This document shows positions 1 through 64,000 of a stretch of 64,000 bases of DNA, in pieces. Each line of letters begins with the position of its first letter. Position 1 is the stretch's first letter. The notes beneath the pieces were generated by a model. That model was given only the letters and a program-made list of their open reading frames with translations, was not told where the DNA came from and made no database searches. The DNA is taken from assembly GCA_965199495.1 (NCBI GenBank), contig CBDASK010000003.1, positions 3,392,001 through 3,456,000 of the forward strand, read 5' to 3'. The translations under genes were made by a program, and so were the position numbers. Source of the stretch: Abditibacterium sp. (GTDB lineage Bacteria; Armatimonadota; Abditibacteriia; Abditibacteriales; Abditibacteriaceae).

Positions 1-72
1 GATTTGAACTCTGATTCCAGTTTAAAACTTTCCTACATCCGATGTTCTTATTGCTAAAATATATCAACTGTT

Positions 73-519
73 ATGAAGATCAAACTTTCGCCTGTTCTTG
101 CACTGGCGGCTTTTTCCGCGTTACTTACGCCGCGCGCCGCGCACGCCGATTTGGGATATTGGAGCGCTGCTCTGGTCGGGAACTGGAAAAATCCGCAAAC
201 CGGCGCGACTTACCGGTTCAACTCGAATGCGACTTATACGTTGATTTATGCCAAGGCGACCCACGAAAATGTCGTCGCGGCTTCGGGTTGGTGGAAAATC
301 GTGCAGCCGACCGAAAAAGAGAGCGGCGGCAGCCAAGAAGGGCCAGTGGCGCTATTACTTAAAACGCGCAAAATTACGTTGCTTGGACAAAATGGGAAGC
401 GATATACAAGTGGTATCAAGGTAGATAGCCGTTTGGTCGCGAACACAGTTATCGTGGACGGCGCAGAAAACCGAAATCTCTATCGCATTGGCGGCGTGAA
501 TTGGAAGCGCGTAAAATAG
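73..519 (+). CDS. Hypothetical exported protein
   Basis: 148-aa ORF with a Sec-type signal peptide (MKIKLSPVLALAAFSALLTPRAAHA); no family recognised. Confidence 0.7.
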   Translation: MKIKLSPVLALAAFSALLTPRAAHADLGYWSAALVGNWKNPQTGATYRFNSNATYTLIYAKATHENVVAASGWWKIVQPTEKESGGSQEGPVALLLKTRKITLLGQNGKRYTSGIKVDSRLVANTVIVDGAENRNLYRIGGVNWKRVK

Positions 520-590
520 CGCCAATTTAGTGATATGCCTTTTGCAGTGGCGCGCGCGGCGCTCACTTTCTAAGCTGTATTAGCGAAAAT

Positions 591-1829
591 ATGGCACACA
601 TCAACGACAATTACCTCAAGCTCAAAGCGGGCTATCTGTTTCCCGAAATTTCGCGGCGCGTCAAAGCGTTCACCGATTCCAACCGCGAAGGCGCCGCGCG
701 CCTGATTCGCTGCGGCATCGGCGACGTGACCGAACCGCTCCCACAAGCCGCCATTGACGCGTTAAAAAGTGCGACCGATGAACTGGGCAATCGCGCGAGC
801 TTTCGTGGTTACGGCCCTGAACAAGGCTACGACTTTTTGCGCGAAGCCATCGCCAAAAATGAATATCAAGAGCGCGGCATCAACATTTCTGCCGATGAAA
901 TCTTCGTAAGCGATGGCTCGAAATGCGACACCGCCAACATCCTCGATATTTTCGGCGACGACAATATCATCGCCGTCACCGATCCGGTTTACCCAGTTTA
1001 CGTGGACACCAACGTGATGGCCGGACATACCGGCGAGGCCGACGAAAACGGTCAATATGCCGGGTTGGTTTATCTCAAATGCACGCGCGAAAACGGCTTC
1101 GTCGCGCCGCCGCCAACTCAAAAAGTGGACATCGCGTATTTGTGTTTTCCCAACAACCCGACGGGCGCCGTGGCTACTCGCGAGCAACTGCAAGAATGGG
1201 TGGATTACGCCCTCAAAAACGACACGATTTTGCTGTTCGACGCCGCTTATTCCGATTATATTTCGCGTCCAGATGTTCCGCGTTCGATCTACGAAATCGA
1301 AGGCGCGCGCAATTGCGCCATCGAATTTCGCTCGTTTTCCAAAAGTGGCGGCTTTACCGGCGTGCGTTGCGCTCTCACGGTTGTTCCCGAAACTTTGACG
1401 GCGAAATCGGGCACAGGCGAAGAGGTGCCGTTGCATAAATTGTGGTTGCGCCGCTCGACGACGAAGTTCAACGGCGTTTCCTATCCGATTCAGCGCGCGG
1501 CGGAGGCTTTGTATAAATTCGACGGGCGCCAGCAGGTGCGCGAATTGGTTGAGCATTACATGGGCAACGCGCACATTTTGCGCGAAGCGGCGCGCGAGGC
1601 TGGTTTGGAAGTTTACGGCGGCGAAAACGCGCCCTATATTTGGATCGCGACGCCGTCGGGCCTGACGAGTTGGGACGTTTTCGACAAAATGCTGAGTGAA
1701 GCCAACGTCGTCGTCACGCCCGGTTCGGGCTTTGGCGCGCAGGGCGAAGGCTTCTTCCGCGTCTCGGCGTTCAACTCGCGCGAAAACGCGGAAGAGGTGG
1801 CGACGCGGATTAAAAACGTGAATTGGTAG
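591..1829 (+). CDS. dapL: LL-diaminopimelate aminotransferase
   Basis: [29 protein letters not shown] and PLP-lysine motif [12 protein letters not shown] typical of DapL. Confidence 0.95.
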
Positions 1830-1839
1830 AAAGCCAATT

Positions 1840-1904
1840 GTAGAGACGCCGATTTATCGCGTCTAAAACATGAAATTTTAGACGCGATAAATCGCTGTCT
1901 CTAC
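1840..1904. repeat. REP-like inverted repeat, family A (GTAGAGACGCCGATTTATCGCGTCT)
   Basis: GTAG-headed inverted pair; near-identical copy at 43301-43395. Confidence 0.85.
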
Positions 1905-1913
1905 GAAATCCAA

Positions 1914-2864
1914 ATGAAAATTATCGTATTAGATGGCACGCCGCTCGACATTGGCGATATGAATTGGGATGCGCTGCGTGAGCTGGGCGAAGTCACGATT
2001 TACGACCGCACCGCACCCGACGAAGTCGCCGCGCGCATCGCGGGCGCTGACGCCGTTTTTAACAATAGCGTGGCACTCACCGCGCAGCATTTCGCGGGCG
2101 CGCCGACAGTGAAATACGTCGGCAAAATGTCCACGGGTTTCGATAATGTGGATGTGCAAGCCGCGCGCGCAAACGGCATCACGGTTTGCAACGTGCCGTC
2201 GTATTCCGCGCATTTCACCGCGCAAACCGCCATCGCTTTGCTGTTGGAGTTGTGCCATCGCGTTGGCAGCCACGCCGACGCCGTGGCTGCTGGTGCGTGG
2301 AGCAAATCGTATTATTATTCGTTTTGGAACGGCCCGCTCATCGAACTCGAAAACAAAACTTTGGTGATCCTCGGAATGGGCGCGATTGGCCGTCGCGTCG
2401 CGGCCATCGGCGAGGCATTGGGAATGCGCGTTGTCGCCGCGCAGTCGCCGGGCCGCGATTACGATGCGGATTCGCTGCACATTCCTTTAACCGAAGCGTT
2501 GCCCCTCGCCGATGTCGTTTCACTGCATTGCCCGCTCCGACCCGAAACGCGCGCCCTCGTCAACGCCGAGTTTCTGGCGCAAATGAAGCCGTCTGCGTTT
2601 TTGATTAACACCGCGCGCGGCGGCTTAATTGACGAAGCGGCGTTAGCGAGGGCGTTGCAAAACGGCACAATCGCCGGGTTCGGCGCCGACGTGTTGAGCG
2701 CCGAGCCGCCGCCCGACGATAACCCGTTGATTGGCGCGCCCAACGCGATTATCACGCCTCACATGGGCTGGGCTTCGGTTGAAGCGCGCGCACGGTGTTT
2801 GCAAACGTGCGTTGAAAATTTGCGCGCGTATTTGGATGGAAGTCCGCGCAATGTCGTCTCGTAA
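1914..2864 (+). CDS. D-2-hydroxyacid dehydrogenase (glycerate dehydrogenase/hydroxypyruvate reductase-like)
   Basis: GMGAIG nucleotide-binding motif, SLHCPL, INTARGGLIDE, TPHMGW. Confidence 0.9.
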   Translation: MKIIVLDGTPLDIGDMNWDALRELGEVTIYDRTAPDEVAARIAGADAVFNNSVALTAQHFAGAPTVKYVGKMSTGFDNVDVQAARANGITVCNVPSYSAHFTAQTAIALLLELCHRVGSHADAVAAGAWSKSYYYSFWNGPLIELENKTLVILGMGAIGRRVAAIGEALGMRVVAAQSPGRDYDADSLHIPLTEALPLADVVSLHCPLRPETRALVNAEFLAQMKPSAFLINTARGGLIDEAALARALQNGTIAGFGADVLSAEPPPDDNPLIGAPNAIITPHMGWASVEARARCLQTCVENLRAYLDGSPRNVVS

Positions 2865-2867
2865 AAA

Positions 2868-2995
2868 GCCACAAAGGGCACAAAGAAGCCCAAAGAAGTT
2901 AATTTGTAAAAGCAAAAATTTAAAATTTAATTCTTTACGTTTTAACTTCTTCGGGCTTCTTTGTGCCCTTTGTGTGTTCTCTGTGAACTTTGTGG
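2868..2995. repeat. Palindromic repeat, family B (GCCACARAG.../...TCTGTGGC), degenerate copy
   Basis: CACAAAG-rich left arm and its reverse complement around an AT-rich loop; related copies at 10376, 21581, 27079, 33709. Confidence 0.75.
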
Positions 2996-3004
2996 GTAAA
3001 AACG

Positions 3005-3034
3005 AAAACCGCGCACCAATCGGCGCGCGGTTTT
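3005..3034 (-). terminator. Intrinsic terminator downstream of the tRNA pair
   Basis: AAAACCGCGC...GCGCGGTTTT hairpin. Confidence 0.6.
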
Positions 3035-3044
3035 GATTTCTAAA

Positions 3045-3131
3045 AGGAGAGAGCGGGATTTGAACCCGCGATAGTTTTTACGCTATAACTTCTTAGCAGG
3101 AAGTCGCCTTAAACCACTCAGCCATCTCTCC
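3045..3131 (-). tRNA. tRNA-Ser(GCT), atypical copy
   Basis: Reverse complement folds as a cloverleaf: GGAGAGA/TCTCTCC acceptor, ACTTC-CTGCTAA-GAAGT anticodon arm, long variable arm, GCGGG-TTCAAAT-CCCGC T arm; discriminator U; no CCA. Confidence 0.85.
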
Positions 3132-3200
3132 AGATGGGTGAATTGAAAAGCGACTATAACTTCGATTTTTCATGGTTTAAGGCGACCTCCGTTAGAGATT

Positions 3201-3283
3201 TGCACGAGAGAGGACTTGAACCTCCACGCCCTTGCGGGCACTAGATTCTGAGTCTAGCGCGTCTGCCATTCCGCCACTCGTGC
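3201..3283 (-). tRNA. tRNA-Leu(CAG)
   Basis: GCACGAG acceptor, CTAGA-CTCAGAA-TCTAG anticodon arm, variable arm, GGTTCAAGTCC T loop. Confidence 0.95.
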
Positions 3284-3334
3284 GAGTGCTTTTAGCGAAG
3301 TCGGGTTGGGAAACAACGCCAAAGGCAAAGAGAA

Positions 3335-3363
3335 ATTATAACGTTTGGCGCCCGATGCGTCAA
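3335..3363 (-). promoter_or_regulatory. Sigma70-type promoter for the tRNA-Leu/tRNA-Ser transcript
   Basis: Minus strand TTGACG-17 bp-TATAAT, about 50 bp upstream of tRNA-Leu. Confidence 0.7.
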
Positions 3364-3389
3364 GCCAATTCGCGATAAAATTTAACGCG

Positions 3390-4292
3390 ATGATTTTAGC
3401 TCTGGAACTCCAGCCCGACAGCGCACGCGGCCACGCGCTCGACGAGATGGGAACCATTCAATATGCGCGCGTCCACTCTTTGGCTTCGGCTTTGACGCCC
3501 GCGCAAAGATGGCTCGAACTCATCGAATTGGCGCGCGACGTGGGCGCAGGCGTCGCGCTCGAACCCGCGCAAATGGCGCGCATTGTTCTGGTTTTTCCGG
3601 GCGAACTTGACGCCGCCGGGCGCGTGAAGGCGGGCGCCGATGGTTTCGGCGGCTACGACTTAAAACGCGGATTGCGCGAACATTTGCACACGGGCGAGGC
3701 CGAAATCGTCGTCGCCTCGGACGGCGTGGCTGATGCGTGGGCGCAGACGCAAGCGGGCGTGTTGCGCGAATGGGACGATTGGATTTATCTCGGCATCGGC
3801 GAGCAATTGGAAAGCGTGGCGTGCGTGCGCGGCGTTTGGCTGCAACCGAATTTGGGCGGCTTGGTTTTGCAGCGCGACGGCGCGATGGACAGCGCCGGGC
3901 GACAAGGCACGTTCAGCGCCTATTGCGCGGGATTGTCGTTTGCCGAGCGCACGCGCAGTTACAGTTTGAACGTGGCGCCGCGCGAGATTTGGGCGTTAGC
4001 CGATACGAATTTCGCCGCGCAATCGTTGGCACGCGATTACGTTTCGCGCTTGGCGCAGGGACTGGCGAGTTCGGTTGCGGCACTTTCTCCGCGTCGCATT
4101 TGCATCGGCGGCGATTTGGGGCGCGAGATATTTTCGCAAATTCACGCTGAGTTAGCGTCGGAGTTGCGAGATTATGGGCACGCTGCTGCGTGGCATGGGG
4201 CTATCGTTTTAAGCGCGTCTGGCGCGGCGCATCCCGAAAGTATCGCGCCGGGCGCGTTGGCCTTAGCCACGTTGGGCGAGCCGCCACTGTAA
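3390..4292 (+). CDS. Divergent ROK-family protein (sugar kinase/regulator fold)
   Basis: ROK-like layout (FPGELD, DGVADAWA, IYLGIG, G-T-FSAYCAG, ICIGGDL); catalytic motifs degenerate; start taken at MILALE. Confidence 0.6.
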   Translation: MILALELQPDSARGHALDEMGTIQYARVHSLASALTPAQRWLELIELARDVGAGVALEPAQMARIVLVFPGELDAAGRVKAGADGFGGYDLKRGLREHLHTGEAEIVVASDGVADAWAQTQAGVLREWDDWIYLGIGEQLESVACVRGVWLQPNLGGLVLQRDGAMDSAGRQGTFSAYCAGLSFAERTRSYSLNVAPREIWALADTNFAAQSLARDYVSRLAQGLASSVAALSPRRICIGGDLGREIFSQIHAELASELRDYGHAAAWHGAIVLSASGAAHPESIAPGALALATLGEPPL

Positions 4293-4378
4293 ATGGCGGA
4301 AGTTGGAAGCTAAAATGCACGTAAATCGCTTGCTGTTGGCATCCTTCTCACTTCCGACTTCCAACTTCTTAAAATATC

Positions 4379-5947
4379 ATGGATTCTCTTCAACTCTGGA
4401 ACCGTTTCAAGCACTACTACTTTAGCGATGACGCTTTAGGTTTTGCCCTCGACATTTCGCGCATGAATTTTGGCGATAACTTCTTCGCCGATTTCGAGCC
4501 GAAATTGCAAAAAGCCTACGCGCAGATGGACGAACTGGAGCGTGGCGCCATCGCCAATCCCGATGAGAAACGTCGAGTCGGCCATTACTGGTTGCGCAAT
4601 CCGCAACTGGCGCCCGACGATTTGGGCGCACAAATCACGGCAGTGCTGGACAAGATTAAAACATTTGCATCGCAAGTTCACGACGGCGAAATTATGCCGC
4701 CAAGCGGCGGCAAATTCGAGCATCTGCTCATCATCGGCATCGGCGGTTCGGCATTGGGGCCGCAGTTCGTCACCAACGCTTTGTCGTGGCCGGGCCGCGA
4801 CCAAATGAACGCGCACTTTTTCGACAACACCGATCCCGACGGCATCGAGCGCACGCTCGCCGAAATCGGTGACAATCTGAAGAACACTTTGACAATCGTG
4901 ATTTCTAAGTCGGGCGGCACCAAAGAAACGCGCAACGGAATGTTGGAAGCGCAGGCCGCCTATCACGAAGCCGGTTTGGACTTCGGGCAACACGCCGTGG
5001 CTATTACCGGCGAAGGTTCGCAACTCGATAAAGTCGCGCAGCACGAACGCTGGCTCGAACGCTTCGCCATGTTCGATTGGATCGGCGGGCGCACCTCGGA
5101 ACTCAGCGCCGTTGGCTTGTTGCCCGCCGCGTTGCAGGGCTTCGATATTGACGCGATGTTGAGTGGCGCCGCTCAAATGGATGCGCTGACGCGGCGTCAC
5201 GAAACCCTGAAAAACCCCGCCGCGTTAATGGCGGCGATGTGGCATTTCGCGACGAACGGCAAGGGCGAGAAAGATATGGTGATTTTGCCGTATAAAGATC
5301 GTTTGGCGTTGTTTTCGCGTTATTTGCAGCAGTTAGTGATGGAAAGTTTGGGTAAAGAAAAAGATTTGCAGGGCAACGTCGTGCATCAGGGCATCGCGGT
5401 TTACGGCAACAAAGGTTCGACCGACCAACACGCTTACGTGCAACAGTTGCGCGACGGCGTCCCTAATTTCTTCGCGATTTTCGTCGAAGTTTTGCACACG
5501 CGCGACGCTGCCAAACTCGAAGTCGAGCCGGGCGTGACTTCGGGCGATTTCCTGAGCGGCTTTTTGTATGGCACGCGCAAAGCGTTATATGAAAACGACC
5601 GTGGCTCGCTGACAATTACGGTTGACCGCGCCGACGCGCAAACCGTCGGCGCTTTAATCGCGTTGTTCGAGCGCACGGTTGGCTTTTACGCGAGCTTTGT
5701 GAACATTAACGCCTACGACCAACCGGGCGTTGAAGCGGGCAAAAAAGCGGCGCAAAGCATCATCGAAATGCAAAGTCATCTGATGACCGTATTGCAGGAC
5801 GGCGGCGGCACTTCCGACGATTTGGCGATGCGCATCGGCGCGCAGGACAAGGCCGAAGACGTGTTTCACATCCTCAACCACTTGGCCGCCAACAAGCGCG
5901 TCAAAGCCAGCGAAGCCGGGCCAAACGCAACGTTTGAGTTGAATTAA
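4379..5947 (+). CDS. pgi: Glucose-6-phosphate isomerase
   Basis: [44 protein letters not shown]. Confidence 0.97.
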
Positions 5948-5960
5948 TTTTTGGCGAAAT

Positions 5961-6003
5961 AAAAAAGCACCGATCGCATCCCAGATGCAATCGGTGCTTT
6001 TTT
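5961..6003. terminator. Bidirectional intrinsic terminator
   Basis: AAAAAAGCACCGAT...ATCGGTGCTTTTTT between convergent genes. Confidence 0.85.
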
Positions 6004-6008
6004 GTTAA

Positions 6009-6476
6009 TTAAATATCGCGCCATAGACGAGCGTCGCAAAAGTAATTGAGATGTTTGGGATTGGTCGTCGCCAAAGTCGTGTGACCGCCCGCCGCTTCAT
6101 CGGCCCAGAAGCGCGTTGCGGCGCGCACTTGCGCCACCAAAACCATGTCGCCATCGAGCGATAAATTGTTGGTCGCGGGTTTGCCAATGTTGCGCGCTTC
6201 CACCCAAATTTGCGCGGCTTCGAGCATCGTCTGCGTATCAATCGGCAGGTATTCTAAGGTTGATTTCAATAGATTCAGGCTGGCGAGGCCCGCTGCTTTG
6301 TTGGCGCGAATCAGTTCCCGCCGAACTTCATAGTCGGCGATTTCGGGAATGACAACGATGTCGCCGTTTGCAATCAAAGCGAACATCCATTCTTTCGCTT
6401 CGTCGTTTTCCGGCGAGGCTTTGGGATTGGAAATCTTGCCCAACGGCCCGCTATCAAGCACGGTGATTCGTCTCAT
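6009..6476 (-). CDS. PIN-domain (VapC-like) ribonuclease toxin
   Basis: VLDSGPLG, IPEIADYEVRREL, DGDMVLVAQ, ATTNPKH acidic PIN motifs. Confidence 0.85.
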   Translation of the reverse strand: MRRITVLDSGPLGKISNPKASPENDEAKEWMFALIANGDIVVIPEIADYEVRRELIRANKAAGLASLNLLKSTLEYLPIDTQTMLEAAQIWVEARNIGKPATNNLSLDGDMVLVAQVRAATRFWADEAAGGHTTLATTNPKHLNYFCDARLWRDI

Positions 6477-6781
6477 GAAGAATCATCGCCGTCGTCGGGA
6501 AAATATGGACGATTGGGCGAAAGCCGATCTTCGTCCAAGGCTTTTTTCAAGAACGCCCACGTCTCTTTTTGTTCCTCGATTTCTTCGGGCGTAAAATTAT
6601 CCCATGCGCGCAAAACTCGGAGAGCTTCGATATTGCGCGGACGATTGGCTTGTTTACGCGAAGGTAATCGCGCCAACGCACGATCTCTTCTCATGCTCAC
6701 CGGCGGAAATTCATTCTCTTTAACTTTGTTTTTCGGTTTGGTTTGCGTTGCCATTGCGACATCACCTCTTTTCTCCATCAC
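6473..6781 (-). CDS. Putative antitoxin of the PIN toxin
   Basis: Small ORF overlapping the toxin start by 4 bp; C-terminal EQKETWAFLKKALDEDRLS; start may be 6754. Confidence 0.7.
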   Translation of the reverse strand: MMEKRGDVAMATQTKPKNKVKENEFPPVSMRRDRALARLPSRKQANRPRNIEALRVLRAWDNFTPEEIEEQKETWAFLKKALDEDRLSPNRPYFPDDGDDSS

Positions 6782-6813
6782 AGTTTAGAAGAAACTGCCA
6801 CTTTGCCCCGAAA

Positions 6814-7830
6814 TCAAGCCGCCGTTCCGTTGAGGTGCGGCAAGAATTCTTTGACTTCGCCCGCCAACTTCGCCGGGTCTTCCAAATCGCCCAACTTGCG
6901 GAAACGTTGATAGCGCGCTTCCAATAATTCGTCGGGCGAGTATTGTTCGACTTCGGCCAAATGGCGCCCGATGGCTTCTTCCAAATTGCGGCCCATTTGC
7001 GGCAAATCGCGGTGTGCGCCGCCCAACGGTTCGGGCACGATTTCTTCGATGACGCCCAAACGCAACGCGTCTTCGGCGGTGATGCGCAATTGTTCGCTGG
7101 CGAGCGGCGCTTTGGCGGCGTCGCGGAATAGAATCGCGGCGCAACCTTCGGGCGAAATCACCGAATAATAGGCGTGTTCGAGCATCAAAACGCGGTCGCC
7201 CAGCGCCGTGGCTATGGCGCCGCCCGAACAACCTTCGCCGATAATCACCACGATAATCGGCACGCGCAAACGGCTCATTAGTAACTGCGAATGGGCGATG
7301 GCTTCCGAGATGCCGCGCTCTTCGGCGGCGGGTGAACAGGCGGCGCCCGGCGTATCCACGAGGGAAATAATCGGGCGATTAAATCTTGCGGCCAGTTCCA
7401 TGACGCGGCCCGCTTTGCGCAATCCTTCGGGCGAGGGTTGGCCGAAATTGCGCAACTGTCGTTCTTTGGTGTCGCGGCCTTTCTGATTGCCAATCACAGC
7501 CACGGGGCGCCCATTGAAGCGCGCGAAGCCAGCGACGACGGCGCCATCGTCGCCATAAGCGCGGTCGCCGTGAATTTCCGTCCATTCGGTGCAAAGCGCG
7601 CCGATGTAATCGAGCGAGTAGGGACGTTTAGGATGACGCGCCATTTGAACTTTATCCCACGACGACAGACCGCCAAAAATCTGGCGCATCATCGCGGTTT
7701 TCTGGGTTTCGATGCGCTCAATTTTCGAGTCGAGATTGAGGTTTTCAGTTGCGGCCAGACGTTTCAACTCGTCAATTTGTTCTTCGAGTTCAACAAGCGG
7801 TTTTTCAAAGGGAAGCCAACGGGAAAGCAT
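6814..7830 (-). CDS. accA: Acetyl-CoA carboxylase carboxyltransferase alpha subunit
   Basis: FEKPL, ARHPKRP, HGDR, RNFG, DTPGA, YSVISPEGCAAIL, GGAHRD. Confidence 0.97.
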   Translation of the reverse strand: MLSRWLPFEKPLVELEEQIDELKRLAATENLNLDSKIERIETQKTAMMRQIFGGLSSWDKVQMARHPKRPYSLDYIGALCTEWTEIHGDRAYGDDGAVVAGFARFNGRPVAVIGNQKGRDTKERQLRNFGQPSPEGLRKAGRVMELAARFNRPIISLVDTPGAACSPAAEERGISEAIAHSQLLMSRLRVPIIVVIIGEGCSGGAIATALGDRVLMLEHAYYSVISPEGCAAILFRDAAKAPLASEQLRITAEDALRLGVIEEIVPEPLGGAHRDLPQMGRNLEEAIGRHLAEVEQYSPDELLEARYQRFRKLGDLEDPAKLAGEVKEFLPHLNGTAA

Positions 7831-7927
7831 GAGTAAATTCAATTGGGCGCGCAATTGCGGCGTTTCAGTTTAAGGCGAAATGTCATTCTGAGCGGCGATT
7901 TTCGCTCCCTTCGTTGTCATACTGAGG

Positions 7928-8164
7928 ACTGAACACGCTTTTAGCGTGAAAAGGGCGGCAAAGAACGTCTGTTTGGTTTCGGCACATTCACGTTCGGCGG
8001 GGCTTGCGCCCTCTTCCAATCGGGTGCGAAGGAGAAATCCAAGATTGGAAGGAGGCGCAAGCCCCGCCAAATATAACGCTCGCCGAAACAGCACAATGAG
8101 GCCGATTTGAGCGTGAAAAGCCGAGAGTTCATTAGCAGGAACTGAACACGCTTTTAGCGTGAAA
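7928..8164. repeat. Composite repeat: 24-bp direct repeats flanking a family D palindrome
   Basis: ACTGAACACGCTTTTAGCGTGAAA at 7928-7951 and 8141-8164; GGCGGGGCTTGCGCCCTCTTCCAATC...GATTGGAAGGAGGCGCAAGCCCCGCC at 7996-8068. Confidence 0.85.
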
Positions 8165-8287
8165 TGGGTGGCAATCAACTGGCGTTCCAGAGGCTTCATC
8201 TGCCCTGACTACATCGGGCGCCCAGGCATCCGGCTACGCCAAGCGTCCTCACGGACGCGAATTGAGCTGTTTTCCTATTCGCATTGT

Positions 8288-9103
8288 TCAATCCAGCAAC
8301 AGCGCCAACAAACTCGACAACTGGCTTTTGAGTTTAGCGCGCGGCACAATCATATCAATTTGACCGTGATTCATCTGAAATTCGGCGGATTGAAAATCGC
8401 GCGGCAATTTAATCCGCAAATTCTGTTCGATAACGCGCGCGCCAGTAAAGCCGATTAATGCGCCCGGTTCGGCGACGATGAGATCGCCCAACGACGAAAA
8501 GCTCGCTTGCACGCCCGCCATCGAAGGATCGGTCAAAATCGAAATGAACGGCAAGTTCGCCTCGCGCAGACGAGCCACGGCGGCACTGGTCTTGGCCATC
8601 TGCATCAGGCTCATCAAGCCTTCCTGCATGCGCGCGCCGCCGGTTGATGTCGCCGTCACGACGGGAATTTTTTCTTCCAAAGCGCGCTCGAACGTGCGCG
8701 TGACTTTCTCGCCGAAAACGCTGCCCATCGAGCCGCCCATGAAACCGAAATCCGAAGCGGCGATGGCAATCGGGCGATTATCCAAAATCGCGCGCCCGTT
8801 GATCATTGAATCGCGTAGGCCGGTTTTGCCCTGCGCGCCGTCGCGCTTGGGCGCGTAATCGGGGAATTGCAGCGGGTCGCGCGGACTTAAATCGGCGTCC
8901 CATTCTTCAAATTCGTCGGACAACAACGCGATGCGTTCGCGCGCGCCCAAGCGGGCGTGATAACCGCAACGCGAGCAAACTTTGAGATCGCGCAACCAAT
9001 CTTTGGTGACGAGCATCGCCCCACATTTGGGACACTTAACCATTAAGTTGGCGGGCACGTCTTCCATGCGGGCCGAAACCGGATCGTGAGGATAGCTGAT
9101 CAT
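8288..9103 (-). CDS. accD: Acetyl-CoA carboxylase carboxyltransferase beta subunit
   Basis: KCPKC...CSRC zinc finger, FMGGSMG, GGARMQEG, LMQMAKTS, GFTGARVIEQ. Confidence 0.97.
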   Translation of the reverse strand: MISYPHDPVSARMEDVPANLMVKCPKCGAMLVTKDWLRDLKVCSRCGYHARLGARERIALLSDEFEEWDADLSPRDPLQFPDYAPKRDGAQGKTGLRDSMINGRAILDNRPIAIAASDFGFMGGSMGSVFGEKVTRTFERALEEKIPVVTATSTGGARMQEGLMSLMQMAKTSAAVARLREANLPFISILTDPSMAGVQASFSSLGDLIVAEPGALIGFTGARVIEQNLRIKLPRDFQSAEFQMNHGQIDMIVPRAKLKSQLSSLLALLLD

Positions 9104-9106
9104 GGG

Positions 9107-9219
9107 AAAGGATGAAGGCTGAAGGATAAAGGATGAAAAGGGGGCAAATAGCAGCCGAGCAACGAAGAATAAAATAGCAAAAACCCTTTTTATCCTTTAT
9201 CCTTCAGCCTTCATCCTTT
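9107..9219. repeat. Palindrome built of 7-nt units (AAGGATG/AAGGCTG), family F
   Basis: GAAAGGATGAAGGCTGAAGGATAAAGGATGAAA and its reverse complement; degenerate relative at about 19969-20055. Confidence 0.75.
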
Positions 9220-9272
9220 CTTAGCTTGCCTGATTTAGAGCGTTTTAGCCAACTTTTGTTCACTTAACTTCG

Positions 9273-10379
9273 ATGAATTCGCAAACTCCGTCCGCCCCAA
9301 ACTCCGACGAATTGGCGCCGTGGCGCGTCAAAATTGACGCCATTGACCAGGAACTATTGCAGCTTTTGCAAAAGCGTGTCGAGTGCGCGCTCGCCGTCGG
9401 CGAAATCAAAAAGCGCAATGGTTGGCCTTTGCACGATCCCGCGCGCGAAAAATTGATCTACGAAAAGCTGCGCGCCCAACAAACCGAAATCGGCGGCGAC
9501 TTGCCCGCTTCGGCCATCACCGCAATTTATCGCGAAATAATTTCGGCCTGCCGCGCCGCCGAACATCCGGTTTCCCTCGCGTTTCTCGGCCCCGCCGGCA
9601 CCAACACGCAAGAAGCCGCCGCGCAGTTTTTCGGCGCCACCGTCGAAGGCTTGCCGTGCGCCAATCCCGACGAAGTCTGCCGCGCCGTGGCTGCGGGTCA
9701 GGTGCAATACGGCGTGCTGGCGATTGAAAACTCGATTCACGGCATGGTTTCGCCCACGCTCGATTTATTGGCCGACGCGCCGCTCGCCATCGTCGCCGAA
9801 GTCGAATTGCTGATTCATCATTGTTTGCTCGCCAACTGCGATTTGGAGCGCATCACGCGCGTCTATTCGCACGAACAGGCGTTGGCGCAGTGCCGTGGCT
9901 GGTTGCAGGCGCACTTGCCCGACGCGACATTAATTCCGGTTCCGTCAACCGCGCGCGGCGCCGAAATCGCCGCGACCGAAAAAGGCGCCGCTTCGATTAG
10001 CGCCGCGATTGCCGCCAACATTTACGGATTGCAAATCGCGGCACGCAACATCGAAGATATGGCGGGCAACAAAACGCGGTTTTGGGTCGTCGGTTCGCCC
10101 GACAAAGCCGCGCCGCCTTCGGGCCACGACAAAACTTCGCTGACTTTTCTCACGCCGCACAAACCGGGCGCTTTGGTCGAAGTTCTGGGCGTTTTCTCGC
10201 GCTACGATGTCAACGTCGCAATGATTCAAAGCCGCCCGTCGCGCCAGGCCGCGTGGGAATATCGCTTTTTCGCCGATTTGGCCGGGCACCGCGACGACGA
10301 TAATCTTAAAAGCGCGTTAGAAGAATTGCGCAATCACACGGTGAGTTACAAAATCATCGGTTCGTATCCCGAAGCGTAA
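9273..10379 (+). CDS. pheA: Bifunctional chorismate mutase/prephenate dehydratase
   Basis: R.KIDAID chorismate mutase domain, FLGPAGT, ENSIHG, SHEQALAQC, NKTRF, ACT domain IQSRP. Confidence 0.96.
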   Translation: MNSQTPSAPNSDELAPWRVKIDAIDQELLQLLQKRVECALAVGEIKKRNGWPLHDPAREKLIYEKLRAQQTEIGGDLPASAITAIYREIISACRAAEHPVSLAFLGPAGTNTQEAAAQFFGATVEGLPCANPDEVCRAVAAGQVQYGVLAIENSIHGMVSPTLDLLADAPLAIVAEVELLIHHCLLANCDLERITRVYSHEQALAQCRGWLQAHLPDATLIPVPSTARGAEIAATEKGAASISAAIAANIYGLQIAARNIEDMAGNKTRFWVVGSPDKAAPPSGHDKTSLTFLTPHKPGALVEVLGVFSRYDVNVAMIQSRPSRQAAWEYRFFADLAGHRDDDNLKSALEELRNHTVSYKIIGSYPEA

Positions 10380-10540
10380 ATACCTTAGCCACAGAGGGCA
10401 CAGAGAACACACAGAGGGACACAGAAAGAACGAAGAATTTAAAATTTGATCGCTCGGATTGTTCTTCGTAATTTTAATCTCTTCGTTCTTTCTGTGTCCC
10501 TCTGTGTGTTCTCTGTGCCCTCTGTGGCTAAGGTATTTAC
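10376..10540. repeat. Palindromic repeat, family B
   Basis: Long near-perfect arms GTAAATACCTTAGCCACAGAGGGCACAGAG.../...CTCTGTGGCTAAGGTATTTAC including the stop codons of both convergent genes. Confidence 0.9.
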
Positions 10541-11292
10541 GATTTACGAGCGCACCACATCACGCCGTTTTTCAACACTTTCTGCACGTTTTCGTTGTGA
10601 AACGTGCCGACGGTTTCGTGGCCGGGCCGAAAGTAAAAGACGCGGCCCGCGCCTTCGCCCTGATTGGCGCCTTTGCCGCCGCCCGATGTAAATTCCGGAT
10701 CAATGCCTTTGCCGACGCTGAGCGTGAAGCCGGACGGGAAATATTCGCCGCCGTGCGGGAAATATGACTGAAAAACCAACGTTTGAAACTCCGGCGCGCC
10801 AAACGGGGCGCCATACATTTCTTCGTTTTCGATGACGAAATCTTCGATGCCTTGAGCAATCGGATGTTTGGGCGCGCAAACGGTGATTTCCTCGCGCTCG
10901 AAACCTTCGATTTCGCGCCAGCCGCCTTTCAAATGGCCGGTCGCGCCGGTCACGGCTTTGTAAGTTTTCGAGTAATGCCCCGAATGCAGCGGCATAAATC
11001 CCAGACCATCTTCGTGAACCGCACGCTTGACGATTTGCGCGGTTTCGTCGCTCACTTCGCCGTGACGCGCGTGGCCCCACCAGATGAGAACATCGTAATT
11101 TTTCAGCTTTTCGGCGGTGATGCCTTGATTTTCGTCGTCCAAATTGGCGACATCGGCCTGGATTTCTCCAGCGCCGAGTTTGTTTAAGGCGTCGGCGATG
11201 GCGCCGTTGAGCGAGGTCGGGTAGGTGGTTTTGTCGGCGTGGCTGGGAGCTTCGTCCCACACCAGAACTTTGACGGGAGTATTTTGTGCCAT
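10537..11292 (-). CDS. ThuA-like (trehalose utilization) domain protein
   Basis: VLVWDE, DVLIWWGHARH, LHSGHYSK, EEMYG, YFRPGHET. Confidence 0.9.
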   Translation of the reverse strand: MAQNTPVKVLVWDEAPSHADKTTYPTSLNGAIADALNKLGAGEIQADVANLDDENQGITAEKLKNYDVLIWWGHARHGEVSDETAQIVKRAVHEDGLGFMPLHSGHYSKTYKAVTGATGHLKGGWREIEGFEREEITVCAPKHPIAQGIEDFVIENEEMYGAPFGAPEFQTLVFQSYFPHGGEYFPSGFTLSVGKGIDPEFTSGGGKGANQGEGAGRVFYFRPGHETVGTFHNENVQKVLKNGVMWCARKS

Positions 11293-11351
11293 AGGAAATT
11301 GTTCGTTTGCGAACAGGCGCAAGTATGCCAAAACTTCTAAGCTATTTCCCT

Positions 11352-12017
11352 GTGAACAATTCTTCCAATGCTTTGCGCGCCGTCATTTTCGATTTCGACG
11401 GCACGTTGCTCGATACTTTTCCCGCGATTTCCGTCGCTTTCAACGCGGCGTTGTCGCCGATATTTAATCGCACTTATTCCGACGCCGAAGTGATTTCGCA
11501 TTTCGGCCCGCCCGACGAAGGCATGATCGCCAACGTGCTGAAAAATCATTCGCGCGCGGAATATGACGCCGCCATCGAACGTTATTTCGCGGCATTTGAA
11601 ATCGCCGACCAACCGATTCAACCGTTCGACGGCATCGTTGATTTGCTCGATGGATTGGCCGCGCGCCAAATTCCGATGGGCATAATGACGGGCAAAGGTC
11701 GCCGCGCCGCCGAACTTACGATTCAGCGTTTGAATTGGCATCCGCGTTTCGGCACCATCGTTACCGGCGATGACGCCGACGCCAAACCGGCGCCCGACGG
11801 GCCGTTGTTGGCGGCGTTCGAGCTAAATATCGCGCCCGAAAATTGCGTTTATGTCGGTGATTCGCCCGCCGACGTGAGTGCAGCCACGGCGGCGGGCATG
11901 AAGTCAGTTGTGGCCGGTTGGCACGGCTTTTTTCACGAAAAACTCAAGCCGATGAATTATGATTTCTGGGCCAATTCGCCCGCCGAGTTGGCGGCGTGGC
12001 TACGCGAGCAATTGTAA
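11352..12017 (+). CDS. HAD-family phosphatase (phosphoglycolate phosphatase-like)
   Basis: FDFDGTLLDT, TGK, KPAPD, VGDSPAD motifs; GTG start uncertain. Confidence 0.9.
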   Translation: MNNSSNALRAVIFDFDGTLLDTFPAISVAFNAALSPIFNRTYSDAEVISHFGPPDEGMIANVLKNHSRAEYDAAIERYFAAFEIADQPIQPFDGIVDLLDGLAARQIPMGIMTGKGRRAAELTIQRLNWHPRFGTIVTGDDADAKPAPDGPLLAAFELNIAPENCVYVGDSPADVSAATAAGMKSVVAGWHGFFHEKLKPMNYDFWANSPAELAAWLREQL

Positions 12018-13477
12018 TGTCTCAACCGCTCATCACCTTGAAAAACGCGCGCGTTGAACTCGATAATCGCGTCATTTTACAAAATCTGAATTGGAGATTA
12101 AACGCGGGCGCGCACGCCGCCGTTATCGGCGCCAATGGGAGCGGGAAGTCCACTTTTTTGCGAATGATCGCCGGGCAAATTTGGCCGCGCCCAACCAAAT
12201 CACGCACTTACGCGTTTGGCGCCGCGCCGACGCATACGCCGCTTTTGGCGCGCGAACGCATCGCGCATCTGTCGCCCGAAATTCAGGAAAAATACGTGCG
12301 CCAAGGTTTAATCGGCGCCGAGGGCGCGCGCGGCTGGGAGTTGACGGCGCGCGAAGTGATTCTCAGCGGTTGGTTCGATTCGGCATTATTGCATCAAACG
12401 CCCGACGAAGCGCAGCAAGCGCGCGCCGACGAGTTATTGGCGCAATTCGATTTGGGCGCGTTGGCCCATCGTTCGTATTCGACTTTGTCGCAGGGACAAC
12501 TGAGACGCGTGTTGCTGGCGCGTGCCCTCGTCAAATCGCCCCAGGTTTTGCTGTTGGACGAAGCGTGTAGCGGCTTAGATTTTCGCGCGCGCGGCGCCTT
12601 GTTGGAACACATCGAAACGTTGGCGCGAAGCGAACAAACCACGTTAGTGATGACGACGCATCGCGCCGACGAATTGGTGCCTTCGATTGGCGCGATTTGG
12701 GAAATGCGTGCTGCGACAATTGGGCGCGTTGTGGCGGCGGGACTTGCGCCCTCTTCCAAACGGCTTGCGAAGCGAAAACCGCGTTTGGAAGAGGGCGCAA
12801 GCCCCGCTCCTTCGTCTGACGCAAAGCCGCTCCTCCAACTGCGCAATGCCGCCGTCACCATCGAAGGCAACGCGATTATCCCGCCGCTCGATTGGGCGTG
12901 GCTGCCCGGCCAGCATTGGGTTTTTAGCGGCGATAACGGCAGCGGCAAATCCACGTTTATGCGCTTATTGCGCGGCCAAATCGCGCCCGCGTGGGGCGGA
13001 ACTGTCGAACGATTCGGCTCCGACAAACGTCGCTCGCTCGAAGCAATCGGGCGCGACATCGCGTTATTGTCACCCCAGATTCAGGCGCGTTTCGGCGACG
13101 AAATGCCTGTCGAAGACGCCATCGGCAGCGGCTTTCTCGATGCTTTTGAACTGTGGCGCGCCTTGACCGACGAAGAAAAATCGCGCGTTGACAAAATCAT
13201 AATCGCTCTCGAATTGGGCGATTTGCGCGGGCGCACTTTCGGCAAGCTCAGTTACGGCCAAACGCGCCGCGTGTTGCTGGCGTGCGCGCTCGTTGTGTCG
13301 CCGAAAATCGTTTTGCTCGACGAAGCTCTCGACGGCCTCGATGCAGCCACGCGGGCGCGCATGAGCGAATTGTTGGGCGCAATGGCGCAGAGCGGAACGC
13401 ATTTCGCGTTCGCCTCGCATCACGCGGCGGATTTTCCCGATTGGGTCACGAATGAGTTAAAGTTTCCGATTGCGTAA
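12017..13477 (+). CDS. Duplicated ABC ATPase (ModF-like)
   Basis: Two Walker A (GANGSGKST, GDNGSGKST), signature (LSQGQ, LSYGQ) and LLDE motifs. Confidence 0.9.
   Translation: MSQPLITLKNARVELDNRVILQNLNWRLNAGAHAAVIGANGSGKSTFLRMIAGQIWPRPTKSRTYAFGAAPTHTPLLARERIAHLSPEIQEKYVRQGLIGAEGARGWELTAREVILSGWFDSALLHQTPDEAQQARADELLAQFDLGALAHRSYSTLSQGQLRRVLLARALVKSPQVLLLDEACSGLDFRARGALLEHIETLARSEQTTLVMTTHRADELVPSIGAIWEMRAATIGRVVAAGLAPSSKRLAKRKPRLEEGASPAPSSDAKPLLQLRNAAVTIEGNAIIPPLDWAWLPGQHWVFSGDNGSGKSTFMRLLRGQIAPAWGGTVERFGSDKRRSLEAIGRDIALLSPQIQARFGDEMPVEDAIGSGFLDAFELWRALTDEEKSRVDKIIIALELGDLRGRTFGKLSYGQTRRVLLACALVVSPKIVLLDEALDGLDAATRARMSELLGAMAQSGTHFAFASHHAADFPDWVTNELKFPIA
12737..12807. repeat. Family D palindrome embedded in frame in the ABC ATPase linker
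   Basis: GCGGGACTTGCGCCCTCTTCCAAAC...GTTTGGAAGAGGGCGCAAGCCCCGC, same arms as the intergenic copies at 7996 and 49678. Confidence 0.85.
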
Positions 13478-13491
13478 GAATTAAACTTGCA

Positions 13492-13611
13492 CCCGTAGGG
13501 TCAAAACATGTTTTGACCGCGCCGAAACCTTCGCAATTCCGGCTTTCGCAATTCCGGCTTTCGCGACGCGGAATTTTGCGACGCGGTCAAAACATGTTTT
13601 GACCCTACGGG
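13492..13611. repeat. REP-like inverted repeat, family E (GTAGGGTCAAAACATGTTTTGACC)
   Basis: GTAG-headed hairpin units in inverted orientation; the spacer has a 15-bp tandem duplication TTCGCAATTCCGGCT. Confidence 0.85.
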
Positions 13612-13679
13612 CGCGCGGCTTAGCTGACGTTCGTCTCTGGAATTTGGCAACTGGCCAAAATCGCGAAACAGAACTTTCG

Positions 13680-15299
13680 ATGACCGCTTTTGCCGATGCC
13701 GAATATCTGCGCGAACAACGTCGTTTTCGCCGCCTCGAAGTTTCGTTGCCGGTTTGGATTTCGACGGCGCAGGCGTTGGCCGAGGGCCACGAAATTTGGG
13801 AGCTGGGCTACACGCGCGATATTTCGTTGGGCGGTGCCAAAATTGTGGTGCCGCCGGGCGAAGAAACGCAGTGGCGCGCCGCCGCCCGCACGGGCACGCC
13901 GATTGTGGTACGTTTTGCCGACGATAATGCCGCCGATTCGATGATTTCGGCGTGGGCGCGCCATGTCGAAATCGGCAAAAACGATTTGTTGCTCGGCGTG
14001 CAGTTCGATGCAGCCACAGCGCGTGCGGCGCGCGAAAACGCGCTCAAACGCGGGTTCGCCACGCTGAAAAATCGGCGCAAATGGCAGGGCGCCTTCGCCG
14101 TGGCTGCTGCGCTGGCGCTGGCGGCGATTTTCGCCGTTCAGGGTTTGCGCGCCGATTTGCTCAAGCGCGACGCCAAAATCAAAACGTTGATTGCGCAGCA
14201 AAATCAGGCGCGCGCCCAACTCGCGGTTTTGTCGAAGCCAATGCTGGCCGTCACCAAATCGCAGGGCATTGACCGCGAATTCGCGCGCCAACAAGTGCAA
14301 ACTCGGCTCGAAGATTTGAAGGCGAACATGGCGCGACTGAATGATCCGACGAATATGAAAGTCGCTATCGCGGAGCGCCAAAAGGGCGCGCAAAAATTGG
14401 GTTTGAGTTTGCAGCCATCCTCGAATAAGGCGCGCGTGCAACTGGCGGTCGCGTTTCCCTACGGCTACAATTGGCCGCTCGTCGTCGGCGATTTGGAAGC
14501 CGCTTTAAATCGCAAAATTCCGCAAGTCGTGACGTTTCAGGATTGGAGCGCGCCGTTTCCCGATTTGGATGCGCGCGAGGCGCGGGCGCGCGGCAAAACG
14601 CTGCAAATTACGTGGGAGCCGTGGCATTTCGCCGACCCGAACGCGGTGAAATTGAACGATATTATCGCGGGAAAATATGACAAATACATTGATAGTTGGG
14701 CGAACGGCGCGCGCAGTTTCGGCGGCGAAATCTGGATTCGCTGGGGCCACGAAATGAACGGTAACTGGTATCCGTGGAGTTTGGGCCAAAACGGCGGCGA
14801 CGCGCAAACTTACGTTCGTGCTTATCGCCATATTCACGACCGTTTTCGCCGCGCGGGCGCTTCCAACGTGCGCTGGGTCTGGTGTTTCAACGCCGAAAGC
14901 GTGCCCGACGTGAGCTGGAACGACCCGGCCAAGGCTTATCCCGGCGACGCTTACGTGGACGCCGTGGCTGTTGATGGCTATAACTTCGGGACGACGACGG
15001 CGCATTCGCGCTGGCAAAGTTTTGAAGAGATTTTCGCGCGTCCGGTTGCCCTCGCAACCAAAAATTGGCCGACCAAACCACTGTGGATCGGCGAAACCGG
15101 TTGCGCCACAACCGGCGGCGACAAAGTGAAATGGTTGGGCGCGATGGATGCCGCGTTGCGCGGGCCGTTCAATCGCGTCGAAAGCGTGACGTGGTTCGAG
15201 GCCGCCAAAGAGGCCGATTGGCGTGTGATGTCGTCGGTGCAAAGCGCCAAAACCGCGCGCCAAATTTGGAACGAGGATTATTATCGGCGCGGCGAGTAG
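13680..15299 (+). CDS. PilZ domain-transmembrane-coiled coil-GH26 glycoside hydrolase fusion
   Basis: QRRFRR and DISLGG PilZ motifs; hydrophobic segment GAFAVAAALALAAIFAV; GH26 motifs ITWEPW, IRWGHEMNGNWYPW, YPGDAYVD, WIGETG. Confidence 0.85.
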   Translation: MTAFADAEYLREQRRFRRLEVSLPVWISTAQALAEGHEIWELGYTRDISLGGAKIVVPPGEETQWRAAARTGTPIVVRFADDNAADSMISAWARHVEIGKNDLLLGVQFDAATARAARENALKRGFATLKNRRKWQGAFAVAAALALAAIFAVQGLRADLLKRDAKIKTLIAQQNQARAQLAVLSKPMLAVTKSQGIDREFARQQVQTRLEDLKANMARLNDPTNMKVAIAERQKGAQKLGLSLQPSSNKARVQLAVAFPYGYNWPLVVGDLEAALNRKIPQVVTFQDWSAPFPDLDAREARARGKTLQITWEPWHFADPNAVKLNDIIAGKYDKYIDSWANGARSFGGEIWIRWGHEMNGNWYPWSLGQNGGDAQTYVRAYRHIHDRFRRAGASNVRWVWCFNAESVPDVSWNDPAKAYPGDAYVDAVAVDGYNFGTTTAHSRWQSFEEIFARPVALATKNWPTKPLWIGETGCATTGGDKVKWLGAMDAALRGPFNRVESVTWFEAAKEADWRVMSSVQSAKTARQIWNEDYYRRGE

Positions 15300-15305
15300 G
15301 GATTC

Positions 15306-17522
15306 TCAACGCGAATTCATGCGTTTAATCAATTTGTCGCGCGTTTGCCGCGCCCACTCGATGTCGAGTAGATTGCCTTCGACTTCCAATATTTCGAGGG
15401 CGCTTTCGATGCACGCGAGCGCCGCTGGATAATCGCCAGATTCACGCAGTGCCAACGCTTTTTGGTGCAAGGTATGGGCGCGCTCGTGGGCGTCGTCGTC
15501 GCGCGAGAAGACGGAAAGCGCGTTATCGTAACACGCGATTTCTTCGCGCAACCGAGCAGCCACGTCGAAGTCGTCGGCTTCCGACAACGCGTAAGCGATG
15601 CTGTTTTGCGTCCGCGCCCAATCGTAAGGATAAGCGGCCAGCGTCAGAACTTCGAGCGCGTCGTCGTAACATTGCAGCGCCGCGCGCGCGTTGGCCGCGT
15701 GGTCGCCCGTCTCCAAATCCATCAGTGCATCGCCTTTATTACGCCGTGTGAATGCCCAGTAAATCGGATGTGATTGGCGCGTGAAAACCGTCAGCGCCGC
15801 GTCGTAAGACGCGATGGCTTCGTCTAAATCGCCCGTGCCCTCTTCTTCATAGAGATCGTTGATGGCGCGCGCCCGATTTTTGTGCGCTTTGGCCCATTCA
15901 TCCGGGGCAGAATCGCGCGAGTAAACGCTCAACGAGTCATCGTAACAGGCGATGGCCGCGCGCAGATTGGCGGCGCGCGTGCCGTCGAACAGTTCGCGCA
16001 AAGCGTCGCCCGTTGAGGCGCGCGAACTCGCCCAATTACTGGGGTCGGAATCGCGCGTATAAATCTGTTGAGCCAACTCGAAACACTTGATGGCCGCGCG
16101 CAAATTGGCGGTATGATCGCCGTCGGTGGACATTTTCAAAACCAGACCTTTCAAGTTCTGGTTGAAAGCCCAATCTTGTGGATGTAGAGCGCGGGTGCAA
16201 ACCGAAAGCGCCGCGTCGTGACAGGCGAGCGATTGGCGGAAAAACTCGTCTTTCTCGGCTTTATCGTCGTCGCGAAATCGCGTCAGTTGGACCAACGCGT
16301 AAGCCTTTTCGTTCTGACACTGCGCCCACAGAATCGCCCAACTTTGTTTGCTCCAAATACCAATCGCCGCATCGAAACAAATCAGCGCGGCCCGAATGTT
16401 GGCTTCGCGCGCGCCGTCGTCCAATCTACACAGAGCGCACGCTTTGTTGTATTGGATCTTGCCCCACTGCTCCGCGTTGGCGGGCGCCAGAAATTCCAAA
16501 ACTTCGTCGCAACGCGCGATGGCGGCGCGCAAATGAACGGCGCGATTGCCGTCACCATCGTCCAAATTGAGCAGCGCGGTCGAGAGATTAACGTGCGTGC
16601 CCGCCCAATCGTCGAGGTGACTTTCGCGCGTGCGGACTTGCAGTGCCAACTCGTAACATTCTATGGCTCGCCGAATATTGGCGGCATCGTTCCCGCCGAG
16701 ATGGCGCCATGCGGTGCCATTGTTATTGTGCGTCAGCGCCCAATCTATCGGGTTGGCTTCGCGCGTCCAAATCGTCAAGGCCACCTCGAAACATGCGATG
16801 GCAAGGCGCAAATTGGCGTCGTTATCTTCCCAACTCGCCAGAGTTTTCCACGCGATGCCTTTGTCGTTATGCAACCCGGCCCAAGAGTCCGGATAATCCT
16901 CGCGCGTGAAAAACAACAACGCGGCATCGTAAGCGTCGTGGGCCGCGCGTATATTTTCGGGTTGCTTGCCGTCTTGCATTTCATCGAGAATGCTGGCGAG
17001 ATGCCATTGGTTGAGCGCCCAATCATAGGGAAATGCGTCGGGCGTGTGAACCGTCAGCGCCGCATTGATACATTCCAGCGCCAATTGATATTGCGCTAAC
17101 CCCGCTTCTTCGCCCAAATCGCGATGGGCCAGACATTTCAAAGACTGCGTTTCGGCCCACTCACGCGGATGTTTCTCGCGCGTCAAAATCGTCAACGCCG
17201 TTTGATGGCATTCGATAACTTCGTTTAAATCGCCCACGCGTTGCTTGAACCAGAGCGCGTGCAAAGCGGCGCCTTTGGCTTTGTGCAAACGCGCCCATCT
17301 CAGCGGCGCCGTTTCCAACGTAAAAACTGCCAACGCCGCATCGAAACACGCAATGGCCGCGTTCAAGTTGGCAGCGTTGTCGCCATCGGCGTCGCGCAAG
17401 AGAAAGAGCGCATCGCCCTTTTTCCATTGCAACGTCGCCCGCCTTTGCGGCGACGTGGCTGCTATCAGCGCGTCGTCGTAGTTCGCGATGTCGGCGCGCA
17501 AATTTTCGTCGTCTTGAATCAT
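15306..17522 (-). CDS. Tetratricopeptide-like repeat protein
   Basis: Many repeats of about 46 aa of the type ANLRAAIACYDAALxVxTRExxPxxWA. Confidence 0.9.
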   Translation of the reverse strand: MIQDDENLRADIANYDDALIAATSPQRRATLQWKKGDALFLLRDADGDNAANLNAAIACFDAALAVFTLETAPLRWARLHKAKGAALHALWFKQRVGDLNEVIECHQTALTILTREKHPREWAETQSLKCLAHRDLGEEAGLAQYQLALECINAALTVHTPDAFPYDWALNQWHLASILDEMQDGKQPENIRAAHDAYDAALLFFTREDYPDSWAGLHNDKGIAWKTLASWEDNDANLRLAIACFEVALTIWTREANPIDWALTHNNNGTAWRHLGGNDAANIRRAIECYELALQVRTRESHLDDWAGTHVNLSTALLNLDDGDGNRAVHLRAAIARCDEVLEFLAPANAEQWGKIQYNKACALCRLDDGAREANIRAALICFDAAIGIWSKQSWAILWAQCQNEKAYALVQLTRFRDDDKAEKDEFFRQSLACHDAALSVCTRALHPQDWAFNQNLKGLVLKMSTDGDHTANLRAAIKCFELAQQIYTRDSDPSNWASSRASTGDALRELFDGTRAANLRAAIACYDDSLSVYSRDSAPDEWAKAHKNRARAINDLYEEEGTGDLDEAIASYDAALTVFTRQSHPIYWAFTRRNKGDALMDLETGDHAANARAALQCYDDALEVLTLAAYPYDWARTQNSIAYALSEADDFDVAARLREEIACYDNALSVFSRDDDAHERAHTLHQKALALRESGDYPAALACIESALEILEVEGNLLDIEWARQTRDKLIKRMNSR

Positions 17523-17553
17523 AATTGCAGCATCCCCGAAACGCGCGCGTGTT

Positions 17554-17778
17554 TCATTTTTTCAAAATTTCTCTGAGGCGCGCCGCATCGCCGGTTAATT
17601 GGATATTGCCGCAATCGAGACAAATCGCGGCTTCGACATTGATAGTGACATTGCCAAAAAATAAAGGCGCGGGAGACGGGGCACTGAAAGGCCGAAAAGT
17701 AACTTTTCTTTGTCCGATGAGGTCGCCCGCTTCCAGATGGGAGCCACCGCAACGCGCGCAGGTTGAATTGAGTTCCAT
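17554..17778 (-). CDS. Small zinc-ribbon protein
   Basis: 74 aa with CARC and CLDCG pairs. Confidence 0.65.
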   Translation of the reverse strand: MELNSTCARCGGSHLEAGDLIGQRKVTFRPFSAPSPAPLFFGNVTINVEAAICLDCGNIQLTGDAARLREILKK

Positions 17779-17870
17779 TGCGCGTCAAAGTTTACGGTTT
17801 CACTGCACCAAACGCGAAAGTTCGCTAATCTTTAATGCGCTCCGACGCGTTCGCGTTTGTTCTCTTTTCG

Positions 17871-18785
17871 ATGAAGATTATTTCGCCGTATTCGTTCTAT
17901 TCCTGCGCCGCACACGACGAAGTTTTGGCCCAGTGGAACAAACGATCGGGCGAAAATTCGCCTTTGACGCTCGATTTGTCGAGCGCCGTGCAGATTGACC
18001 CTTATGGCATCGTCGCGTTGACGCTGTTTCTCAATCATCTGCCCGCTTCGGCGTTGCCGGTTAAATTGGTGCTCGACGGTTTTCCGCCGCCGGGCAAGCG
18101 CGATGCGCCGTCGGATAATCCGGTCGTCGAATATATGACGCGCATCGGGTTTTGGGAGGAAGTCGGCGCGCGTCTGGATATTCCCGAAAAGCGTCTGCCT
18201 GTCCGTCCGCACTGGACGGAAGACAACGGCGTTTTGATCGACATCACGGTTTTGCATGGCCGCGATGCCATCAACGTGATGTTGCGCAAAACCGGCGAAA
18301 TTTTGCGCAATCTGCATTTTACGCCGATTGGGCGCGGCCACGTCATGGAAGTTTTGTCCGAGCTTTCGTCCAACGTTTTAGATCACGCCCAATCGGATTA
18401 TGGCGGCGTCGTCGTCACGCAAACCTATCGTTCTGCGCGCAGTGGCACGCGCTACTTGGTGATGTCCATCGGCGATATGGGCATCGGCGTGCGCGCCTCG
18501 ATTGCGGGCAACGAAAAGTTGCAGGGCCGCTTGGACAGCGACGGTCAGGCGTTGGGCATCGCGATTCAATCGGGCAATTCGCGCTTCGAGACCGGCGGGC
18601 GCGGCGGCGGATTGCCGCGCGTGATGGAAATCGCGCGGCGCTACGGCGGCAGCGTGGCTCTGCGCAGTGGAACCGGCGGTCTGTCGTTTCGCGGCGAAGA
18701 CGAAGCGCGCCGCGTCTTCGATACCGCGCCGCAAGTCGGCACGCAGTTAAGGATTATGTTGCCGGAGAATAAGTTGGTGGAGTAG
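17871..18785 (+). CDS. STAS-like plus HATPase (anti-sigma kinase-like) ATP-binding protein
   Basis: N-terminal LDLSSAVQIDPYG; GHKL motifs ELSSNVLDHA, DMGIG, GGGL, GTQL; no His-phosphoacceptor domain seen. Confidence 0.8.
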   Translation: MKIISPYSFYSCAAHDEVLAQWNKRSGENSPLTLDLSSAVQIDPYGIVALTLFLNHLPASALPVKLVLDGFPPPGKRDAPSDNPVVEYMTRIGFWEEVGARLDIPEKRLPVRPHWTEDNGVLIDITVLHGRDAINVMLRKTGEILRNLHFTPIGRGHVMEVLSELSSNVLDHAQSDYGGVVVTQTYRSARSGTRYLVMSIGDMGIGVRASIAGNEKLQGRLDSDGQALGIAIQSGNSRFETGGRGGGLPRVMEIARRYGGSVALRSGTGGLSFRGEDEARRVFDTAPQVGTQLRIMLPENKLVE

Positions 18786-18817
18786 AAAAGCCTGCTCGAT
18801 TGTCAATTTCGCCCTCA

Positions 18818-18947
18818 TTGTCATTCTGAGCGGAGTGAGGGACGAACGAAGTCGAAGAATCCACAAGTTGCGCGTTGACTTGGCTTGTGTCTCGTCCAGA
18901 GTTGTGGATTCTTCGACTTCGTTCGTGCCTCTCCGCTCAGAATGACA
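18818..18947. repeat. Palindromic repeat, family C (TGTCATTCTGAGCG...GAAGAATCCAC)
   Basis: Inverted arms; related copies at 28102-28232, 50943-51088 and a fragment at 7881. Confidence 0.85.
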
Positions 18948-18979
18948 GTAAAGGAAGGCGGAATTCCGCGCTTTCAAAC

Positions 18980-19960
18980 TCAATCGCCTTCCCACGTCGG
19001 TTTATCGCGCAAAACGTCCCAATAAACCCGGCGCGGCAGAATCGGCCAGACTTTCGCTTTCAACTCCAACTGCGCGGCGATTTCGCGCACGGCGTCGCGA
19101 ATTTCGCTGTCCATGTAGCGCGTCGAAATGTGATACAAAATCACGTTCGGCACGTTCGCTGCTTTGGCCAACTTCAGCGCGTCGGTAATCGTCGAATGGA
19201 CGTGGCCGACATCTTCGCCCGCTTCTTCGGAATCGTAATCGTCGGCGCGCAGAAACGTCGCTTCGTGAACCAATAGTTGTGTGCCCGCGACTTCTTCGAC
19301 CGAAAGCGGCTGACCATCGCCCGAAACCGTCACGATTTTTTCGTCAACCGGCGCGGTAATGCCCAGTGCGCCCAAACGCATTTTGGTCGAGTTGCGCTCT
19401 TTCTCGCTCAAATTGTTGTATTGCGCGTCGGCAATGGCGCGTTCGCCGATTTCCAAGCGAATCGCGTCCAACTCTTTTTGCGGCAAGTTCTGATATTCCG
19501 GCTTGACTTTGTTTTTGCGCCAGATCAGATGAAAACCCAGCGAGCGCGGCGCATTACTCAAGTCGTCGTTGCTGAAATGTTTGGTGCGAAAGCATTGAAT
19601 CAAACGGCCTTCGACGCCGGTTTCGAGCCAGTCGCCTTCTTCCAACGGGCGCCAAATCGCGTTGTGCGAGCTGCCGGGATTGAAACTCAAACTGAACCGC
19701 TCGATTTGATTCCACGATTTGCCCGCCGCCGGATGCGCGATGGCGAACGGCCCGGCTTCGCCGCGCTGGTTGATGACCTGAAACACGCCGCCGATATGAT
19801 CGCGGTGCGCGTGCGTCAGCAAAACCGTGTCGATTTTGCGCAGTTTATAACCTAAATGTTGGCTGACGCCATCGCCCGCATCAATGAGAACTTTCCAATC
19901 GTTAAACCACAGCCACGTCGAGAACCGTGGCGACGAGTGCATCGCCAGTGAGAGTTGCAT
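18980..19960 (-). CDS. rnz: Ribonuclease Z-like metallo-beta-lactamase
   Basis: FSTW, DAGDG, THAHRDHIGG, SGD, HEATF, HST, HISTRY; arm insert KVKPEYQNL. Confidence 0.8.
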   Translation of the reverse strand: MQLSLAMHSSPRFSTWLWFNDWKVLIDAGDGVSQHLGYKLRKIDTVLLTHAHRDHIGGVFQVINQRGEAGPFAIAHPAAGKSWNQIERFSLSFNPGSSHNAIWRPLEEGDWLETGVEGRLIQCFRTKHFSNDDLSNAPRSLGFHLIWRKNKVKPEYQNLPQKELDAIRLEIGERAIADAQYNNLSEKERNSTKMRLGALGITAPVDEKIVTVSGDGQPLSVEEVAGTQLLVHEATFLRADDYDSEEAGEDVGHVHSTITDALKLAKAANVPNVILYHISTRYMDSEIRDAVREIAAQLELKAKVWPILPRRVYWDVLRDKPTWEGD

Positions 19961-20058
19961 ATTACGGAAAAGGATACAAAGATGAGGGCCGCGCTCGGAA
20001 TATTTTGCGAACGCATTTCTCTTGAGATGCTTTATCCTTTATCGTTCAGCCTTTTTTC

Positions 20059-21582
20059 ATGTCTCGCGCTTTTCGTGTTGTCGCCCCATTTTTATTATTG
20101 TTGATGTGCTTTGTCTACGCCGTGCGAACCATCGGCGGCGGCGAAGATTTTTGGGCGCACGCGGCGCTGGGCCGCTGGACTTTGGCGCATCATCAGGTGC
20201 CGATGCGCACGCAATTTCTGTGGAGCGCCGATATTCCGTGGATTTTTCATTCGTGGCTGAGCGGCGTTATTTTCGCCGCAATTCTCGGTAGCGTCGGCAT
20301 CTGGGGCGCCGTGGCTCTTAATGTCGCGATGTCGGCGGCGCCGTTTATTGTGCTTTATAATTGGTGGCGCAATCACAAAACCGTGTCGAGTTTGGGCGTA
20401 ATTTTATTTTCGGTCGCGATATTTTTGGCGGCGGCACGGTTTCGCTTGCGGACGGAAATGTTCACCATGTTCTTCCTGAGCATCGTGGCGACGTTCATTC
20501 TCACGGACAACAAAAAACGCTGGCATTACATCGGAATCGCCGCGATATTCGCGCTGTGGCCCAATTTGCACGGCGCGGTTTTGATGGGTTTGGTAATTTT
20601 ATGGAGCGGAACTCTGGCCGAACTCGCGCAGTTTCGGCGCGCGGCGTTGCCGTTGTTATATTTAGCGCTGGTTTGCACGTTGTGCGTTTTCGCGTTCAAT
20701 CCGTGGCATTTCGGCTACATCAAAGCGTGGGGCGGCCTGGACACGCCTTTGTTTCACGCGGTCAACGAATGGAAACCGTTCTGGGAAAAGCCTTATTTAC
20801 CGGAAATTTTGTGGATCGGCCATATCGCGCTGTGGTGCGTGGCGCTGCTTTTGTGGATCGCCAATCCCAAACGGCGCTGGGCGTGTTTGATCTGGCTGCT
20901 CATCGTGGGCGCGGCGTTTTTGCAGGCGCGCCGCCAGATGTGGCTGGCGGCGATTTTCGATTTGTTGGTGATTTTAGCCAACTCCGATTTGTTGACCGGC
21001 CCGGTTTTGTGGCGCGGTTGGCGCGCGTGGACGACCGGCGAACGCGATGCCGATCCGGCGCCGATGCTGCGCGCCATCGGCAAAAGCGGCGCGGTGGTTT
21101 TGGTTGGCTGTTTTATCGCGCAGGGATTTGTTCAATATTGGCCGCCGCACGTCATTGACAAAACCTATCCGACGAAAATGAGCCAGTATCTGCTAACACC
21201 CGCGATGGCTCAGGGCCGCATCTTCAACGATTACGAGTACTCCGCCGCGCTCGAATGGCTTTTGCATGACAAACGCAAACTCTACGTGGATTTAATCAAC
21301 GCCTATCCGCCGCAATTGTTGTTTGAATATCTCCAAATCGCCGGAGGCACGCCCGATGGTTTAAAGTTGCTCGACCGCCGCAAATTCGACATCGTGGCGT
21401 TGCGCCCGCGCACGCCCAAAGAAGGCATGGCCAACCTCGCCAAATATCTGAATAACAGCGTAGATTGGGCGCAGGTCTACGATGGCGACGATGGCACGGT
21501 GTGGATTCGCGTCAAACGTTTCAACGCGCCTTTGACGCCAATTCCGGTCGGCGATATTGCGCCGATTCCGAAAGATAAATAA
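20059..21582 (+). CDS. Polytopic membrane protein, probable GT-C glycosyltransferase
   Basis: Many hydrophobic segments; DFWAH..LGRW, HSWL, RxR.E, LWPNLHG, EW.P, IFNDY. Confidence 0.65.
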   Translation: MSRAFRVVAPFLLLLMCFVYAVRTIGGGEDFWAHAALGRWTLAHHQVPMRTQFLWSADIPWIFHSWLSGVIFAAILGSVGIWGAVALNVAMSAAPFIVLYNWWRNHKTVSSLGVILFSVAIFLAAARFRLRTEMFTMFFLSIVATFILTDNKKRWHYIGIAAIFALWPNLHGAVLMGLVILWSGTLAELAQFRRAALPLLYLALVCTLCVFAFNPWHFGYIKAWGGLDTPLFHAVNEWKPFWEKPYLPEILWIGHIALWCVALLLWIANPKRRWACLIWLLIVGAAFLQARRQMWLAAIFDLLVILANSDLLTGPVLWRGWRAWTTGERDADPAPMLRAIGKSGAVVLVGCFIAQGFVQYWPPHVIDKTYPTKMSQYLLTPAMAQGRIFNDYEYSAALEWLLHDKRKLYVDLINAYPPQLLFEYLQIAGGTPDGLKLLDRRKFDIVALRPRTPKEGMANLAKYLNNSVDWAQVYDGDDGTVWIRVKRFNAPLTPIPVGDIAPIPKDK

Positions 21583-21727
21583 GCCACAGAGGACGCAGAG
21601 AACGCACGGATGACACAAAGAAGAACAAAGAAATTAAAATGGAAAAGAACTCATTTTTATAGTTTTGCTTTCACGAATCAATCGGTTCGTTCTTCATTTG
21701 TGCCCTTTGTGTGTTCTCCGTGGCTTT
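21581..21727. repeat. Palindromic repeat, family B
   Basis: AAGCCACAGAGGACGCAGAG.../...TGTGTTCTCCGTGGCTT. Confidence 0.75.
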
Positions 21728-22952
21728 ATTTGTCGGCTCCAGCGAGCGGCTCGATTGGAATGTCGCGATAACGGCCCCAATCGGCAATATGCGGCAACAA
21801 CTGAAATTTCGTGATGCCAGTGATTTGTGGCAAAATCGCCGTCGCCTGAGTGCCATCGGCATTAGCGCACCAAATGCGATTGGCGCGCGCTTTGGCTGGA
21901 TCAACGCTGCCGCGAATCCAGTAAATTTGCTTACCTTCGAGCGACCATTGAGGCGAAAAATCGCTTTGTGGGCCGTTGGTTAATCGCGTGATTTTGCGCG
22001 TGGTTAAATCGAAGCCAAACAAATTAACGGCGGGATTTGTCGGCGAAGCCGGGCCAACGAAAAGGAATTTGCGTTGCGTGGGATGCCACGCGAAGTCTCC
22101 GGCCAGAAGGAACTTCTTGTTAGAGTCAACCAAAAGTTCTGCTTTTTTACGGCGTAAATCAAAATGAACAACTCTCGTTATTTCTCTCGAATTCTCATCT
22201 TCATAATCGCCTTTTCGGTAAGTTCCCAAACACACGATGCCTTTGCCATCCGGCGAAAGAGCGGGCGCGCTGAACTGATACATTTGGCGCAAAACGTTAT
22301 CAGCCTTTAGCTTCAATTTGTCTATAAATTGTCGTCCGTCGAAAATACGTTTACGCGTTGCAACGTCCCAAACCGCGACCCAAGAACCGCAAGGATCATA
22401 CATCAATTGCGGAACTTGGCCTTCGATTACAACCAGTTTGCGCCCGCTCGCATCGAAACTCGCTTCGGAAAAATCAGGTCGGTCGTGTGGAGCAACTTTT
22501 TGTGCTCCGTAAGCTGCCAACAGAACTTTCTGTTTCTGCTTGTAACTGGCCGTGAATATATAACTCCGAATCGCGCCCGCGTCGAAGAAATCAACATCGC
22601 TGGGCTTTGCGGCAAAAACTAAGCTTTTCCCATCTGACGAAAAATTCCAATTTTGTTGATTATCCAAACCGTAATCGGATGTAACGCATTTTTGACGCAA
22701 AATCGCCGAGGCATCGCCACGAAGGGAAACTGCCTCCAAACGTTGACCGCGTTGAAAAACCATCGTCGCACCCACAATCGGTTTTGTCGAGTAAATCGGA
22801 GGCGGAGTATCCGCCACTTTTTCAACTAAAGTTGCCTGATTTGATGCGGTCACTTCTGCAATTGTTGGCAGATTTATGTTTCTTCTGGGTGACCTACAAC
22901 CGCTGAGAAGAACGCTGCAAACGAATATTAAATTGGTAATATGAAATTTCAT
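21726..22952 (-). CDS. Putative lipoprotein with TolB/PD40-like beta-propeller repeats
   Basis: Lipobox LLSGC; repeats FSSDGK, LSPDGK, RLTNGPQSDFSPQWS; more AT-rich than its neighbours. Confidence 0.75.
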   Translation of the reverse strand: MKFHITNLIFVCSVLLSGCRSPRRNINLPTIAEVTASNQATLVEKVADTPPPIYSTKPIVGATMVFQRGQRLEAVSLRGDASAILRQKCVTSDYGLDNQQNWNFSSDGKSLVFAAKPSDVDFFDAGAIRSYIFTASYKQKQKVLLAAYGAQKVAPHDRPDFSEASFDASGRKLVVIEGQVPQLMYDPCGSWVAVWDVATRKRIFDGRQFIDKLKLKADNVLRQMYQFSAPALSPDGKGIVCLGTYRKGDYEDENSREITRVVHFDLRRKKAELLVDSNKKFLLAGDFAWHPTQRKFLFVGPASPTNPAVNLFGFDLTTRKITRLTNGPQSDFSPQWSLEGKQIYWIRGSVDPAKARANRIWCANADGTQATAILPQITGITKFQLLPHIADWGRYRDIPIEPLAGADK

Positions 22953-23064
22953 ATTCAGAAGAATAGCACGCCCGACAAAACGACGCAAGCGATATTGTTT
23001 TTAATTTTGCAGCAGTTCCGATTTTCTCGGCTTGCTTTTGGTCAAATCATGCAAACTTAGCTGT

Positions 23065-25143
23065 ATGTCTCGAACAGGAAAATTCAATATGAAAGCGCCG
23101 TTTGCGCCCAAGGGCGATCAGCCGGACGCCATTAAACAATTGGTCGCGGGCGCGCGCGACGGTCTGGCTCATCAGGTTTTGCTGGGAGCCACGGGCACCG
23201 GCAAGACCTTTACTGCCGCGAAAGTAATTCAAGAATTGCAACGTCCGGCGTTATTGATCGCGCATAACAAAACGCTGGCGGCGCAGTTGTGCCAGGAGTT
23301 GCGCGAGTTTTTCCCCGATAACGCCGTCGAATACTTCGTCTCGTATTACGATTATTATCAGCCCGAAGCGTATGTGCCACATTCGGATACTTTTATCGAA
23401 AAGGAAAGCTCGCGCAACGACGAAATTGATCGGTTGCGCCACTCGTCTACGCAATCTTTAACTTCGCGGCGCGATGTCATTGTCGTTTCCTCGGTCAGTT
23501 GCATTTACGGTTTGGGCACTCCCGAATTGTATAAAAATGCCTCGCTCGATTTGCGCGTCGGCGATACGGTTGACCGGCGTGGCGTTTTGGAACGCTTGAT
23601 TTCGATGCAGTTCGCGCGCAACGACATCAACCTCGTGCGCGGCACTTTTCGCGTGCGCGGCGACGTTTTGGAAATTCACCCGCGCGATAGCGATAACGTG
23701 GTGCGCGTGGATACTTTTGGCGACGAAATCGAGAGCATTCAACTGGTCAATGCGCTGACGCAAAACGTGGTCGAGAACCGCAAATTCACCACGATTTTCC
23801 CCGCCACTCACTTTATCGCCGACGAGAATCGCATGGAAGGCGCTTTAATCCAAATCGAACACGATTTGGATGTGCAGAGCGCGCACTTAGAGAGTCAGGG
23901 CAAAATGCTCGAAGCGCAGCGATTGCGCCAGCGCGTGCGTTACGACATGGAAATGATGCGCGAAGTCGGTTATTGCAACGGCATCGAAAACTATTCGCGC
24001 TATCTCGACGGACGCGTGCCGGGCGACCCGCCTTATACGTTGATTGACTATTTCGCCGACGATTTTCTGTTGATGATTGATGAAAGTCACCAGACGATTC
24101 CGCAAATTCGCGCGATGTATAACGGCGACCGCGCGCGCAAAGAGACTTTGGTGGATTACGGGTTTCGTTTGCCTTCGGCGTTCGATAATCGCCCGCTCAA
24201 GTTCGAGGAGTTTGAAGAACGGATGCCGCAGACGACCTACATCACAGCCACGCCGGGGCCGTATGAGTTGGAGCATATCGGTTTGGAGCGCATCAAAGAC
24301 GAAAGCGGCAACGCCGTCACCAACAAAGGCTCGGCACTGGGCAGTTTCGTGATGCCGCCCGAAGGTTTCATGGGTTTGGCGCAACAGATCATTCGCCCAA
24401 CCGGACTTTTAGATCCCGAAATTTTCGTGCGCCCGTCGCGCGGCCAAATTGACGATTTGCTGGGCGAAATTCGCGCGCGCACCGCCAAAGGCCAACGCGT
24501 TTTGGCGACGACGCTCACAAAACGAATGGCTGAAGATTTGACCGATTTTTTGAAAGAAATTGATGTCAAAGTCAATTATCTGCACTCGGACGTTTCGACG
24601 ATGGAGCGCAGCCAGATTTTGCGCGAACTGCGGCAGGGCAAATACGATGTCGTCGTCGGCATCAACTTGCTCCGCGAAGGTTTGGATTTGCCCGAAGTTT
24701 CTTTAGTCGCGATTTTGGACGCCGATAAAGAAGGCTTTTTGCGCAGCGAAACTTCGTTAATTCAGACGATTGGCCGCGCGGCGCGCCACGTCAACGGCCA
24801 GGTGATTATGTATGCCGACCGCGTCACCGGCTCGATGGAGCGCGCGATGGCCGAAACCACGAGACGCCGCAAGTTGCAAATGGCTTATAACGAGGCCAAC
24901 GGCATCACGCCCCAAGGCATTCAAAAAGCGATTCGCGAGGATTTGATCACCGAATTGTTGGCCGATGTTCAGGCCGAAATGCAACCGGGCAAATTGACGA
25001 AAAAGCCGAAAATGGAAGATTTGCCCAAAATGCTGGAAGATTTGGAAGCCGAAATGAAATCAGCGGCGGGCGCCCTCGATTTCGAGCGCGCCGCGCAATT
25101 GCGGGACGAACTGTTGACGCTGCGCGAATTGGCGAAAGGATAG
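23065..25143 (+). CDS. uvrB: Excinuclease ABC subunit B
   Basis: [52 protein letters not shown]-terminal UVR domain FERAAQLRD. Confidence 0.98.
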
Positions 25144-25265
25144 TTTTGGTGGCGAAGATTCGCTGTATAACGCCCACAGAAGATGAACCCAACGCCGAAT
25201 TGGTTATAATTTCTGGGGCGCCGGGGCAAATTTCGCGCGCGAAATTTGGCCACGCTCCTTTTGTT

Positions 25266-26036
25266 ATGCCTCTTGCAATTCTCGTTTTAGCCGCCGGAAA
25301 AGGCACTCGCATGGAAAGCGATCTGCCCAAGGTTCTGCACCCATTGTGCGGAAAACCTCTGCTCGCTCACGTTCTTGATGCCGCCAACCAACTGGCGCCT
25401 GACCGATTAATTTGTATCGTCGGCCATCGCGCCGATCTGGTTGAAGCGCAAATTCAACCCGATTATCCCAACGTCGAATTCGTCAATCAAGGCGAGATGC
25501 TCGGCACCGGCCACGCCGTCTTGCAAGCGCAGGACGCGCTCAAAGATTTTAGCGGCGACATCATCGTGACCTGTGGCGACGCGCCGCTTTTGACCGCCGC
25601 CACGCTCGACGATTTGCGCAAAAAACGCGCGCAACATCAAGCCGCCGCCGCGATGCTGGTCGGGCGCGTGGACGAGCCAGGTTCCTATGGCCGCGTCGTG
25701 ATGAACGAGCAAGGTTTGGTCTCCGAAATCGTCGAGGCCAAAGACGCGTCGTCCGAAGTTCTGGCGCTTCCAACTGTGAACGCGGGCACCTATTGTTTTG
25801 CGTCGAACGATTTGTGGAATACGCTTGCGCGCGTCGGCAACGACAATAAATCGGGCGAATATTATTTGACCGATGTTGTCGGATTGTTGCGCGAGGCTGG
25901 CAAAGATGTCGTCGGCGAACTGATTTCAGAGCGCGAAATGACCGGCGTCAACACCAAAGCGCAACTCGCCGAACTCGAAGCGCAACTCAACAACGAGGCG
26001 CGTTTAATGGCGCAGAGCGAAGCTCAACCTTCGTAG
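25266..26036 (+). CDS. GlmU-like nucleotidyltransferase (uridylyltransferase domain only)
   Basis: LAAGKGTRM, LGTGHAV, YGRV, IVEAKD, EYYLTD, GVN; ends before any hexapeptide acetyltransferase domain; sits upstream of prs. Confidence 0.9.
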   Translation: MPLAILVLAAGKGTRMESDLPKVLHPLCGKPLLAHVLDAANQLAPDRLICIVGHRADLVEAQIQPDYPNVEFVNQGEMLGTGHAVLQAQDALKDFSGDIIVTCGDAPLLTAATLDDLRKKRAQHQAAAAMLVGRVDEPGSYGRVVMNEQGLVSEIVEAKDASSEVLALPTVNAGTYCFASNDLWNTLARVGNDNKSGEYYLTDVVGLLREAGKDVVGELISEREMTGVNTKAQLAELEAQLNNEARLMAQSEAQPS

Positions 26037-26045
26037 GGGATTTTT

Positions 26046-27068
26046 ATGAGCGATAAAAAAGAAACCGCCGCCGATTTGAAGGTCAATCAGATTCAGGAGC
26101 ACATCTTGGATCTCGACCCCAACAACATCAAGATATTTTCGGGCAACGCCAATCCCAAGCTCGCGCGCGACGTGGCTGCATTGCTGGGCCAACCGCTGGG
26201 CGAAATGATTATTACGCGCTTTTCCGATGGCGAGTTGCGCTGCGCCATCAACGAAAGCATTCGGGGCGCCGACGTTTTCATCATTCAGCCGACGTGCGCG
26301 CCGGTCAACGAAACCGTGATGGAACTGCTGATTTTGTGCGACGCCTTCAAGCGCGCGTCCGCCGCGCGCATCGTGCCGATTATTCCTTATTTCGGTTATG
26401 CGCGTCAGGACAAAAAGGTGCGCCCGCGCGAGCCGATTACCGCCAAACTCGTCGCCGACATGATTCAGCACGCCGGGGCCGACCGCATTTTCGCGATTGA
26501 CCTGCACGCCGGACAGATTCAGGGTTTCTTCGATATTCCCGTTGACCATTTGTATGGCCAGCCCTTGTTGGCCGAATATTTCAAGAGCAAAGGCATTTAC
26601 GGCAAAAACGTGACAGTCGTTTCGCCCGACGTTGGCGGCGTCGAGCGCGCCACGATTTTGGCCGAACGTCTGGGCGCTGAACTCGCCATTGTCGCCAAAC
26701 GCCGCCCCGAACCGGGCAAAGTCAAAGTCATCGAAGTCATCGGCGAAATTGAAGGCCGCGTCTGCGTTTTGATTGACGACATGATCGATTCGGGCGGCAC
26801 TTTCGTGGCGGCGGCGCACGAACTTTCGCTGCGCGGCGCCAAAGAAATTTACGGCGCCGCCACGCACGCGGTTTTGAGCGGCGAAGCGATTCACCGCATC
26901 CAAAATTCCGAAATTCAGGAATTAGTTGTCACCGACACGATTCCGATTGCGCCCGAACGCATGATCCGCAAAATCACGCAACTGTCGGTCGCCAAAGTCT
27001 GCGCCGAAGCGATTGTCCGCATTCATCAGAACGATTCGGTTTCGGGCATGTTCAGCGCGATGTGGTAA
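26046..27068 (+). CDS. prs: Ribose-phosphate pyrophosphokinase
   Basis: FSDGE, PYFGYARQD, DLHAGQIQGFF, VSPDVGG, DDMIDSGGT. Confidence 0.98.
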   Translation: MSDKKETAADLKVNQIQEHILDLDPNNIKIFSGNANPKLARDVAALLGQPLGEMIITRFSDGELRCAINESIRGADVFIIQPTCAPVNETVMELLILCDAFKRASAARIVPIIPYFGYARQDKKVRPREPITAKLVADMIQHAGADRIFAIDLHAGQIQGFFDIPVDHLYGQPLLAEYFKSKGIYGKNVTVVSPDVGGVERATILAERLGAELAIVAKRRPEPGKVKVIEVIGEIEGRVCVLIDDMIDSGGTFVAAAHELSLRGAKEIYGAATHAVLSGEAIHRIQNSEIQELVVTDTIPIAPERMIRKITQLSVAKVCAEAIVRIHQNDSVSGMFSAMW

Positions 27069-27078
27069 GGCTTGAAAG

Positions 27079-27227
27079 TTAGCCACAGAGTTCACAGAGA
27101 ACGCACAGAGAGACACAGAAAAGAACAAAGAAAACAAAAATCATCAGAGAATGCTATCTTCAAAAATTTAATTTCTTTGTTCTTTTCTGTGTCTCTCTGT
27201 GCGTTCTCTGTGAACTCTGTGGCTAAA
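27079..27227. repeat. Palindromic repeat, family B
   Basis: TTAGCCACAGAGTTCACAGAGAACGCACAGAG... and its reverse complement. Confidence 0.9.
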
Positions 27228-27315
27228 AATGAAACCGAGGGCGCGGCGATTATGATAAAATATTCCGTTTGGAAGTCCGCAGACCTTTTGAAGTGTGTGA
27301 CCTCTCAGTAATATC

Positions 27316-28020
27316 ATGGCACAATACGAATTGAACGTGCAGAGCCGCACGGAAACTGGCAAGGGCGCCGCGCGCCAATTGCGAATGAAGAATCAACTGC
27401 CCGCCGTCCTTTACGGGCATCACCAAGACCCGATCAAATTTTCGGTTGACCGCAAAGAAATCACCGACCTGGTGCATCATCATGGCACCAACTCGCTTTT
27501 GGTTTTGACGGGCGCTGGCAACGGCGAAACCGCGTTCATCAAAATGCTGCAAAAGCACTGGGTGCGCAACGAAATTCAGACCGTGGATTTCATTCGCGTT
27601 TCGCGCAACGAGCAAATCACTGTCAAAGTCCCCGTCGTTTTGACGGGCGAAACCGTCGAAATGGCGAGCGGCGAAGGCGTTTTGATGCAGGCGATTCACG
27701 AACTCGAACTGACCACGACTCCGGCCAACGTGCCCGATTCGATTGAAGTGGACATTTCGCACCTCGAACTGGGCGGCGCCGCGATGAACGTCGGCGACAT
27801 CACCACGATTCCCGAAGGCGTCACGCTCGTCACCGACCCAGAAGAGACTTTGGCGGCGGTCAACTTGCCCGCGATGGAAGTCGAGGAAGATGAAGTCGAA
27901 GAGGGCGAAGGCGAGGAACTCGAAACCGGCGATGTCAACGCGACCGAAGAACAGTCCGGTCAGGGCGGCGCCAGCGACGATAACAGCAGCGACAATAGTG
28001 GCAGCACCAATCCCGAATAA
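27316..28020 (+). CDS. rplY: 50S ribosomal protein L25/Ctc
   Basis: GKGAARQLR, PAVLYG, VDF, VPVVLTG, IEVDIS; acidic tail; follows prs. Confidence 0.95.
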   Translation: MAQYELNVQSRTETGKGAARQLRMKNQLPAVLYGHHQDPIKFSVDRKEITDLVHHHGTNSLLVLTGAGNGETAFIKMLQKHWVRNEIQTVDFIRVSRNEQITVKVPVVLTGETVEMASGEGVLMQAIHELELTTTPANVPDSIEVDISHLELGGAAMNVGDITTIPEGVTLVTDPEETLAAVNLPAMEVEEDEVEEGEGEELETGDVNATEEQSGQGGASDDNSSDNSGSTNPE

Positions 28021-28036
28021 TTGCATTCGACCCAAC

Positions 28037-28070
28037 AAAAATCCCCCGCGAATTTCGCGGGGGATTTTTT
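28037..28070 (+). terminator. Intrinsic terminator
   Basis: AAAAATCCCCCGCG-AATTT-CGCGGGGGATTTTTT. Confidence 0.85.
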
Positions 28071-28101
28071 GTGTTTTTGATTGCGCGTTTGTTCCGCTTT
28101 T

Positions 28102-28232
28102 CTGTCATTCTGAGCGCAGAGAGGCACGAACGGAGTCGAAGAATCCACAAATGGCGTTTACAATTCGCTTTAACTTCGTCCAGAGTTATGGATTCTTCGA
28201 TTCCGTTCGTGCCTCTCTGCGCACCCATGACA
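28102..28232. repeat. Palindromic repeat, family C
   Basis: TGTCATTCTGAGCGCAGAGAGGCACGAACGGAGTCGAAGAATCCA and its inverted partner. Confidence 0.85.
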
Positions 28233-28330
28233 ATTGAGCGGCATTGGTCAATATCGCGTTTCATCATCGCACACTCCATTGCGCAAATCGGGGCCGCTCG
28301 CAAGCAGCCACGGGCATAGACTGCGACGCC

Positions 28331-29338
28331 GTGACTCTTACTCCCGAAACCGGCGCGGCGTTTGTGGCGGCGCTGACCGCGACGCTCAAAATTTTCCTGA
28401 TGGGCGCGGCGGGATTTTTGTTGGTCTGGCGCGGTCTGCTTTCGCCCAAAGGCGTGGGCGGCGTGGCTGCTCTGACCGCCAACCTCGCTTTGCCATGTTT
28501 GATAATCCAACAATTCGCCGCGCAATTCGATCCGGTGAAATTTTCCAATTGGTGGGTCTGGGCGCTGGCGGGCAGCGCGATGCAATCCGTGCAACTCGGA
28601 TTGAGCTGGTTGCTTTCGCGCCGAGTAAAACCCGAACAGGGCCGCGACGAAATGACGATGCTGCTGGGGTTTCAAAACGCCGGGTTTTTCGTGTTGCCGA
28701 TGCTGCAAAGTCTGCTGCTGACTGCCGAGTTCAATCGCGCGGCGATTTTATTGTTCGTTTACATCATCTTTTTCAACGCGACTTTGTGGCCCGCAGGTAA
28801 CCGAGTTCTGCTCAAAACCAACGCTTTCGATTGGAAAAGCGTTGTGCTGGCGCCGCCGACGTTTTGGACGATTATCGCGCTCGTGCTTTTCGGCTTGTTG
28901 CACAATCAAACGCTGGCTCTACGCGAAACGCTGATTTGGCATTCGCTACTCGGCGATGGAGCCACGCCGGGCGCGGTCACGCTGATTGGCAACGCGACGA
29001 TTCCGCTCGCGACGATTGTTTTGGGCGCGACGGTCGCGCAAACCGTGCGCGCGGGCGACTTCAATAATCCGCGAAAAGCCATCGAAATCTCGTTTTGGAA
29101 GTTGGCCATTTGGCCTCTTCTCGGATTGGCGATCATCAAATTTTGGCCCGGCCCTTTGTTCGATGACCGCGTGTATCGGTTGCTGATTATGCTGGAATTT
29201 AGCGCGCCGACTTCGACGACCGTGGCCGTGTTTTGCCAACAACACAATTATCCAATGAAGCTCACGCCCGCCGTGTCTCTGGCGTGCTACGCGCTCTGCG
29301 TCATCACGATTCCTTTCTGGATCGCGTTGGTTTTGTAA
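28331..29338 (+). CDS. AEC (auxin efflux carrier) family transporter
   Basis: LALPCLI, FQNAGFFVLP, GNATIPLATIVLG, APT; about 10 hydrophobic segments; GTG start uncertain. Confidence 0.85.
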   Translation: MTLTPETGAAFVAALTATLKIFLMGAAGFLLVWRGLLSPKGVGGVAALTANLALPCLIIQQFAAQFDPVKFSNWWVWALAGSAMQSVQLGLSWLLSRRVKPEQGRDEMTMLLGFQNAGFFVLPMLQSLLLTAEFNRAAILLFVYIIFFNATLWPAGNRVLLKTNAFDWKSVVLAPPTFWTIIALVLFGLLHNQTLALRETLIWHSLLGDGATPGAVTLIGNATIPLATIVLGATVAQTVRAGDFNNPRKAIEISFWKLAIWPLLGLAIIKFWPGPLFDDRVYRLLIMLEFSAPTSTTVAVFCQQHNYPMKLTPAVSLACYALCVITIPFWIALVL

Positions 29339-29339
29339 C

Positions 29340-30137
29340 ATGAATTTTTATCGAAATAAAACGGCTCTGGTCACGGGCGCATCGAGCGGCATCGGCGCCG
29401 AGTTCGCGCGCGTTTTGGCGCGCAAAGGTTGCGACCTGATTTTGGTCGCGCGCCGCGAAGACCGTTTGCGCGAATTGGCCGACGAATTGGCGAGCCAATA
29501 CAAAATTAAAGCCCACGTCATCGCCCACGATTTGAGCGACGAATGGGCGGTGCGCACGATTTACGACGAAATCAACCAGCGCGAATTGCGTGTGGAAATT
29601 TTGATTAATAACGCCGGATTCGCCACGCAGGGCGATTTCGAGACGACCGACGCCGATTTGCTGCACCGCGAAGTGATGCTCAACGTGACGGCAGTCGTGG
29701 ATTTGACGCGTTTATTTCTGCCCGCGATGATCGAGCGCAAAAGTGGCGTTATCGTCAACGTCGCTTCGACGGCGAGCTTTTTCCCGTTGCAAACGCAGGC
29801 GGTTTACGGCGCGACCAAAGCGTTCGTTTTGAGCTGGAGCGAGGCGTTGTGGGCCGAAAATCGCGCGCGCGGCATCAAAGTTCTGGCGCTCTGTCCCGGC
29901 GCGACGCAAACCGAATTTTTCGAGCGCGTCGGCAAAACCGTGAAAGCCCCCAAAGATACGCCCGAATTTGTCGTGCAAACCGCGTTCAAAGCCTTGAGTC
30001 GCGGCGATTCGACCGTTATTGTCGGACGCACCAATGCTTTAGCCGCCACGCTTTTGCCGCGCCTATTACCGCGCGAAACTTTGATTTTAGCGGCGGGCCG
30101 CGTGATTCAAAAGTTCTGGGCGAGCGGCGGCAATTGA
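29340..30137 (+). CDS. Short-chain dehydrogenase/reductase
   Basis: TGASSGIG, NNAG, YGATK. Confidence 0.95.
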   Translation: MNFYRNKTALVTGASSGIGAEFARVLARKGCDLILVARREDRLRELADELASQYKIKAHVIAHDLSDEWAVRTIYDEINQRELRVEILINNAGFATQGDFETTDADLLHREVMLNVTAVVDLTRLFLPAMIERKSGVIVNVASTASFFPLQTQAVYGATKAFVLSWSEALWAENRARGIKVLALCPGATQTEFFERVGKTVKAPKDTPEFVVQTAFKALSRGDSTVIVGRTNALAATLLPRLLPRETLILAAGRVIQKFWASGGN

Positions 30138-30241
30138 TTCAAGTCATCAGCGCATAGCGTTTATTCCCGGAAAATTTTGCTCTGACATCTTGCGAAACGC
30201 GGGCAAATTTGGGATAATTGTCTGTGCCCCGCGCAACAGAT

Positions 30242-30331
30242 GGAGAGATACCCAAGCGGCTCAAGGGGCGGGTTTGCTAAACCTGTAGTCTGGCGTAAGC
30301 TGGAGCGAGGGTTCGAATCCCTCTCTCTCCG
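30242..30331 (+). tRNA. tRNA-Ser(GCT), canonical copy
   Basis: GGAGAGA/TCTCTCC acceptor, G discriminator, CGGGT-TTGCTAA-ACCTG arm, long variable arm, GGTTCGAATCC; upstream TTGCGA-17-GATAAT. Confidence 0.95.
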
Positions 30332-30340
30332 TTCAAAATT

Positions 30341-30376
30341 AAGCCGCTCGAATCATTTTGATTCGAGCGGCTTTTT
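30341..30376 (+). terminator. Intrinsic terminator after tRNA-Ser
   Basis: AAGCCGCTCGAATC-ATTTT-GATTCGAGCGGCTTTTT. Confidence 0.85.
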
Positions 30377-30782
30377 ATTTGGCTTCCAGCTTTTTGAACT
30401 TCTCGATTTGCGGCGCGAGGTCTTCGATGGCTTTTTTCAAAGATTCGACTTCGATCACAGCGTCGTGGACTTGCCACCACAAATCTTGCTCTTTTATCCA
30501 AAAATCGCTGGGCAGGCTTAGAATGTTTTGCAGTAGAGCGCCTGGATAAAAGTCACCGCTTTCCATCGGATTCCCAACGAGAAATTCGAGCGCAATTGGA
30601 ATGAGATAGCGCGGGCTGAATTTTTGGCCCAACATTAACCGGCAATCTTCGGCGTTCCACTGTTCAAGCGGCGTCCGATGTAAAATCAGACAACGCCGAA
30701 TCATATCTGTCGGTGCGCTTTCGGGTTCGCCCATGTCAAAGTTTTCGAGTTCTTGCAACGATTTGGATGTGTCCATCAGCAT
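30375..30782 (-). CDS. Contact-dependent inhibition immunity-like protein (CdiI_3-like), orphan
   Basis: KSLQELE, LHRTPL, RLMLGQ, YLIPIALE, GDFYPGALL pattern recalled from this immunity family. Confidence 0.7.
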   Translation of the reverse strand: MLMDTSKSLQELENFDMGEPESAPTDMIRRCLILHRTPLEQWNAEDCRLMLGQKFSPRYLIPIALEFLVGNPMESGDFYPGALLQNILSLPSDFWIKEQDLWWQVHDAVIEVESLKKAIEDLAPQIEKFKKLEAK

Positions 30783-30801
30783 TTATTTTACACTCATTCG
30801 T

Positions 30802-30993
30802 ATGACGCCCGAAATCCGCGAGCAACTGCGCGCGCTCATCGAAGCCAACCGCGCGCGCGCGTTGTGGAACTTTCCCGCCGATTATTTTCCCGATGATGCC
30901 GCCGCCGCGCGCGCGGTTTTAGGGCGCATCGCGGCGCGCGGCGACCGCGCGACATTTGTTGCGGCGCGGCAGTTGTTGGCGAAAATTTCCTAA
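30802..30993 (+). CDS. Small protein, putative antitoxin partner of the downstream nucleotidyltransferase
   Basis: 63 aa; stop overlaps the next start (TAATG). Confidence 0.6.
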   Translation: MTPEIREQLRALIEANRARALWNFPADYFPDDAAAARAVLGRIAARGDRATFVAARQLLAKIS

Positions 30994-31814
30994 TGGCGCT
31001 TTCTCCGTTTCAACTCGAAATATGCCGATTATTGGCCAGTCGGCGCGCACCCGAACGTGTGCCACAAAGTTATCTGGCGGGCGGTGCGACGCTGGGCGCC
31101 TTGCTCGATACGCCGAGATTATCGCGCGATTTGGACTTGTTTCACGATACGCTCGAAGCATTAGACGCGACATGGAAAGCTGACCAAATTTTGCTTATGG
31201 GCGCGGGTTATGGCGTCGAAATTTTGCGCGAGCGCCCCGGTTTTGTTGAAGTTACGGTTGCGCGCGGAGAGCAAAGCGTGTTGCTGCAATGGGTGCGCGA
31301 CAGCGCTTTTCGGTTTTTCCCGCTTTTGCCGCACGCCGATTTGGGTTTGACGCTGCATCCATTCGATTTGGCGACCAACAAAATTTTGGCTCTGGTTGGC
31401 CGCATTGAAGCGCGCGATTGGGTGGATGCGCTGGAATGCCATCGCCACGTTTCGCCGTTGGGACTTTTGGCGTGGGCCGCGTGCGGCAAAGACGAGGGCT
31501 GGAATCCGCAATTGATATTGGAAGAAGCCGCGCGCAACGGGCGCGCCTCGCCGCTCGAATGGGCACAACTCGAATGGCAGGGCGCGGCGCCCAATCCGAT
31601 TGAATTCAAAACGCAGTGGCGCGAATCTCTGGCGGCGGCTTCCCAAATCATCGAGATTTTGCCCTTGGAATCATTGGGAATGGCCGTTTTAAATGCGACG
31701 GGCGCGCCCTTTCAGGGCGACGTGGCTGCATTGCAGGGCGCGCTCGAACGCGACGAATTGCGCTTTCACGCGGGTTATATCGGCGGCGCGTGGCCAACGC
31801 TGAAAGAAAACTAA
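30993..31814 (+). CDS. AbiEii/AbiGii-like nucleotidyltransferase toxin family protein
   Basis: YLAGGATL, RLSRDLDLF, NKILALVGR.EARDWVD motifs. Confidence 0.8.
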   Translation: MALSPFQLEICRLLASRRAPERVPQSYLAGGATLGALLDTPRLSRDLDLFHDTLEALDATWKADQILLMGAGYGVEILRERPGFVEVTVARGEQSVLLQWVRDSAFRFFPLLPHADLGLTLHPFDLATNKILALVGRIEARDWVDALECHRHVSPLGLLAWAACGKDEGWNPQLILEEAARNGRASPLEWAQLEWQGAAPNPIEFKTQWRESLAAASQIIEILPLESLGMAVLNATGAPFQGDVAALQGALERDELRFHAGYIGGAWPTLKEN

Positions 31815-32782
31815 AACTCCCCCAGACTTTCGCGTTTCTCGCGCCATTCGCGCGGAATTCCGTCAATGCCAACGCGCGCGCCGACGATGCCACCAACAAT
31901 CGCGCAGGTCGTGTCGCGGTCGCCCAAACCGGCGACGGTGTGCCATAACGCTTCCTCAAAATACGCGCCTTCGTGATGCGCGCACCAGATACAAAAGGGC
32001 ACTGTGTCCATCGCCGTGACCGCCTGGCCGCTACCCAGAACTTCGGCGACTTGTTCGCTCGTCGCGTCGTCCATTTGCTGCGCTTGCTCAAGGCGCAGAC
32101 GCACTTCGCTGTCGGTCAAATAGGGCAAGACTTCGCCGATCAAATCCAATTCTTCGTCCGCATCTAAATCGCGCGCGCGCGCCATGAAACACGCGGCCAT
32201 CGCCACAGCCACGGCGCCCGCGACGCCTTCGGGATGCGCGTGCGTCACGCGCGCGCTGCGGCGCGCTTGCTCGGCGACGATTTCGGGATTGTCGGCGAAA
32301 TAGGCGCCAATCGGTGCCGCGCGCATCGCGGCGCCGTTGCCGAAACTGCCCATTCCCTCGAACAGTTGCGGCGATTCTACGCGCCAATCGCCCGCGCCGA
32401 TGGCGGGCAACAACGCGAACATCGCTCCGCCGTAACCGCGATTCGGGTCGGCGGCGTAGCGACGCGAAAATCCGCGCGCCAGAGCGTCGGGATTAATCTC
32501 GCCGAATTCGCGCAAATTGGCGACGATTTCCAATGTCATCGCGGTGTCGTCCGTCCAAACCCACGGCGTCTCGATGAACTCGGTGCGCCGCGTGTCAATT
32601 AAAAGTTGCAGCGCGCGCGTGCCCTCGAACTCGAACGGAATGTCTTCGAGTAAACCCGTCGGCAACATGCGTTGCGCCAGTTCGAGGCTCATGAAAAAGC
32701 CTTCGCCAAACGCATCGCCGACGCTTGTGCCTTCGAGCGCATCAAGGGCGCGCGCTAAACGCGCTTCGGGAGTGGATTGCAT
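31811..32782 (-). CDS. ADP-ribosylglycohydrolase family protein
   Basis: VGDAFG, WTDDT, RGYG, SFGNGAAMR, THAH, GDRDTT. Confidence 0.95.
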   Translation of the reverse strand: MQSTPEARLARALDALEGTSVGDAFGEGFFMSLELAQRMLPTGLLEDIPFEFEGTRALQLLIDTRRTEFIETPWVWTDDTAMTLEIVANLREFGEINPDALARGFSRRYAADPNRGYGGAMFALLPAIGAGDWRVESPQLFEGMGSFGNGAAMRAAPIGAYFADNPEIVAEQARRSARVTHAHPEGVAGAVAVAMAACFMARARDLDADEELDLIGEVLPYLTDSEVRLRLEQAQQMDDATSEQVAEVLGSGQAVTAMDTVPFCIWCAHHEGAYFEEALWHTVAGLGDRDTTCAIVGGIVGARVGIDGIPREWREKRESLGEF

Positions 32783-32804
32783 AATTTATAGTTTGAAAAC
32801 TCTT

Positions 32805-33281
32805 TTATTCTACTCCGCACATCACGTCACCTTTAGGGCATCCGGGGCACGCGGATGTAGGAGTTTCGGCCAGTAACTTGTTGATAGCGCGCAACGATTT
32901 CGGGGTCAAACGACTGCCAGTCCCTTTACTCTGAGTTGGATAGATCGAAAAATGACCATGCAAAGGATCGAGTATTCGGTAAGAAATCGAGCTATCTCGG
33001 TAGGTTTCAATGAACGCCAAATCGGAAGGTGAACTCCAACTACCAGCGCTTGCTGGCTTCGTCCAGTTTGGATCGGTTTCCCATAAATCTATCATCTGTT
33101 TGGCGGCTTCGCCTTCCAAATGGCGCATTCGACACTTGTCTTTGGGCGGGCGTATCATCCGAATTTCGAGGCTCGCCAATTGGGTGCCCGCAATTTTATA
33201 GCGTTGATAAAGCGTCGCACTCAGTGGTACCGCTAACGCGAGCAAGACTGTTAAAGCCAACCATCGCAAATCTTTCTTCAT
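32805..33281 (-). CDS. Hypothetical membrane-anchored protein
   Basis: 158-aa ORF with an N-terminal hydrophobic helix; atypical composition. Confidence 0.6.
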   Translation of the reverse strand: MKKDLRWLALTVLLALAVPLSATLYQRYKIAGTQLASLEIRMIRPPKDKCRMRHLEGEAAKQMIDLWETDPNWTKPASAGSWSSPSDLAFIETYRDSSISYRILDPLHGHFSIYPTQSKGTGSRLTPKSLRAINKLLAETPTSACPGCPKGDVMCGVE

Positions 33282-33336
33282 GGCGATTCCAAAAATCAGG
33301 CGCGCTTGAAATGACGCACGTTGTAAATTATAATCC

Positions 33337-33711
33337 GTGAAAATTCACGGTTTGCATCATATTTTACTGCCCGCCCGCGATGTCGCGCGCGCCGCAGCCT
33401 TCTACGAAAAACTAGGCATGGAAGCGGTTTCGCCCATCAACCCGCGCATGGCGTGGATGCAGTTCGGCGGCAACCAACTGCACTTGTGGTTGAACGACGA
33501 AAAACACCCTTACAACGGCTGGACGCACGAGCCGTCGCCGCATTTCGCCATCGCCGTTGACGACGTTCACGCTTACGAATCGCATATTGCGGCAATCGGC
33601 GGCGAAGTGATTCAAAAAGCTGGACAACGCCCCAACGGAACATGGTATCTGTTCGCTTTGGACACCGAAGGCAATCGCTTCGAGTTGATGGAATTGCCAT
33701 CGGAGAATTAG
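33337..33711 (+). CDS. VOC/glyoxalase family protein
   Basis: LHHI, AFYEKLG, HFAIAVDD, DTEGNRFEL. Confidence 0.9.
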   Translation: MKIHGLHHILLPARDVARAAAFYEKLGMEAVSPINPRMAWMQFGGNQLHLWLNDEKHPYNGWTHEPSPHFAIAVDDVHAYESHIAAIGGEVIQKAGQRPNGTWYLFALDTEGNRFELMELPSEN

Positions 33712-33830
33712 CCACAGAGAACACAGAGGGACACAGAGAAGACGAAGGAAATATGAAGTAGAGGAACTAATCTCACATTTCCGCTTCTACTTCTAATTTT
33801 CTTCGTCTTCTCTGTGTTCTCTGTGGCTAA
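33709..33830. repeat. Palindromic repeat, family B
   Basis: TAGCCACAGAGAACACAGAG.../...CTCTGTGTTCTCTGTGGCTA. Confidence 0.85.
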
Positions 33831-33833
33831 AAA

Positions 33834-34715
33834 TTAGCGTTCGCTATACCCGAAACGGCTGAGCCACGCATCGTTGTCGCGCCATTTATCGCGGACTTTG
33901 ACGCGCAATTCCAGAAACACTTTTTTGCCCAACGAACTCTCGATTTCGCGGCGCGCTTGCTGGCCGATTTCTTTGATGCGCGCGCCCTTTTCGCCGATAA
34001 CGATTTTCTTCTGGCCTTCGCGTTCGACGTAGACAATCGCCTCGATATACATGCGATTGTCGGGGCGTGGCTGCATCTGCTCGACAGCCACGGCGACCGA
34101 ATGCGGGATTTCTTCGCGCAACTGCGCCAACGCTTGTTCGCGAATTAATTCTTCAACGTGGAATTCGGGCGTGCGGTCGCCGATCATATCGGGCGGGAAA
34201 TACGGTTCGCCTTCGGGCAATCGCGCGATAATTGCGGCGCGCAACTCGTCCAAACCCGCGCCGGTCAACGCCGAAATTTCGTAAGTGCCATCGAAAACGC
34301 GCAGAGCCTCGAACTGGCGGCGGCGATAATCGCTCACCGCTAACGCGTCAATTTTGTTGAGCGCCAGCAAAACCGGGCCTTGGTAATGTTTCAGCAGTTC
34401 GGCGGCGCGGCGGTCGTCGGCGTGCGGCGCGTCGGTGGCATCGGCGACGAACAACACGCATTCGACATCGGCCAAAGCGCTGCGCGCGTTTTTGACGAGA
34501 GTTTCACCCAACTTATGCTGCGGCTCGTGAATGCCGGGCGTGTCCAAAAAGACGATTTGAAACTCGTCGCCGCCGTGCAAAACGCCGGTAATTCTGTGGC
34601 GCGTGGTTTGTGGCCGAGGCGAAACGATGACGTGCTTGCGGCCCAATAACGCGTTGAGAAGCGTTGACTTACCGGCGTTGGGTCGGCCCCACAAAGTGCA
34701 AAATCCTGATTTCAT
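33834..34715 (-). CDS. era: GTPase Era
   Basis: GRPNAGKST, PQTTR, DTPG, NKID, KH domain VIGEKG. Confidence 0.97.
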   Translation of the reverse strand: MKSGFCTLWGRPNAGKSTLLNALLGRKHVIVSPRPQTTRHRITGVLHGGDEFQIVFLDTPGIHEPQHKLGETLVKNARSALADVECVLFVADATDAPHADDRRAAELLKHYQGPVLLALNKIDALAVSDYRRRQFEALRVFDGTYEISALTGAGLDELRAAIIARLPEGEPYFPPDMIGDRTPEFHVEELIREQALAQLREEIPHSVAVAVEQMQPRPDNRMYIEAIVYVEREGQKKIVIGEKGARIKEIGQQARREIESSLGKKVFLELRVKVRDKWRDNDAWLSRFGYSER

Positions 34716-34761
34716 GTGTAAACAGTTTGGCTGATATGGGCGCGCGCTGAAACTTCGCCCC

Positions 34762-34812
34762 TTGACAACGCGCGCACTTTATTTTAATCTGTTTATTGAA
34801 TGAACATTCAAT
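34762..34812 (+). promoter_or_regulatory. Promoter and palindromic TetR operator
   Basis: TTGACA-17 bp-TAATCT, then ATTGAATGAACATTCAAT (16/18 palindrome) overlapping the TetR start codon. Confidence 0.75.
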
Positions 34813-35414
34813 CAAAAAGCGAAGAATTAGAAAAGTCCTCGAAAGGCGGGCGGCAGTTGCAGTCGCAGGAACAGAGTCGGCGGTTGGTCGAGACGGCGTT
34901 GCGGTTGTTTTCGCAGCGCGGCTACGACGCGACTTCAATTAAGGCGATTGCGACTGCGGCGGGCGTGGCCGTCGGGCTGCTCTACCATTATTTTCCGTCC
35001 AAGGAGGCGTTGTTGGGCGAGATTTTGGAAACGCACTCGTTTCTGCCCGAACTGCGCGCACTGCTTTTAGTCGAACATGACCTGCCCACCGAAAGAGTGC
35101 TGCTCGATGTGGCGCGCGGGTTTGCCAGTTTGATCGAGGACAAAGACGAGATTTTTCGCCTGATGGTGCGCGAAAGCCAGAGCAACGCCGCAATTGCGGC
35201 GACTCTGAGCCAGACCGTGCAGGAAGGCATCGCGACACTATCGGCGTTTTTGCAGACGCGCGTGCAGGTCGGCGAACTGCGCCCTCACGACACCACGCTA
35301 ACCGCGCGGGCGCTCTTGGCGACGGTCTTTACTACGCACCTGATGCGACTCCCCAAACCCGATTGGGAATCGCTGGTTGCGCAGACGTTGGACGGAGTGC
35401 GCGCCCAGAACTGA
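34800..35414 (+). CDS. TetR/AcrR family transcriptional regulator
   Basis: ALRLFSQRGYDATSIKAIA..AGVAVGLLYHYFPSKE. Confidence 0.95.
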   Translation: MNIQSKSEELEKSSKGGRQLQSQEQSRRLVETALRLFSQRGYDATSIKAIATAAGVAVGLLYHYFPSKEALLGEILETHSFLPELRALLLVEHDLPTERVLLDVARGFASLIEDKDEIFRLMVRESQSNAAIAATLSQTVQEGIATLSAFLQTRVQVGELRPHDTTLTARALLATVFTTHLMRLPKPDWESLVAQTLDGVRAQN

Positions 35415-35447
35415 CGCGCGGGCCGAGCGCCCGCAGGGAGAACACAC

Positions 35448-37016
35448 ATGAAAACCGAAACTACCGAAGTGATAATTGTGGGCGCCGGGCCGACGGGCCT
35501 TTCGCTGGCAGCCCAACTGGTGCGCTATGGAATATCTTTTGTCATTGTTGACAAAAAATCGGGCGTGACCGATTTGTCCAAAGCCCTCGTCGTTCACGCG
35601 CGCACCCTGGAAATTTACGATCAAATTGGTCTGGCGCAACCCGCCATTGCTGATGGGCAAGAGTTTCGTCGCGTCACATTACTGAAGCAGGGAAAAATCA
35701 AAGCGGAGCTTGATTTCGCTGAACTGGGCGAGAACATTAGCCAATATCCGTTGCCGCTCATTTATGAGCAGAGCAAAAACGAGAGTTTGCTTTACGAATT
35801 TTTGCGCGACAAAAATCAGGATGTGCGCTGGCAAACCGAACTCGAAAGCCTGACGCAAAACGACGAAGGCGTGACCGCGACTTTGCGCAACACTGATGGA
35901 AAAACGCAGCAATTAACCGCGCGTTATCTGGTGGGTTGCGATGGCGCCAGCAGCACGACGCGCCACGATTTGGGTTTTGAGTTCGAGGGTTCGACGGCGG
36001 CGCGTCTGTTTTATGTCGCCGATGTGACGATGGAAATCGAGACTCCGCAAGATTCCGTTCAACTTTCGTTTGGGCGCGAAGAGTTCGTGGCCATGTTTCC
36101 GATGCCGGGCGAAAAACATTGGCGTCTGCTGGGCAATTTGACTCGCAACGATGCCGATTCGCAGCGCGAAATCCTTTATGATGAAATCGAAAGCAAAGTC
36201 AAAGCTTTGGTGGAAAAGCCGCTCGACATCACCGAAGTGCGCTGGTTTTCGAGTTACAAAATTCACACGCGCCACGCCAAACGTTTTCTGATGGGGCGCT
36301 GTCTTCTGGCCGGAGACGCCGCGCACGTTCACACTCCCGTCGGCGGGCAGGGCATGAATACCGGCATTCAAGATGCCTACAATTTGGCGTGGAAACTGGC
36401 GCTACTATTACGTGGCGTGGCAGACGAAAAACTGCTCGAAACCTACAACTCCGAGCGCTTGGCTAACGCAAAAAAATTGCTCGATACGACCGATAAAGCC
36501 TTCGATATGATCGTGGCTGGGCACTGGTATGGCGAAGTTTTTCGCGATACTCTGTTGCCACTTCTGGCGAGCGTTGCCTGGCAATTCGAGGGCGCCAGAG
36601 AATTCATTTTTGCCACGGTGACGATGTTGGCCATTCATTATCCCGACAGTCCGCTCAGCCGTCACGCGGGCGATAAGTCGTTTGCGGTGAAAGCGGGCCA
36701 ATATCTGCCGTATTTCCTGAGCGAGGGAAAAAGCATTTACGAATTGCTTTATGCGCCGAAATTCCATCTGCTCGCTTTTTCCAACGATGCGAGTGCGCTC
36801 GATAAATTAAACGTGAATGCCAGCGATTGGCTGGATGTTTATCGGGTGCCGCTTTCGGCGCGCGTAACCGAGATTTTCGGGGCGGACAAAGCGTTTTTCG
36901 TGTTGCTACGTCCCGATAATTACATCGCGATTATCGCGGAGAATGTCGCAGAAGACGACGTTAATAATTATTTTGGTGGCTTGTTATCGCGTGTCGCTGG
37001 CGCGAGTCGACAATAA
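35448..37016 (+). CDS. FAD-dependent monooxygenase (aromatic hydroxylase family)
   Basis: GAGPTG, GCDGA, LAGDAAHVHTPVGGQGMNTGIQDA. Confidence 0.93.
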   Translation: MKTETTEVIIVGAGPTGLSLAAQLVRYGISFVIVDKKSGVTDLSKALVVHARTLEIYDQIGLAQPAIADGQEFRRVTLLKQGKIKAELDFAELGENISQYPLPLIYEQSKNESLLYEFLRDKNQDVRWQTELESLTQNDEGVTATLRNTDGKTQQLTARYLVGCDGASSTTRHDLGFEFEGSTAARLFYVADVTMEIETPQDSVQLSFGREEFVAMFPMPGEKHWRLLGNLTRNDADSQREILYDEIESKVKALVEKPLDITEVRWFSSYKIHTRHAKRFLMGRCLLAGDAAHVHTPVGGQGMNTGIQDAYNLAWKLALLLRGVADEKLLETYNSERLANAKKLLDTTDKAFDMIVAGHWYGEVFRDTLLPLLASVAWQFEGAREFIFATVTMLAIHYPDSPLSRHAGDKSFAVKAGQYLPYFLSEGKSIYELLYAPKFHLLAFSNDASALDKLNVNASDWLDVYRVPLSARVTEIFGADKAFFVLLRPDNYIAIIAENVAEDDVNNYFGGLLSRVAGASRQ

Positions 37017-37018
37017 TC

Positions 37019-37052
37019 AAAAGAGCCGTGAATTTTAAATTCACGGCTCTTT
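37019..37052. terminator. Bidirectional terminator
   Basis: AAAGAGCCGTGAATTT...AATTCACGGCTCTTT. Confidence 0.8.
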
Positions 37053-37066
37053 CAAAGCGATTTAAT

Positions 37067-37948
37067 TCAGCTCCACGGCGACGCGCCGACCGGCGGCACT
37101 TGCGAGCGTAAGGCTTCGAGCGCGGCGATGCGTTTGTCCATCGGCGGGTGCGTTGAAAATAGCGCTTGAATGCCACCTAAGCCGCGAAACGGATTGACGA
37201 TGCACAGATGCGCGGTTTGCGGCGACATCGAATGATTCGGAATTTGCGCGGCGCCTAATTCGAGCTTTCGCAGACCGCTAATCAAACCGTCGGGCGAACC
37301 GGTAAGGCGCGCCGAAAACGCGTCAGCTTCGTATTCGCGCGAGCGCGAAACGGCGCTTTGAATCATCGCCGCGACGATTGGGCCGACGATCATCATCGCG
37401 ATCACGGTGAGGAAATTGTTGCCGTCGCGCGAGTTGCCGCCGATGCCAAAGATGGCGCCAAAACGCGCGATTTGCACCAGCACCATTAACGCGCCCGCGA
37501 GCGTGGCGACAATCGCCATCGTCAACGTATCGCGGTTGGCGACGTGACCCAATTCGTGCGCAATAACGCCCTCGATTTCTTTTTGTGACAATAAACTCAG
37601 CAATCCCATATTAACAGCCACGGCGGCGTGGCTGGGGTTGCGCCCGGTGGCAAAGGCGTTGGGCGAGGGATCGTTGATGATGTAAAGTTTGGGCATCGGC
37701 AATTGCGCGCGTTGCACCAAAGTTTCGGTCATGCGATACAAATCGGGCGCCTGTTGCGCGTCAACGGGTTGCGCGCCCGTCATCTTCAGCACGATTTTGT
37801 CGGAAAACCAATAGGAGCCGAAGTTCATCGCCATCGCGATAACGAACGCGATTATCATGCCCTGCGTGCCACCGAGCATGCGCCCGACGAGCAAAACCAA
37901 GGCGGTAAGAGCCGCCAGCAACAGGCCGACTTTGAGGGTGTTTAACAT
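37067..37948 (-). CDS. htpX: Zinc metalloprotease HtpX
   Basis: PNAFATGR, HELGH, SRSREYEAD, FSTHPP. Confidence 0.95.
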   Translation of the reverse strand: MLNTLKVGLLLAALTALVLLVGRMLGGTQGMIIAFVIAMAMNFGSYWFSDKIVLKMTGAQPVDAQQAPDLYRMTETLVQRAQLPMPKLYIINDPSPNAFATGRNPSHAAVAVNMGLLSLLSQKEIEGVIAHELGHVANRDTLTMAIVATLAGALMVLVQIARFGAIFGIGGNSRDGNNFLTVIAMMIVGPIVAAMIQSAVSRSREYEADAFSARLTGSPDGLISGLRKLELGAAQIPNHSMSPQTAHLCIVNPFRGLGGIQALFSTHPPMDKRIAALEALRSQVPPVGASPWS

Positions 37949-38029
37949 CGAAATGCGCTTAAATGAAAGCGTCGTATCAACAGACGAAAAGCGCGAGGCA
38001 AAGCCCCGCGCTTTCACGATAATTTACCT

Positions 38030-39145
38030 TTATTCCAAGTTGTAATCCACCACATAACGATAGCCCGAATCCTGTTTCATCTCCTCAAACGCTTCGTTGA
38101 TTTTCGATAGCGGAATCACCTGCGTAATCAGTTCGTCAACCTTGACTTTGCCGTCCATATACAAATCAATCAGTTCGGGCAACTGCGTTTTGCCGCGACA
38201 ACCGCCAAATGCGGTGCCGATGAGTTTGCGTCCGGCGATGAGCAAGCGCGGCGTGACTTCCATCGTCTCGCCAGTTTTGGCGACGCCGATGAGGCAACAA
38301 ACGCCGCCACCGTAAATCGCCGATTCCAACGCCTGCGTCATGACTTTGGTGTTGCCGGTCGCTTCAAACGTATAATCCGCGCCGCCGCCCGTTAGTTCCT
38401 TGACCAGAGCCACGGCGTCGCCGCCGGTTGGATTGAGTGTGTGAGTGGCGCCGAACTCTTTCGCGCGTTCGAGCCGCTCGTCGTTCAAATCAACGGCGAT
38501 GATCATTGCGGCGCCCGCGAGTTTGCAGCCCTGCAACACGTTCAGGCCAATCGGCCCGACGCCGAAAACCGCGCATTTGCTGCCCGCTTGCACTTTCGAG
38601 GTATAAAGCGCGGCGCCGATGCCGGTCGTGACGGCGCAACCAAACAGCGCCGCGACATGAGCGGGCGCGTCGTCGCGCACTTTCGCGACCGCTTCCTGAT
38701 GCACGACGGTGTATTGGCTAAACGTCGAACACAGCATGAAGTGATGCAAATCTTCGCCATCTTTATGAAAGCGCATCGTGCCGTCGTTCATCGAACCGCC
38801 GAAATAGGCGTCATCTAAGGCCGAACACAAATTGCTTTCGCCGCCCAGACATTCGCGGCACTGCCCGCACTGCGGAATATAAATCGGTACCACGCGGTCG
38901 CCGACTTTGAACTCCGTCACGCCCTCTCCGACTTTGACGATGGTGCCGCAACCTTCGTGGCCCAACACCGAGTTGGCGCGCGTGGTGGTGTCGCCGCCCG
39001 CCATATACCAAATTTCGGTGTGACACAAGCCGGTCGCGTCGAGTTTGATCATCACTTCGCCAGCTTGTGGGTCGTCCACTTCGATTTCCGTCACCAGCAA
39101 CGGCTGGTTGATGCCTTGAAAAACGGCGGCTTTAGATTGAATCAT
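38030..39145 (-). CDS. Zinc-dependent class III-like alcohol/formaldehyde dehydrogenase
   Basis: GLCHTE, GHEG, CGQCREC....NLC, GCAVTTG, GVGPIG. Confidence 0.9.
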   Translation of the reverse strand: MIQSKAAVFQGINQPLLVTEIEVDDPQAGEVMIKLDATGLCHTEIWYMAGGDTTTRANSVLGHEGCGTIVKVGEGVTEFKVGDRVVPIYIPQCGQCRECLGGESNLCSALDDAYFGGSMNDGTMRFHKDGEDLHHFMLCSTFSQYTVVHQEAVAKVRDDAPAHVAALFGCAVTTGIGAALYTSKVQAGSKCAVFGVGPIGLNVLQGCKLAGAAMIIAVDLNDERLERAKEFGATHTLNPTGGDAVALVKELTGGGADYTFEATGNTKVMTQALESAIYGGGVCCLIGVAKTGETMEVTPRLLIAGRKLIGTAFGGCRGKTQLPELIDLYMDGKVKVDELITQVIPLSKINEAFEEMKQDSGYRYVVDYNLE

Positions 39146-39187
39146 GAGGATGGAAGTCTAAGCAATTGGCGGTAAACTCTGCTTCAT

Positions 39188-39802
39188 ATGAGCGCACAAC
39201 TTCAACTCGAAACGTGGACGCAAGACGAATATCTGACGATGGAAGAGAATTCGCCCATCAAACATGAACTGATTTACGGCATTCCCTACGCGATGGCGGG
39301 CTGCACGTTCAATCACACGCGCGTTTGCACCAACTTGGCTCGACACATAGGAAACCGTTTGAGCGGCAAACCTTGTAACGTGCATTCGAGCGAGCAGAAA
39401 GTCAAAGTCGAAAAATCGGGCAATACCTTTTATCCCGACGCGGTGATTTTCTGCCCGCCGTCGCGTTTCGCGGGCAAGGGCGACCAACTTCTGCTCACGC
39501 CAACGGTGATTTTCGAGGTTCTCTCGCCCTCGACCGCCGAATACGACCGCGCCGATAAATTCAAGGATTATCGCCGCATCGAGACTTTAACCGACTACGT
39601 TCTCATCGATCCCGACCGCATTTACGTTGACCATTTTCGCCGTCAGAGCGACGGTTGGCTGTTGCGCAATTACACGTTGCGCTCCGACGTTTTGCTGTTT
39701 CCCGATTTACAAATCGAACTGCCGCTCGAAGAAATCTACGAAGAGTTGGACGTGCCCGAATCGTTGCAATTGGTGTGGCCACCCGCCAGCGACGAAGATT
39801 GA
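39188..39802 (+). CDS. Uma2 family (PD-(D/E)xK) endonuclease-like protein
   Basis: HELIYG..YAMAG, YPD, EVLSPST..YDR..KF..Y. Confidence 0.92.
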   Translation: MSAQLQLETWTQDEYLTMEENSPIKHELIYGIPYAMAGCTFNHTRVCTNLARHIGNRLSGKPCNVHSSEQKVKVEKSGNTFYPDAVIFCPPSRFAGKGDQLLLTPTVIFEVLSPSTAEYDRADKFKDYRRIETLTDYVLIDPDRIYVDHFRRQSDGWLLRNYTLRSDVLLFPDLQIELPLEEIYEELDVPESLQLVWPPASDED

Positions 39803-39830
39803 TCGTATCGAATCGGGGAAACTATTGAGC

Positions 39831-40298
39831 ATGAACGAGACATTGCACGCGCGGGCCGCCAGCGCGCCGGGAAAATTAATTTTCATTGCGGGCGTGGCTG
39901 TGCTTTACGGCTGTTTGTGGGGCGCGTTTGCCATTTTTTCCCGCGCCATTACGGTGTTATTATGGAGTTTCGCAACGGCAGACCCGGCTTATCACATCGA
40001 CGGTTTTGCTTCGCTCTATCTGGCTCTGGTTTATGGGCCGATTGAAATCGTGCCCTACATTTTCCCTCTGGCACTGGCTTTCGCCGTCGTTTTGGCCGTG
40101 GGCGAAAGCAAAGAACGCGATTTAGTTCGCCTCAGCTTTGGGCTGGGAGTTCTAAGCGGCGTGATTCAACTGGCGATTCTCGCTCTGGTTTATCCGATAG
40201 CTGGAATTACGCCTGAACTTGCGCTCTTCGCTTCGCCCGCATTTTTAGGTTCGGTTGGCGCTGGATGCTTCATCGGACGCATGCTTGAACACGATTAA
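39831..40298 (+). CDS. Hypothetical membrane protein
   Basis: About four hydrophobic segments; 3' end overlaps the convergent gene. Confidence 0.6.
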   Translation: MNETLHARAASAPGKLIFIAGVAVLYGCLWGAFAIFSRAITVLLWSFATADPAYHIDGFASLYLALVYGPIEIVPYIFPLALAFAVVLAVGESKERDLVRLSFGLGVLSGVIQLAILALVYPIAGITPELALFASPAFLGSVGAGCFIGRMLEHD

Positions 40299-42182
40299 TT
40301 TCTGTTTGACAATCGCGCCCGCGCTTGTAAATCCCAGCATCATCAACGAGACGAAGACGCCGAGGCGAAACGTTTCGGGATTGTAGCCGCCGTCTTTCCA
40401 GCCGGGCGAAAACGCCGCGCCACTGATGCGCGTTTGTCCGACAATCGGACGTTCCCACACGTCGCAACCATCGGCGGAAAATACGATTTTTCCCTGCGGC
40501 GTATTGGTGCCCAAATCCAAACTTTGCGGCACAACAATAAAGCGCGTCGCCAGCGAATCCAAGACCGGCGAGCGCAAATTATTGATCAAAACCATGTTGC
40601 CGTTGAGCGCGGGTTCGGCGCCCTCGACCTGTTGGCCGCCTAAATTGGTGAACTCTTCGCCGTTGATATAAGCGCGATATTGGCGCAACGAAAGCGAATC
40701 GTAGCCGTTGACTTCGTTGAGACGATAAACCGTCGCGCCGTTGGGCGGCAGCGCGCCGATTGGATGGGTTTGCGGCGGGCGAAACGCTTCGTTGGGCAGC
40801 CACTGCGTGCGCGGCGTATAAAACAAAACGCGATTGTTTTGGTCAACGCGCGCTTGCAGCCACGTCGTCAAAGTCGTGGTCGGATAAATCTGCGCGCGCG
40901 GCGCTGTCGGTTGCGCGATGAACGCATTGAATCCCAATTCGGCGGCGACGAGAAGCAAAGCCACGGCGGGCACGAGGGAACTTTTTAGCTTCGCGCGCAA
41001 GAAATCTACGCCAAATCCGCACAATAGCGCCGCGCCCAAATTCCACAAAACTAAAGCGCGGCCCGTGCCGCCCATTTGCGAAACGCCGGGCACGCCATAA
41101 AAAAACAATTGCGCGAGGGGCGTCGCGAGCGCGTAGAGCAAACCGAAAATCGTCAAAGCCAACGCGAACCATTTGCCACTCGAACTTTGATTTGGGCGCG
41201 CGCGCCAGGCCAAACCGGCCAGCGCCAAGAGCGCGACGCCGACGCCGACGTAACCGAAATTTTCGTTAAGTGACGCCCAACTCATCGGCCAACCGGGAAT
41301 AAACAGCGACGGCAGTTCGCCAATTTGTAAAGCGCGTTTGTGAACTTCCTGCCACGCCTCCGGCGTGGCTGCTCCGACCGCGCGATGACCGTAGCGCGCC
41401 AATTCGAGCGTCGGCAAAATTTGTAGCATCGAAAGCAGTGCCGCGCCGAATAATGCGCTGAACCAGATTAAGTAACCGCGCCCGCGCTTTTTCAAAAACG
41501 GCACGCGTAGCAACAACGCCAGAACAATGTAAAAGAAAATCTGCGCGTGTCCCGCCAACAGCGCGCACGAAAGCGCCAAAACCAAACCTAACGCCGACAG
41601 ATGCGCGCGCTTGTCGTCGCAGGCTTTCTCGAATAACAACAGACAGAGCGGCAACCAACTCGCCGTCGCAAATAGCGTCGGCAACAGCGCCCACGCGGCC
41701 AAATAGCCGCAAAACGCAAACGCAATCGCCGCGACAACGCTCGCCGCGCGGCTCAGGCGCCAGCGTTGGCACAGAAAATACGTCGAAAACGCCGCCAAAA
41801 GCGTGTGCGCCAATGCAGCCACGCCGAAGGCGTAGGCGGTATCGAAGAGCCAAAACGGCAAATTGAGCGGGTAGAAAACCGCGCTTTGCGCGTTGGCCAC
41901 GAACGGCGTGCCGGAGAACTCGAACGGATTCCAGAGCGGAATGTGTCCGCGCTGCAATTCTTGCGCGGCGAAGTGACGCCACGGATAATACTGCGCCAGC
42001 GAATCCCATTGCAAAATTGTCCACGGCGCCTGCGGATTGCCGCCAAAGGGCGCGAAGCCGGACAGCATCGCGCCGGGTAGCAAAACCTGGCCGGTGAACA
42101 AAACGCGGCTCCACAGCGCGAGGGCAAAAAGCGTGAGAAGTCCCAGCGACGGCGCGTGTTTCTGCGGTAAAATAGATTTCAT
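40245..42182 (-). CDS. YfhO-like GT-C membrane glycosyltransferase
   Basis: D...QYYPW, IPLWNP...GTPF.AN.Q..VFYPL, LAGHAQ, GYDSL, Y.P..FRLG. Confidence 0.8.
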   Translation of the reverse strand: MKSILPQKHAPSLGLLTLFALALWSRVLFTGQVLLPGAMLSGFAPFGGNPQAPWTILQWDSLAQYYPWRHFAAQELQRGHIPLWNPFEFSGTPFVANAQSAVFYPLNLPFWLFDTAYAFGVAALAHTLLAAFSTYFLCQRWRLSRAASVVAAIAFAFCGYLAAWALLPTLFATASWLPLCLLLFEKACDDKRAHLSALGLVLALSCALLAGHAQIFFYIVLALLLRVPFLKKRGRGYLIWFSALFGAALLSMLQILPTLELARYGHRAVGAATPEAWQEVHKRALQIGELPSLFIPGWPMSWASLNENFGYVGVGVALLALAGLAWRARPNQSSSGKWFALALTIFGLLYALATPLAQLFFYGVPGVSQMGGTGRALVLWNLGAALLCGFGVDFLRAKLKSSLVPAVALLLVAAELGFNAFIAQPTAPRAQIYPTTTLTTWLQARVDQNNRVLFYTPRTQWLPNEAFRPPQTHPIGALPPNGATVYRLNEVNGYDSLSLRQYRAYINGEEFTNLGGQQVEGAEPALNGNMVLINNLRSPVLDSLATRFIVVPQSLDLGTNTPQGKIVFSADGCDVWERPIVGQTRISGAAFSPGWKDGGYNPETFRLGVFVSLMMLGFTSAGAIVKQKLIVFKHASDEASSANRT

Positions 42183-42233
42183 GCGGGAATGTGACGCCCT
42201 TGGGAGTTGCGTTTGTCCAACCCTTTTTAATTC

Positions 42234-42704
42234 ATGCGACAATTGATTAAGTTTTGCATCGTCGGCGCCTCCAGCACGGTGATTGATAAAGGCATTTTCT
42301 GGTTATTGCTCAACGCGTTTCCGCTCGTGCCGTGGTGGGTGATGCAAAGTATTTCGTTTTGCTTCGGCGTTTCCAACGGTTTTTTCTGGAACCAACGCTG
42401 GACGTTTCGCGCGCATAAACAAGGCGCGACGCGCTCGCAATATTCCAAGTTTTTCCTCACCAATGTCATCGGATTGGGTATCAATCTGCTGATTACCAAA
42501 GGTTTTTTGTTTTTGTTCACCGGCAAGTTCATTCACGTCGTCAATCCCGATAAGAAAACAGTTCTGATTGCGTCTTTGTGCGCCGTCCCGATTGTGGTGG
42601 TTTGGAATTTCGGCGCCTCGCGTTTGTGGACGTTCAAGGCGCCCAGCGAGCCAAAGTCGAACGTCGAAAGTGAAATTGGCGCGCCGCCGATTGCGGCGCC
42701 GTAA
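42234..42704 (+). CDS. GtrA family protein (lipid-linked sugar translocase-like)
   Basis: KFCIVGASSTVID, FFWNQRWTF, WNF..SRLWTF. Confidence 0.9.
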   Translation: MRQLIKFCIVGASSTVIDKGIFWLLLNAFPLVPWWVMQSISFCFGVSNGFFWNQRWTFRAHKQGATRSQYSKFFLTNVIGLGINLLITKGFLFLFTGKFIHVVNPDKKTVLIASLCAVPIVVVWNFGASRLWTFKAPSEPKSNVESEIGAPPIAAP

Positions 42705-42712
42705 ACAGCGCC

Positions 42713-43291
42713 TTACTTTTCCACACTGCCGCGCCGACTCCACGGCCACAACCGGTAAACCGCGCGCGCGGTAATATCGCCTTCGCTAATCGGCCCATTC
42801 CGGCTCGAATCGTCCGAGTTGTTGCGGTTGTCGCCCAAAACCCAATACTGATTTGGCCCCAAAGTCACAGGCGCGCGCTTAAATTCATCGGACGGTTCTT
42901 TGAGATAAGGCTCAATGGGAATATCTTGGTTGACGTGAAAGCGTCCGTCGGTATAATGAATCACTTCGCCCGGCATTCCGACGATACGTTTGATCAAAGT
43001 TTCGCCCTGTGAATCCCAAGTGTTAGGCGCGATGAAAGTCACGATGTCGCCGCGTTTCCAAGTGCCGCGCAAAACCACGCGATGATCGGTCAACAAATAA
43101 TCGCCGATTTGTAGTGTCGGCTCCATCGAACCCGAAATAACCAGCGCGGTATCGAAAACTAACGATTTGAGCAGCAATACAAAGAGCAGTGGCAGGAGGA
43201 TCAAACCCATGCGAAACAGCGATTTATTGAAGCGGGTTTTGGCCGGGTCAGGCGCCGTGGCTGATGTGCCGGAAGAGAATTCGATGGGCAT
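42713..43291 (-). CDS. lepB: Signal peptidase I
   Basis: SGSMEPTL, IKRIVGMPGE, GDNRNNSDDS. Confidence 0.93.
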   Translation of the reverse strand: MPIEFSSGTSATAPDPAKTRFNKSLFRMGLILLPLLFVLLLKSLVFDTALVISGSMEPTLQIGDYLLTDHRVVLRGTWKRGDIVTFIAPNTWDSQGETLIKRIVGMPGEVIHYTDGRFHVNQDIPIEPYLKEPSDEFKRAPVTLGPNQYWVLGDNRNNSDDSSRNGPISEGDITARAVYRLWPWSRRGSVEK

Positions 43292-43300
43292 ATGTTTTTC

Positions 43301-43395
43301 GTAGAGACGCCGATTTATCGCGTCTAAAACGTTTAAGATTCCGCAAAACTTGTGCGTTCATTCACGTTTTAGACGCGATAAATCGGCGTCTCTAC
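43301..43395. repeat. REP-like inverted repeat, family A
   Basis: GTAGAGACGCCGATTTATCGCGTCTAAAAC...GTTTTAGACGCGATAAATCGGCGTCTCTAC. Confidence 0.9.
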
Positions 43396-43404
43396 GGGCC
43401 TTTT

Positions 43405-44748
43405 CTACAAATCTAACTTATCGCGCAAATAGCTTTCGACACGATCTAAGCCGACGCGTTCTTGCAACATCGTGTCGCGGTCGCGCACCGTCACGGCGTT
43501 GTCTTTTTCGATGGTATCGAAATCCACCGTCACGCAGTAGGGCGTGCCGATTTCGTCCTGACGGCGATACAATTTGCCGATGGCGCCGGTATCGTCATAT
43601 TGCGCGGCCATGCGTTTGGCCAGTTCGCCTTTGAGCTTTTTGGCGACTTCGACAATCGGCGCTTTATTTTTGGCGAGCGGCAAAACCGCGACTTTGACGG
43701 GCGCGATTTTGGGATGAAACTTCAAAACCGTGCGCATATCGCCCGGCTTGACTTCTTCTTCGTGATAAGCGTCTACCAAAAACGCCAGCGTCGCGCGGTC
43801 GGCGCCCGCGCTCGGCTCGATGACGTAGGGCACGATATGTTGATTAGTTTGCGGATCGAGGTAAGTCAGCTTTTTGCCGCTCATTTCGGCGTGCGCCTTC
43901 AAATCGAAGTCGGCGCGGTTGGCGATGCCTTCCAATTCCGACGGCTCGTCCATAAACGGAAATTGATACTCGATGTCGGTCGTTCCGGTCGAGGCTTCGG
44001 ATTGCGCGTAGTGCGCCAGTTCGTCTTTGTCGTGCGGGCGCAAACTGAGGTTTTCGGGTTTAATTCCTAAATCCAAATACCATTGATAACGCGCGTCAAT
44101 CCATTCCTGATGAATGCGCGGCGCATCTTCGGGGCGACAGAAATACTCGATTTCCATCTGCTCGAATTCGCGCGTGCGAAAGGTAAAGTTGCCCGGCGTG
44201 ATTTCGTTGCGAAACGCCTTGCCGACTTGGGCAATGCCAAACGGCAACTTCTTGCGCGTGGTGGTTTGCACGTTGCTGAAGTTGACGAAAATGCCCTGCG
44301 CCGTTTCGGGCCGCAGATAGGCGATGTTCGAGCCGTCCTCGCGCTCGACCGGCCCCACGCTCGTCTTAAACATCAAGTTAAATTCGCGCGGCGGCGTGAA
44401 CGAATCCTTCGCGCCACAGTTCGGGCACGGAGCCGACAAATCAACGTGATCGGCGCGAAAGCGCGCGTTGCAGTTTTTGCAGTCCACCAACGGGTCGGAA
44501 AATGTGTCCAAATGCCCCGACGCTTTCCAGACAATCGGCGCCATCAAAATCGCCGAATCGAGTCCGACCATATCATCGCGCTGACGAACGACGGCATTCC
44601 ACCACGCCTCTTTGACGTTGCGCTTGAGTTCGACTCCGAGCGGGCCATAATCCCACACCGAGGCGAAACCGCCATAAATTTCCGATGATTGAAACACAAA
44701 GCCACGTCGCTTGCACAGCGACACGATCTCTTCCATTTTTAAAGCCAT
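43405..44748 (-). CDS. glyQS: Glycine--tRNA ligase (homodimeric alpha2 type)
   Basis: [51 protein letters not shown]. Confidence 0.97.
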
Positions 44749-44805
44749 AGCCGTTAAAGGTTAGCGAATTTGGACGCGTTCAGTCGAAAGAATCGGTCAA
44801 TTCGA

Positions 44806-45810
44806 TCATAAAGGTGTTTCAAACTTCAGTGGCCAATTTTCGTTTACCGAAATTTTGCCGCGCAACGTGAGTTTGTGGCGCGCTTTGAAAAGCGAATCCA
44901 GATGAACTGAGAGGCTGTTGACATCCTCGCCCTCAACAAGTTGTTTTTTGAGTTTCCTTTCGGCTGCCGACCAGCCAACATCCTCGAAATCAAAGTTGCC
45001 TTTGCGATTATATCGATGAATATTTCCTTTTTCGTCCACGATTTCCACATCGTAAATGCGCGAGGAAGATAGAGCGGATTTGAAATTATCATTCTTTTGG
45101 CGGCGATAAATGATGTGGACTTCTGCCTCTTCTCTCATCGCAATATCTCTTCGACTGGGGTCGTTCAAATTTACGAAAGGATCGACCACAACTTTGATTA
45201 TCTGCCCACCCGTCGTGCGATCATTGGATGAAGGCATTGTTTCGCCTGCTTTACGAATCTCGCGCTCGATTTTTAAAGGCGCAAGTCCCGCCAGACTGTA
45301 TAGTCCGCGAAATTTAACTGCTCCTGCCTCTGAGGGCACGCTATTAAGCCGCACGAAGCTAACGAAGACGTAGTTTCCATCTTCGTCAACAGAATACTTT
45401 GTCGTTCGTTCTTCACCGACTTTGGTTTGTCTAACCGCAATCCCGTTGCGTGTCGTCGTTAGAACTCCGCCCGTCCATGCCGTTTGTTTTCTTCTGCCAA
45501 GCGGCAATGATGCTATCGAAGATAGCAATGCTTCTGGGTGCAACGGGTCTGCTGGGCCGTTGCCGTTGCAACAATCGTTCGTCCATTCTGGCCGAGGCCA
45601 ACCCGGAGAAATTGTTACTGTCACTTGATGGCTGAAACCTCGTTCCTGCCAATACCCCGGCGCCGATTCGGCTTTGAAATCCGAAACATACATCGAACGC
45701 GGTTGAGGCTTAGGTCGTGCTTCTCGCCCCTGCCACCAAAACGCCAGCGCGCCGATGAGTAAAAATGGCGCGAACAGCCACAGTTCGCGCGCTTTGAATC
45801 GTTGTCGCAT
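44806..45810 (-). CDS. Membrane-anchored hypothetical protein, paralog family member 1
   Basis: MRQRFKARELWLFAPFLLIG anchor; motifs shared with 46602, 47616 and 58688. Confidence 0.8.
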   Translation of the reverse strand: MRQRFKARELWLFAPFLLIGALAFWWQGREARPKPQPRSMYVSDFKAESAPGYWQERGFSHQVTVTISPGWPRPEWTNDCCNGNGPADPLHPEALLSSIASLPLGRRKQTAWTGGVLTTTRNGIAVRQTKVGEERTTKYSVDEDGNYVFVSFVRLNSVPSEAGAVKFRGLYSLAGLAPLKIEREIRKAGETMPSSNDRTTGGQIIKVVVDPFVNLNDPSRRDIAMREEAEVHIIYRRQKNDNFKSALSSSRIYDVEIVDEKGNIHRYNRKGNFDFEDVGWSAAERKLKKQLVEGEDVNSLSVHLDSLFKARHKLTLRGKISVNENWPLKFETPL

Positions 45811-45814
45811 TTCT

Positions 45815-45841
45815 TTAGTTTACATTTGCATCGAAGACAAA
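45815..45841. repeat. Duplicate of the 3' end of the ubiA-family gene
   Basis: TTAGTTTACATTTGCATCGAAG identical at 45815-45836 and 48698-48719 (26/27 when extended). Confidence 0.9.
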
Positions 45842-45912
45842 CATCGCTAATCGTGCGACGATAAATTCCAAATTATTTTATATTTGAGCCGAATTTGACA
45901 TATATTTGGCGT

Positions 45913-46286
45913 GTGAATCCTGAAGAGAAACCACTGGATCGATTTAAGGGCGTGCAAATCACCACTCCACCGATGGGGGCGGTTGCGCGGCGTGAGGCCG
46001 GTTTTTTGCTGGGGCGCATTGCTGGGGCGCATTGCTGGGGCGCATTCAGGATGGCGAAGTTTTGGGAATGCCGCACGCGCGACCATTGTCAAACATCGCC
46101 GCTGGTCTCTACGAATTGCGTATTCGCGAGGCCGATAAAAACTGGCGCATCTTCTATCGCGTTGATGATGACCGTATTCTGCTGATTCACCAGATCAATA
46201 AAACGACGCAAACTTTGCCCGACAAAGACAAAGCGTTAATTCGTCAACGTCTCGCTGCTTACGATGCAGCCAAAGCCGAGGAGTAA
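45913..46286 (+). pseudogene. RelE/HigB (Gp49-like) toxin, frameshifted by a 13-bp tandem repeat
   Basis: N-part KPL...TPPM...ARREAGFLLGRI and C-part QDGE.LGMPHARPL...GLYELRI...WRIFY are in different frames; GCTGGGGCGCATT x3 at 46008-46046. Confidence 0.85.
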
Positions 46287-46292
46287 ACCAAA

Positions 46293-46586
46293 ATGAAAAC
46301 CGAAGATTTGGGCCGCGAAGTCACGCGCGCCGAACTGTTGGGACTCACGCCCGAAGACGAAGCCATCGTTAATATCCGCTTGGCGCTGCACCGCAAACTC
46401 AAAGAAGCGCGCGCGCGCAGTGGCTTGAGTCAGGCGGCGCTGGCGCAGCGCATCGGGTCGAGCCAATCGCGCATCGCCAAAGCCGAAGCGGGTTCGCGCG
46501 AAATTTCGCTCGATTTAATCTTGCGCGCCGCCATCGCGAGTGGAGCCACGGCGCGCGAAATTGGCGAAGCGATCCAGGCGATGTAA
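46293..46586 (+). CDS. XRE/HigA-like HTH antitoxin
   Basis: GLSQAALAQRIGSSQSRIAKAE HTH; directly downstream of the toxin. Confidence 0.9.
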   Translation: MKTEDLGREVTRAELLGLTPEDEAIVNIRLALHRKLKEARARSGLSQAALAQRIGSSQSRIAKAEAGSREISLDLILRAAIASGATAREIGEAIQAM

Positions 46587-46601
46587 CTTGAAAGCGCAAA
46601 G

Positions 46602-47600
46602 CTACTTCGCGGGCGCCGTGGCTGCTGGTCGCGGCGGCAGTTTTATCTCGAATGGAATCGGCCATCTGTCGCCTAAATATACGTTGCCTTTGACAGTGAT
46701 GCGGCCTTTGGTTTTATCTTGCGCGTCTATGGACAAATTGAAAACTTTGCCGATCTGACCGGGCTTCAACGAGATTTTTGGCTCTTCCGGAAAGCCTGTT
46801 CCGTAAGTTGTATAGCCAGAAACTCCAGTCGTTTCGTCATTCATGTCGGTGATTGTGCAATTTAATTCGGGCTTTTTTGTCTTGGATGCCAGCGGCAGAA
46901 TCGGTTCGACAATGATTTTAATCGCGGTTAGATCAGAGGTTTTCGATAAGTTGCTGACTGCGCCCATCGGGTTGTTTTTCCATGGCGTTGCTTCAATCGA
47001 GACCAACTTAACGCCCGGATTTTTATCTACTGGCGGAAACTTCTCGCCCGCCGCGCGCACCACTTTTTGTGCCCTGACTAAATCGCCATTCTTAAACTGG
47101 TAAAGCCCCCGGAAAGTGACTTTGCCCAACTTCGGCGACACCCCGCGCAGATTGAAAGGATGCTTGATTTTATAGTTTTGTCCATCAAATTGAACAATTC
47201 TTGGATAGCCCGTGGAAATAGCATCCACGAACACCGTTTTGTCCGGTCGAAGAGCTGTTATAATTCCGCCCGCCGCCCATTTGATGTTGGTTTTGGGCGT
47301 ATAATAAACAGTTGGCGGCCTTTTCTCATTCATCGGATCGAGCGAAAGTGGCGTTTCGTCTATTTCGCCCCACCAACGCGGCTTAGGCCACGAATGCGAG
47401 AGCGTTACCGTAACATAATGGCTCACATCCATCGCTTCATCGCGCCCCGTTGCGGGCGTGCGCTCGATTTTCGACACATACATCCCGCGTTTTTCCGGTG
47501 GATTGACTTGTTCCCAACGCCGGTAAAATAAGGCCGCCACGCCGATGAGTAAAAATGGCGCGAACAGCCACAGTTCGCGCGCTTTGAATCGTTGTCGCAT
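46602..47600 (-). CDS. Membrane-anchored hypothetical protein, paralog family member 2
   Basis: First 60 nt identical to member 1; SH.V.V, WPKP.WW, FRGLY, RWPIPF motifs. Confidence 0.8.
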   Translation of the reverse strand: MRQRFKARELWLFAPFLLIGVAALFYRRWEQVNPPEKRGMYVSKIERTPATGRDEAMDVSHYVTVTLSHSWPKPRWWGEIDETPLSLDPMNEKRPPTVYYTPKTNIKWAAGGIITALRPDKTVFVDAISTGYPRIVQFDGQNYKIKHPFNLRGVSPKLGKVTFRGLYQFKNGDLVRAQKVVRAAGEKFPPVDKNPGVKLVSIEATPWKNNPMGAVSNLSKTSDLTAIKIIVEPILPLASKTKKPELNCTITDMNDETTGVSGYTTYGTGFPEEPKISLKPGQIGKVFNLSIDAQDKTKGRITVKGNVYLGDRWPIPFEIKLPPRPAATAPAK

Positions 47601-47615
47601 AAAATAGAGTTTCGC

Positions 47616-48692
47616 TTATGGCGTTTCGATTGGCTTGCCATCGCGCCAGAGCGGAATGGGAAAATCGTCGGCTTTGCCAACGTAGGTATCAGCGCCGCCG
47701 CGAGGTGGCAATTCGACCTTGAATTGTAAGGGCCAGCGTTGATCGAGCGAGATTTTCCCGCTCATGGTCAGGCGCCCCGTTGTTTTAATGCGCTGATCTA
47801 TCATCAATACCGTCCCTTGCACTCGCTCATTGTGCGCACGATTGGCGTTTGCCGAAGTCTCGCCGCTACTCGTGCCTTGAGAAAAACCTGTGGTCGAGTA
47901 AGGGCTGATTATCACGCCCTTTTCGTCTTTCAACTCGATGTCATAAACCGGAAATCCACCGAAATTTGATTGCGAAGCAGTCGCTTGCAAATCTCGAACG
48001 CGGAAGTTCAAACGGCAATCATCCTCTTTGCTGGTTTTGCCGCGCACCGTGGCACCATTGAAAACTTGAAATGGTTTCGCATCAATTGCGAGCAGTTGCG
48101 CGCCCGGATTTTTGTCCGTCGCCATCGGCAAAGTTTCGCCCGCCTTGCGCACGGCTCGCTCAAGGGCAATCTGCGGTTGTCCGACAATGCGATACAAACC
48201 GTGAAACGTGATCGCGCCCGCTTTAGCCGGAATTTCGCTGAGCTTAATATAGTGAGAAAAGCGATAGGTGTCGTTTTCAAACGTTCCTGAAGTTGTCAGA
48301 ATCGCGTCTTTGTCGGGCCATCGAATATTTCTGCCATCCTGCACGAAGGTAATCGCTCCACCCGGCGAAAGATATTGATTGAGTGTCGTGCCGCCAATCA
48401 GGCTTTCGGGTCTTTCCGGATGAAGCGGATCACACCGGCTACTAATATTTCCCGTTTGCCCCCACCATTTTGGGCGCGGCCACGGATGCGAAACACTCAC
48501 TTCGACTTGATGGCTGTAACCTTTTTCCCGCCAATATCCCGGCGCCGCCTCGACTTTGAAATCTGAAACAAGCATTCCGCCTGCGCCCGGTCTGGAAACT
48601 TGTTCGACGCGCGCCCAGTAAATTGCGCCCGCGATAATTAGTAAAAACGGCGCGAACAGCCACAGTTCGCGCGCTTTGAATTTGAGTTTCAT
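47616..48692 (-). CDS. Membrane-anchored hypothetical protein, paralog family member 3
   Basis: FKARELWLFAPFLLI anchor; APGYW, FHGLY, RKAGET, GKISLDQRWPL. Confidence 0.8.
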   Translation of the reverse strand: MKLKFKARELWLFAPFLLIIAGAIYWARVEQVSRPGAGGMLVSDFKVEAAPGYWREKGYSHQVEVSVSHPWPRPKWWGQTGNISSRCDPLHPERPESLIGGTTLNQYLSPGGAITFVQDGRNIRWPDKDAILTTSGTFENDTYRFSHYIKLSEIPAKAGAITFHGLYRIVGQPQIALERAVRKAGETLPMATDKNPGAQLLAIDAKPFQVFNGATVRGKTSKEDDCRLNFRVRDLQATASQSNFGGFPVYDIELKDEKGVIISPYSTTGFSQGTSSGETSANANRAHNERVQGTVLMIDQRIKTTGRLTMSGKISLDQRWPLQFKVELPPRGGADTYVGKADDFPIPLWRDGKPIETP

Positions 48693-48702
48693 CGGCGTTA
48701 GT

Positions 48703-49629
48703 TTACATTTGCATCGAAGGCAAAAGCGTCAGAAATGCGACCCACAGCGCCCACAAAATGCCGTTGATAACCAAAGGTTTGTCGCGCAACATTTGTTCGG
48801 GTTCGCCGCCGACGGGCGAACCGTGCGCCAATAATAAATAGCGGAACACGCCGTAAATCACGAACGGAATCGAAGTCATCATTAAGGGCGTTTGCGCCAA
48901 GTTGCCCAACGGTTTAACCAAAGGCGCTTGGAAGGTGTAGAGCGAATACGAGATAATCGTCAGGCCCGCCGCGACCGAGATGAAAGTATCGAGCATTTCG
49001 GCGGTGTAACCTTTCAACACGCCGCGCGTGGCTCCGTCGCTGCCGACTTCTAAAAGTTCGGCGCGCCGTTTACATAAGGCGACGAACAAAGCGAGATTAA
49101 AGGTGCAGAACAGAATCCACGGCGAAATCAAAACCGGAATCGCCACGCAACCCGCGACAACGCGCACCACGAAACCCAGAGCCACGGCGAGAACATCAAT
49201 CACAACTTCGTGTTTGAGGCGCAGCGAGTAACTCACGGTTAAAGCGAAATAAGCCAATCCCGCCACGCCAAACCAACGCGATGCCGGGTGCGAAACGCCG
49301 ATGGCAATCGCCAAAATTGTGGCGGAGATTAACAAGCCGACGAATAAAAACAGCGCGCCACGCGGCGAAATGCGGCCCGCCGCCAACGGGCGATTGCGCT
49401 TAATCGGATGCAAACGGTCGCGTTCGATGTCGAGCCAATCGTTGAGCAAATAGGCCGCGCCCGACAACGCGCAAAAGCAGCCAAACGCCAGCAAAACGCG
49501 CAAGAGTTCGTCGAGCAAAACGCCGCCGGGCGCGCGCAGTCGTCCGGCGAAGATGAAGCCGCCGAAAAGCAAAGCGTTCTTGGCCCACTGGCGCGTGCGA
49601 ACGGCTTTGGAAATGTCACGAAATTTCAT
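48703..49629 (-). CDS. UbiA-family decaprenyl-phosphate phosphoribosyltransferase-like protein
   Basis: R..QWAKN, YLLND..DIERDRLHP.K..RPLAAG, LKH..VIDV, KRRAEL, YGVFRYL. Confidence 0.9.
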   Translation of the reverse strand: MKFRDISKAVRTRQWAKNALLFGGFIFAGRLRAPGGVLLDELLRVLLAFGCFCALSGAAYLLNDWLDIERDRLHPIKRNRPLAAGRISPRGALFLFVGLLISATILAIAIGVSHPASRWFGVAGLAYFALTVSYSLRLKHEVVIDVLAVALGFVVRVVAGCVAIPVLISPWILFCTFNLALFVALCKRRAELLEVGSDGATRGVLKGYTAEMLDTFISVAAGLTIISYSLYTFQAPLVKPLGNLAQTPLMMTSIPFVIYGVFRYLLLAHGSPVGGEPEQMLRDKPLVINGILWALWVAFLTLLPSMQM

Positions 49630-49677
49630 TGTTGGATAAATTGAGAGATTTAGTTTGAGGAGCGCGCTTCGCTTTCA

Positions 49678-49748
49678 GCGGGGCTGACGCCCTCTTCCAA
49701 TCGGGAATTTGTCTTTCCACCAAGATTGGAAGAGGGCGCAAGCCCCGC
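49678..49748. repeat. Family D palindrome
   Basis: GCGGGGCTGACGCCCTCTTCCAATC...GATTGGAAGAGGGCGCAAGCCCCGC. Confidence 0.85.
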
Positions 49749-49773
49749 ACAAAGCGAAGCGCACGTCAAATGA

Positions 49774-50868
49774 TTAAATCCCGCAACTCTCTCGCACCGC
49801 TTCCGCCTTTACGTTCTCGACTTTGACCATCGCGCCCAAACGCGACGGCAAAATGAAATTCACGCTGGCGCCGCGATTCTTTTTGTCCAAGGCCATCGCC
49901 GCCCATAACTCGTCCCAATTTAAATGATTGGGCACGCGCGTTGGCAAATCGCAACGCTCGAACAAACGCGTCTGTCGTGCCAACAAATCGGCGCCCGCCG
50001 TTTGGCTAATCGTGCCCAACTGCATCGCCAAACGCGCTTCGACCGTCATGCCAATGGCAATCGCTTCGCCGTGCAAATGGGCGCCGTATGCGCTGACAGC
50101 TTCGATGGCGTGCCCGACGGTGTGGCCGTAATTCAAAATCGCGCGCCGCCCGACGCTATCGCTTTCGCGCTCGTCTTGCCCGACGACATCGGCTTTAATC
50201 TGACACGAACGCGCGATAACGTGAGTCAACGCGTCAGGTTTTAGCGCCAAAACGTCGTCCAAGTTTTCTTCGAGCCAGCCGAAAAATTCGGCGTCGTCAA
50301 TCACACCATATTTGATGACTTCGGCCAAACCCGCGCGAACTTCTCGCGGCGGCAAAGTTTGCAGACAATTCGGGTCAACGATAACAGCCCGTGGCTGCCA
50401 GAAGGCGCCCAACAAGTTTTTGGCGCGCGGATGATTGACGCCGGTTTTGCCGCCGACACTTGAATCCACCATCGCCAGCAAAGTCGTCGGCACCTGCACC
50501 CACGAAACGCCGCGCATCCAACTGGCGGCGACAAAACCCGCCAAATCGCCGGTCACGCCGCCGCCCAGCGCCCACACGCAGCCACGCCGACTGAAGCGCG
50601 CATTTGCCAAAGCGTCGAAAGCAGTTTCCATCGTGGAAATAGATTTGAATTGCTCGCCGTCGCCCATGTTGAAACGCATCACTTTTTGGCCGCGATTTTC
50701 GAGTTGTGCTGTCAATTGGTCGGCGTAAAGCGGCGCGACGGATGCGTTGGATAAAAGCGCGATTTCGCCGGGAAGGGCGGCGTCGGGCAATTCGGGCAAT
50801 TGGGCGAGGGCGCCGCTTTCGATGATGATTGGATAAGCGCGCTCGGCGAGGGGAACGGTGACGATCAT
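49774..50868 (-). CDS. aroB: 3-dehydroquinate synthase
   Basis: DGEQFKS, GGGVTGD, PTTLLAMVDSSVGGKTG, LNYGHT.GHAIE, HGEA; the longer N-terminus in the ORF track is read-through of a repeat. Confidence 0.97.
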   Translation of the reverse strand: MIVTVPLAERAYPIIIESGALAQLPELPDAALPGEIALLSNASVAPLYADQLTAQLENRGQKVMRFNMGDGEQFKSISTMETAFDALANARFSRRGCVWALGGGVTGDLAGFVAASWMRGVSWVQVPTTLLAMVDSSVGGKTGVNHPRAKNLLGAFWQPRAVIVDPNCLQTLPPREVRAGLAEVIKYGVIDDAEFFGWLEENLDDVLALKPDALTHVIARSCQIKADVVGQDERESDSVGRRAILNYGHTVGHAIEAVSAYGAHLHGEAIAIGMTVEARLAMQLGTISQTAGADLLARQTRLFERCDLPTRVPNHLNWDELWAAMALDKKNRGASVNFILPSRLGAMVKVENVKAEAVRESCGI

Positions 50869-50942
50869 GGGCGCGCCATAGTTTGCCGCACGCGGGCGAT
50901 TCGGGTTTAAAGTTGCATAAGCTCCCTTGTTATTGGCTCTTC

Positions 50943-51088
50943 TGTCATTTCGAGTGAGGCACGAACCGAGAAATCTTGCGGCCCCGCGCCAGCGGAAACC
51001 ATGCTTTCTCCTCAACGTTGAAGTGTGATTGACCTGCGCTGCCGCGCGGGCGTAAGATTTCTCGGTTCGTGCCTCACTCGAAATGACA
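50943..51088. repeat. Palindromic repeat, family C variant
   Basis: TGTCATTTCGAGTGAGGCACGAACCGAGAAATCT and its perfect inverted partner. Confidence 0.85.
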
Positions 51089-51257
51089 ATGATAGGAGAC
51101 ATATGTTGAATTGCTAAACGCTCACAACTCGGCACTTGACGCGCTTTTAAACGTCTAAACCTTGCAGAAAACAACCGGGCGTGTTAAGATTGTTTGAGCG
51201 CCTTTCGCCCGAAGAAAATTTCGGAGAAATCGAGCGCCCACACCATCATGTTGAATT

Positions 51258-51330
51258 GGGTCGTTAGCTCAGTTGGTAGAGCAGGGGACTCTTAATCCCA
51301 AGGTCGTAGGTTCGATCCCTACACGGCCTA
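51258..51330 (+). tRNA. tRNA-Lys(CTT)
   Basis: GGGTCGTTAGCTCAGTTGGTAGAGC, anticodon loop CTCTTAA, GGTTCGATCCC; no encoded CCA. Confidence 0.95.
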
Positions 51331-51379
51331 CTCATTTCACGTCTATCGCCTTGCGGTGCAACCGGCAACGATAGCCACG

Positions 51380-51415
51380 ACGCGAGACTTCTGCTTCCAG
51401 AAGTCTCGCGTTTTT
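51380..51415 (+). terminator. Intrinsic terminator after tRNA-Lys
   Basis: ACGCGAGACTTCTG-CTTC-CAGAAGTCTCGCGTTTTT. Confidence 0.85.
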
Positions 51416-51448
51416 GTTTTTCCGTCTCTTTTTCACAATCCTAAATAT

Positions 51449-52843
51449 ATGTCTAATCATCCCAAATCCGAAGTCGTCGTTCGCAACGTGAACGGCCTAA
51501 TTTCGACGCAAGCCCCGCGCGAACGCGCGCTGTTGGGCGAACTTATTCTCAGCGAGCGCCCGGTCAAGCCGGAACTCGCCAATCATATCGAGGAGGAAAC
51601 CCCAGCCGATAGCCTCGAAGAACTCGCCGGTTTAGCCGATGCTGCGGGCGCAACTGTCGTCGGCGAAGTCTCGCAAAAGCGCGCCCAACCCGACGGCGCC
51701 ACGCTGTTTGGTTCGGGCAAAGTCGAGGAAATCAAACAACTCATTGACGAGCAAAACATCGAAGTTTTCATCGTTGACCGCGACTTATCGCCCGCGCAGG
51801 GCCGCAACTTGGAAAAGAAACTCGAATGTCGCGTCATTGATCGCACCGAATTAATCCTCGATATTTTCGCGCGCCGCGCGCAAACCAAACAGGCCAAATT
51901 GCAAGTCGAATTGGCGCAGTTGCGCTATCAACTGCCGCGATTGAAACGGATGTGGAGCCATTTGGAGCGTCAGGGCGGCAACATTGGAATGCGCGGGCCG
52001 GGCGAAACCCAGCTCGAAACCGATAAATCGTTGGCGCGCGACCGTATTTCGATGCTCGAAAAACAGTTGGGCACGATTCGTCGCCAGAAAGACATCGAAC
52101 AGGCCGGACGCTCCGAATTCGATTTGGGCGCTCTGGTTGGCTACACCAACGTCGGCAAAAGCGCGCTTCTGAACGCGTTGTCGCGCCCGACCGGCGACGG
52201 CGTGTTGGAAGCCGATATGTTGTTCGCGACATTGGGAGCCACGACGCGCAAAGTCGAATTGGGCGGAGGTCGCACCGTTTTGATGTCCGACACTGTTGGA
52301 CTCGTGCGCCGTTTGCCGCACAATTTGGTCGAGAGTTTTCATTCGACTTTGGCCGAAGTCAAAAACGCCGATTTTCTGTTGTGGGCCGTCAACGCCGCCG
52401 ACCCGGAAATGGAAGACAAATTGCGCGCCGTGCGCGAAGTTCTGGACGAACTCGAAGTTTTAGACACGCCGCATTTGTTGGTTTTAAACCAGTGCGATTT
52501 ATTGGACGCCGAACGCCGCGCCGAACTGGCCCATCGCTATCCGGACGCGGTTTTTACTTCGGCTTTAACCGGCGAAGGTTTGAATGATTTAAAAGAAGCG
52601 ATTTTCCAATTGCTCGATGAACAGGCGCAAGACATCGCGCTGGAATTGCCCGCCGCCAGCGAAAAAACTGGCAAAATTTTGGCGCAAATCGCGCTGCACG
52701 GACGCATTTTAGGTCAAGATTGGAGCAATGAAGGCGACGGCACCAATCCGCTTTTATGCGTGCAAGCGCGTCTGGCCAAACGTTGGTGGGAACTGGCGGG
52801 CGTCGAGCCATATTTGCAAAATGTGGGAGTGGGCGCACGCTGA
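51449..52843 (+). CDS. hflX: GTPase HflX
   Basis: GSGKVEE, ILDIFARRA, QVELAQL.Y, GPGETQLE.D, GYTNVGKS, LFATL, SDTVG. Confidence 0.96.
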   Translation: MSNHPKSEVVVRNVNGLISTQAPRERALLGELILSERPVKPELANHIEEETPADSLEELAGLADAAGATVVGEVSQKRAQPDGATLFGSGKVEEIKQLIDEQNIEVFIVDRDLSPAQGRNLEKKLECRVIDRTELILDIFARRAQTKQAKLQVELAQLRYQLPRLKRMWSHLERQGGNIGMRGPGETQLETDKSLARDRISMLEKQLGTIRRQKDIEQAGRSEFDLGALVGYTNVGKSALLNALSRPTGDGVLEADMLFATLGATTRKVELGGGRTVLMSDTVGLVRRLPHNLVESFHSTLAEVKNADFLLWAVNAADPEMEDKLRAVREVLDELEVLDTPHLLVLNQCDLLDAERRAELAHRYPDAVFTSALTGEGLNDLKEAIFQLLDEQAQDIALELPAASEKTGKILAQIALHGRILGQDWSNEGDGTNPLLCVQARLAKRWWELAGVEPYLQNVGVGAR

Positions 52844-52858
52844 ATTTAAATCAACCAA

Positions 52859-52888
52859 GGCGCCGTGGCTGCATGCAGCCACGGCGCC
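52859..52888. terminator. Perfect 30-bp palindrome made of two inverted CGTGGCT motifs between convergent genes
   Basis: GGCGCCGTGGCTGCATGCAGCCACGGCGCC; no clear U-tract, so a terminator role is inferred. Confidence 0.55.
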
Positions 52889-52893
52889 CCAAT

Positions 52894-54174
52894 TTAAATC
52901 TCGAACAACGCAAGTGACGCGAAACTGACGACGATGTTTTGGTCGCGATGGTACGCCTGATCGTAATCCAACAATTGCCCGCGCAGGTCGGGAAACGCCG
53001 CCATCAGCGTGTAAAGCGCCGGATGCGCGTCCACGTTGAAACGATTCTGGTCGCGCGCGAAATGCTGATGCAAATTGGCGCGGTCGCCCGCTTCGATTGA
53101 AGCGCACCAATTTCTGTCTTCGCGCGCGATTTCGCGCAGTTTTTCGGGCGTCAAAGTCGTGTCGTCGCCGAATTGCGTGCCGACGTGCGCGCCATCAACC
53201 GACGCGATAAACCCAATTTTGCGGCCCGCGTTTTCGTGTTGCTCCGTGACTTCGCGTAGCGCTTCGATGAAAGCAGCCACGCCGTCATCGGCGGTTTCGG
53301 GTGCATTTCCGGTTCGTAGACTTTCCCAGAAGCCGCCGCACAAAATCGGCACGATTTGGGCGTTATTTAGTTCGGCAAAGTGCTGGCACATGACCGCCGA
53401 AAATTCGATGGAATGTTCGTCTTTGTGAACGAAATTTTCGCTCAACAATTGCGGCCCGACGCGCGCGGCTAAATCCCCGACGAATTCGTGGTCGCATCGC
53501 ATGGTACCAAGCGGCGTTTGAAAATCTTTGTCGAGCGCGCAAAACGGGTAGCGCACGCCCGCGTGCGCGATGCCGAAAACGACGAGCGTGTCGAACGGTT
53601 TGCCGGTCGCGCGCACGTTTTCGATGAGCGGCGCGTAGGACGCCGCTTCGACGTGGCCGCCGCGATGAAAATCAATGTGCGGCGTCACGATGCCGCGCAC
53701 CTTTTCCGCTTCGTAAGCGCGCGCGGGCAAACGCGCTTCGCCGGTTGCAAGTTTGGCTTCCAAAAACGTGTTCAATTCGGCGGCCTTGGCCGGATACGAC
53801 CGCCCGGCAAACGCCGCCGGACGCGCTCTGGAATTTGTCCAATCGCTTTCGCGCGCGTCACGCTGCACGGCGAAACGCGGCGAATCGAGCAGCAAATTTT
53901 CGTCGAGTTCGTCGAGCAAACTTTCGATCCAATCGTCGGGCAAATCGGGATTGGCGCGGCGCACTAATTCGCCGATTTGCTCGGCGCTGTGCGTACCGTC
54001 GAGCAACATGAGCAAAGGCGCCAATCCGGCGTCCAACGCCAAATCGGGCGCGTAACCGGCGCGGTCGTGGAAAACCAAAAGTTCTTCGCCCGGTTCGTCG
54101 GGCGAGGGTACGCGCGAAATATCGAGGCGGCGCAAACGTGGGTTCATCGCGTCAAAGTTTAGACGGTTGGCCAT
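52894..54174 (-). CDS. MEMO1-like AmmeMemoRadiSam protein B with N-terminal extension
   Basis: RPAAFAGRSYP, PHID, FQTPLG, H..EHSIE, IVPILCG, IASVD.AHVG. Confidence 0.85.
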   Translation of the reverse strand: MANRLNFDAMNPRLRRLDISRVPSPDEPGEELLVFHDRAGYAPDLALDAGLAPLLMLLDGTHSAEQIGELVRRANPDLPDDWIESLLDELDENLLLDSPRFAVQRDARESDWTNSRARPAAFAGRSYPAKAAELNTFLEAKLATGEARLPARAYEAEKVRGIVTPHIDFHRGGHVEAASYAPLIENVRATGKPFDTLVVFGIAHAGVRYPFCALDKDFQTPLGTMRCDHEFVGDLAARVGPQLLSENFVHKDEHSIEFSAVMCQHFAELNNAQIVPILCGGFWESLRTGNAPETADDGVAAFIEALREVTEQHENAGRKIGFIASVDGAHVGTQFGDDTTLTPEKLREIAREDRNWCASIEAGDRANLHQHFARDQNRFNVDAHPALYTLMAAFPDLRGQLLDYDQAYHRDQNIVVSFASLALFEI

Positions 54175-54453
54175 TCAACCTGCGTCGTGCGCGAGCAACA
54201 CGCTCTCGCACGAAATCTCGCTCGCCATCAATTGTTCTGCTTCGGTTTTGGAAATACTCAATCGCTTGTATCGGCCCGTCAACTCACCGGAAATATAGCC
54301 TAAAACGTAGGTTTCGTCTTTGAGGTAAACCGACCAATACGGCCCGCGAAACAGTTCGTTGGGTTCAAGCGGCGACGGCACAAAAGGCGGCGCAGATTTA
54401 ATCGTGTAAAAAGGATTGTCGTCCATATCAGAATGGATGTCGGCGCTCCACAT
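54175..54453 (-). CDS. Small hypothetical protein
   Basis: Fills the gap between co-directional genes; start may be 54426. Confidence 0.5.
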   Translation of the reverse strand: MWSADIHSDMDDNPFYTIKSAPPFVPSPLEPNELFRGPYWSVYLKDETYVLGYISGELTGRYKRLSISKTEAEQLMASEISCESVLLAHDAG

Positions 54454-54462
54454 CGCGTTGCC

Positions 54463-55708
54463 TTATCTTTTTCGCAAAATCACGACGCGATTAGAATTGG
54501 TGCCACGCGCGCCGTTGGTCACGCCCCACAAATGCGCGGTTTTGGTAAATTCCTGCGCATTAACGACAATGCACTCGATTTCAAACCCGACAGTTGCGCC
54601 GATTTGAACGGCTTCGATTTCCAATCGCACTTTCTTTGCGGCGACTTCGCCGACTTCAAAACAGAGCGCGCCGCCCGGTTTTAAAACACGATGCCATTCG
54701 ACAAACGCGCGCTGCATCCAGGCGCGCCATTGATTTAAGTCGCGCGTTTGCCATAAATTTAGCGGCTCCAAATCGCGTCCACAAAACCACGCGCGCAACC
54801 AATTATCGAGTTTGTAATCCACGACATCCAGAAACGGCGGCGAGGTGACGATCAGATCAACCGATTCGTTTGATGCAGCCACATCGTCTGCCGCGCCCGT
54901 CCAAATGCGATGATTCAGGCCAAAATCACAAAAGTCGTCGCGCAACAATTGCCGCGATTTGCGCGCGATGAGTTTGCGCGTGTCGCGGTAAGTCGGAGTT
55001 TGCGCGCGCTTCTCGTTAATCTTTTGCTGCGATTGGAGCGCAACCGCTTGATTAGGCGGCATCGTGTAAACCGAGAAAAAGCCGGGCGAATGTCCAGTCA
55101 GACGATTGGCCGCCACCATTTCGAGCCACGCATCAACGTTGTCGAAATCGTCTGTTAAACGTCGCAAGTTGAAATAACGCCGCCACGCTTCGAGTTCTTG
55201 GAGAGTTTGGCGCTCGAAGAAAACCAGCAGTTCTTCGTTTTGCAGCGGCGCGATTGGCAATTCGATTTCGCGTAACCGTGCCTCGATTTGCGCCAACTTC
55301 GGTGGCCTCACGCGCGGCGTGGCTAATGTTTGCGCGACCGGATTCAAATCGCTGCCCAGCGCGCGACGTCCCAAAAGCGCCGCTTCAATCGGCGTCGTGC
55401 CGCGTCCCATTGAACGGATCGAAAACCGTGTCGCCGGGCATGGTTAGTCGTTCGATAAAAAAGCGCGGCACCTGCGGTTTAAAACACGCGCGATACGAAA
55501 CTTCGTGCAACAAATGGCACGCGCGCTGACGTGAAGTCCAAAACTCGTTGATGTAAACCGCGACTTGTCCGCCGTCGAACTCCCAATTTTCATATTGCGT
55601 CGGCGTGCCGAACTCGTTGAAGTCACGCAATTGTGCATGGAAATCGTCCCAACTCTGGCAAGTCTGAATTGGCGCGAGTTCGATATCAGGAAATAAGGAG
55701 GCTTGCAT
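54463..55708 (-). pseudogene. Amino-DNA methyltransferase, split by a 1-bp insertion (or sequencing error)
   Basis: SAM motif DPF|MGRGTT broken at 55410-55411 (TTC-A-ATG-GGA); catalytic TSPPF downstream; YRACFKPQ.P upstream. Confidence 0.85.
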
Positions 55709-55723
55709 GGGTCGAATCCCCAA

Positions 55724-56767
55724 CTACTCATCTTCAAAAGGCGATGAGTCCTCTATCATCTGGAATCTCAAGCGGCGAGGAGAATCCATTACTTCGTTAA
55801 TCTTCTCTTCAAATGGCAATCGTTTAGTTGCTTCTGTGGCCTTTGCACAATGGAACTCTTTGGTAAATCCGAGAATAATTTCATCTTCAGTTAAGGCAAG
55901 AGGCTGAGCGTCATGAAGATACGCCGCAGCCGCTACACCTATCTTTTTCCTAATCCTCATAATTACTGCTGGCCACAATTCTACCAAATCGTCAAAATTA
56001 TGGATCCTCCTGGGCTTGTGATGCAATTGAGCGGGATTATTTTCTGAGAACGGATCGGAATCAGAAGGTGAGGAATCTTCTGGTTTAGTAGTAGCGAATG
56101 GCGGACTCAAGACATTCGATTGCTTTGAGATCGGGGAGAAATCTCTGCTCGCTTTCGGTCGTCCTTGTGCTACTTCCACAACTTTACGAAGCGCTGAAAT
56201 CTCACCACCTTGAACGCGCAGAAGTTCTAACGCCTCCTGTAACATCTCGTCAGACGAGCGCGCTGGCGCTGGATTTTGAATTGGTAACTCAGTCGCCTCT
56301 TGTAATTTACTTTCCAATTCCGGCCAACAACGCTCGAAATTACGATTTAGTCGCTCATCCGAAAGTGGTTTCTCCTCATGGTTTGCGAGACATCCATTGA
56401 TGCTTTGAAGTAACTTGAAAACTTCGTCACGATCAACAGAAGTATGTTGAAACATAGCGAGAGGAAATTCTACTTCTGCGGGCTTTATATCCAACAGAAA
56501 AGTTTAAGTGTGGGCGACGCGCGCCTTTGCCAATGCTCCCGCTTCGAAATGCAGCCATTTGGAATCGAGATTATCTTGAGTTAAGCAAAGAATACCGATA
56601 GGCGCTTGTTCTAAGCCGGACATGATTTCATCTGCCCATCGTTTGCCCTTCTCAATTTCCGTAGACATCCAAGGCTCAACGGCTTGCACAACATCGCCTA
56701 ACCAATTGGTTAGAGCTTCTGCGACTCTCCTGCTTCGTGGCCCAGACCAAGAAATAAAAACTTGCAT
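55724..56767 (-). pseudogene. TIR-domain protein with a DnaX/DnaA-like C-terminal domain, interrupted by one in-frame TAA
   Basis: VFISWS, WLHFEAGAL TIR motifs; TAA at 56504-56506 followed in the same frame by TFLLDIKP...PLAMFQ, continuing the TIR fold. Confidence 0.8.
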
Positions 56768-56775
56768 AATAATTT

Positions 56776-56810
56776 GAAAGCGCCGCCCAAAAATTTTGGG
56801 CGGCGCTTTC
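56776..56810 (-). terminator. Hairpin downstream of aspS
   Basis: GAAAGCGCCGCCCAAA-AAT-TTTGGGCGGCGCTTTC. Confidence 0.75.
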
Positions 56811-56814
56811 GAGT

Positions 56815-58632
56815 TTACTCATCTTCCTCGCGCGGCAATTCCGCCAAGCCCATCTCCGCCCAACGCTCGACAGGAATATAAGTCGGCGCGCCCGTCAGAG
56901 GGTCTTGGCCACCGCTCGTTTTGGGAAACGGAATTACTTCGCGGATGTTGCCGTCGGCGATGCCTGCCAGCAAAGCCACGACGCGGTCGAAACCGGGCGC
57001 GATGCCGCCGTGTGGCGGCGCGCCGTATTCAAACGCATCGAGCATAAATCCGAAACGTTCCTGCGCGATTTCCATTGGCAAACCGATAACATCGAAGATT
57101 TGCTGCTGAATGTCGCGGCGATGGCAACGAATCGAACCGCTCGCCAACTCGAAACCGTTGAGAACTAAATCGTAAAGCCACGCGCGAATCAAAGCGTGCG
57201 GGTGCAGCGAGTCGCCTTTGGATAGGTTTGTGGTGAAACCCTCGGCGAGCAAATGCATATCTTCCGGGTTGGGCAGGCAAAACGGATGATGCGCGGCGTC
57301 GAAAGTGCCGGATGACGCGTCGTATTCAAACATCGGCGTATCCACGATCCACAGAAAATTGAATTTGTCGCGCGGAATCAAATCCAATCGCTGCGCCATT
57401 TCGCGGCGCAAAAAGTCGAGCGATTGCGCGACAACGCTCGGTTTATCGGCGACGACCAACACTAAATCGCCCGGCCCGGCGTTCATGCGCTCGAAAATGC
57501 CGTTCATCTGATCTTCGGTGAAAAACTTGGCGACGTTCGATTTAATTTCACTTTCGCCCTTAGCAAACGTGGCCAATCCGCGCGCACCGAAACGTTTGAC
57601 GAGTTCGGTCAATGCGTCCACTTCCTTGCGCGAATAAGCAGCCACGCCGGGCGCGCAGATCGCTTTGACCTGTCCGCCCGTGGCGAGGGCGTTGGTGAAA
57701 ACTTTGAATTGCGAATCGGCAACGATGTCGCTGATGTCGGTCAACTCCATGCCAAAACGCGTGTCGGGTTTATCGGTGCCAAAACGTCGCATCGATTCGG
57801 CGTAGGGCATCCGCTCGAACGGAAGCGAAATGTCGATGTTTTTCACCGATTTCATCAAATGCGCGAAGAGTTTCTCGGTGAGTTCGAGAATATCGTCTTG
57901 CACGACGAAACTCATCTCGATGTCGATCTGGGTGAATTCGGGTTGGCGGTCGGCGCGCGCGCTTTCGTCGCGGAAACAGCGCGCGATTTGGAAATACTTC
58001 TCGATGCCGCCAACCATCAACAACTGCTTGGCGATTTGTGGCGATTGCGGCAACACGAACGCTTTGCCGACCGGCTGGCGAACAGGCACGACATATTCGC
58101 GCGCGCCTTCGGGCGTGGATTTCCATAGCAATGGCGTCTCGACTTCCCAGAAACCTTCGGCGTCCAAGAAATTGCGCGTCTCGCGCGACAGGCGATAACG
58201 CATTTCCAAAATATCGCGCACCGGCGCGCGGCGCATATCGAGATAGCGATATTGCAAACGCACGTCTTCCGAAGCGCGCGTGTCGGGCGTCAATTCAAAC
58301 GGCAGCGGCTTGGATGTGTTGAGAATAATCACTTCGTCAACGCGCACTTCGATTTGGCCGGTGGGAAGTTTGGGATTCTCTTTGCCCGCGACGCGCGCCA
58401 CGACTTCGCCGGTGATTTGCAGACAAAACTCGGATTTGACTTGCGCCAGAACATCGTAGATTTCGGCGTTGATTTCGCGGTCGGCGACGATTTGCACCAA
58501 ACCGGAACGGTCGCGCAGGTCAATGAAGCATTGATACGATTGGTCGCGGACGGTGGAAGACCAACCGCAAAGAGTGACGGTTTGGCCGATATTTTCGGGG
58601 CGAAGTTCGCCGCAATGATGGGTGCGTTGCAT
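56815..58632 (-). CDS. aspS: Aspartate--tRNA ligase
   Basis: RTHHCGELR, FIDLRDRSG, STPEGAR, LPQSPQ, CFRDE, DRQPEFTQID, PPHGGIAPGFDR. Confidence 0.98.
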   Translation of the reverse strand: MQRTHHCGELRPENIGQTVTLCGWSSTVRDQSYQCFIDLRDRSGLVQIVADREINAEIYDVLAQVKSEFCLQITGEVVARVAGKENPKLPTGQIEVRVDEVIILNTSKPLPFELTPDTRASEDVRLQYRYLDMRRAPVRDILEMRYRLSRETRNFLDAEGFWEVETPLLWKSTPEGAREYVVPVRQPVGKAFVLPQSPQIAKQLLMVGGIEKYFQIARCFRDESARADRQPEFTQIDIEMSFVVQDDILELTEKLFAHLMKSVKNIDISLPFERMPYAESMRRFGTDKPDTRFGMELTDISDIVADSQFKVFTNALATGGQVKAICAPGVAAYSRKEVDALTELVKRFGARGLATFAKGESEIKSNVAKFFTEDQMNGIFERMNAGPGDLVLVVADKPSVVAQSLDFLRREMAQRLDLIPRDKFNFLWIVDTPMFEYDASSGTFDAAHHPFCLPNPEDMHLLAEGFTTNLSKGDSLHPHALIRAWLYDLVLNGFELASGSIRCHRRDIQQQIFDVIGLPMEIAQERFGFMLDAFEYGAPPHGGIAPGFDRVVALLAGIADGNIREVIPFPKTSGGQDPLTGAPTYIPVERWAEMGLAELPREEDE

Positions 58633-58687
58633 GATACTTAAATGAGAGCTTGGAAAGTATAACGATGGGAATTTTACGGGTTGCGAT

Positions 58688-59599
58688 ATGAAACGATTTT
58701 CCGCGCGCGAGTTCGCGCTATTGTGCGTGCCGGTGGCTGTTGTTGCGGGCGCGGGTTGGTGGGCGGCGCGTCGCCCAAAGCCTGAACCTTATATCGCGCC
58801 GAAATTCTCGCTGAGTTATGAACCTCCGTCGTCGCTCAAAGCGTTCGAGGGCGCCAGAACTGTGATCGTCGCCAAATTGAGTAAGGATTCGCAGGGCAAT
58901 CCCTATATGTTAGACGGTTTGAAAAGTCCCAAATTTTGGCTCGATGTTACCACGCCGCAGGGCATTAAGAGTTGGCGCACCGATGGAACCGGCACTTTTC
59001 AAATCAAAGGTGCTTCTGCGATGAATGGCGCAAACCAGTGGTATTACATCTATCTGACTCAATTGCCCGCTGGCGATTTGACTTTTGGTGTCAGTGGAAC
59101 GGCTGTGAGTTCGTCTTTTCCAAGTTCAGCCCAACCGCATTGGATCAAACAGAAATTGCCCGTAGATAAAACCAAACTGCAAGAATTCGATTTCTCGTTG
59201 CCACGCGCGCCGCTTATCAAACTAAAATCCGCGACGATTTCACAAATCACCCGGCCAATCAGAGCGATCATTCAATTGACTTTCGTTTTGCAGGGCACAA
59301 AGAAAGCAGAAGAAATTGCTGTTCAAACAGATTTGAAAGAATCACATGGCTACGTCCTTTCCAGTTCGATGCAGTTGGATTCAAACGTGCCCCGAAGCCT
59401 CATCGTTGAACCAGATGTTGCTGATGCCAACGGTTTGACCGAGAAAATTGAATTGACCGGACGCATCAGCGCCGATAATCGTTGGCCGCTCGCTTTTAAA
59501 ATCGAGCCGTTCGATTTCAAAAACATTAAAGTTGGTCAAAAACTCAAATTCAAATCGTGGCCCGCGCCGCTTCCATCTGGCGTTGTGTTGAAGAAGTAA
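58688..59599 (+). CDS. Membrane-anchored hypothetical protein, distant member of the paralog family
   Basis: MKRFSAREFALL anchor and C-terminal GRISADNRWPLAFKIE resemble members 1-3. Confidence 0.7.
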   Translation: MKRFSAREFALLCVPVAVVAGAGWWAARRPKPEPYIAPKFSLSYEPPSSLKAFEGARTVIVAKLSKDSQGNPYMLDGLKSPKFWLDVTTPQGIKSWRTDGTGTFQIKGASAMNGANQWYYIYLTQLPAGDLTFGVSGTAVSSSFPSSAQPHWIKQKLPVDKTKLQEFDFSLPRAPLIKLKSATISQITRPIRAIIQLTFVLQGTKKAEEIAVQTDLKESHGYVLSSSMQLDSNVPRSLIVEPDVADANGLTEKIELTGRISADNRWPLAFKIEPFDFKNIKVGQKLKFKSWPAPLPSGVVLKK

Positions 59600-59725
59600 A
59601 CCTAATTTAGAACCGCGTTTTAATCGCTGGTTTCAGGTAACTTTAAGGTTTAACACGCTATTTTTTGTCAATTTTTAAACCCTGTGTCAATTCTCGCGTC
59701 GAATCGGGCGCTTGGAGAATGACAC

Positions 59726-60853
59726 ATGATTCAACCTAACTTTCACAGCAACGATGGCGCGACCGGTGTTTTTGCGGGTGTTCCTGCGATGTCAATGCCG
59801 ACTTTGATGCCGCTGGGCGAAGGCTTGCTCTTTTTACGTTTCGAGAGTCTGAGCGCGATTCGATTGGCCGTGGCTGCATTGAAGAGCGCGCGGTTTGAAT
59901 TGCAACGCAGTGGCGAAGTTTTGTCGGTTCGCGTTGCGCGAACTGATATCGAGCGCTTGACGCAAACGTTGGCGGGTTGCTTGAGTTTGGTCGAGCAGGG
60001 CGCGATTCGCGTGATCTGGGAAGCCGTTGGTCGCGCGCTTTCGATTCGCGATTGCTTCGATGTGCAGACGCTACGCGAGTGGCTGGCGCGCGCGCAGTCC
60101 GGTTGGTTTTTGCAGATGATGCGCGACGACAAGTTCGAGGCGCATTTTCAGCCGATTGTTTCCGTGCGTAATCCCGGCGAAATTTTCGGTTACGAAAGTT
60201 TGTTGCGCGGCGTCTCCGAGCAGGGTTTAATCGCGCCGCTCTCGCTTTTTGAAGTCGCGGGCGGTTTACAGATGCGCGGCGCTCTCGATGGCAAGGCGCG
60301 CCAGAACGCGATTTGCCGGGCCGGTTCGCTGAACATGAAAGAACGTTTGTTCATTAATTGTCTGCCCTCGGCTTTGGACGACGCGCCCGCCGCGTTGCGC
60401 GCGACGTTGAACATCGTGGAAGACGCCGGTTTGAAACACGAGCAGATCGTGTTGGAAATTGTCGAAAGCGAACGCATCGAAGACGCCAAGGCTTTGCGCG
60501 CGGGTTTGGAACTGTTCCGGCGCGCGGGCATCGGCATCGCACTGGACGACTTGGGCGCGGGTTACGCGTCGCTGCATTTATTGGAAAGGTTGCGCCCCGA
60601 TTACGTCAAGCTCGACCGCGAGTTGATTGGTGGCGTGGATAAAGACGGATTCAAAGCCGTCATCGCGCACAAGTTGTTGGAAACCGCGCATGGTTTGAAT
60701 ATCGTCACCGTCGCCGAGGGCGTCGAAACGGCGGACGAATGGGATTGGTTGCGCGCTCACGGCGGCCAGTTGGCGCAGGGTTATTTCTTCGCGCGACCAG
60801 CAGCCACGTTGCCTTTGCCAGCGCAATGGATGAACGCGATTTCGTTGAATTAA
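59726..60853 (+). CDS. EAL-domain c-di-GMP phosphodiesterase
   Basis: HFQPIV, YESLLR, LFIN, LEIVE, ALDDLGAGY, VKLD, AEGVET, QGYFF. Confidence 0.93.
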   Translation: MIQPNFHSNDGATGVFAGVPAMSMPTLMPLGEGLLFLRFESLSAIRLAVAALKSARFELQRSGEVLSVRVARTDIERLTQTLAGCLSLVEQGAIRVIWEAVGRALSIRDCFDVQTLREWLARAQSGWFLQMMRDDKFEAHFQPIVSVRNPGEIFGYESLLRGVSEQGLIAPLSLFEVAGGLQMRGALDGKARQNAICRAGSLNMKERLFINCLPSALDDAPAALRATLNIVEDAGLKHEQIVLEIVESERIEDAKALRAGLELFRRAGIGIALDDLGAGYASLHLLERLRPDYVKLDRELIGGVDKDGFKAVIAHKLLETAHGLNIVTVAEGVETADEWDWLRAHGGQLAQGYFFARPAATLPLPAQWMNAISLN

Positions 60854-60904
60854 TTGGCGTTTTCGCGCGCAACGCGGAAACTGTAACGCAAGTTTTTCAT
60901 TCCC

Positions 60905-61452
60905 ATGTCGCGCCGCGTTTTTCTCGCTTTATTTCTGTGCGCCCTCGTTTCGCCCGCGCCCGCGCAAACTTTGCATCGCGAATTCGCCCAAGCCGACGCC
61001 GCGTGGGACAAGCGCGATTATGCGGCGGCGGAAGCGCATTTTAATAGCGCGCTTAAGTGGGTTGGCGATGATGAAAACGCTGAAGCGCACGCCTATTTTG
61101 GACGTGGCGCGATGCGTTTGCAGCAAAAAAGTGGTCGAGCGCGCGCGACGATTTGACGCGTTCGATTGATCTCAATCCCAATAATCCCGAAGCGTTCGCT
61201 TCGCGCGGCATGGCGCGCAAAGCGCTGGGCGATTACACCGGTTTGCTCGCCGATGCGCATCGCGCCGCGCAACTTGACGCGGATTATGTGGGCTTTGAAG
61301 ACGACGCGAAATCCACCGTCAACTGGAAGCGCGCGATGCTGGGCTTTCTCGTTTTGGCCTTCATTTTGGGAGCCGTGGGAGTCGTGCCGATGATGCGCAG
61401 TTTTGCGCACATTATCAAAGCCGAATCACAGGCGCGCGCGAAAGAGGGATGA
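60905..61452 (+). pseudogene. Exported TPR protein with C-terminal TM, frameshifted at an A6 run (or sequencing error)
   Basis: Adding one A to the run at 61125-61130 joins the ORFs as ...LQQKKWSSARDDLTRSIDLNPNN..., a continuous TPR. Confidence 0.7.
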
Positions 61453-61653
61453 GCGGAAGCATTTGTGAAAACCCAAAGAATGAATTGGCGTGCGCAACGT
61501 CGGCATTGGATGTGCGTTGGAAAATATGCAAGGTAAAATATCATGAAACCAAAAATGTTCTCCAAACCCGTCCGATGGCTCCTCGAAGGCGCGCTCGCTA
61601 TCGCCGCAAGCGGCGCGATTTTCTTTTTGAGCTAACGCCGCAATTCTCCTTTT

Positions 61654-62106
61654 ATGAACTCGCGTGAGCGCACCCGTTGGATGCCGTGGACAGACCCGAT
61701 TTGTCTGGCGGCGTGGGGTGCGTATTGTCTCAATCGTTTCGTGTTGGCGCCGCAATGGGGCGATACATTGCCGTTTTTGCGCGAACACTTCAACGATTCC
61801 CTGCTCATTCCTGCCGCGTTGCCATTGCTTTATTGGGCGCGTTTTGGGTTGGGATTGCGCGAAACCGATGCGCCGCCAACGTGGCGCGATGTTTTGTTGT
61901 GGTGCGCGGGTTGGTCGCTCTTCTTCGAGTGGATCGGCCCCCGCTATTTGCATTATTCGGTCGGCGATTGGGGCGACGTGGCTGCTTATTTCGTCGGTGG
62001 CATCATCGCGGCGGCGTGGTGGAATCGCGGTTGCAAACGCGCTCATAAACGCGAAATGCTCGAAGCAAAACAGGGTGGACGAAGCGGCGCGTCTCCATTA
62101 AGCTAA
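61654..62106 (+). CDS. Hypothetical membrane protein
   Basis: Hydrophobic ORF with Y..NR, HFND.L, FEW..P, GDWGD...Y..G pattern. Confidence 0.7.
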   Translation: MNSRERTRWMPWTDPICLAAWGAYCLNRFVLAPQWGDTLPFLREHFNDSLLIPAALPLLYWARFGLGLRETDAPPTWRDVLLWCAGWSLFFEWIGPRYLHYSVGDWGDVAAYFVGGIIAAAWWNRGCKRAHKREMLEAKQGGRSGASPLS

Positions 62107-62117
62107 AGTGCCCCCTT

Positions 62118-62525
62118 ATGGAACGCACCCTCATTGTTTTGAAACCCGACTGCGTGCAGCGCGGTCTGTGCGGCGACGTTTTGTCCCGCTTCGAGAAGCG
62201 CGGCTTTAAAATCGCCGCCATGAAACTGCTCACCGTCTCCAAAGACCTCGCCGAGCAACATTACGCTGAACACGCCGAAAAACCGTTCTTCCCCGGATTG
62301 GTCGAGTTCATCACCGGCGCGCCGAGTTTGGCGATGGTTTTGGAGGGTCAGGACGCCATCGCGCTATCGCGCCAGATGATCGGCGCGACCAACCCGCTCG
62401 ATGCCAACCCCGCCACGATTCGCGGCTCGTTGACCAACGACAAACAGTTCAACCTGATTCACGGTTCGGATTCCGCTGATTCGGCCAGCCGCGAATTGAA
62501 GTTGTGGTTTCCCGAATTGAGTTAG
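62118..62525 (+). CDS. ndk: Nucleoside-diphosphate kinase
   Basis: ERTL..LKPD.VQR, HYAEH..KPFF, GATNP, TIRG, NLIHGSDS. Confidence 0.98.
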   Translation: MERTLIVLKPDCVQRGLCGDVLSRFEKRGFKIAAMKLLTVSKDLAEQHYAEHAEKPFFPGLVEFITGAPSLAMVLEGQDAIALSRQMIGATNPLDANPATIRGSLTNDKQFNLIHGSDSADSASRELKLWFPELS

Positions 62526-62607
62526 TTTTCTTCGCTGCACCATCTGCCCGTAGAGACACGACAAGTCGGTGTCTCTACGGGCAGATGGTGCAGCGAAGAA
62601 AACTAAC
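62522..62607. repeat. Long hairpin with a GTAGAGAC core (family A-related)
   Basis: TTAGTTTTCTTCGCTGCACCATCTGCCCGTAGAGACAC...GTGTCTCTACGGGCAGATGGTGCAGCGAAGAAAACTAA. Confidence 0.85.
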
Positions 62608-62663
62608 AAAGAAAAAGCGACGAGCAAATTTTCATTTGCTCGCCGCTTTTTGCTTATCCAAAT

Positions 62664-63998
62664 TCACGCCCGAATCACGCCGCGATAATCTTTGGCATCC
62701 GCCGCGAAACCGGGGAAAACCGCTTGCATATCTTTCAGCCCCATGTGTTTGTCGGCGATTTCGGCGAAGACGCTACGAAAATCGGTCGTGACGGCCAAGT
62801 CGCGGTTTTCATACAATTTGTCGGGTGCCAAGCCGGGCCATTGGCCCAGCACTTTGCCGCCAGCCACGTCGCCGCCCAGCGCGATGAAACAGGTGCCGTG
62901 ACCGTGATCCGTTCCGCCGTTGCCGTTCTGGCGCGCGGTGCGACCAAACTCGCTCATCGTCAAAACCGTCACGTCGGCCATGCGGTCGCCCATGTCCGTC
63001 CAGAACGCGGCCAAACTTTGGCCGACATCGCCCAGACGGCGCGCCAACTGGCCATTGGCGCCGCCCTGATTGGCGTGCGTGTCCCAGCCGCCGGTTTCGG
63101 CGAACGCGATTTCGGTTCCGACATCGGCTTTGATCATCTGCGCGATCTGTTTCAGCGAACGGCCCAACTGCGAGTTGCCATAATTCGCGTTGCCGTCGGG
63201 CGCGTATTTATTGGGGTCTAAGCTCGACAGAATTTTGATTGCCTCGAAGGTTTCCTGACCGGTGCCATGCAAAACGTCGCCGACCGCGCCATCGTAAAGC
63301 GCCTCGAATCCGCCGTTGTTATTGCCGCCGCCCATCGAAGCCATCGCGGTTTTTCCGCCGCCGCCACCACTCATGCCGCGACCGACGCCAAAAGTCGCTA
63401 AATCGGCAATCGCGAGCGCGTCGGGATCGCCGTCGAGCGAGCGCGGCAAACGCGCGGTCATCGCGACGGTTTGGATTTGCTTGCCGTGGCTGGTGTCTTC
63501 GGGGCACTGCGCCGAAACGCGCGCCAGCCAACCGGTATTGATGGATTTGTTGCCCGGCACCGCCGATTCCATGTAATCCTGCGCGTCGAAGTGCGAGCGC
63601 GTCGCGTTGGGCGAGCCGACCGCCTGAATCGGCGCCAGATGCCCGGCGTCGTAAATCGGCTTGAGCGCCGCCAACGCCGGGTTCAATCCGAACTTGCCGT
63701 CCAAATCAATCACGCCGCCTTCGCCCGAACGCGCCAGAGCGATGCCATTGTTGCTGACCGAGCGCAGATTATAATAATCAGCGTCGCCGTGCGGCACAAC
63801 AACCGATAATCCGTCAACGGCGCCGCGCAGGAAAATGCAAACCAGCACTTTCTTGCCACCCGCCTTGCGCGTGTTGCGCTGTGCGTCGGCGGCAAACGCC
63901 GTCCCACGCAGAAAATCGGGGCCAAGGCCCGGCATCAAGCCAATCGAAGCCAGCGCCAGAGCGCCGGACTTAAGAAATACGCGTCGTGAAGTGTTCAT
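62664..63998 (-). CDS. Tat-exported DUF1501-family protein
   Basis: SRRVFLK twin-arginine signal; FLRGAVDGL, RSHFDAQ, GGWDTH, SEFGRT, GTDHG. Confidence 0.9.
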   Translation of the reverse strand: MNTSRRVFLKSGALALASIGLMPGLGPDFLRGTAFAADAQRNTRKAGGKKVLVCIFLRGAVDGLSVVVPHGDADYYNLRSVSNNGIALARSGEGGVIDLDGKFGLNPALAALKPIYDAGHLAPIQAVGSPNATRSHFDAQDYMESAVPGNKSINTGWLARVSAQCPEDTSHGKQIQTVAMTARLPRSLDGDPDALAIADLATFGVGRGMSGGGGGKTAMASMGGGNNNGGFEALYDGAVGDVLHGTGQETFEAIKILSSLDPNKYAPDGNANYGNSQLGRSLKQIAQMIKADVGTEIAFAETGGWDTHANQGGANGQLARRLGDVGQSLAAFWTDMGDRMADVTVLTMSEFGRTARQNGNGGTDHGHGTCFIALGGDVAGGKVLGQWPGLAPDKLYENRDLAVTTDFRSVFAEIADKHMGLKDMQAVFPGFAADAKDYRGVIRA

Positions 63999-64000
63999 TT

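What the first reader, a model, noticed from the sequence alone, without database searches (positions are those of the whole stretch)
1169..63491. Genome-signature 7-mer CGTGGCT/AGCCACG behaving like a DNA-uptake sequence
Seen: a by-eye count gave about 35 CGTGGCT (e.g. 1169, 2282, 4996, 9686, 14099, 26171, 43256, 59869) and about 34 AGCCACG (e.g. 4265, 11882, 24246, 38408, 50580, 57640). That is about 1 per kb, against roughly 10 expected from base composition alone (my rough estimate at about 55% GC). The extended consensus is roughly GCCGTGGCTGC. It occurs in several frames (A-V-A, R-G-W at 9894, A-W-L at 12897, S-H-A at 2268, A-A-T at 11882) and shows no strand bias. It forms closely spaced inverted pairs (2266-2290, 34066-34092, 37616-37633) and a perfect intergenic palindrome between convergent genes (52859-52888). 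It seems to be missing from the bodies of the AT-richer accessory genes (21730-22950, 44806-45810, 46630-48690, 55724-56767, 58688-59599). Known: Neisseria DUS and Pasteurellaceae USS are about 1/kb, unbiased by strand and paired in terminators, whereas Chi and KOPS are strand-polarised. Inference: this is an uptake, recombination or methylation-linked signature I do not know to be described for this lineage.
Basis: partly seen in the sequence, partly recalled or inferred. Interest (0 to 1): 0.85.

Follow-up and report, generated by a model that had tools for sequence, protein, structure and literature searches.

The report
Strand-tiled uptake-like DNA word, Abditibacterium
This bacterium writes one short DNA word about once per kilobase through its genes, evenly spaced along each strand separately, and several relatives keep words of their own; it looks most like the DNA-uptake tags known from Neisseria and Haemophilus, but what reads it has not been found or tested.

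Summary
Confirmed. The window has 69 CGTGGCT (35+/34-; 8 expected) and the chromosome 4,533. The consensus is CG[ACG]CGTGGCTG, 35-fold over a synonymous-codon shuffle, raised in all six frames, and 50.8% on the leading strand (KOPS: 78%). It drops to background on both small contigs and in islands. Only 3 of 13 Abditibacterium genomes carry it, one as a longer, hairpin-rich dialect; two sister genera carry other roughly 1/kb words. No AddAB was found in any of these 9 genomes, whereas all 10 word-free congeners have it. Competence genes are present, but equally so in word-free relatives; there is no ComP. Best reading (0.55): drive by biased natural transformation with a strand-specific step. 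Rivals: a Chi-like signal read without AddAB (0.2), or a methylation-linked site (0.12). The scan reported similar uptake-like words in other bacteria and strand-tiled words in phages before; I found no paper on this lineage.

The parts
1169..63491 (+). 35 copies of CGTGGCT on + : 1169, 2282, 3725, 4996, 5600, 7207, 9686, 9894, 11238, 11995, 12897, 14099, 14963, 17454, 18653, 20252, 20310, 21719, 26171, 28462, 31721, 34066, 36512, 37627, 39893, 41364, 43256, 46617, 49027, 50390, 52864, 55318, 59869, 61977, 63485
   Evidence: gene, frame and flank of each
2268..62868 (-). 34 copies on - (AGCCACG on +): 2268, 4265, 7498, 8573, 11882, 13345, 15558, 19911, 23187, 24246, 28306, 28960, 32207, 33862, 34086, 37616, 38408, 40858, 40959, 41817, 44700, 46544, 49180, 50580, 51373, 52237, 52877, 53275, 55124, 56974, 57176, 57640, 60802, 62862
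   Evidence: In the window, pairs 40-600 bp apart: 7 same-orientation, 19 opposite
52859..52888 (.). Perfect 30-nt palindrome made of two strong copies, between convergent genes (GTPase 51449-52843 + and Memo-like 52894-54147 -); terminator-like stem on the - strand
2268..2288 (.). Close inverted pair inside a 2-hydroxyacid dehydrogenase gene (S-H-A ... A-V-A)
34066..34092 (.). Close inverted pair inside a GTPase gene with a KH domain
37616..37633 (.). Close inverted pair inside an M48 peptidase gene
21719..21725 (+). A copy at the end of an intergenic pyrimidine-rich repeat (family B type); one of the few repeat-linked copies
   Evidence: (family D12)
21730..22950 (.). Word-free, GC 0.48 accessory gene
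44806..45810 (.). Word-free, GC 0.49 accessory gene
46630..48690 (.). Word-free bodies of two paralogous accessory genes, GC 0.51
55724..56767 (.). Word-free, GC 0.46 stretch
58688..59599 (.). Word-free, GC 0.49 accessory gene

Best explanation
The word is a self-marking sequence accumulated by molecular drive during natural transformation, as DUS/USS are. SHOWN: it is written into coding DNA by point changes, against codon and amino-acid preference; it is kept in the sister genome with the same word; it is missing from acquired DNA; a second copy is disfavoured within about 1 kb of a copy on the same strand but not of one on the other strand. INFERRED: DNA carrying the word is taken up or integrated more often, so mutations that create it spread. 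The advantage saturates once a fragment already has a readable copy, which spaces the copies. The reading step sees one orientation at a time, for example the single strand that enters through ComEC, or a pilus/ComEA-linked receptor that feeds DNA in one direction, so the + and - copies form two independent lattices. Palindromic words (G020, G018) and inverted pairs (G004, G017) in relatives would be ways to serve both strands with one site.
For: Top word of the genome at k=6-9. 5.5x (7-mer), 21x (10-mer) and 35x (11-mer) over synonymous shuffles, in all six frames. After C-GTG, Ala is GCT in 1,813 of 3,058 cases against 10% overall. Encodable tripeptides are raised relative to word-free congeners: SHA/SHV/SHG O/E 1.6-1.9 vs 0.7-1.0, DVA 1.39 vs 0.95, as reported for USS/DUS (PMC2817400, passages). 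No replichore bias while KOPS shows it. 0.28/kb in the most codon-atypical genes vs about 1.1/kb; 0 and 2 strong 10-mers on contigs C1 and C2; the largest gaps are islands and a prophage-like region by my reading of the ORFs. Sites kept in G011: 64 of 94, 4-fold identity 0.87 inside vs 0.72 outside. The word-free close relative L221 has none of 23 listed G000 sites, mostly ungapped point differences. Dialect with a shared core in G004, with 49 of 129 sites in intergenic inverted pairs, like Neisseriaceae dialects (PMC3630211, passages). ComEC, ComEA, DprA, PilB/PilT-family ATPases and secretins are present. Solo DUS in three DUS-rich control genomes show the same polarity at short range: 18 same vs 60 opposite pairs at 61-250 bp. 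A toy polar-drive model reproduces the curve and an orientation-blind one does not.
Against: No uptake was measured. ComP_DUS was not found in G000, G004, G011 or G020, while the control G335 has it. The competence genes are equally present in word-free congeners, so they do not discriminate. About half of DUS/USS lie in predicted terminators (10.1101/2025.10.24.684340, passages); here 352 of 4,533 sites are outside called genes. The polarity reaches further than in the DUS controls (250-600 bp: ratio 0.34 here, 0.81 there, not significant there), and part of the control contrast comes from an excess of opposite pairs. USS orientation had no effect on uptake in H. influenzae fragments (PMC1939737 Table 4, passages). 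The amino-acid cost at site codons against G004 (0.227) equals that of one-mismatch control words (0.234), and AWL is not raised. No compensatory turnover of lost sites was seen. Polarity in G011 and G004 points the same way but is not significant in 138 and 235 kb. Earlier scan notes report strand-tiled words in phages, which have no uptake machinery (unchecked).
Confidence: 0.55

Rival explanations
1. A Chi-like polar recombination or repair signal, read inside the cell by an enzyme other than AddAB. A nuclease or helicase that tracks from a DNA end stops or loads RecA at the first copy facing it, so each strand needs one copy per 1-2 kb and both orientations are needed for two-ended breaks or for integrating linear donor DNA. 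The word would have replaced AddAB/Chi in lineages that lost AddAB.
For: Same-orientation exclusion with opposite-orientation independence is what a tracking enzyme predicts. AddA-like and AddB-like genes were found in 10 of 10 word-free congeners and in outgroups G027, G028 and G030, and in 0 of 3 word-bearing congeners, 0 of 6 genus g6 and 0 of 2 genus g3 genomes. HIP1 was proposed to act partly like Chi in transformation (10.1101/2024.09.10.611283, abstract).
Against: Classical Chi needs RecBCD/AddAB, which was not found, and E. coli Chi is oriented with replication and nearly explained by codon usage (10.1101/2021.07.08.451572, passages); neither holds here. No replacement enzyme tracks the words: the DNA2-like nuclease-helicase is in G000, G004 and G011 but also in G016 and G049, which show no word in 47 kb each, and was not found in G018, G020, G022, G024 or G026. 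Seven AddAB-less family genomes (G014, G015, G016, G019, G021, G023, G025) have no known word; only G016 was screened de novo. The association rests on about three lineages. Repair between identical sister chromosomes gives no drive (inference).
Confidence: 0.2
2. A methyltransferase-linked word in the manner of HIP1: an asymmetric site methylated on one strand (Type IIG/IIL/III/ISP style) that marks the parental strand for repair or licenses incoming DNA, so that each strand needs its own marks.
For: One-strand methylation would give per-strand spacing without replichore bias (inference). The words of sister genera are palindromes containing GTAC and TCGA. G000 has at least 13 amino-methyltransferase-like ORFs. 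HIPs are tied to orphan methyltransferases (PMC4390886, passages).
Against: PF02384 hits differ in number and ORF length among G000, G004 and G011, with no obvious shared orphan. The one shared beta-class enzyme (CcrM/DpnA-like) is also in 7 of 10 word-free congeners and in no g6 or g3 genome. This genome strongly avoids many 6-bp palindromes, the usual response to restriction sites. G004 has a 16-17-nt consensus, long for such a target. C5 methyltransferases were checked only by one regular expression.
Confidence: 0.12
3. A binding site for an abundant chromosome-organising or replication-linked protein (nucleoid lattice, priming or restart site) kept by ordinary selection.
For: Even spacing (per-strand CV about 0.8, about 0.6 for the G020 palindrome), about 2 kb per strand, and an excess of inverted pairs 8-20 bp apart, 110 of 136 inside genes, could reflect a dimeric binder. 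HIP1 was proposed to act in chromosome structure (PMC5861425, abstract).
Against: A dsDNA binder should exclude neighbours in both orientations; lagging-strand priming should follow the replichores, and does not. An essential architectural site is hard to square with absence in 10 of 13 congeners and in the close relative L221, and with only 28 of 151 sites shared with G004.
Confidence: 0.08
4. An artefact of codon usage, peptide preference or decayed mobile repeats.
For: 73% of CDS copies fall in two frames that encode common Ala/Val/Thr peptides; an intergenic repeat family ends in TGTGGCT.
Against: Excess over codon-preserving nulls in all six frames; background level in congeners of similar GC and codon use; TGTGGCT and 19 other one-mismatch 7-mers show no exclusion; at most 48 of 4,533 copies have a repeat-like flank.
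Confidence: 0.01

Closest known systems
DNA uptake sequences (DUS) of Neisseriaceae and their dialects, read by the minor pilin ComP (PMC3630211; PMC12616744)
   Same: Non-palindromic 8-12-mer at about 1/kb on both strands, all frames, depleted in acquired DNA, lineage dialects around a shared core, inverted pairs after genes in G004 and G017; short-range same-orientation exclusion also seen in DUS-rich control genomes.
   Different: Other phylum and unrelated sequence; no ComP_DUS domain; 92% of G000 copies in CDS with few terminator pairs; exclusion range about 1 kb rather than about 0.25 kb; some family words are palindromes; uptake untested.
Uptake signal sequence (USS) of Pasteurellaceae (PMC2817400; PMC7811141)
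   Same: About 1 kb spacing, mostly intragenic, raises the encodable tripeptides, arises by point mutation, relatively even distribution attributed to molecular drive.
   Different: No AT-rich flanking tracts in G000; USS orientation reported not to affect uptake (PMC1939737); I could not run a USS spacing control.
Chi sites of RecBCD/AddAB (10.1101/2021.07.08.451572)
   Same: Short G-rich asymmetric word; spacing implies orientation-dependent, first-site-suffices action.
   Different: No replichore bias, not explained by codons, and the cognate enzyme type was not found in any word-bearing genome.
HIP1 and other HIPs of cyanobacteria (PMC4390886; PMC5861425; 10.1101/2024.09.10.611283)
   Same: Hyper-abundant, conserved, in and between genes, patchy among relatives with replacement words; the G020 and G018 words are palindromes at about 1/kb.
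   Different: The G000 word is asymmetric; no methyltransferase that tracks it was found.
KOPS / architecture-imparting sequences
   Same: Asymmetric octamer read directionally.
   Different: KOPS in this genome is 78-91% on one replichore strand at 380 copies; the word is 51% at 4,533 copies.

Membership tests
DUS/USS uptake sequences | Short non-palindromic word at about 1/kb, far above codon-preserving nulls, in all frames | tested here: met
DUS/USS uptake sequences | Both strands, no replichore polarity | tested here: met
DUS/USS uptake sequences | Depleted in plasmids, phages and recently acquired DNA | tested here: met
DUS/USS uptake sequences | Arises in place by point mutation and shifts the proteome | tested here: met
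   the per-site amino-acid cost test was inconclusive
DUS/USS uptake sequences | Large share as inverted pairs in terminators | tested here: not met
   G000: 24 of 136 close inverted pairs intergenic, 352 of 4,533 sites outside CDS. Met by the G004 dialect, 49 of 129 sites, and by G017.
DUS/USS uptake sequences | Dialects that follow phylogeny | tested here: inconclusive
   G000/G011 vs G004 share the core; L221, sister to G004 in a ComEC FastTree, has no word in 22.6 kb
DUS/USS uptake sequences | Competence and type IV pilus machinery | tested here: met
   present in word-free relatives too
Neisseriaceae DUS | ComP receptor (PF16732) | tested here: not met
   0 of 4 Abditibacteriaceae genomes; control G335 positive
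DUS/USS uptake sequences | Sequence-biased DNA binding and uptake by competent cells | not testable with these tools
   needs uptake assays
Chi (RecBCD/AddAB) | Cognate RecBCD or AddAB helicase-nuclease | tested here: not met
Chi (RecBCD/AddAB) | Orientation bias with replication | tested here: not met
   50.8% leading
Chi (RecBCD/AddAB) | Orientation-dependent action | tested here: inconclusive
   implied by spacing, not measured
HIP1-type repeats | Palindromic word | tested here: not met
   G000 word is asymmetric; palindromic in G020 and G018
HIP1-type repeats | Orphan methyltransferase whose site lies in the word | tested here: inconclusive
   specificities cannot be read from sequence
HIP1-type repeats | Methylation of the word in vivo | not testable with these tools
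   needs a methylome
KOPS/AIMS | Strong replichore skew | tested here: not met
REP / MITE-derived repeats | Inserted, mostly extragenic, longer conserved unit | tested here: not met
   92% in CDS, flank information ends within about 3 nt, ungapped orthologous sites

The most novel reading that the evidence does not exclude
Abditibacteriaceae have repeatedly replaced AddAB/Chi with an undescribed single-strand-reading system that needs a lineage-specific word every 1-2 kb on each strand, acting on incoming or broken DNA after strand separation. Its words range from asymmetric (G000) through inverted pairs (G004, G017) to palindromes (G020, G018), which would link DUS-, Chi- and HIP1-type repeats as forms of one mechanism.
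Probability: 0.2. Interest if true: 0.92.

Novelty: new variant of a known kind. Interest (0 to 1): 0.76.

Why it matters
In the papers I saw, sequence-specific uptake tags are described for two families, Neisseriaceae and Pasteurellaceae. A third system in a distant, little-studied group, with at least five different words inside one family, a word-free close relative and no ComP, would give a natural series for finding a new DNA receptor by co-evolution and for timing how fast such a word is written into a proteome. The coincidence with missing AddAB, if it holds in more lineages, would tie genome self-marking to a change in double-strand-break processing. Practically, the word should help to bin these genomes and to spot their islands, and may be needed to transform them.

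Tried and rejected
Decayed repeat B origin: at most 48 of 4,533 copies have a repeat-like flank, TGTGGCT shows no exclusion (0.91), and the repeat end also occurs in word-free congeners. Replichore polarity: GC skew and 4-fold-site skew were too weak to define replichores; an oligomer scan found them through KOPS and dnaA, and the word is unpolarised. CcrM/DpnA-like methyltransferase: also in 7 of 10 word-free congeners. Palindrome avoidance as a marker of the word clade: equally strong in word-free congeners. Compensatory turnover of lost sites: not seen, small numbers. rpoB tree: rows G005 and G006 were wrong ORFs and were disregarded; the ComEC tree was cut from the output and was redone with FastTree. 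Viral contigs with an inverted pair: 80 of at least 119 loci examined, none with a clear excess of the strong 10-mer (at most 2 per locus). Sequencing runs: no RNA holder listed; contigs of four runs laid on window 12000-31900 gave only a truncated difference table, not used. L221 is not in a held genome, so its AddAB status is unknown. The type IV pilus operons of relatives were not compared, and no structure or complex was predicted. No USS spacing control was run. Literature searches without a description of this word or lineage: (motif strings plus 'Abditibacteri'); the library lacks most subscription papers, and I read no supplementary files, where k-mer surveys might list it.


Full report
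ORIGIN. The window is G000:C3:3392001-3456000 of a 4.81-Mb assembly in 3 contigs, 95% complete. The genome tool places G004 in the same genus, and a collection scan with an inverted-pair pattern returned records titled Abditibacterium sp. whose contig lengths equal those of G004, so I treat G000 as Abditibacterium (NCBI Abditibacteriota). Genes were called with my own dicodon model (4,167 genes, 85% coding), which misses some AT-rich genes. The window holds ordinary housekeeping and accessory genes and four tRNAs.

The window has 69 copies of CGTGGCT, 35 on + and 34 on -, against 8.0 expected. The chromosome has 2,277 and 2,256; the word and its extensions are the top-scoring 6- to 9-mers against an order-3 Markov model. 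Flanks give CG[ACG]CGTGGCTG(C), with a sharp core: 690 copies of CGCCGTGGCTGC against 0-17 for any single change in the seven core positions. In coding DNA the 7-mer occurs 4,159 times against 754 +/- 28 in 10 synonymous-codon shuffles, the 10-mer 2,571 against 124 and the 11-mer 1,942 against 56; all six frames exceed the null, by 1.5- to 11-fold for the 7-mer.

WHERE IT SITS. 4,158 of 4,533 copies are in called CDS (1.04/kb); spacers have 0.28-0.70/kb, convergent ones 0.70. Density falls to 0.28/kb in the most codon-atypical 5% of genes. Contigs C1 and C2 carry 8 in 24.7 kb and 12 in 64.6 kb, with 0 and 2 strong 10-mers, and the largest gaps on C3 contain integrase, heavy-metal, capsule-type and phage-like ORFs by my reading. 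An oligomer scan finds the replichores: KOPS flips near dnaA (2.03 Mb) and near 4.33 Mb. GGGNAGGG is 298 of 380 on one replichore strand; CGTGGCT is 2,302 of 4,533 (p=0.30), the 8-mer 51.7% (p=0.06). So it is not KOPS-like or Chi-like in polarity.

THE NEW FEATURE: TWO INDEPENDENT LATTICES. Pair counts split by orientation show that same-orientation copies avoid each other and opposite ones do not. For the 10-mer, observed/expected is 0-0.3 below 400 bp, 0.3-0.9 at 400-1,000 bp and about 1 beyond 1.5 kb, while opposite pairs stay near 1 except for a 3-fold excess below 20 bp; two control words are flat. For the 11-mer at 40-600 bp there are 104 same and 526 opposite pairs (529 expected; p=9e-69). 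Within single genes, sense-sense pairs are 683 of 1,133 expected, antisense-antisense 358 of 617, and sense-antisense 1,675 of 1,672, so gene orientation does not cause it. Used as a read-out, exclusion maps the functional word: of 21 one-mismatch 7-mers only GGTGGCT is excluded by strong sites (0.51, p=3e-8); CGTGGCT with neither preferred flank is not (0.88). A hand-tuned point-process toy in which a site gains only if no readable site lies within about 0.3-0.8 kb reproduces the curves if only same-strand sites count, and depletes both classes if orientation is ignored. This shows consistency, not mechanism. About 46% of their sites are in close inverted pairs; the 506 solo sites give 18 same against 60 opposite pairs at 61-250 bp (p=2e-6), but 64 against 79 at 250-600 bp (not significant), where G000 gives 113 against 336. 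Part of the control contrast is an excess of opposite pairs. Polarity is therefore compatible with true uptake sequences but is longer-ranged here.

RELATIVES. CGVCGTGGCTGC occurs 1,323, 1,024 and 420 times in G000, G011 and G004, at most 11 times in the other 10 congeners and at most 37 in the other 48 of 61 genomes searched. The three have RpoB 97% identical against 78-81% for eight other congeners (two rows were wrong ORFs) and group in a ComEC tree. Seven word-free congeners screened de novo (110-200 kb each) show no dispersed word at this density. G004 has a longer dialect, about YRGRACGTGGCTGGTRTC, with 66 of 129 sites in inverted pairs, 49 of them intergenic. Sites are conserved with G011 (64 of 94; 4-fold identity 0.87 vs 0.72) but mostly not with G004 (28 of 151; 0.53 vs 0.67), so most G000 sites are younger than that split or decayed after it. 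A metagenome contig, L221, sister to G004 in the ComEC tree, has 1 copy in 22.6 kb and no other word; none of 23 listed G000 sites is kept, mostly by ungapped point differences. Encodable tripeptides are raised in G000 against pooled word-free congeners (SHA 1.64 vs 0.74, SHV 1.86 vs 0.66, DVA 1.39 vs 0.95, AAT 1.49 vs 1.15; AWL unchanged); a per-site test of amino-acid cost was inconclusive. Other genera of the family carry other words: AGTACGGTCG in G017 (42 in 47 kb, mostly as a 22-24-nt inverted pair), the palindrome TCGAGTACTCGA in G020 (core GAGTACTC 40 in 40 kb), the shared pattern AGTACN{0,2}TCGA at 750-3,300 per strand in 5 of 6 genus g6 genomes, and AAAGTACTTT 1,987 times in G018 and about 1/kb in three metagenome loci.

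MACHINERY. ComEC is in 13 of 13 congeners; ComEA-type and DprA hits are in G000, G004, G011, G009 and G012 (the G012 ComEA hit is a short frame); PilB/PilT-family ATPases and secretins are in all 5 genomes searched. G000 has a type IV pilus operon at C3:861101-880963 with four minor pilins and two large PilX/PilY-like paralogues by my reading. ComP_DUS was not found in G000, G004, G011 or G020. An AddA-like helicase and an AddB-like nuclease (best NCBIfam matches AddA and TIGR03623/RexB, all below the curated cut-offs) are in 10 of 10 word-free congeners and in outgroups G027, G028 and G030, and were not found in G000 (tblastn finds only UvrD/PcrA), G004, G011 or any genome of genera g3-g6 (G015 has a 751-aa PF12705 frame and G013 a weak 1,225-aa AddA hit). 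All 9 word-bearing genomes thus lack it as far as these searches see, but they are about three lineages, several are incomplete (63-95%), and seven AddAB-less genomes have no known word. A DNA2-like nuclease-helicase and a CcrM/DpnA-like methyltransferase were tested as readers and do not track the words.

HOW IT MOST LIKELY WORKS. Shown: point-mutation origin, retention, depletion in acquired DNA, per-strand saturation over about 1 kb, dialects, presence of uptake genes. Inferred: a force strong enough to place thousands of sites in coding DNA within a shallow clade is most simply biased gene conversion through transformation, the accepted model for USS/DUS (PMC7811141, PMC2817400). Saturation follows when one site per fragment suffices. 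Strand specificity says that the biased step reads one orientation, which fits the single strand that enters the cytoplasm, or a directional hand-over at the pilus. I give this 0.55. Methylation gets 0.12 and an architectural or replication site 0.08.

COMPARISON AND NOVELTY. It works like DUS/USS but is not a member of the Neisseriaceae DUS family (no ComP, few terminator pairs in G000) and fails the tests for Chi, KOPS, REP and palindromic HIP1. Papers seen: passages of PMC1939737, PMC7811141, PMC3630211, PMC4390886, 10.1101/2025.10.24.684340 (107), 10.1101/2021.07.08.451572 (111), PMC2817400 and PMC12616744; abstracts of PMC5861425 and 10.1101/2024.09.10.611283 (74); the listing of PMC7430649. 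No supplements were read. Searches gave no description of this word, of such words in Abditibacteriaceae, or of orientation-specific spacing of uptake sequences. The scan's own unchecked notes report uptake-like words in several other bacterial lineages and strand-tiled words in phages and a giant virus, and none for this word, genome or family. I measured the strand-specific spacing before reading them. The phage cases caution that strand tiling need not mean uptake.

VERDICT. A real, strong genome signature; a new variant of a known kind; interest 0.76.

Noticed in passing
G000 whole chromosome; congeners: Extreme avoidance of 6-bp palindromes (CGGCCG, CTCGAG, CCCGGG, CCGCGG, TTCGAA at 0.01-0.02 of expectation) and of CTAG and GTAC, shared by all Abditibacteriaceae sampled and stronger than in the DUS-rich controls.
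   Followed up: partly
L213-L214 (G020), L211-L212 (G017), L224-L226, G018: Other roughly 1/kb signature words in sister genera: TCGAGTACTCGA, AGTACGGTCG as a 22-24-nt inverted pair, and AAAAGTACTTTT; all contain GTAC, which G000 avoids. G014 and G025 show small excesses of AAAGTACTTT and may carry further dialects.
   Followed up: partly
L221 (metagenome contig, 22.6 kb): Close relative inside the word clade without the word; a natural control for loss or for dating the gain.
   Followed up: partly
L153:11365-15630 (-) (G000 C3:4111368-4115630): 1,421-aa DNA2-like protein, N-terminal PD-(D/E)XK nuclease plus C-terminal SF1B helicase, present in the three congeners in which AddAB was not found; split with an internal stop in G011.
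   Followed up: partly
G000 C3:872853-880963: Two tandem paralogous proteins of about 1,300 aa with PilX-like N-termini at the end of the type IV pilus operon; 47 prepilin-motif hits in the genome, mostly DUF1559-like by my regular expression.
   Followed up: no
L039:14510-16389 (G004): CcrM/DpnA-like methyltransferase next to a probable restriction endonuclease (DpnII-like by my recall; no NCBIfam match); the methyltransferase is in 10 of 13 congeners.
   Followed up: partly
window 1840-1905, 43300-43396, 62521-62607; 10372-10544, 27079-27226; 7987-8067, 12735-12808, 49664-49762: Several intergenic palindromic repeat families (GTAG-type REP-like, pyrimidine-rich family B, and a GGGCGCAAGCCCCGC family).
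   Followed up: no
window 15306-17522 (-): TPR protein with internal repeats at 138-141-nt spacing.
   Followed up: no
window 44806-48692 (-): Three paralogous genes of no Pfam family with near-identical 5' ends and diverged, word-free bodies.
   Followed up: no
G000 chromosome; L055-L064 (G006): A word set around TCTCACAAGACCCGATTA, about 131 copies and strongly strand-skewed in G000, and a 41-copy repeat in the G006 sample look like CRISPR arrays.
   Followed up: no
L165-L204 (DUS-rich control genomes): Solo DUS copies also avoid same-orientation neighbours at 61-250 bp; I found no paper reporting this.
   Followed up: partly

Follow-up and report, generated by a model that had tools for sequence, protein, structure and literature searches.

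A TIR protein carrying copies of host replisome parts: a candidate integrated-decoy sensor, interrupted in Abditibacterium

How bacterial TIR proteins detect phage has been worked out for few cases. A gene in the 64,000-nucleotide stretch of an Abditibacterium genome analyzed here (the window; genome G000) bears on this question, since it joins a TIR domain to what appear to be parts of its host's own replisome and is broken by a stop codon. What would a TIR protein do with such parts, and is the gene still alive? Our analysis suggests, with a probability of roughly 55%, that the TIR-tauC protein (tauC denoting its copy of the DnaX C-terminal domain) is a single-gene bacterial integrated-decoy sensor that was inactivated recently in this strain.

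Translation bore out the reading frame described earlier for this gene (a single frame at 55724-56767 on the minus strand, with one in-frame TAA at codon 88), and the motifs WLHFEAGAL, SDSDPFSE, WPAVIMRIRKKIG and DSSPFEDE were each found as the preliminary description had given them. The N-terminal domain, identified there as a TIR, scored 37.6 bits against Pfam TIR_2, where the cut-off is 28, and aligned with the SpbK TIR over 146 residues in a structure comparison (Z 12.3, rmsd 3.5). Glu75, the putative catalytic residue by analogy with TIR enzymes, was invariant in the alignment of all 260 database proteins that share the TIR and its helical extension (hereafter the chassis). A structure predicted from a 144-row alignment, with X placed at the stop, had a mean pLDDT of 87.5 and ran from the TIR through two long helices (up to residue 200) and a disordered linker to a compact alpha/beta domain at about residues 255-337; it superseded an initial model from four sequences, in which the TIR was poor (pLDDT 56.7). 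The helical extension (residues 131-200) is probably an assembly element. An ESM Atlas search with the protein returned generic TIR_2 clusters only, all under 0.9. The gene is also AT-richer than its neighbours, as had been remarked: its GC content is 45.6%, versus 55.9% for aspS, 53.8% for the methylase gene and 54.9% for the window, and its GC3 of 0.39-0.42 compares with a median of 0.67 among 1992 long ORFs, 0.35% of which lie at or below 0.41.

Table 1 Features of the TIR-tauC gene and its flanks, in window positions.
Feature	Position	Strand	Remarks
TIR-tauC-SSB-tail gene	55724..56767	-	347 codons; interrupted at codon 88
TIR domain, aa 1-130	56378..56767	-	Pfam TIR_2 E 3.5e-9; SpbK fold match; SPARTA TIR-APAZ E 1.6e-5
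Glu75, catalytic-type glutamate	56543..56545	-	invariant across 260/260 chassis proteins
In-frame TAA, recent	56504..56506	-	present in X1 contig; conserved chassis columns kept
Helical extension, aa 131-200	56168..56377	-	helices 137-159 and 172-200; conserved chassis part
Disordered Pro/Ser linker, aa 201-250	56018..56167	-	pLDDT <50 at residues 213-233
Internal SSB-tail-like motif SDSDPFSE	56042..56065	-	DSDPF rarity in six-frame genome count
Host DnaX (tau) C-terminal globular domain copy	55754..56017	-	without DnaX acidic linker and final helix
Terminal SSB-tail mimic DSSPFEDE	55727..55750	-	6/8 identical to host SSB end, in register with stop
16-pair hairpin	56776..56810	-	between aspS and TIR start codon
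aspS, upstream flank	56815..58632	-	Pfam match
DNA methyltransferase, downstream flank	54463..55708	-	frameshifted at 55411/55412

The C-terminal part had been likened to either the DnaX (tau) C-terminal domain or the DnaA N-terminus. It is the former: the domain matched DnaX_C (PF20964) at 29.3 bits (cut-off 26.2) and shares 77% identity over 87 aa with DnaX of this same host, and the genome's two PF20964 matches are dnaX itself (C3:4711222-4711464) and the TIR-tauC gene. The likeness to DnaA holds for the fold (domain I, Z 10.3, rmsd 2.6, 82 residues aligned) but not for the sequence; at 24% identity and E 2.7 to host DnaA, the DnaA N-terminus is ruled out as the source of the domain, the fold being shared by the two. 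Comparison of 88 codons with host dnaX gave 15 identities, 52 silent differences and 21 amino-acid replacements. Four-fold sites differ at 19 of 20 positions, compared with 6 of 38 between the dnaX genes of G000 and G011, and tauC retains 20 of the 21 columns that are invariant in 29 DnaX proteins versus 47 of 67 other columns (p 0.019). Saturated silent sites together with retained invariant residues point to an old capture of a DnaX domain from the host lineage, held by purifying selection. In the domain tree, tauC falls inside the DnaX clade of its own sub-lineage (98/98; 78/98 when the long-branch P0227 is added, a tree from which four distant rows and P0003 were left out). With 12 of 64 codons identical versus 21 expected (p 0.005), the copy might seem to be selected against sharing DNA sequence with dnaX; we rejected this, the value being the lone one of its kind in 18 comparisons, and read the low DNA identity as simple saturation.

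The copy stops at the end of the globular domain, and the DnaX acidic linker, final helix and ATPase domains are missing. When the last 40 residues of host DnaX were folded with the C-terminal domain of host DnaE, the pairing received weak support (0.54, best control 0.00), with 96% or more of contacts shared between runs and a partner pLDDT of at least 58. Of 157 solved pairs, 116 pass the mark applied, as do 2 of 215 mismatched pairs; among these passes, only 18 solved pairs but both mismatches score at or below 0.60, and the pass may reflect likeness to solved complexes. A PDB sequence search using the host tau C-terminus gave no meaningful match. By eye, host dnaX (G000:C3:4708432-4711596) and dnaE (C3:3579549-3584525) each carry an intein-like insertion, and dnaX of G023 (G023:C8:254225-254641) has in-frame stops and an altered tail that are probably assembly errors.

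The second host-like element is short. The acidic PF motifs were said to resemble SSB tails, and they do: the protein ends in IEDSSPFEDE and host SSB in DDYDDSDPFADE. Aligned on the stop, six of the final eight residues (DSSPFEDE) are identical to the DSDPFADE of host SSB, the best match to the SSB end outside SSB among 10,969 frames. In 6.8 million six-frame genome residues DSDPF occurs twice, in SSB and in the linker of the fusion, and DS.PF.DE likewise occurs twice, in SSB and at the C-terminus of the fusion. SSB tails in the bacterial family are themselves uniform, with 24 of 26 SSB loci ending in DDSDPFADE or its -Q form and the remaining two cut by contig ends.

Such ends recur in chassis proteins elsewhere. 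Acidic-PF ends were found, with the same pattern, in 12 of 77 proteins from chassis loci and in none of 260 database proteins; seven of the 12 share one cluster and are not independent. The tails of L116, L119, L133 and L138 are identical to the SSB end of their own host, a comparison that left out L101, whose host SSB tail lies at a contig end; a search for a PF-tailed SSB in the genome of L096 found none. The C-terminus of P0066 is DDSDPFADE, and this protein and the TIR-tauC gene are the two with an acidic-PF end of the Abditibacteriaceae form. Chassis proteins L085-L087, L089, L096-L098, L100 and L129, the majority of them from Bacteroidota, form a cluster with a common, unassigned helical C-domain, and most of its members are LPF-tailed. 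Two further proteins of G000 carry similar motifs: a 921-aa protein (L210:6966-9731) on contig C2, which is 64.6 kb long and phage-like by eye, has the acidic PF end DDDPFDDAK, one of three such ends genome-wide, and an acidic protein of about 204 aa (G000:C3:3468811-3469431, minus strand) has the SSB-tail-like DDFDDTDPFADE near its N-terminus.

SSB tails bind host proteins, and in E. coli the tau globular domain also contacts the polymerase fingers of Pol III; anatomically, tethering is thus as natural a use of these modules as baiting. The main rival to a decoy is a tethered guard, in which tauC together with the SSB-like tails would dock the TIR at the host replication fork through the helicase, the polymerase fingers or SSB-binding proteins, and the TIR would fire when phage dislodges it or remodels the fork. 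Tau surface residues that are invariant in DnaX are retained, tauC has the DnaA domain I fold, which binds helicase, and two replisome modules in one protein would suit avid docking. Set against these points, the polymerase-binding end of tau, its last helix, is missing from all six TIR-tauC fusions. We consider such a tethered guard unlikely, though a serious contender.

Are the fusions more than chance joins? A search for intact TIR fusions, which the preliminary description had called for, found five (P0122 from G020, P0123, P0003, P0127 and P0227), bringing the TIR-tauC proteins to six with the interrupted one. Two of the outcomes named in advance as refuting the idea, a C-terminal domain unlike DnaX/DnaA and homologs never fused to a TIR, are therefore contradicted. 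Extra tauC copies occur in three of 27 Abditibacteriaceae genomes (G000, G020 and G013). Those of G013 are stand-alone genes of 98 aa without a TIR (G013:C41:810-1106 and G013:C4:5326-5622), and P0272-P0279, from several Abditibacteriaceae sequences, are likewise stand-alone copies of 94-109 aa with neither TIR nor tail; stand-alone copies are possibly free decoys or sponges. A single clade for five fusion tauC domains was rejected (p-AU 0.00013, with the long-branch P0003 omitted). The domain tree places G020 and P0123 as a pair outside the genus, P0127 with genus g5 (76%) and the G013 solo copies with G013 DnaX. The chassis of P0122, P0123 and P0127 nevertheless group together (96, FastTree) while their baits track different host lineages, which implies recapture or convergent tracking, and on the FastTree chassis tree the tauC label requires three changes, two of them forced by starred branches. 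Matching to the host is imperfect, which weighs against a decoy: the G020 fusion tauC shares 65% identity with DnaX of its own genome but 68-70% with others, and P0003 and P0227 keep 8 and 14 of the 21 invariant tau columns, respectively.

The same layout recurs in Acidobacteriota, where L101 and L116 combine a TIR with the C-domain of their own DnaX and a DIPF tail. The equivalence of this domain to tauC follows from its position in DnaX and not from a profile match, as the profile comparison was not significant (E 0.11, 17% over 71 columns). No tauC relative was found in 54 candidate stretches of viral contigs, and a fold search over viral proteins gave weak TIR-like matches only.

These results bear on neutral shuffling, by which the 3' end of the chassis would gain random pieces of host DNA that have no function. 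That chassis C-termini are mostly unique and without assignment, and that the interrupted copy is a pseudogene, would fit this idea. It is already largely refuted by silent-site saturation with invariant residues kept, by an identical domain boundary in six fusions and the solo genes, by the several captures that the rejected single clade indicates, and by the renewed pairing in Acidobacteriota of tauC with an SSB tail, whose source genes lie 2.3 Mb apart in this genome. We regard functionless shuffling as the least probable of the readings, and extremely so.

The chassis reaches far beyond these fusions. Searching with a profile built from four of them gave 12,564 matching representatives at E 0.001, or 6,871 at 1e-30, the best 150 of the 12,564 being examined; of 80 loci fetched, 78 had a TIR ORF and 77 yielded proteins longer than 200 aa. 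Together with those 77, we compared 332 distinct chassis proteins; clustering of their C-termini gave 272 clusters, 253 of them singletons. Recognisable host fragments occupy the C-terminus in 25 of the 332, a sample biased to tauC through the queries used: the DnaX C-domain in eight, the beta' insertion in five, the UvrD tudor domain in five (the P0092 match is weak, E 0.006), the Rho N domain in four, and alpha-CTD, sigma region 4 and the L7/L12 CTD in one each, the last below cut-off. Other C-termini carry TPR, HEAT, HNH, DUF559, glyoxalase or HTH domains, while the majority match nothing in Pfam (the scan covered 67 of the 77 locus C-termini). Since C-termini are mostly singletons without a Pfam match, host origin is established for a minority, and a bait role is putative for all.

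Where fragments could be compared, their own host was the best match in six of seven cases with comparators. UvrD tudor domains are 71, 76 and 87% identical to their own host (others 44-71%), the Acidobacteriota DnaX C-domains of L101 and L116 47.5 and 47% (others 32-39%, with one comparison giving no match) and a beta' fragment 54% versus 49%; the beta' insertion also matched E. coli beta' 955-1125 at E 4e-26. The exception is L073, which is closer to RpoC of another genome (53%) than to its own (46%). The alpha-CTD of L132 is 54% identical to its own RpoA. Judged from these sequences, the chassis family repeatedly captures parts of essential host machines. UvrD tudor and L7/L12 domains are docking modules, and their presence in relatives would suit a guard docked on its host partner. 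By contrast, the beta' insertion, alpha-CTD and sigma region 4 are integral to RNA polymerase, and it is easier to see in them target surfaces than docking modules, which speaks against a guard. We tentatively propose, at a little under even odds, a very large and apparently undescribed family of one-gene receptors in which one TIR chassis with a swappable tail is reloaded with host surfaces from the replisome, RNA polymerase, Rho, UvrD and the ribosome. No description of TIR fusions to host fragments was found in the full-text literature, a search largely outside subscription journals.

Is the chassis a defence protein at all? The PADLOC model TIR-TM (PDLC03016) covers residues 1-186 of the TIR-tauC protein (E 4.9e-56), and three of the 78 chassis loci are Thoeris type II-like clusters with a Macro-domain ThsA. 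At one of these, L115:4036-5846 from Streptomyces, a culturable genus, the Macro-domain ThsA adjoins a TIR-Rho N fusion, itself a candidate decoy sensor, and a ThsB-like gene. Within 2.5 kb of the 78 chassis loci, no recurrent partner was found outside the Macro ThsA loci. Of the 149 nearest neighbour ORFs, 99 were scanned and 23 matched PADLOC at E 1e-5, several of them through generic kinase or HTH domains, a count taken without background control that carries no statistic. In an alternative reading, the protein is a toxin that serves mobile DNA in defence or addiction, its host fragment specifying some other trigger such as replication stress, plasmid replication or a rival element. The gene is indeed an AT-rich, patchy, single-gene insertion, and tauC genes of 94-109 aa that stand alone without a TIR show that the domain has TIR-independent uses. 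The chassis nonetheless fits an anti-phage model and joins Thoeris-like clusters, and an antitoxin or recurrent partner is absent within 2.5 kb at most loci, so that we think a toxin of this kind decidedly improbable.

At the locus itself, the TIR-tauC gene begins nine bases behind a strong hairpin that we infer to be a terminator. A defence-island context, which the preliminary description proposed to look for, is absent: the gene is a single-gene insertion behind aspS, in a variable slot. Contigs of relatives (X2) connect 55708 to 56822, that is, aspS straight to the methylase, another gene occupies the slot between them in G004, and a search of 12 congeners with this gene as query found this TIR in none. 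The flanks, aspS and the methylase gene, leave no adjacent transmembrane partner genes, and no sigma-70-type promoter was found in 55500-57000. Elsewhere in the window, three tandem paralogues at 44806-48692 (minus strand) begin with MRQRFKARELWLFAPFLL or a similar start, and a related start occurs at 58688 in an ORF at 58688-59599 (plus strand) with no Pfam match.

The stop codon had been flagged for checking against reads. Positions 55482-57022 are spanned, without a single difference, by an X1 contig of 1541 bases (depth 44), although run X1 may be the assembly's own source, so that a systematic error remains conceivable. All 49 chassis columns conserved at 80% or more are intact in the interrupted gene (family median 46), which indicates that the stop is recent. 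The TIR-tauC gene here is thus a pseudogene of recent date, whose architecture is widespread and alive elsewhere. That the TAA instead arose from systematic error in sequencing, or undergoes readthrough, leaving the gene active, would account for a TIR that is otherwise undecayed and gains from the possible identity of X1 with the assembly's own run; we hold it very unlikely, given the agreement of the X1 contig, with no second contig covering the site, and the use of TAA as an ordinary stop in this genome. Moreover, dnaX, aspS, ssb, dnaE and their neighbours are unbroken relative to close relatives, and it is the TIR-tauC gene and the methylase gene that are broken. The one-base frameshift of the methylase gene is present in X1 too and absent from the X2 contigs of relatives, and the gene is intact in G004. 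Since the adjacent methylase gene is also broken, plain local decay explains the stop equally as well as the silencing of a costly gene that had been suggested.

Returning to the decoy, the TIR-tauC protein most likely works like an integrated-decoy receptor, to judge from its parts. The TIR and helical chassis carries copies of the tau globular domain and the SSB tail, two host replisome interaction surfaces, on a flexible linker, and a phage protein whose usual target is tau or the SSB tail would bind the bait instead. This ligand may be a replication inhibitor, or a helicase or other replication protein that recruits the host replisome; phage helicase G40P of SPP1, which binds B. subtilis tau (PMC5737612), is a precedent for a phage protein that grips tau. 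Multivalent binding to the bait would cluster the TIRs, which would then cleave NAD+ via Glu75 and halt the infected cell. Absence of tau's last helix would keep the bait off the host polymerase tail, limiting self-activation. Since no partner gene adjoins the TIR-tauC gene, the output in G000 would most likely be direct NAD+ loss; we put the odds at about 60:40 relative to signalling through a separate effector. Some chassis members probably do signal, as their position beside Macro ThsA implies. Searches of G000 for a Macro or STALD ThsA found none, with positive controls silent in two of the searches and the genome 95% complete.

Known systems share parts of this design. SpbK, SPARTA TIR-APAZ, Cat1 and AbTir have the TIR fold and conserved Glu seen here, at 10-20% sequence identity, and respond to guide-target, ligand or other inputs. 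Thoeris type II pairs a TIR protein (ThsB) with a Macro ThsA, as at the three chassis loci that include L115; the TIR-tauC locus has no ThsA effector, and ThsB models score poorly on its protein. The three-gene TIR and transmembrane system of the P2-like phage AC1 guards E. coli against lambda, LF82_P8 and P2, according to the accessible part of Rousset et al. 2022 (PMC9122126), which makes no mention of a variable or host-derived C-terminus for the AC1 TIR. The name of PADLOC TIR-TM PDLC03016, and a number that adjoins the one of TIR-NLR, suggest to us that the model derives from AC1, whose TIR would then share chassis homology with the TIR-tauC protein over residues 1-186; unlike AC1, the TIR-tauC gene has no transmembrane partner genes, and its C-terminal 150 aa are unrelated. 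Closest in logic are the integrated decoys of plant NLRs (RRS1-WRKY with RPS4), which likewise combine a copy of a host protein, in their case one that pathogen proteins attack, with a variable slot and a TIR output (PMC11702601). The TIR-tauC protein differs in being bacterial, in placing sensor and TIR on one small chain with no paired helper, and in lacking NB-ARC and LRR domains (Pfam gives TIR and DnaX_C alone, and a 347-aa model is too small to hold them). It therefore falls outside the plant NLR-ID family and does not make up a complete AC1 or Thoeris system. For bacteria, the preprint on bNACHT11 invokes the integrated-decoy model as a hypothesis for a sensor and, in its available part, names no host protein (PMC11702601), whereas the TIR-tauC protein fuses literal host domains.

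The integrated decoy has thus so far been a hypothesis in bacteria, to go by that part of PMC11702601; here putative decoys are legible in sequence and recur across phyla, and the fragments in the decoy slot match their own hosts in most tested cases. The interrupted copy in the window is dead and is valuable as an entry point to the chassis family. If the decoy reading is true, the family would name host surfaces attacked by phage in uncultured lineages (the tau C-domain, SSB tail, beta' insertion, alpha-CTD, sigma region 4, Rho N and UvrD tudor). Its tails would then form a lineage-by-lineage catalogue of phage targets, and the receptor would be a modular sensor that could be re-aimed by swapping the bait.
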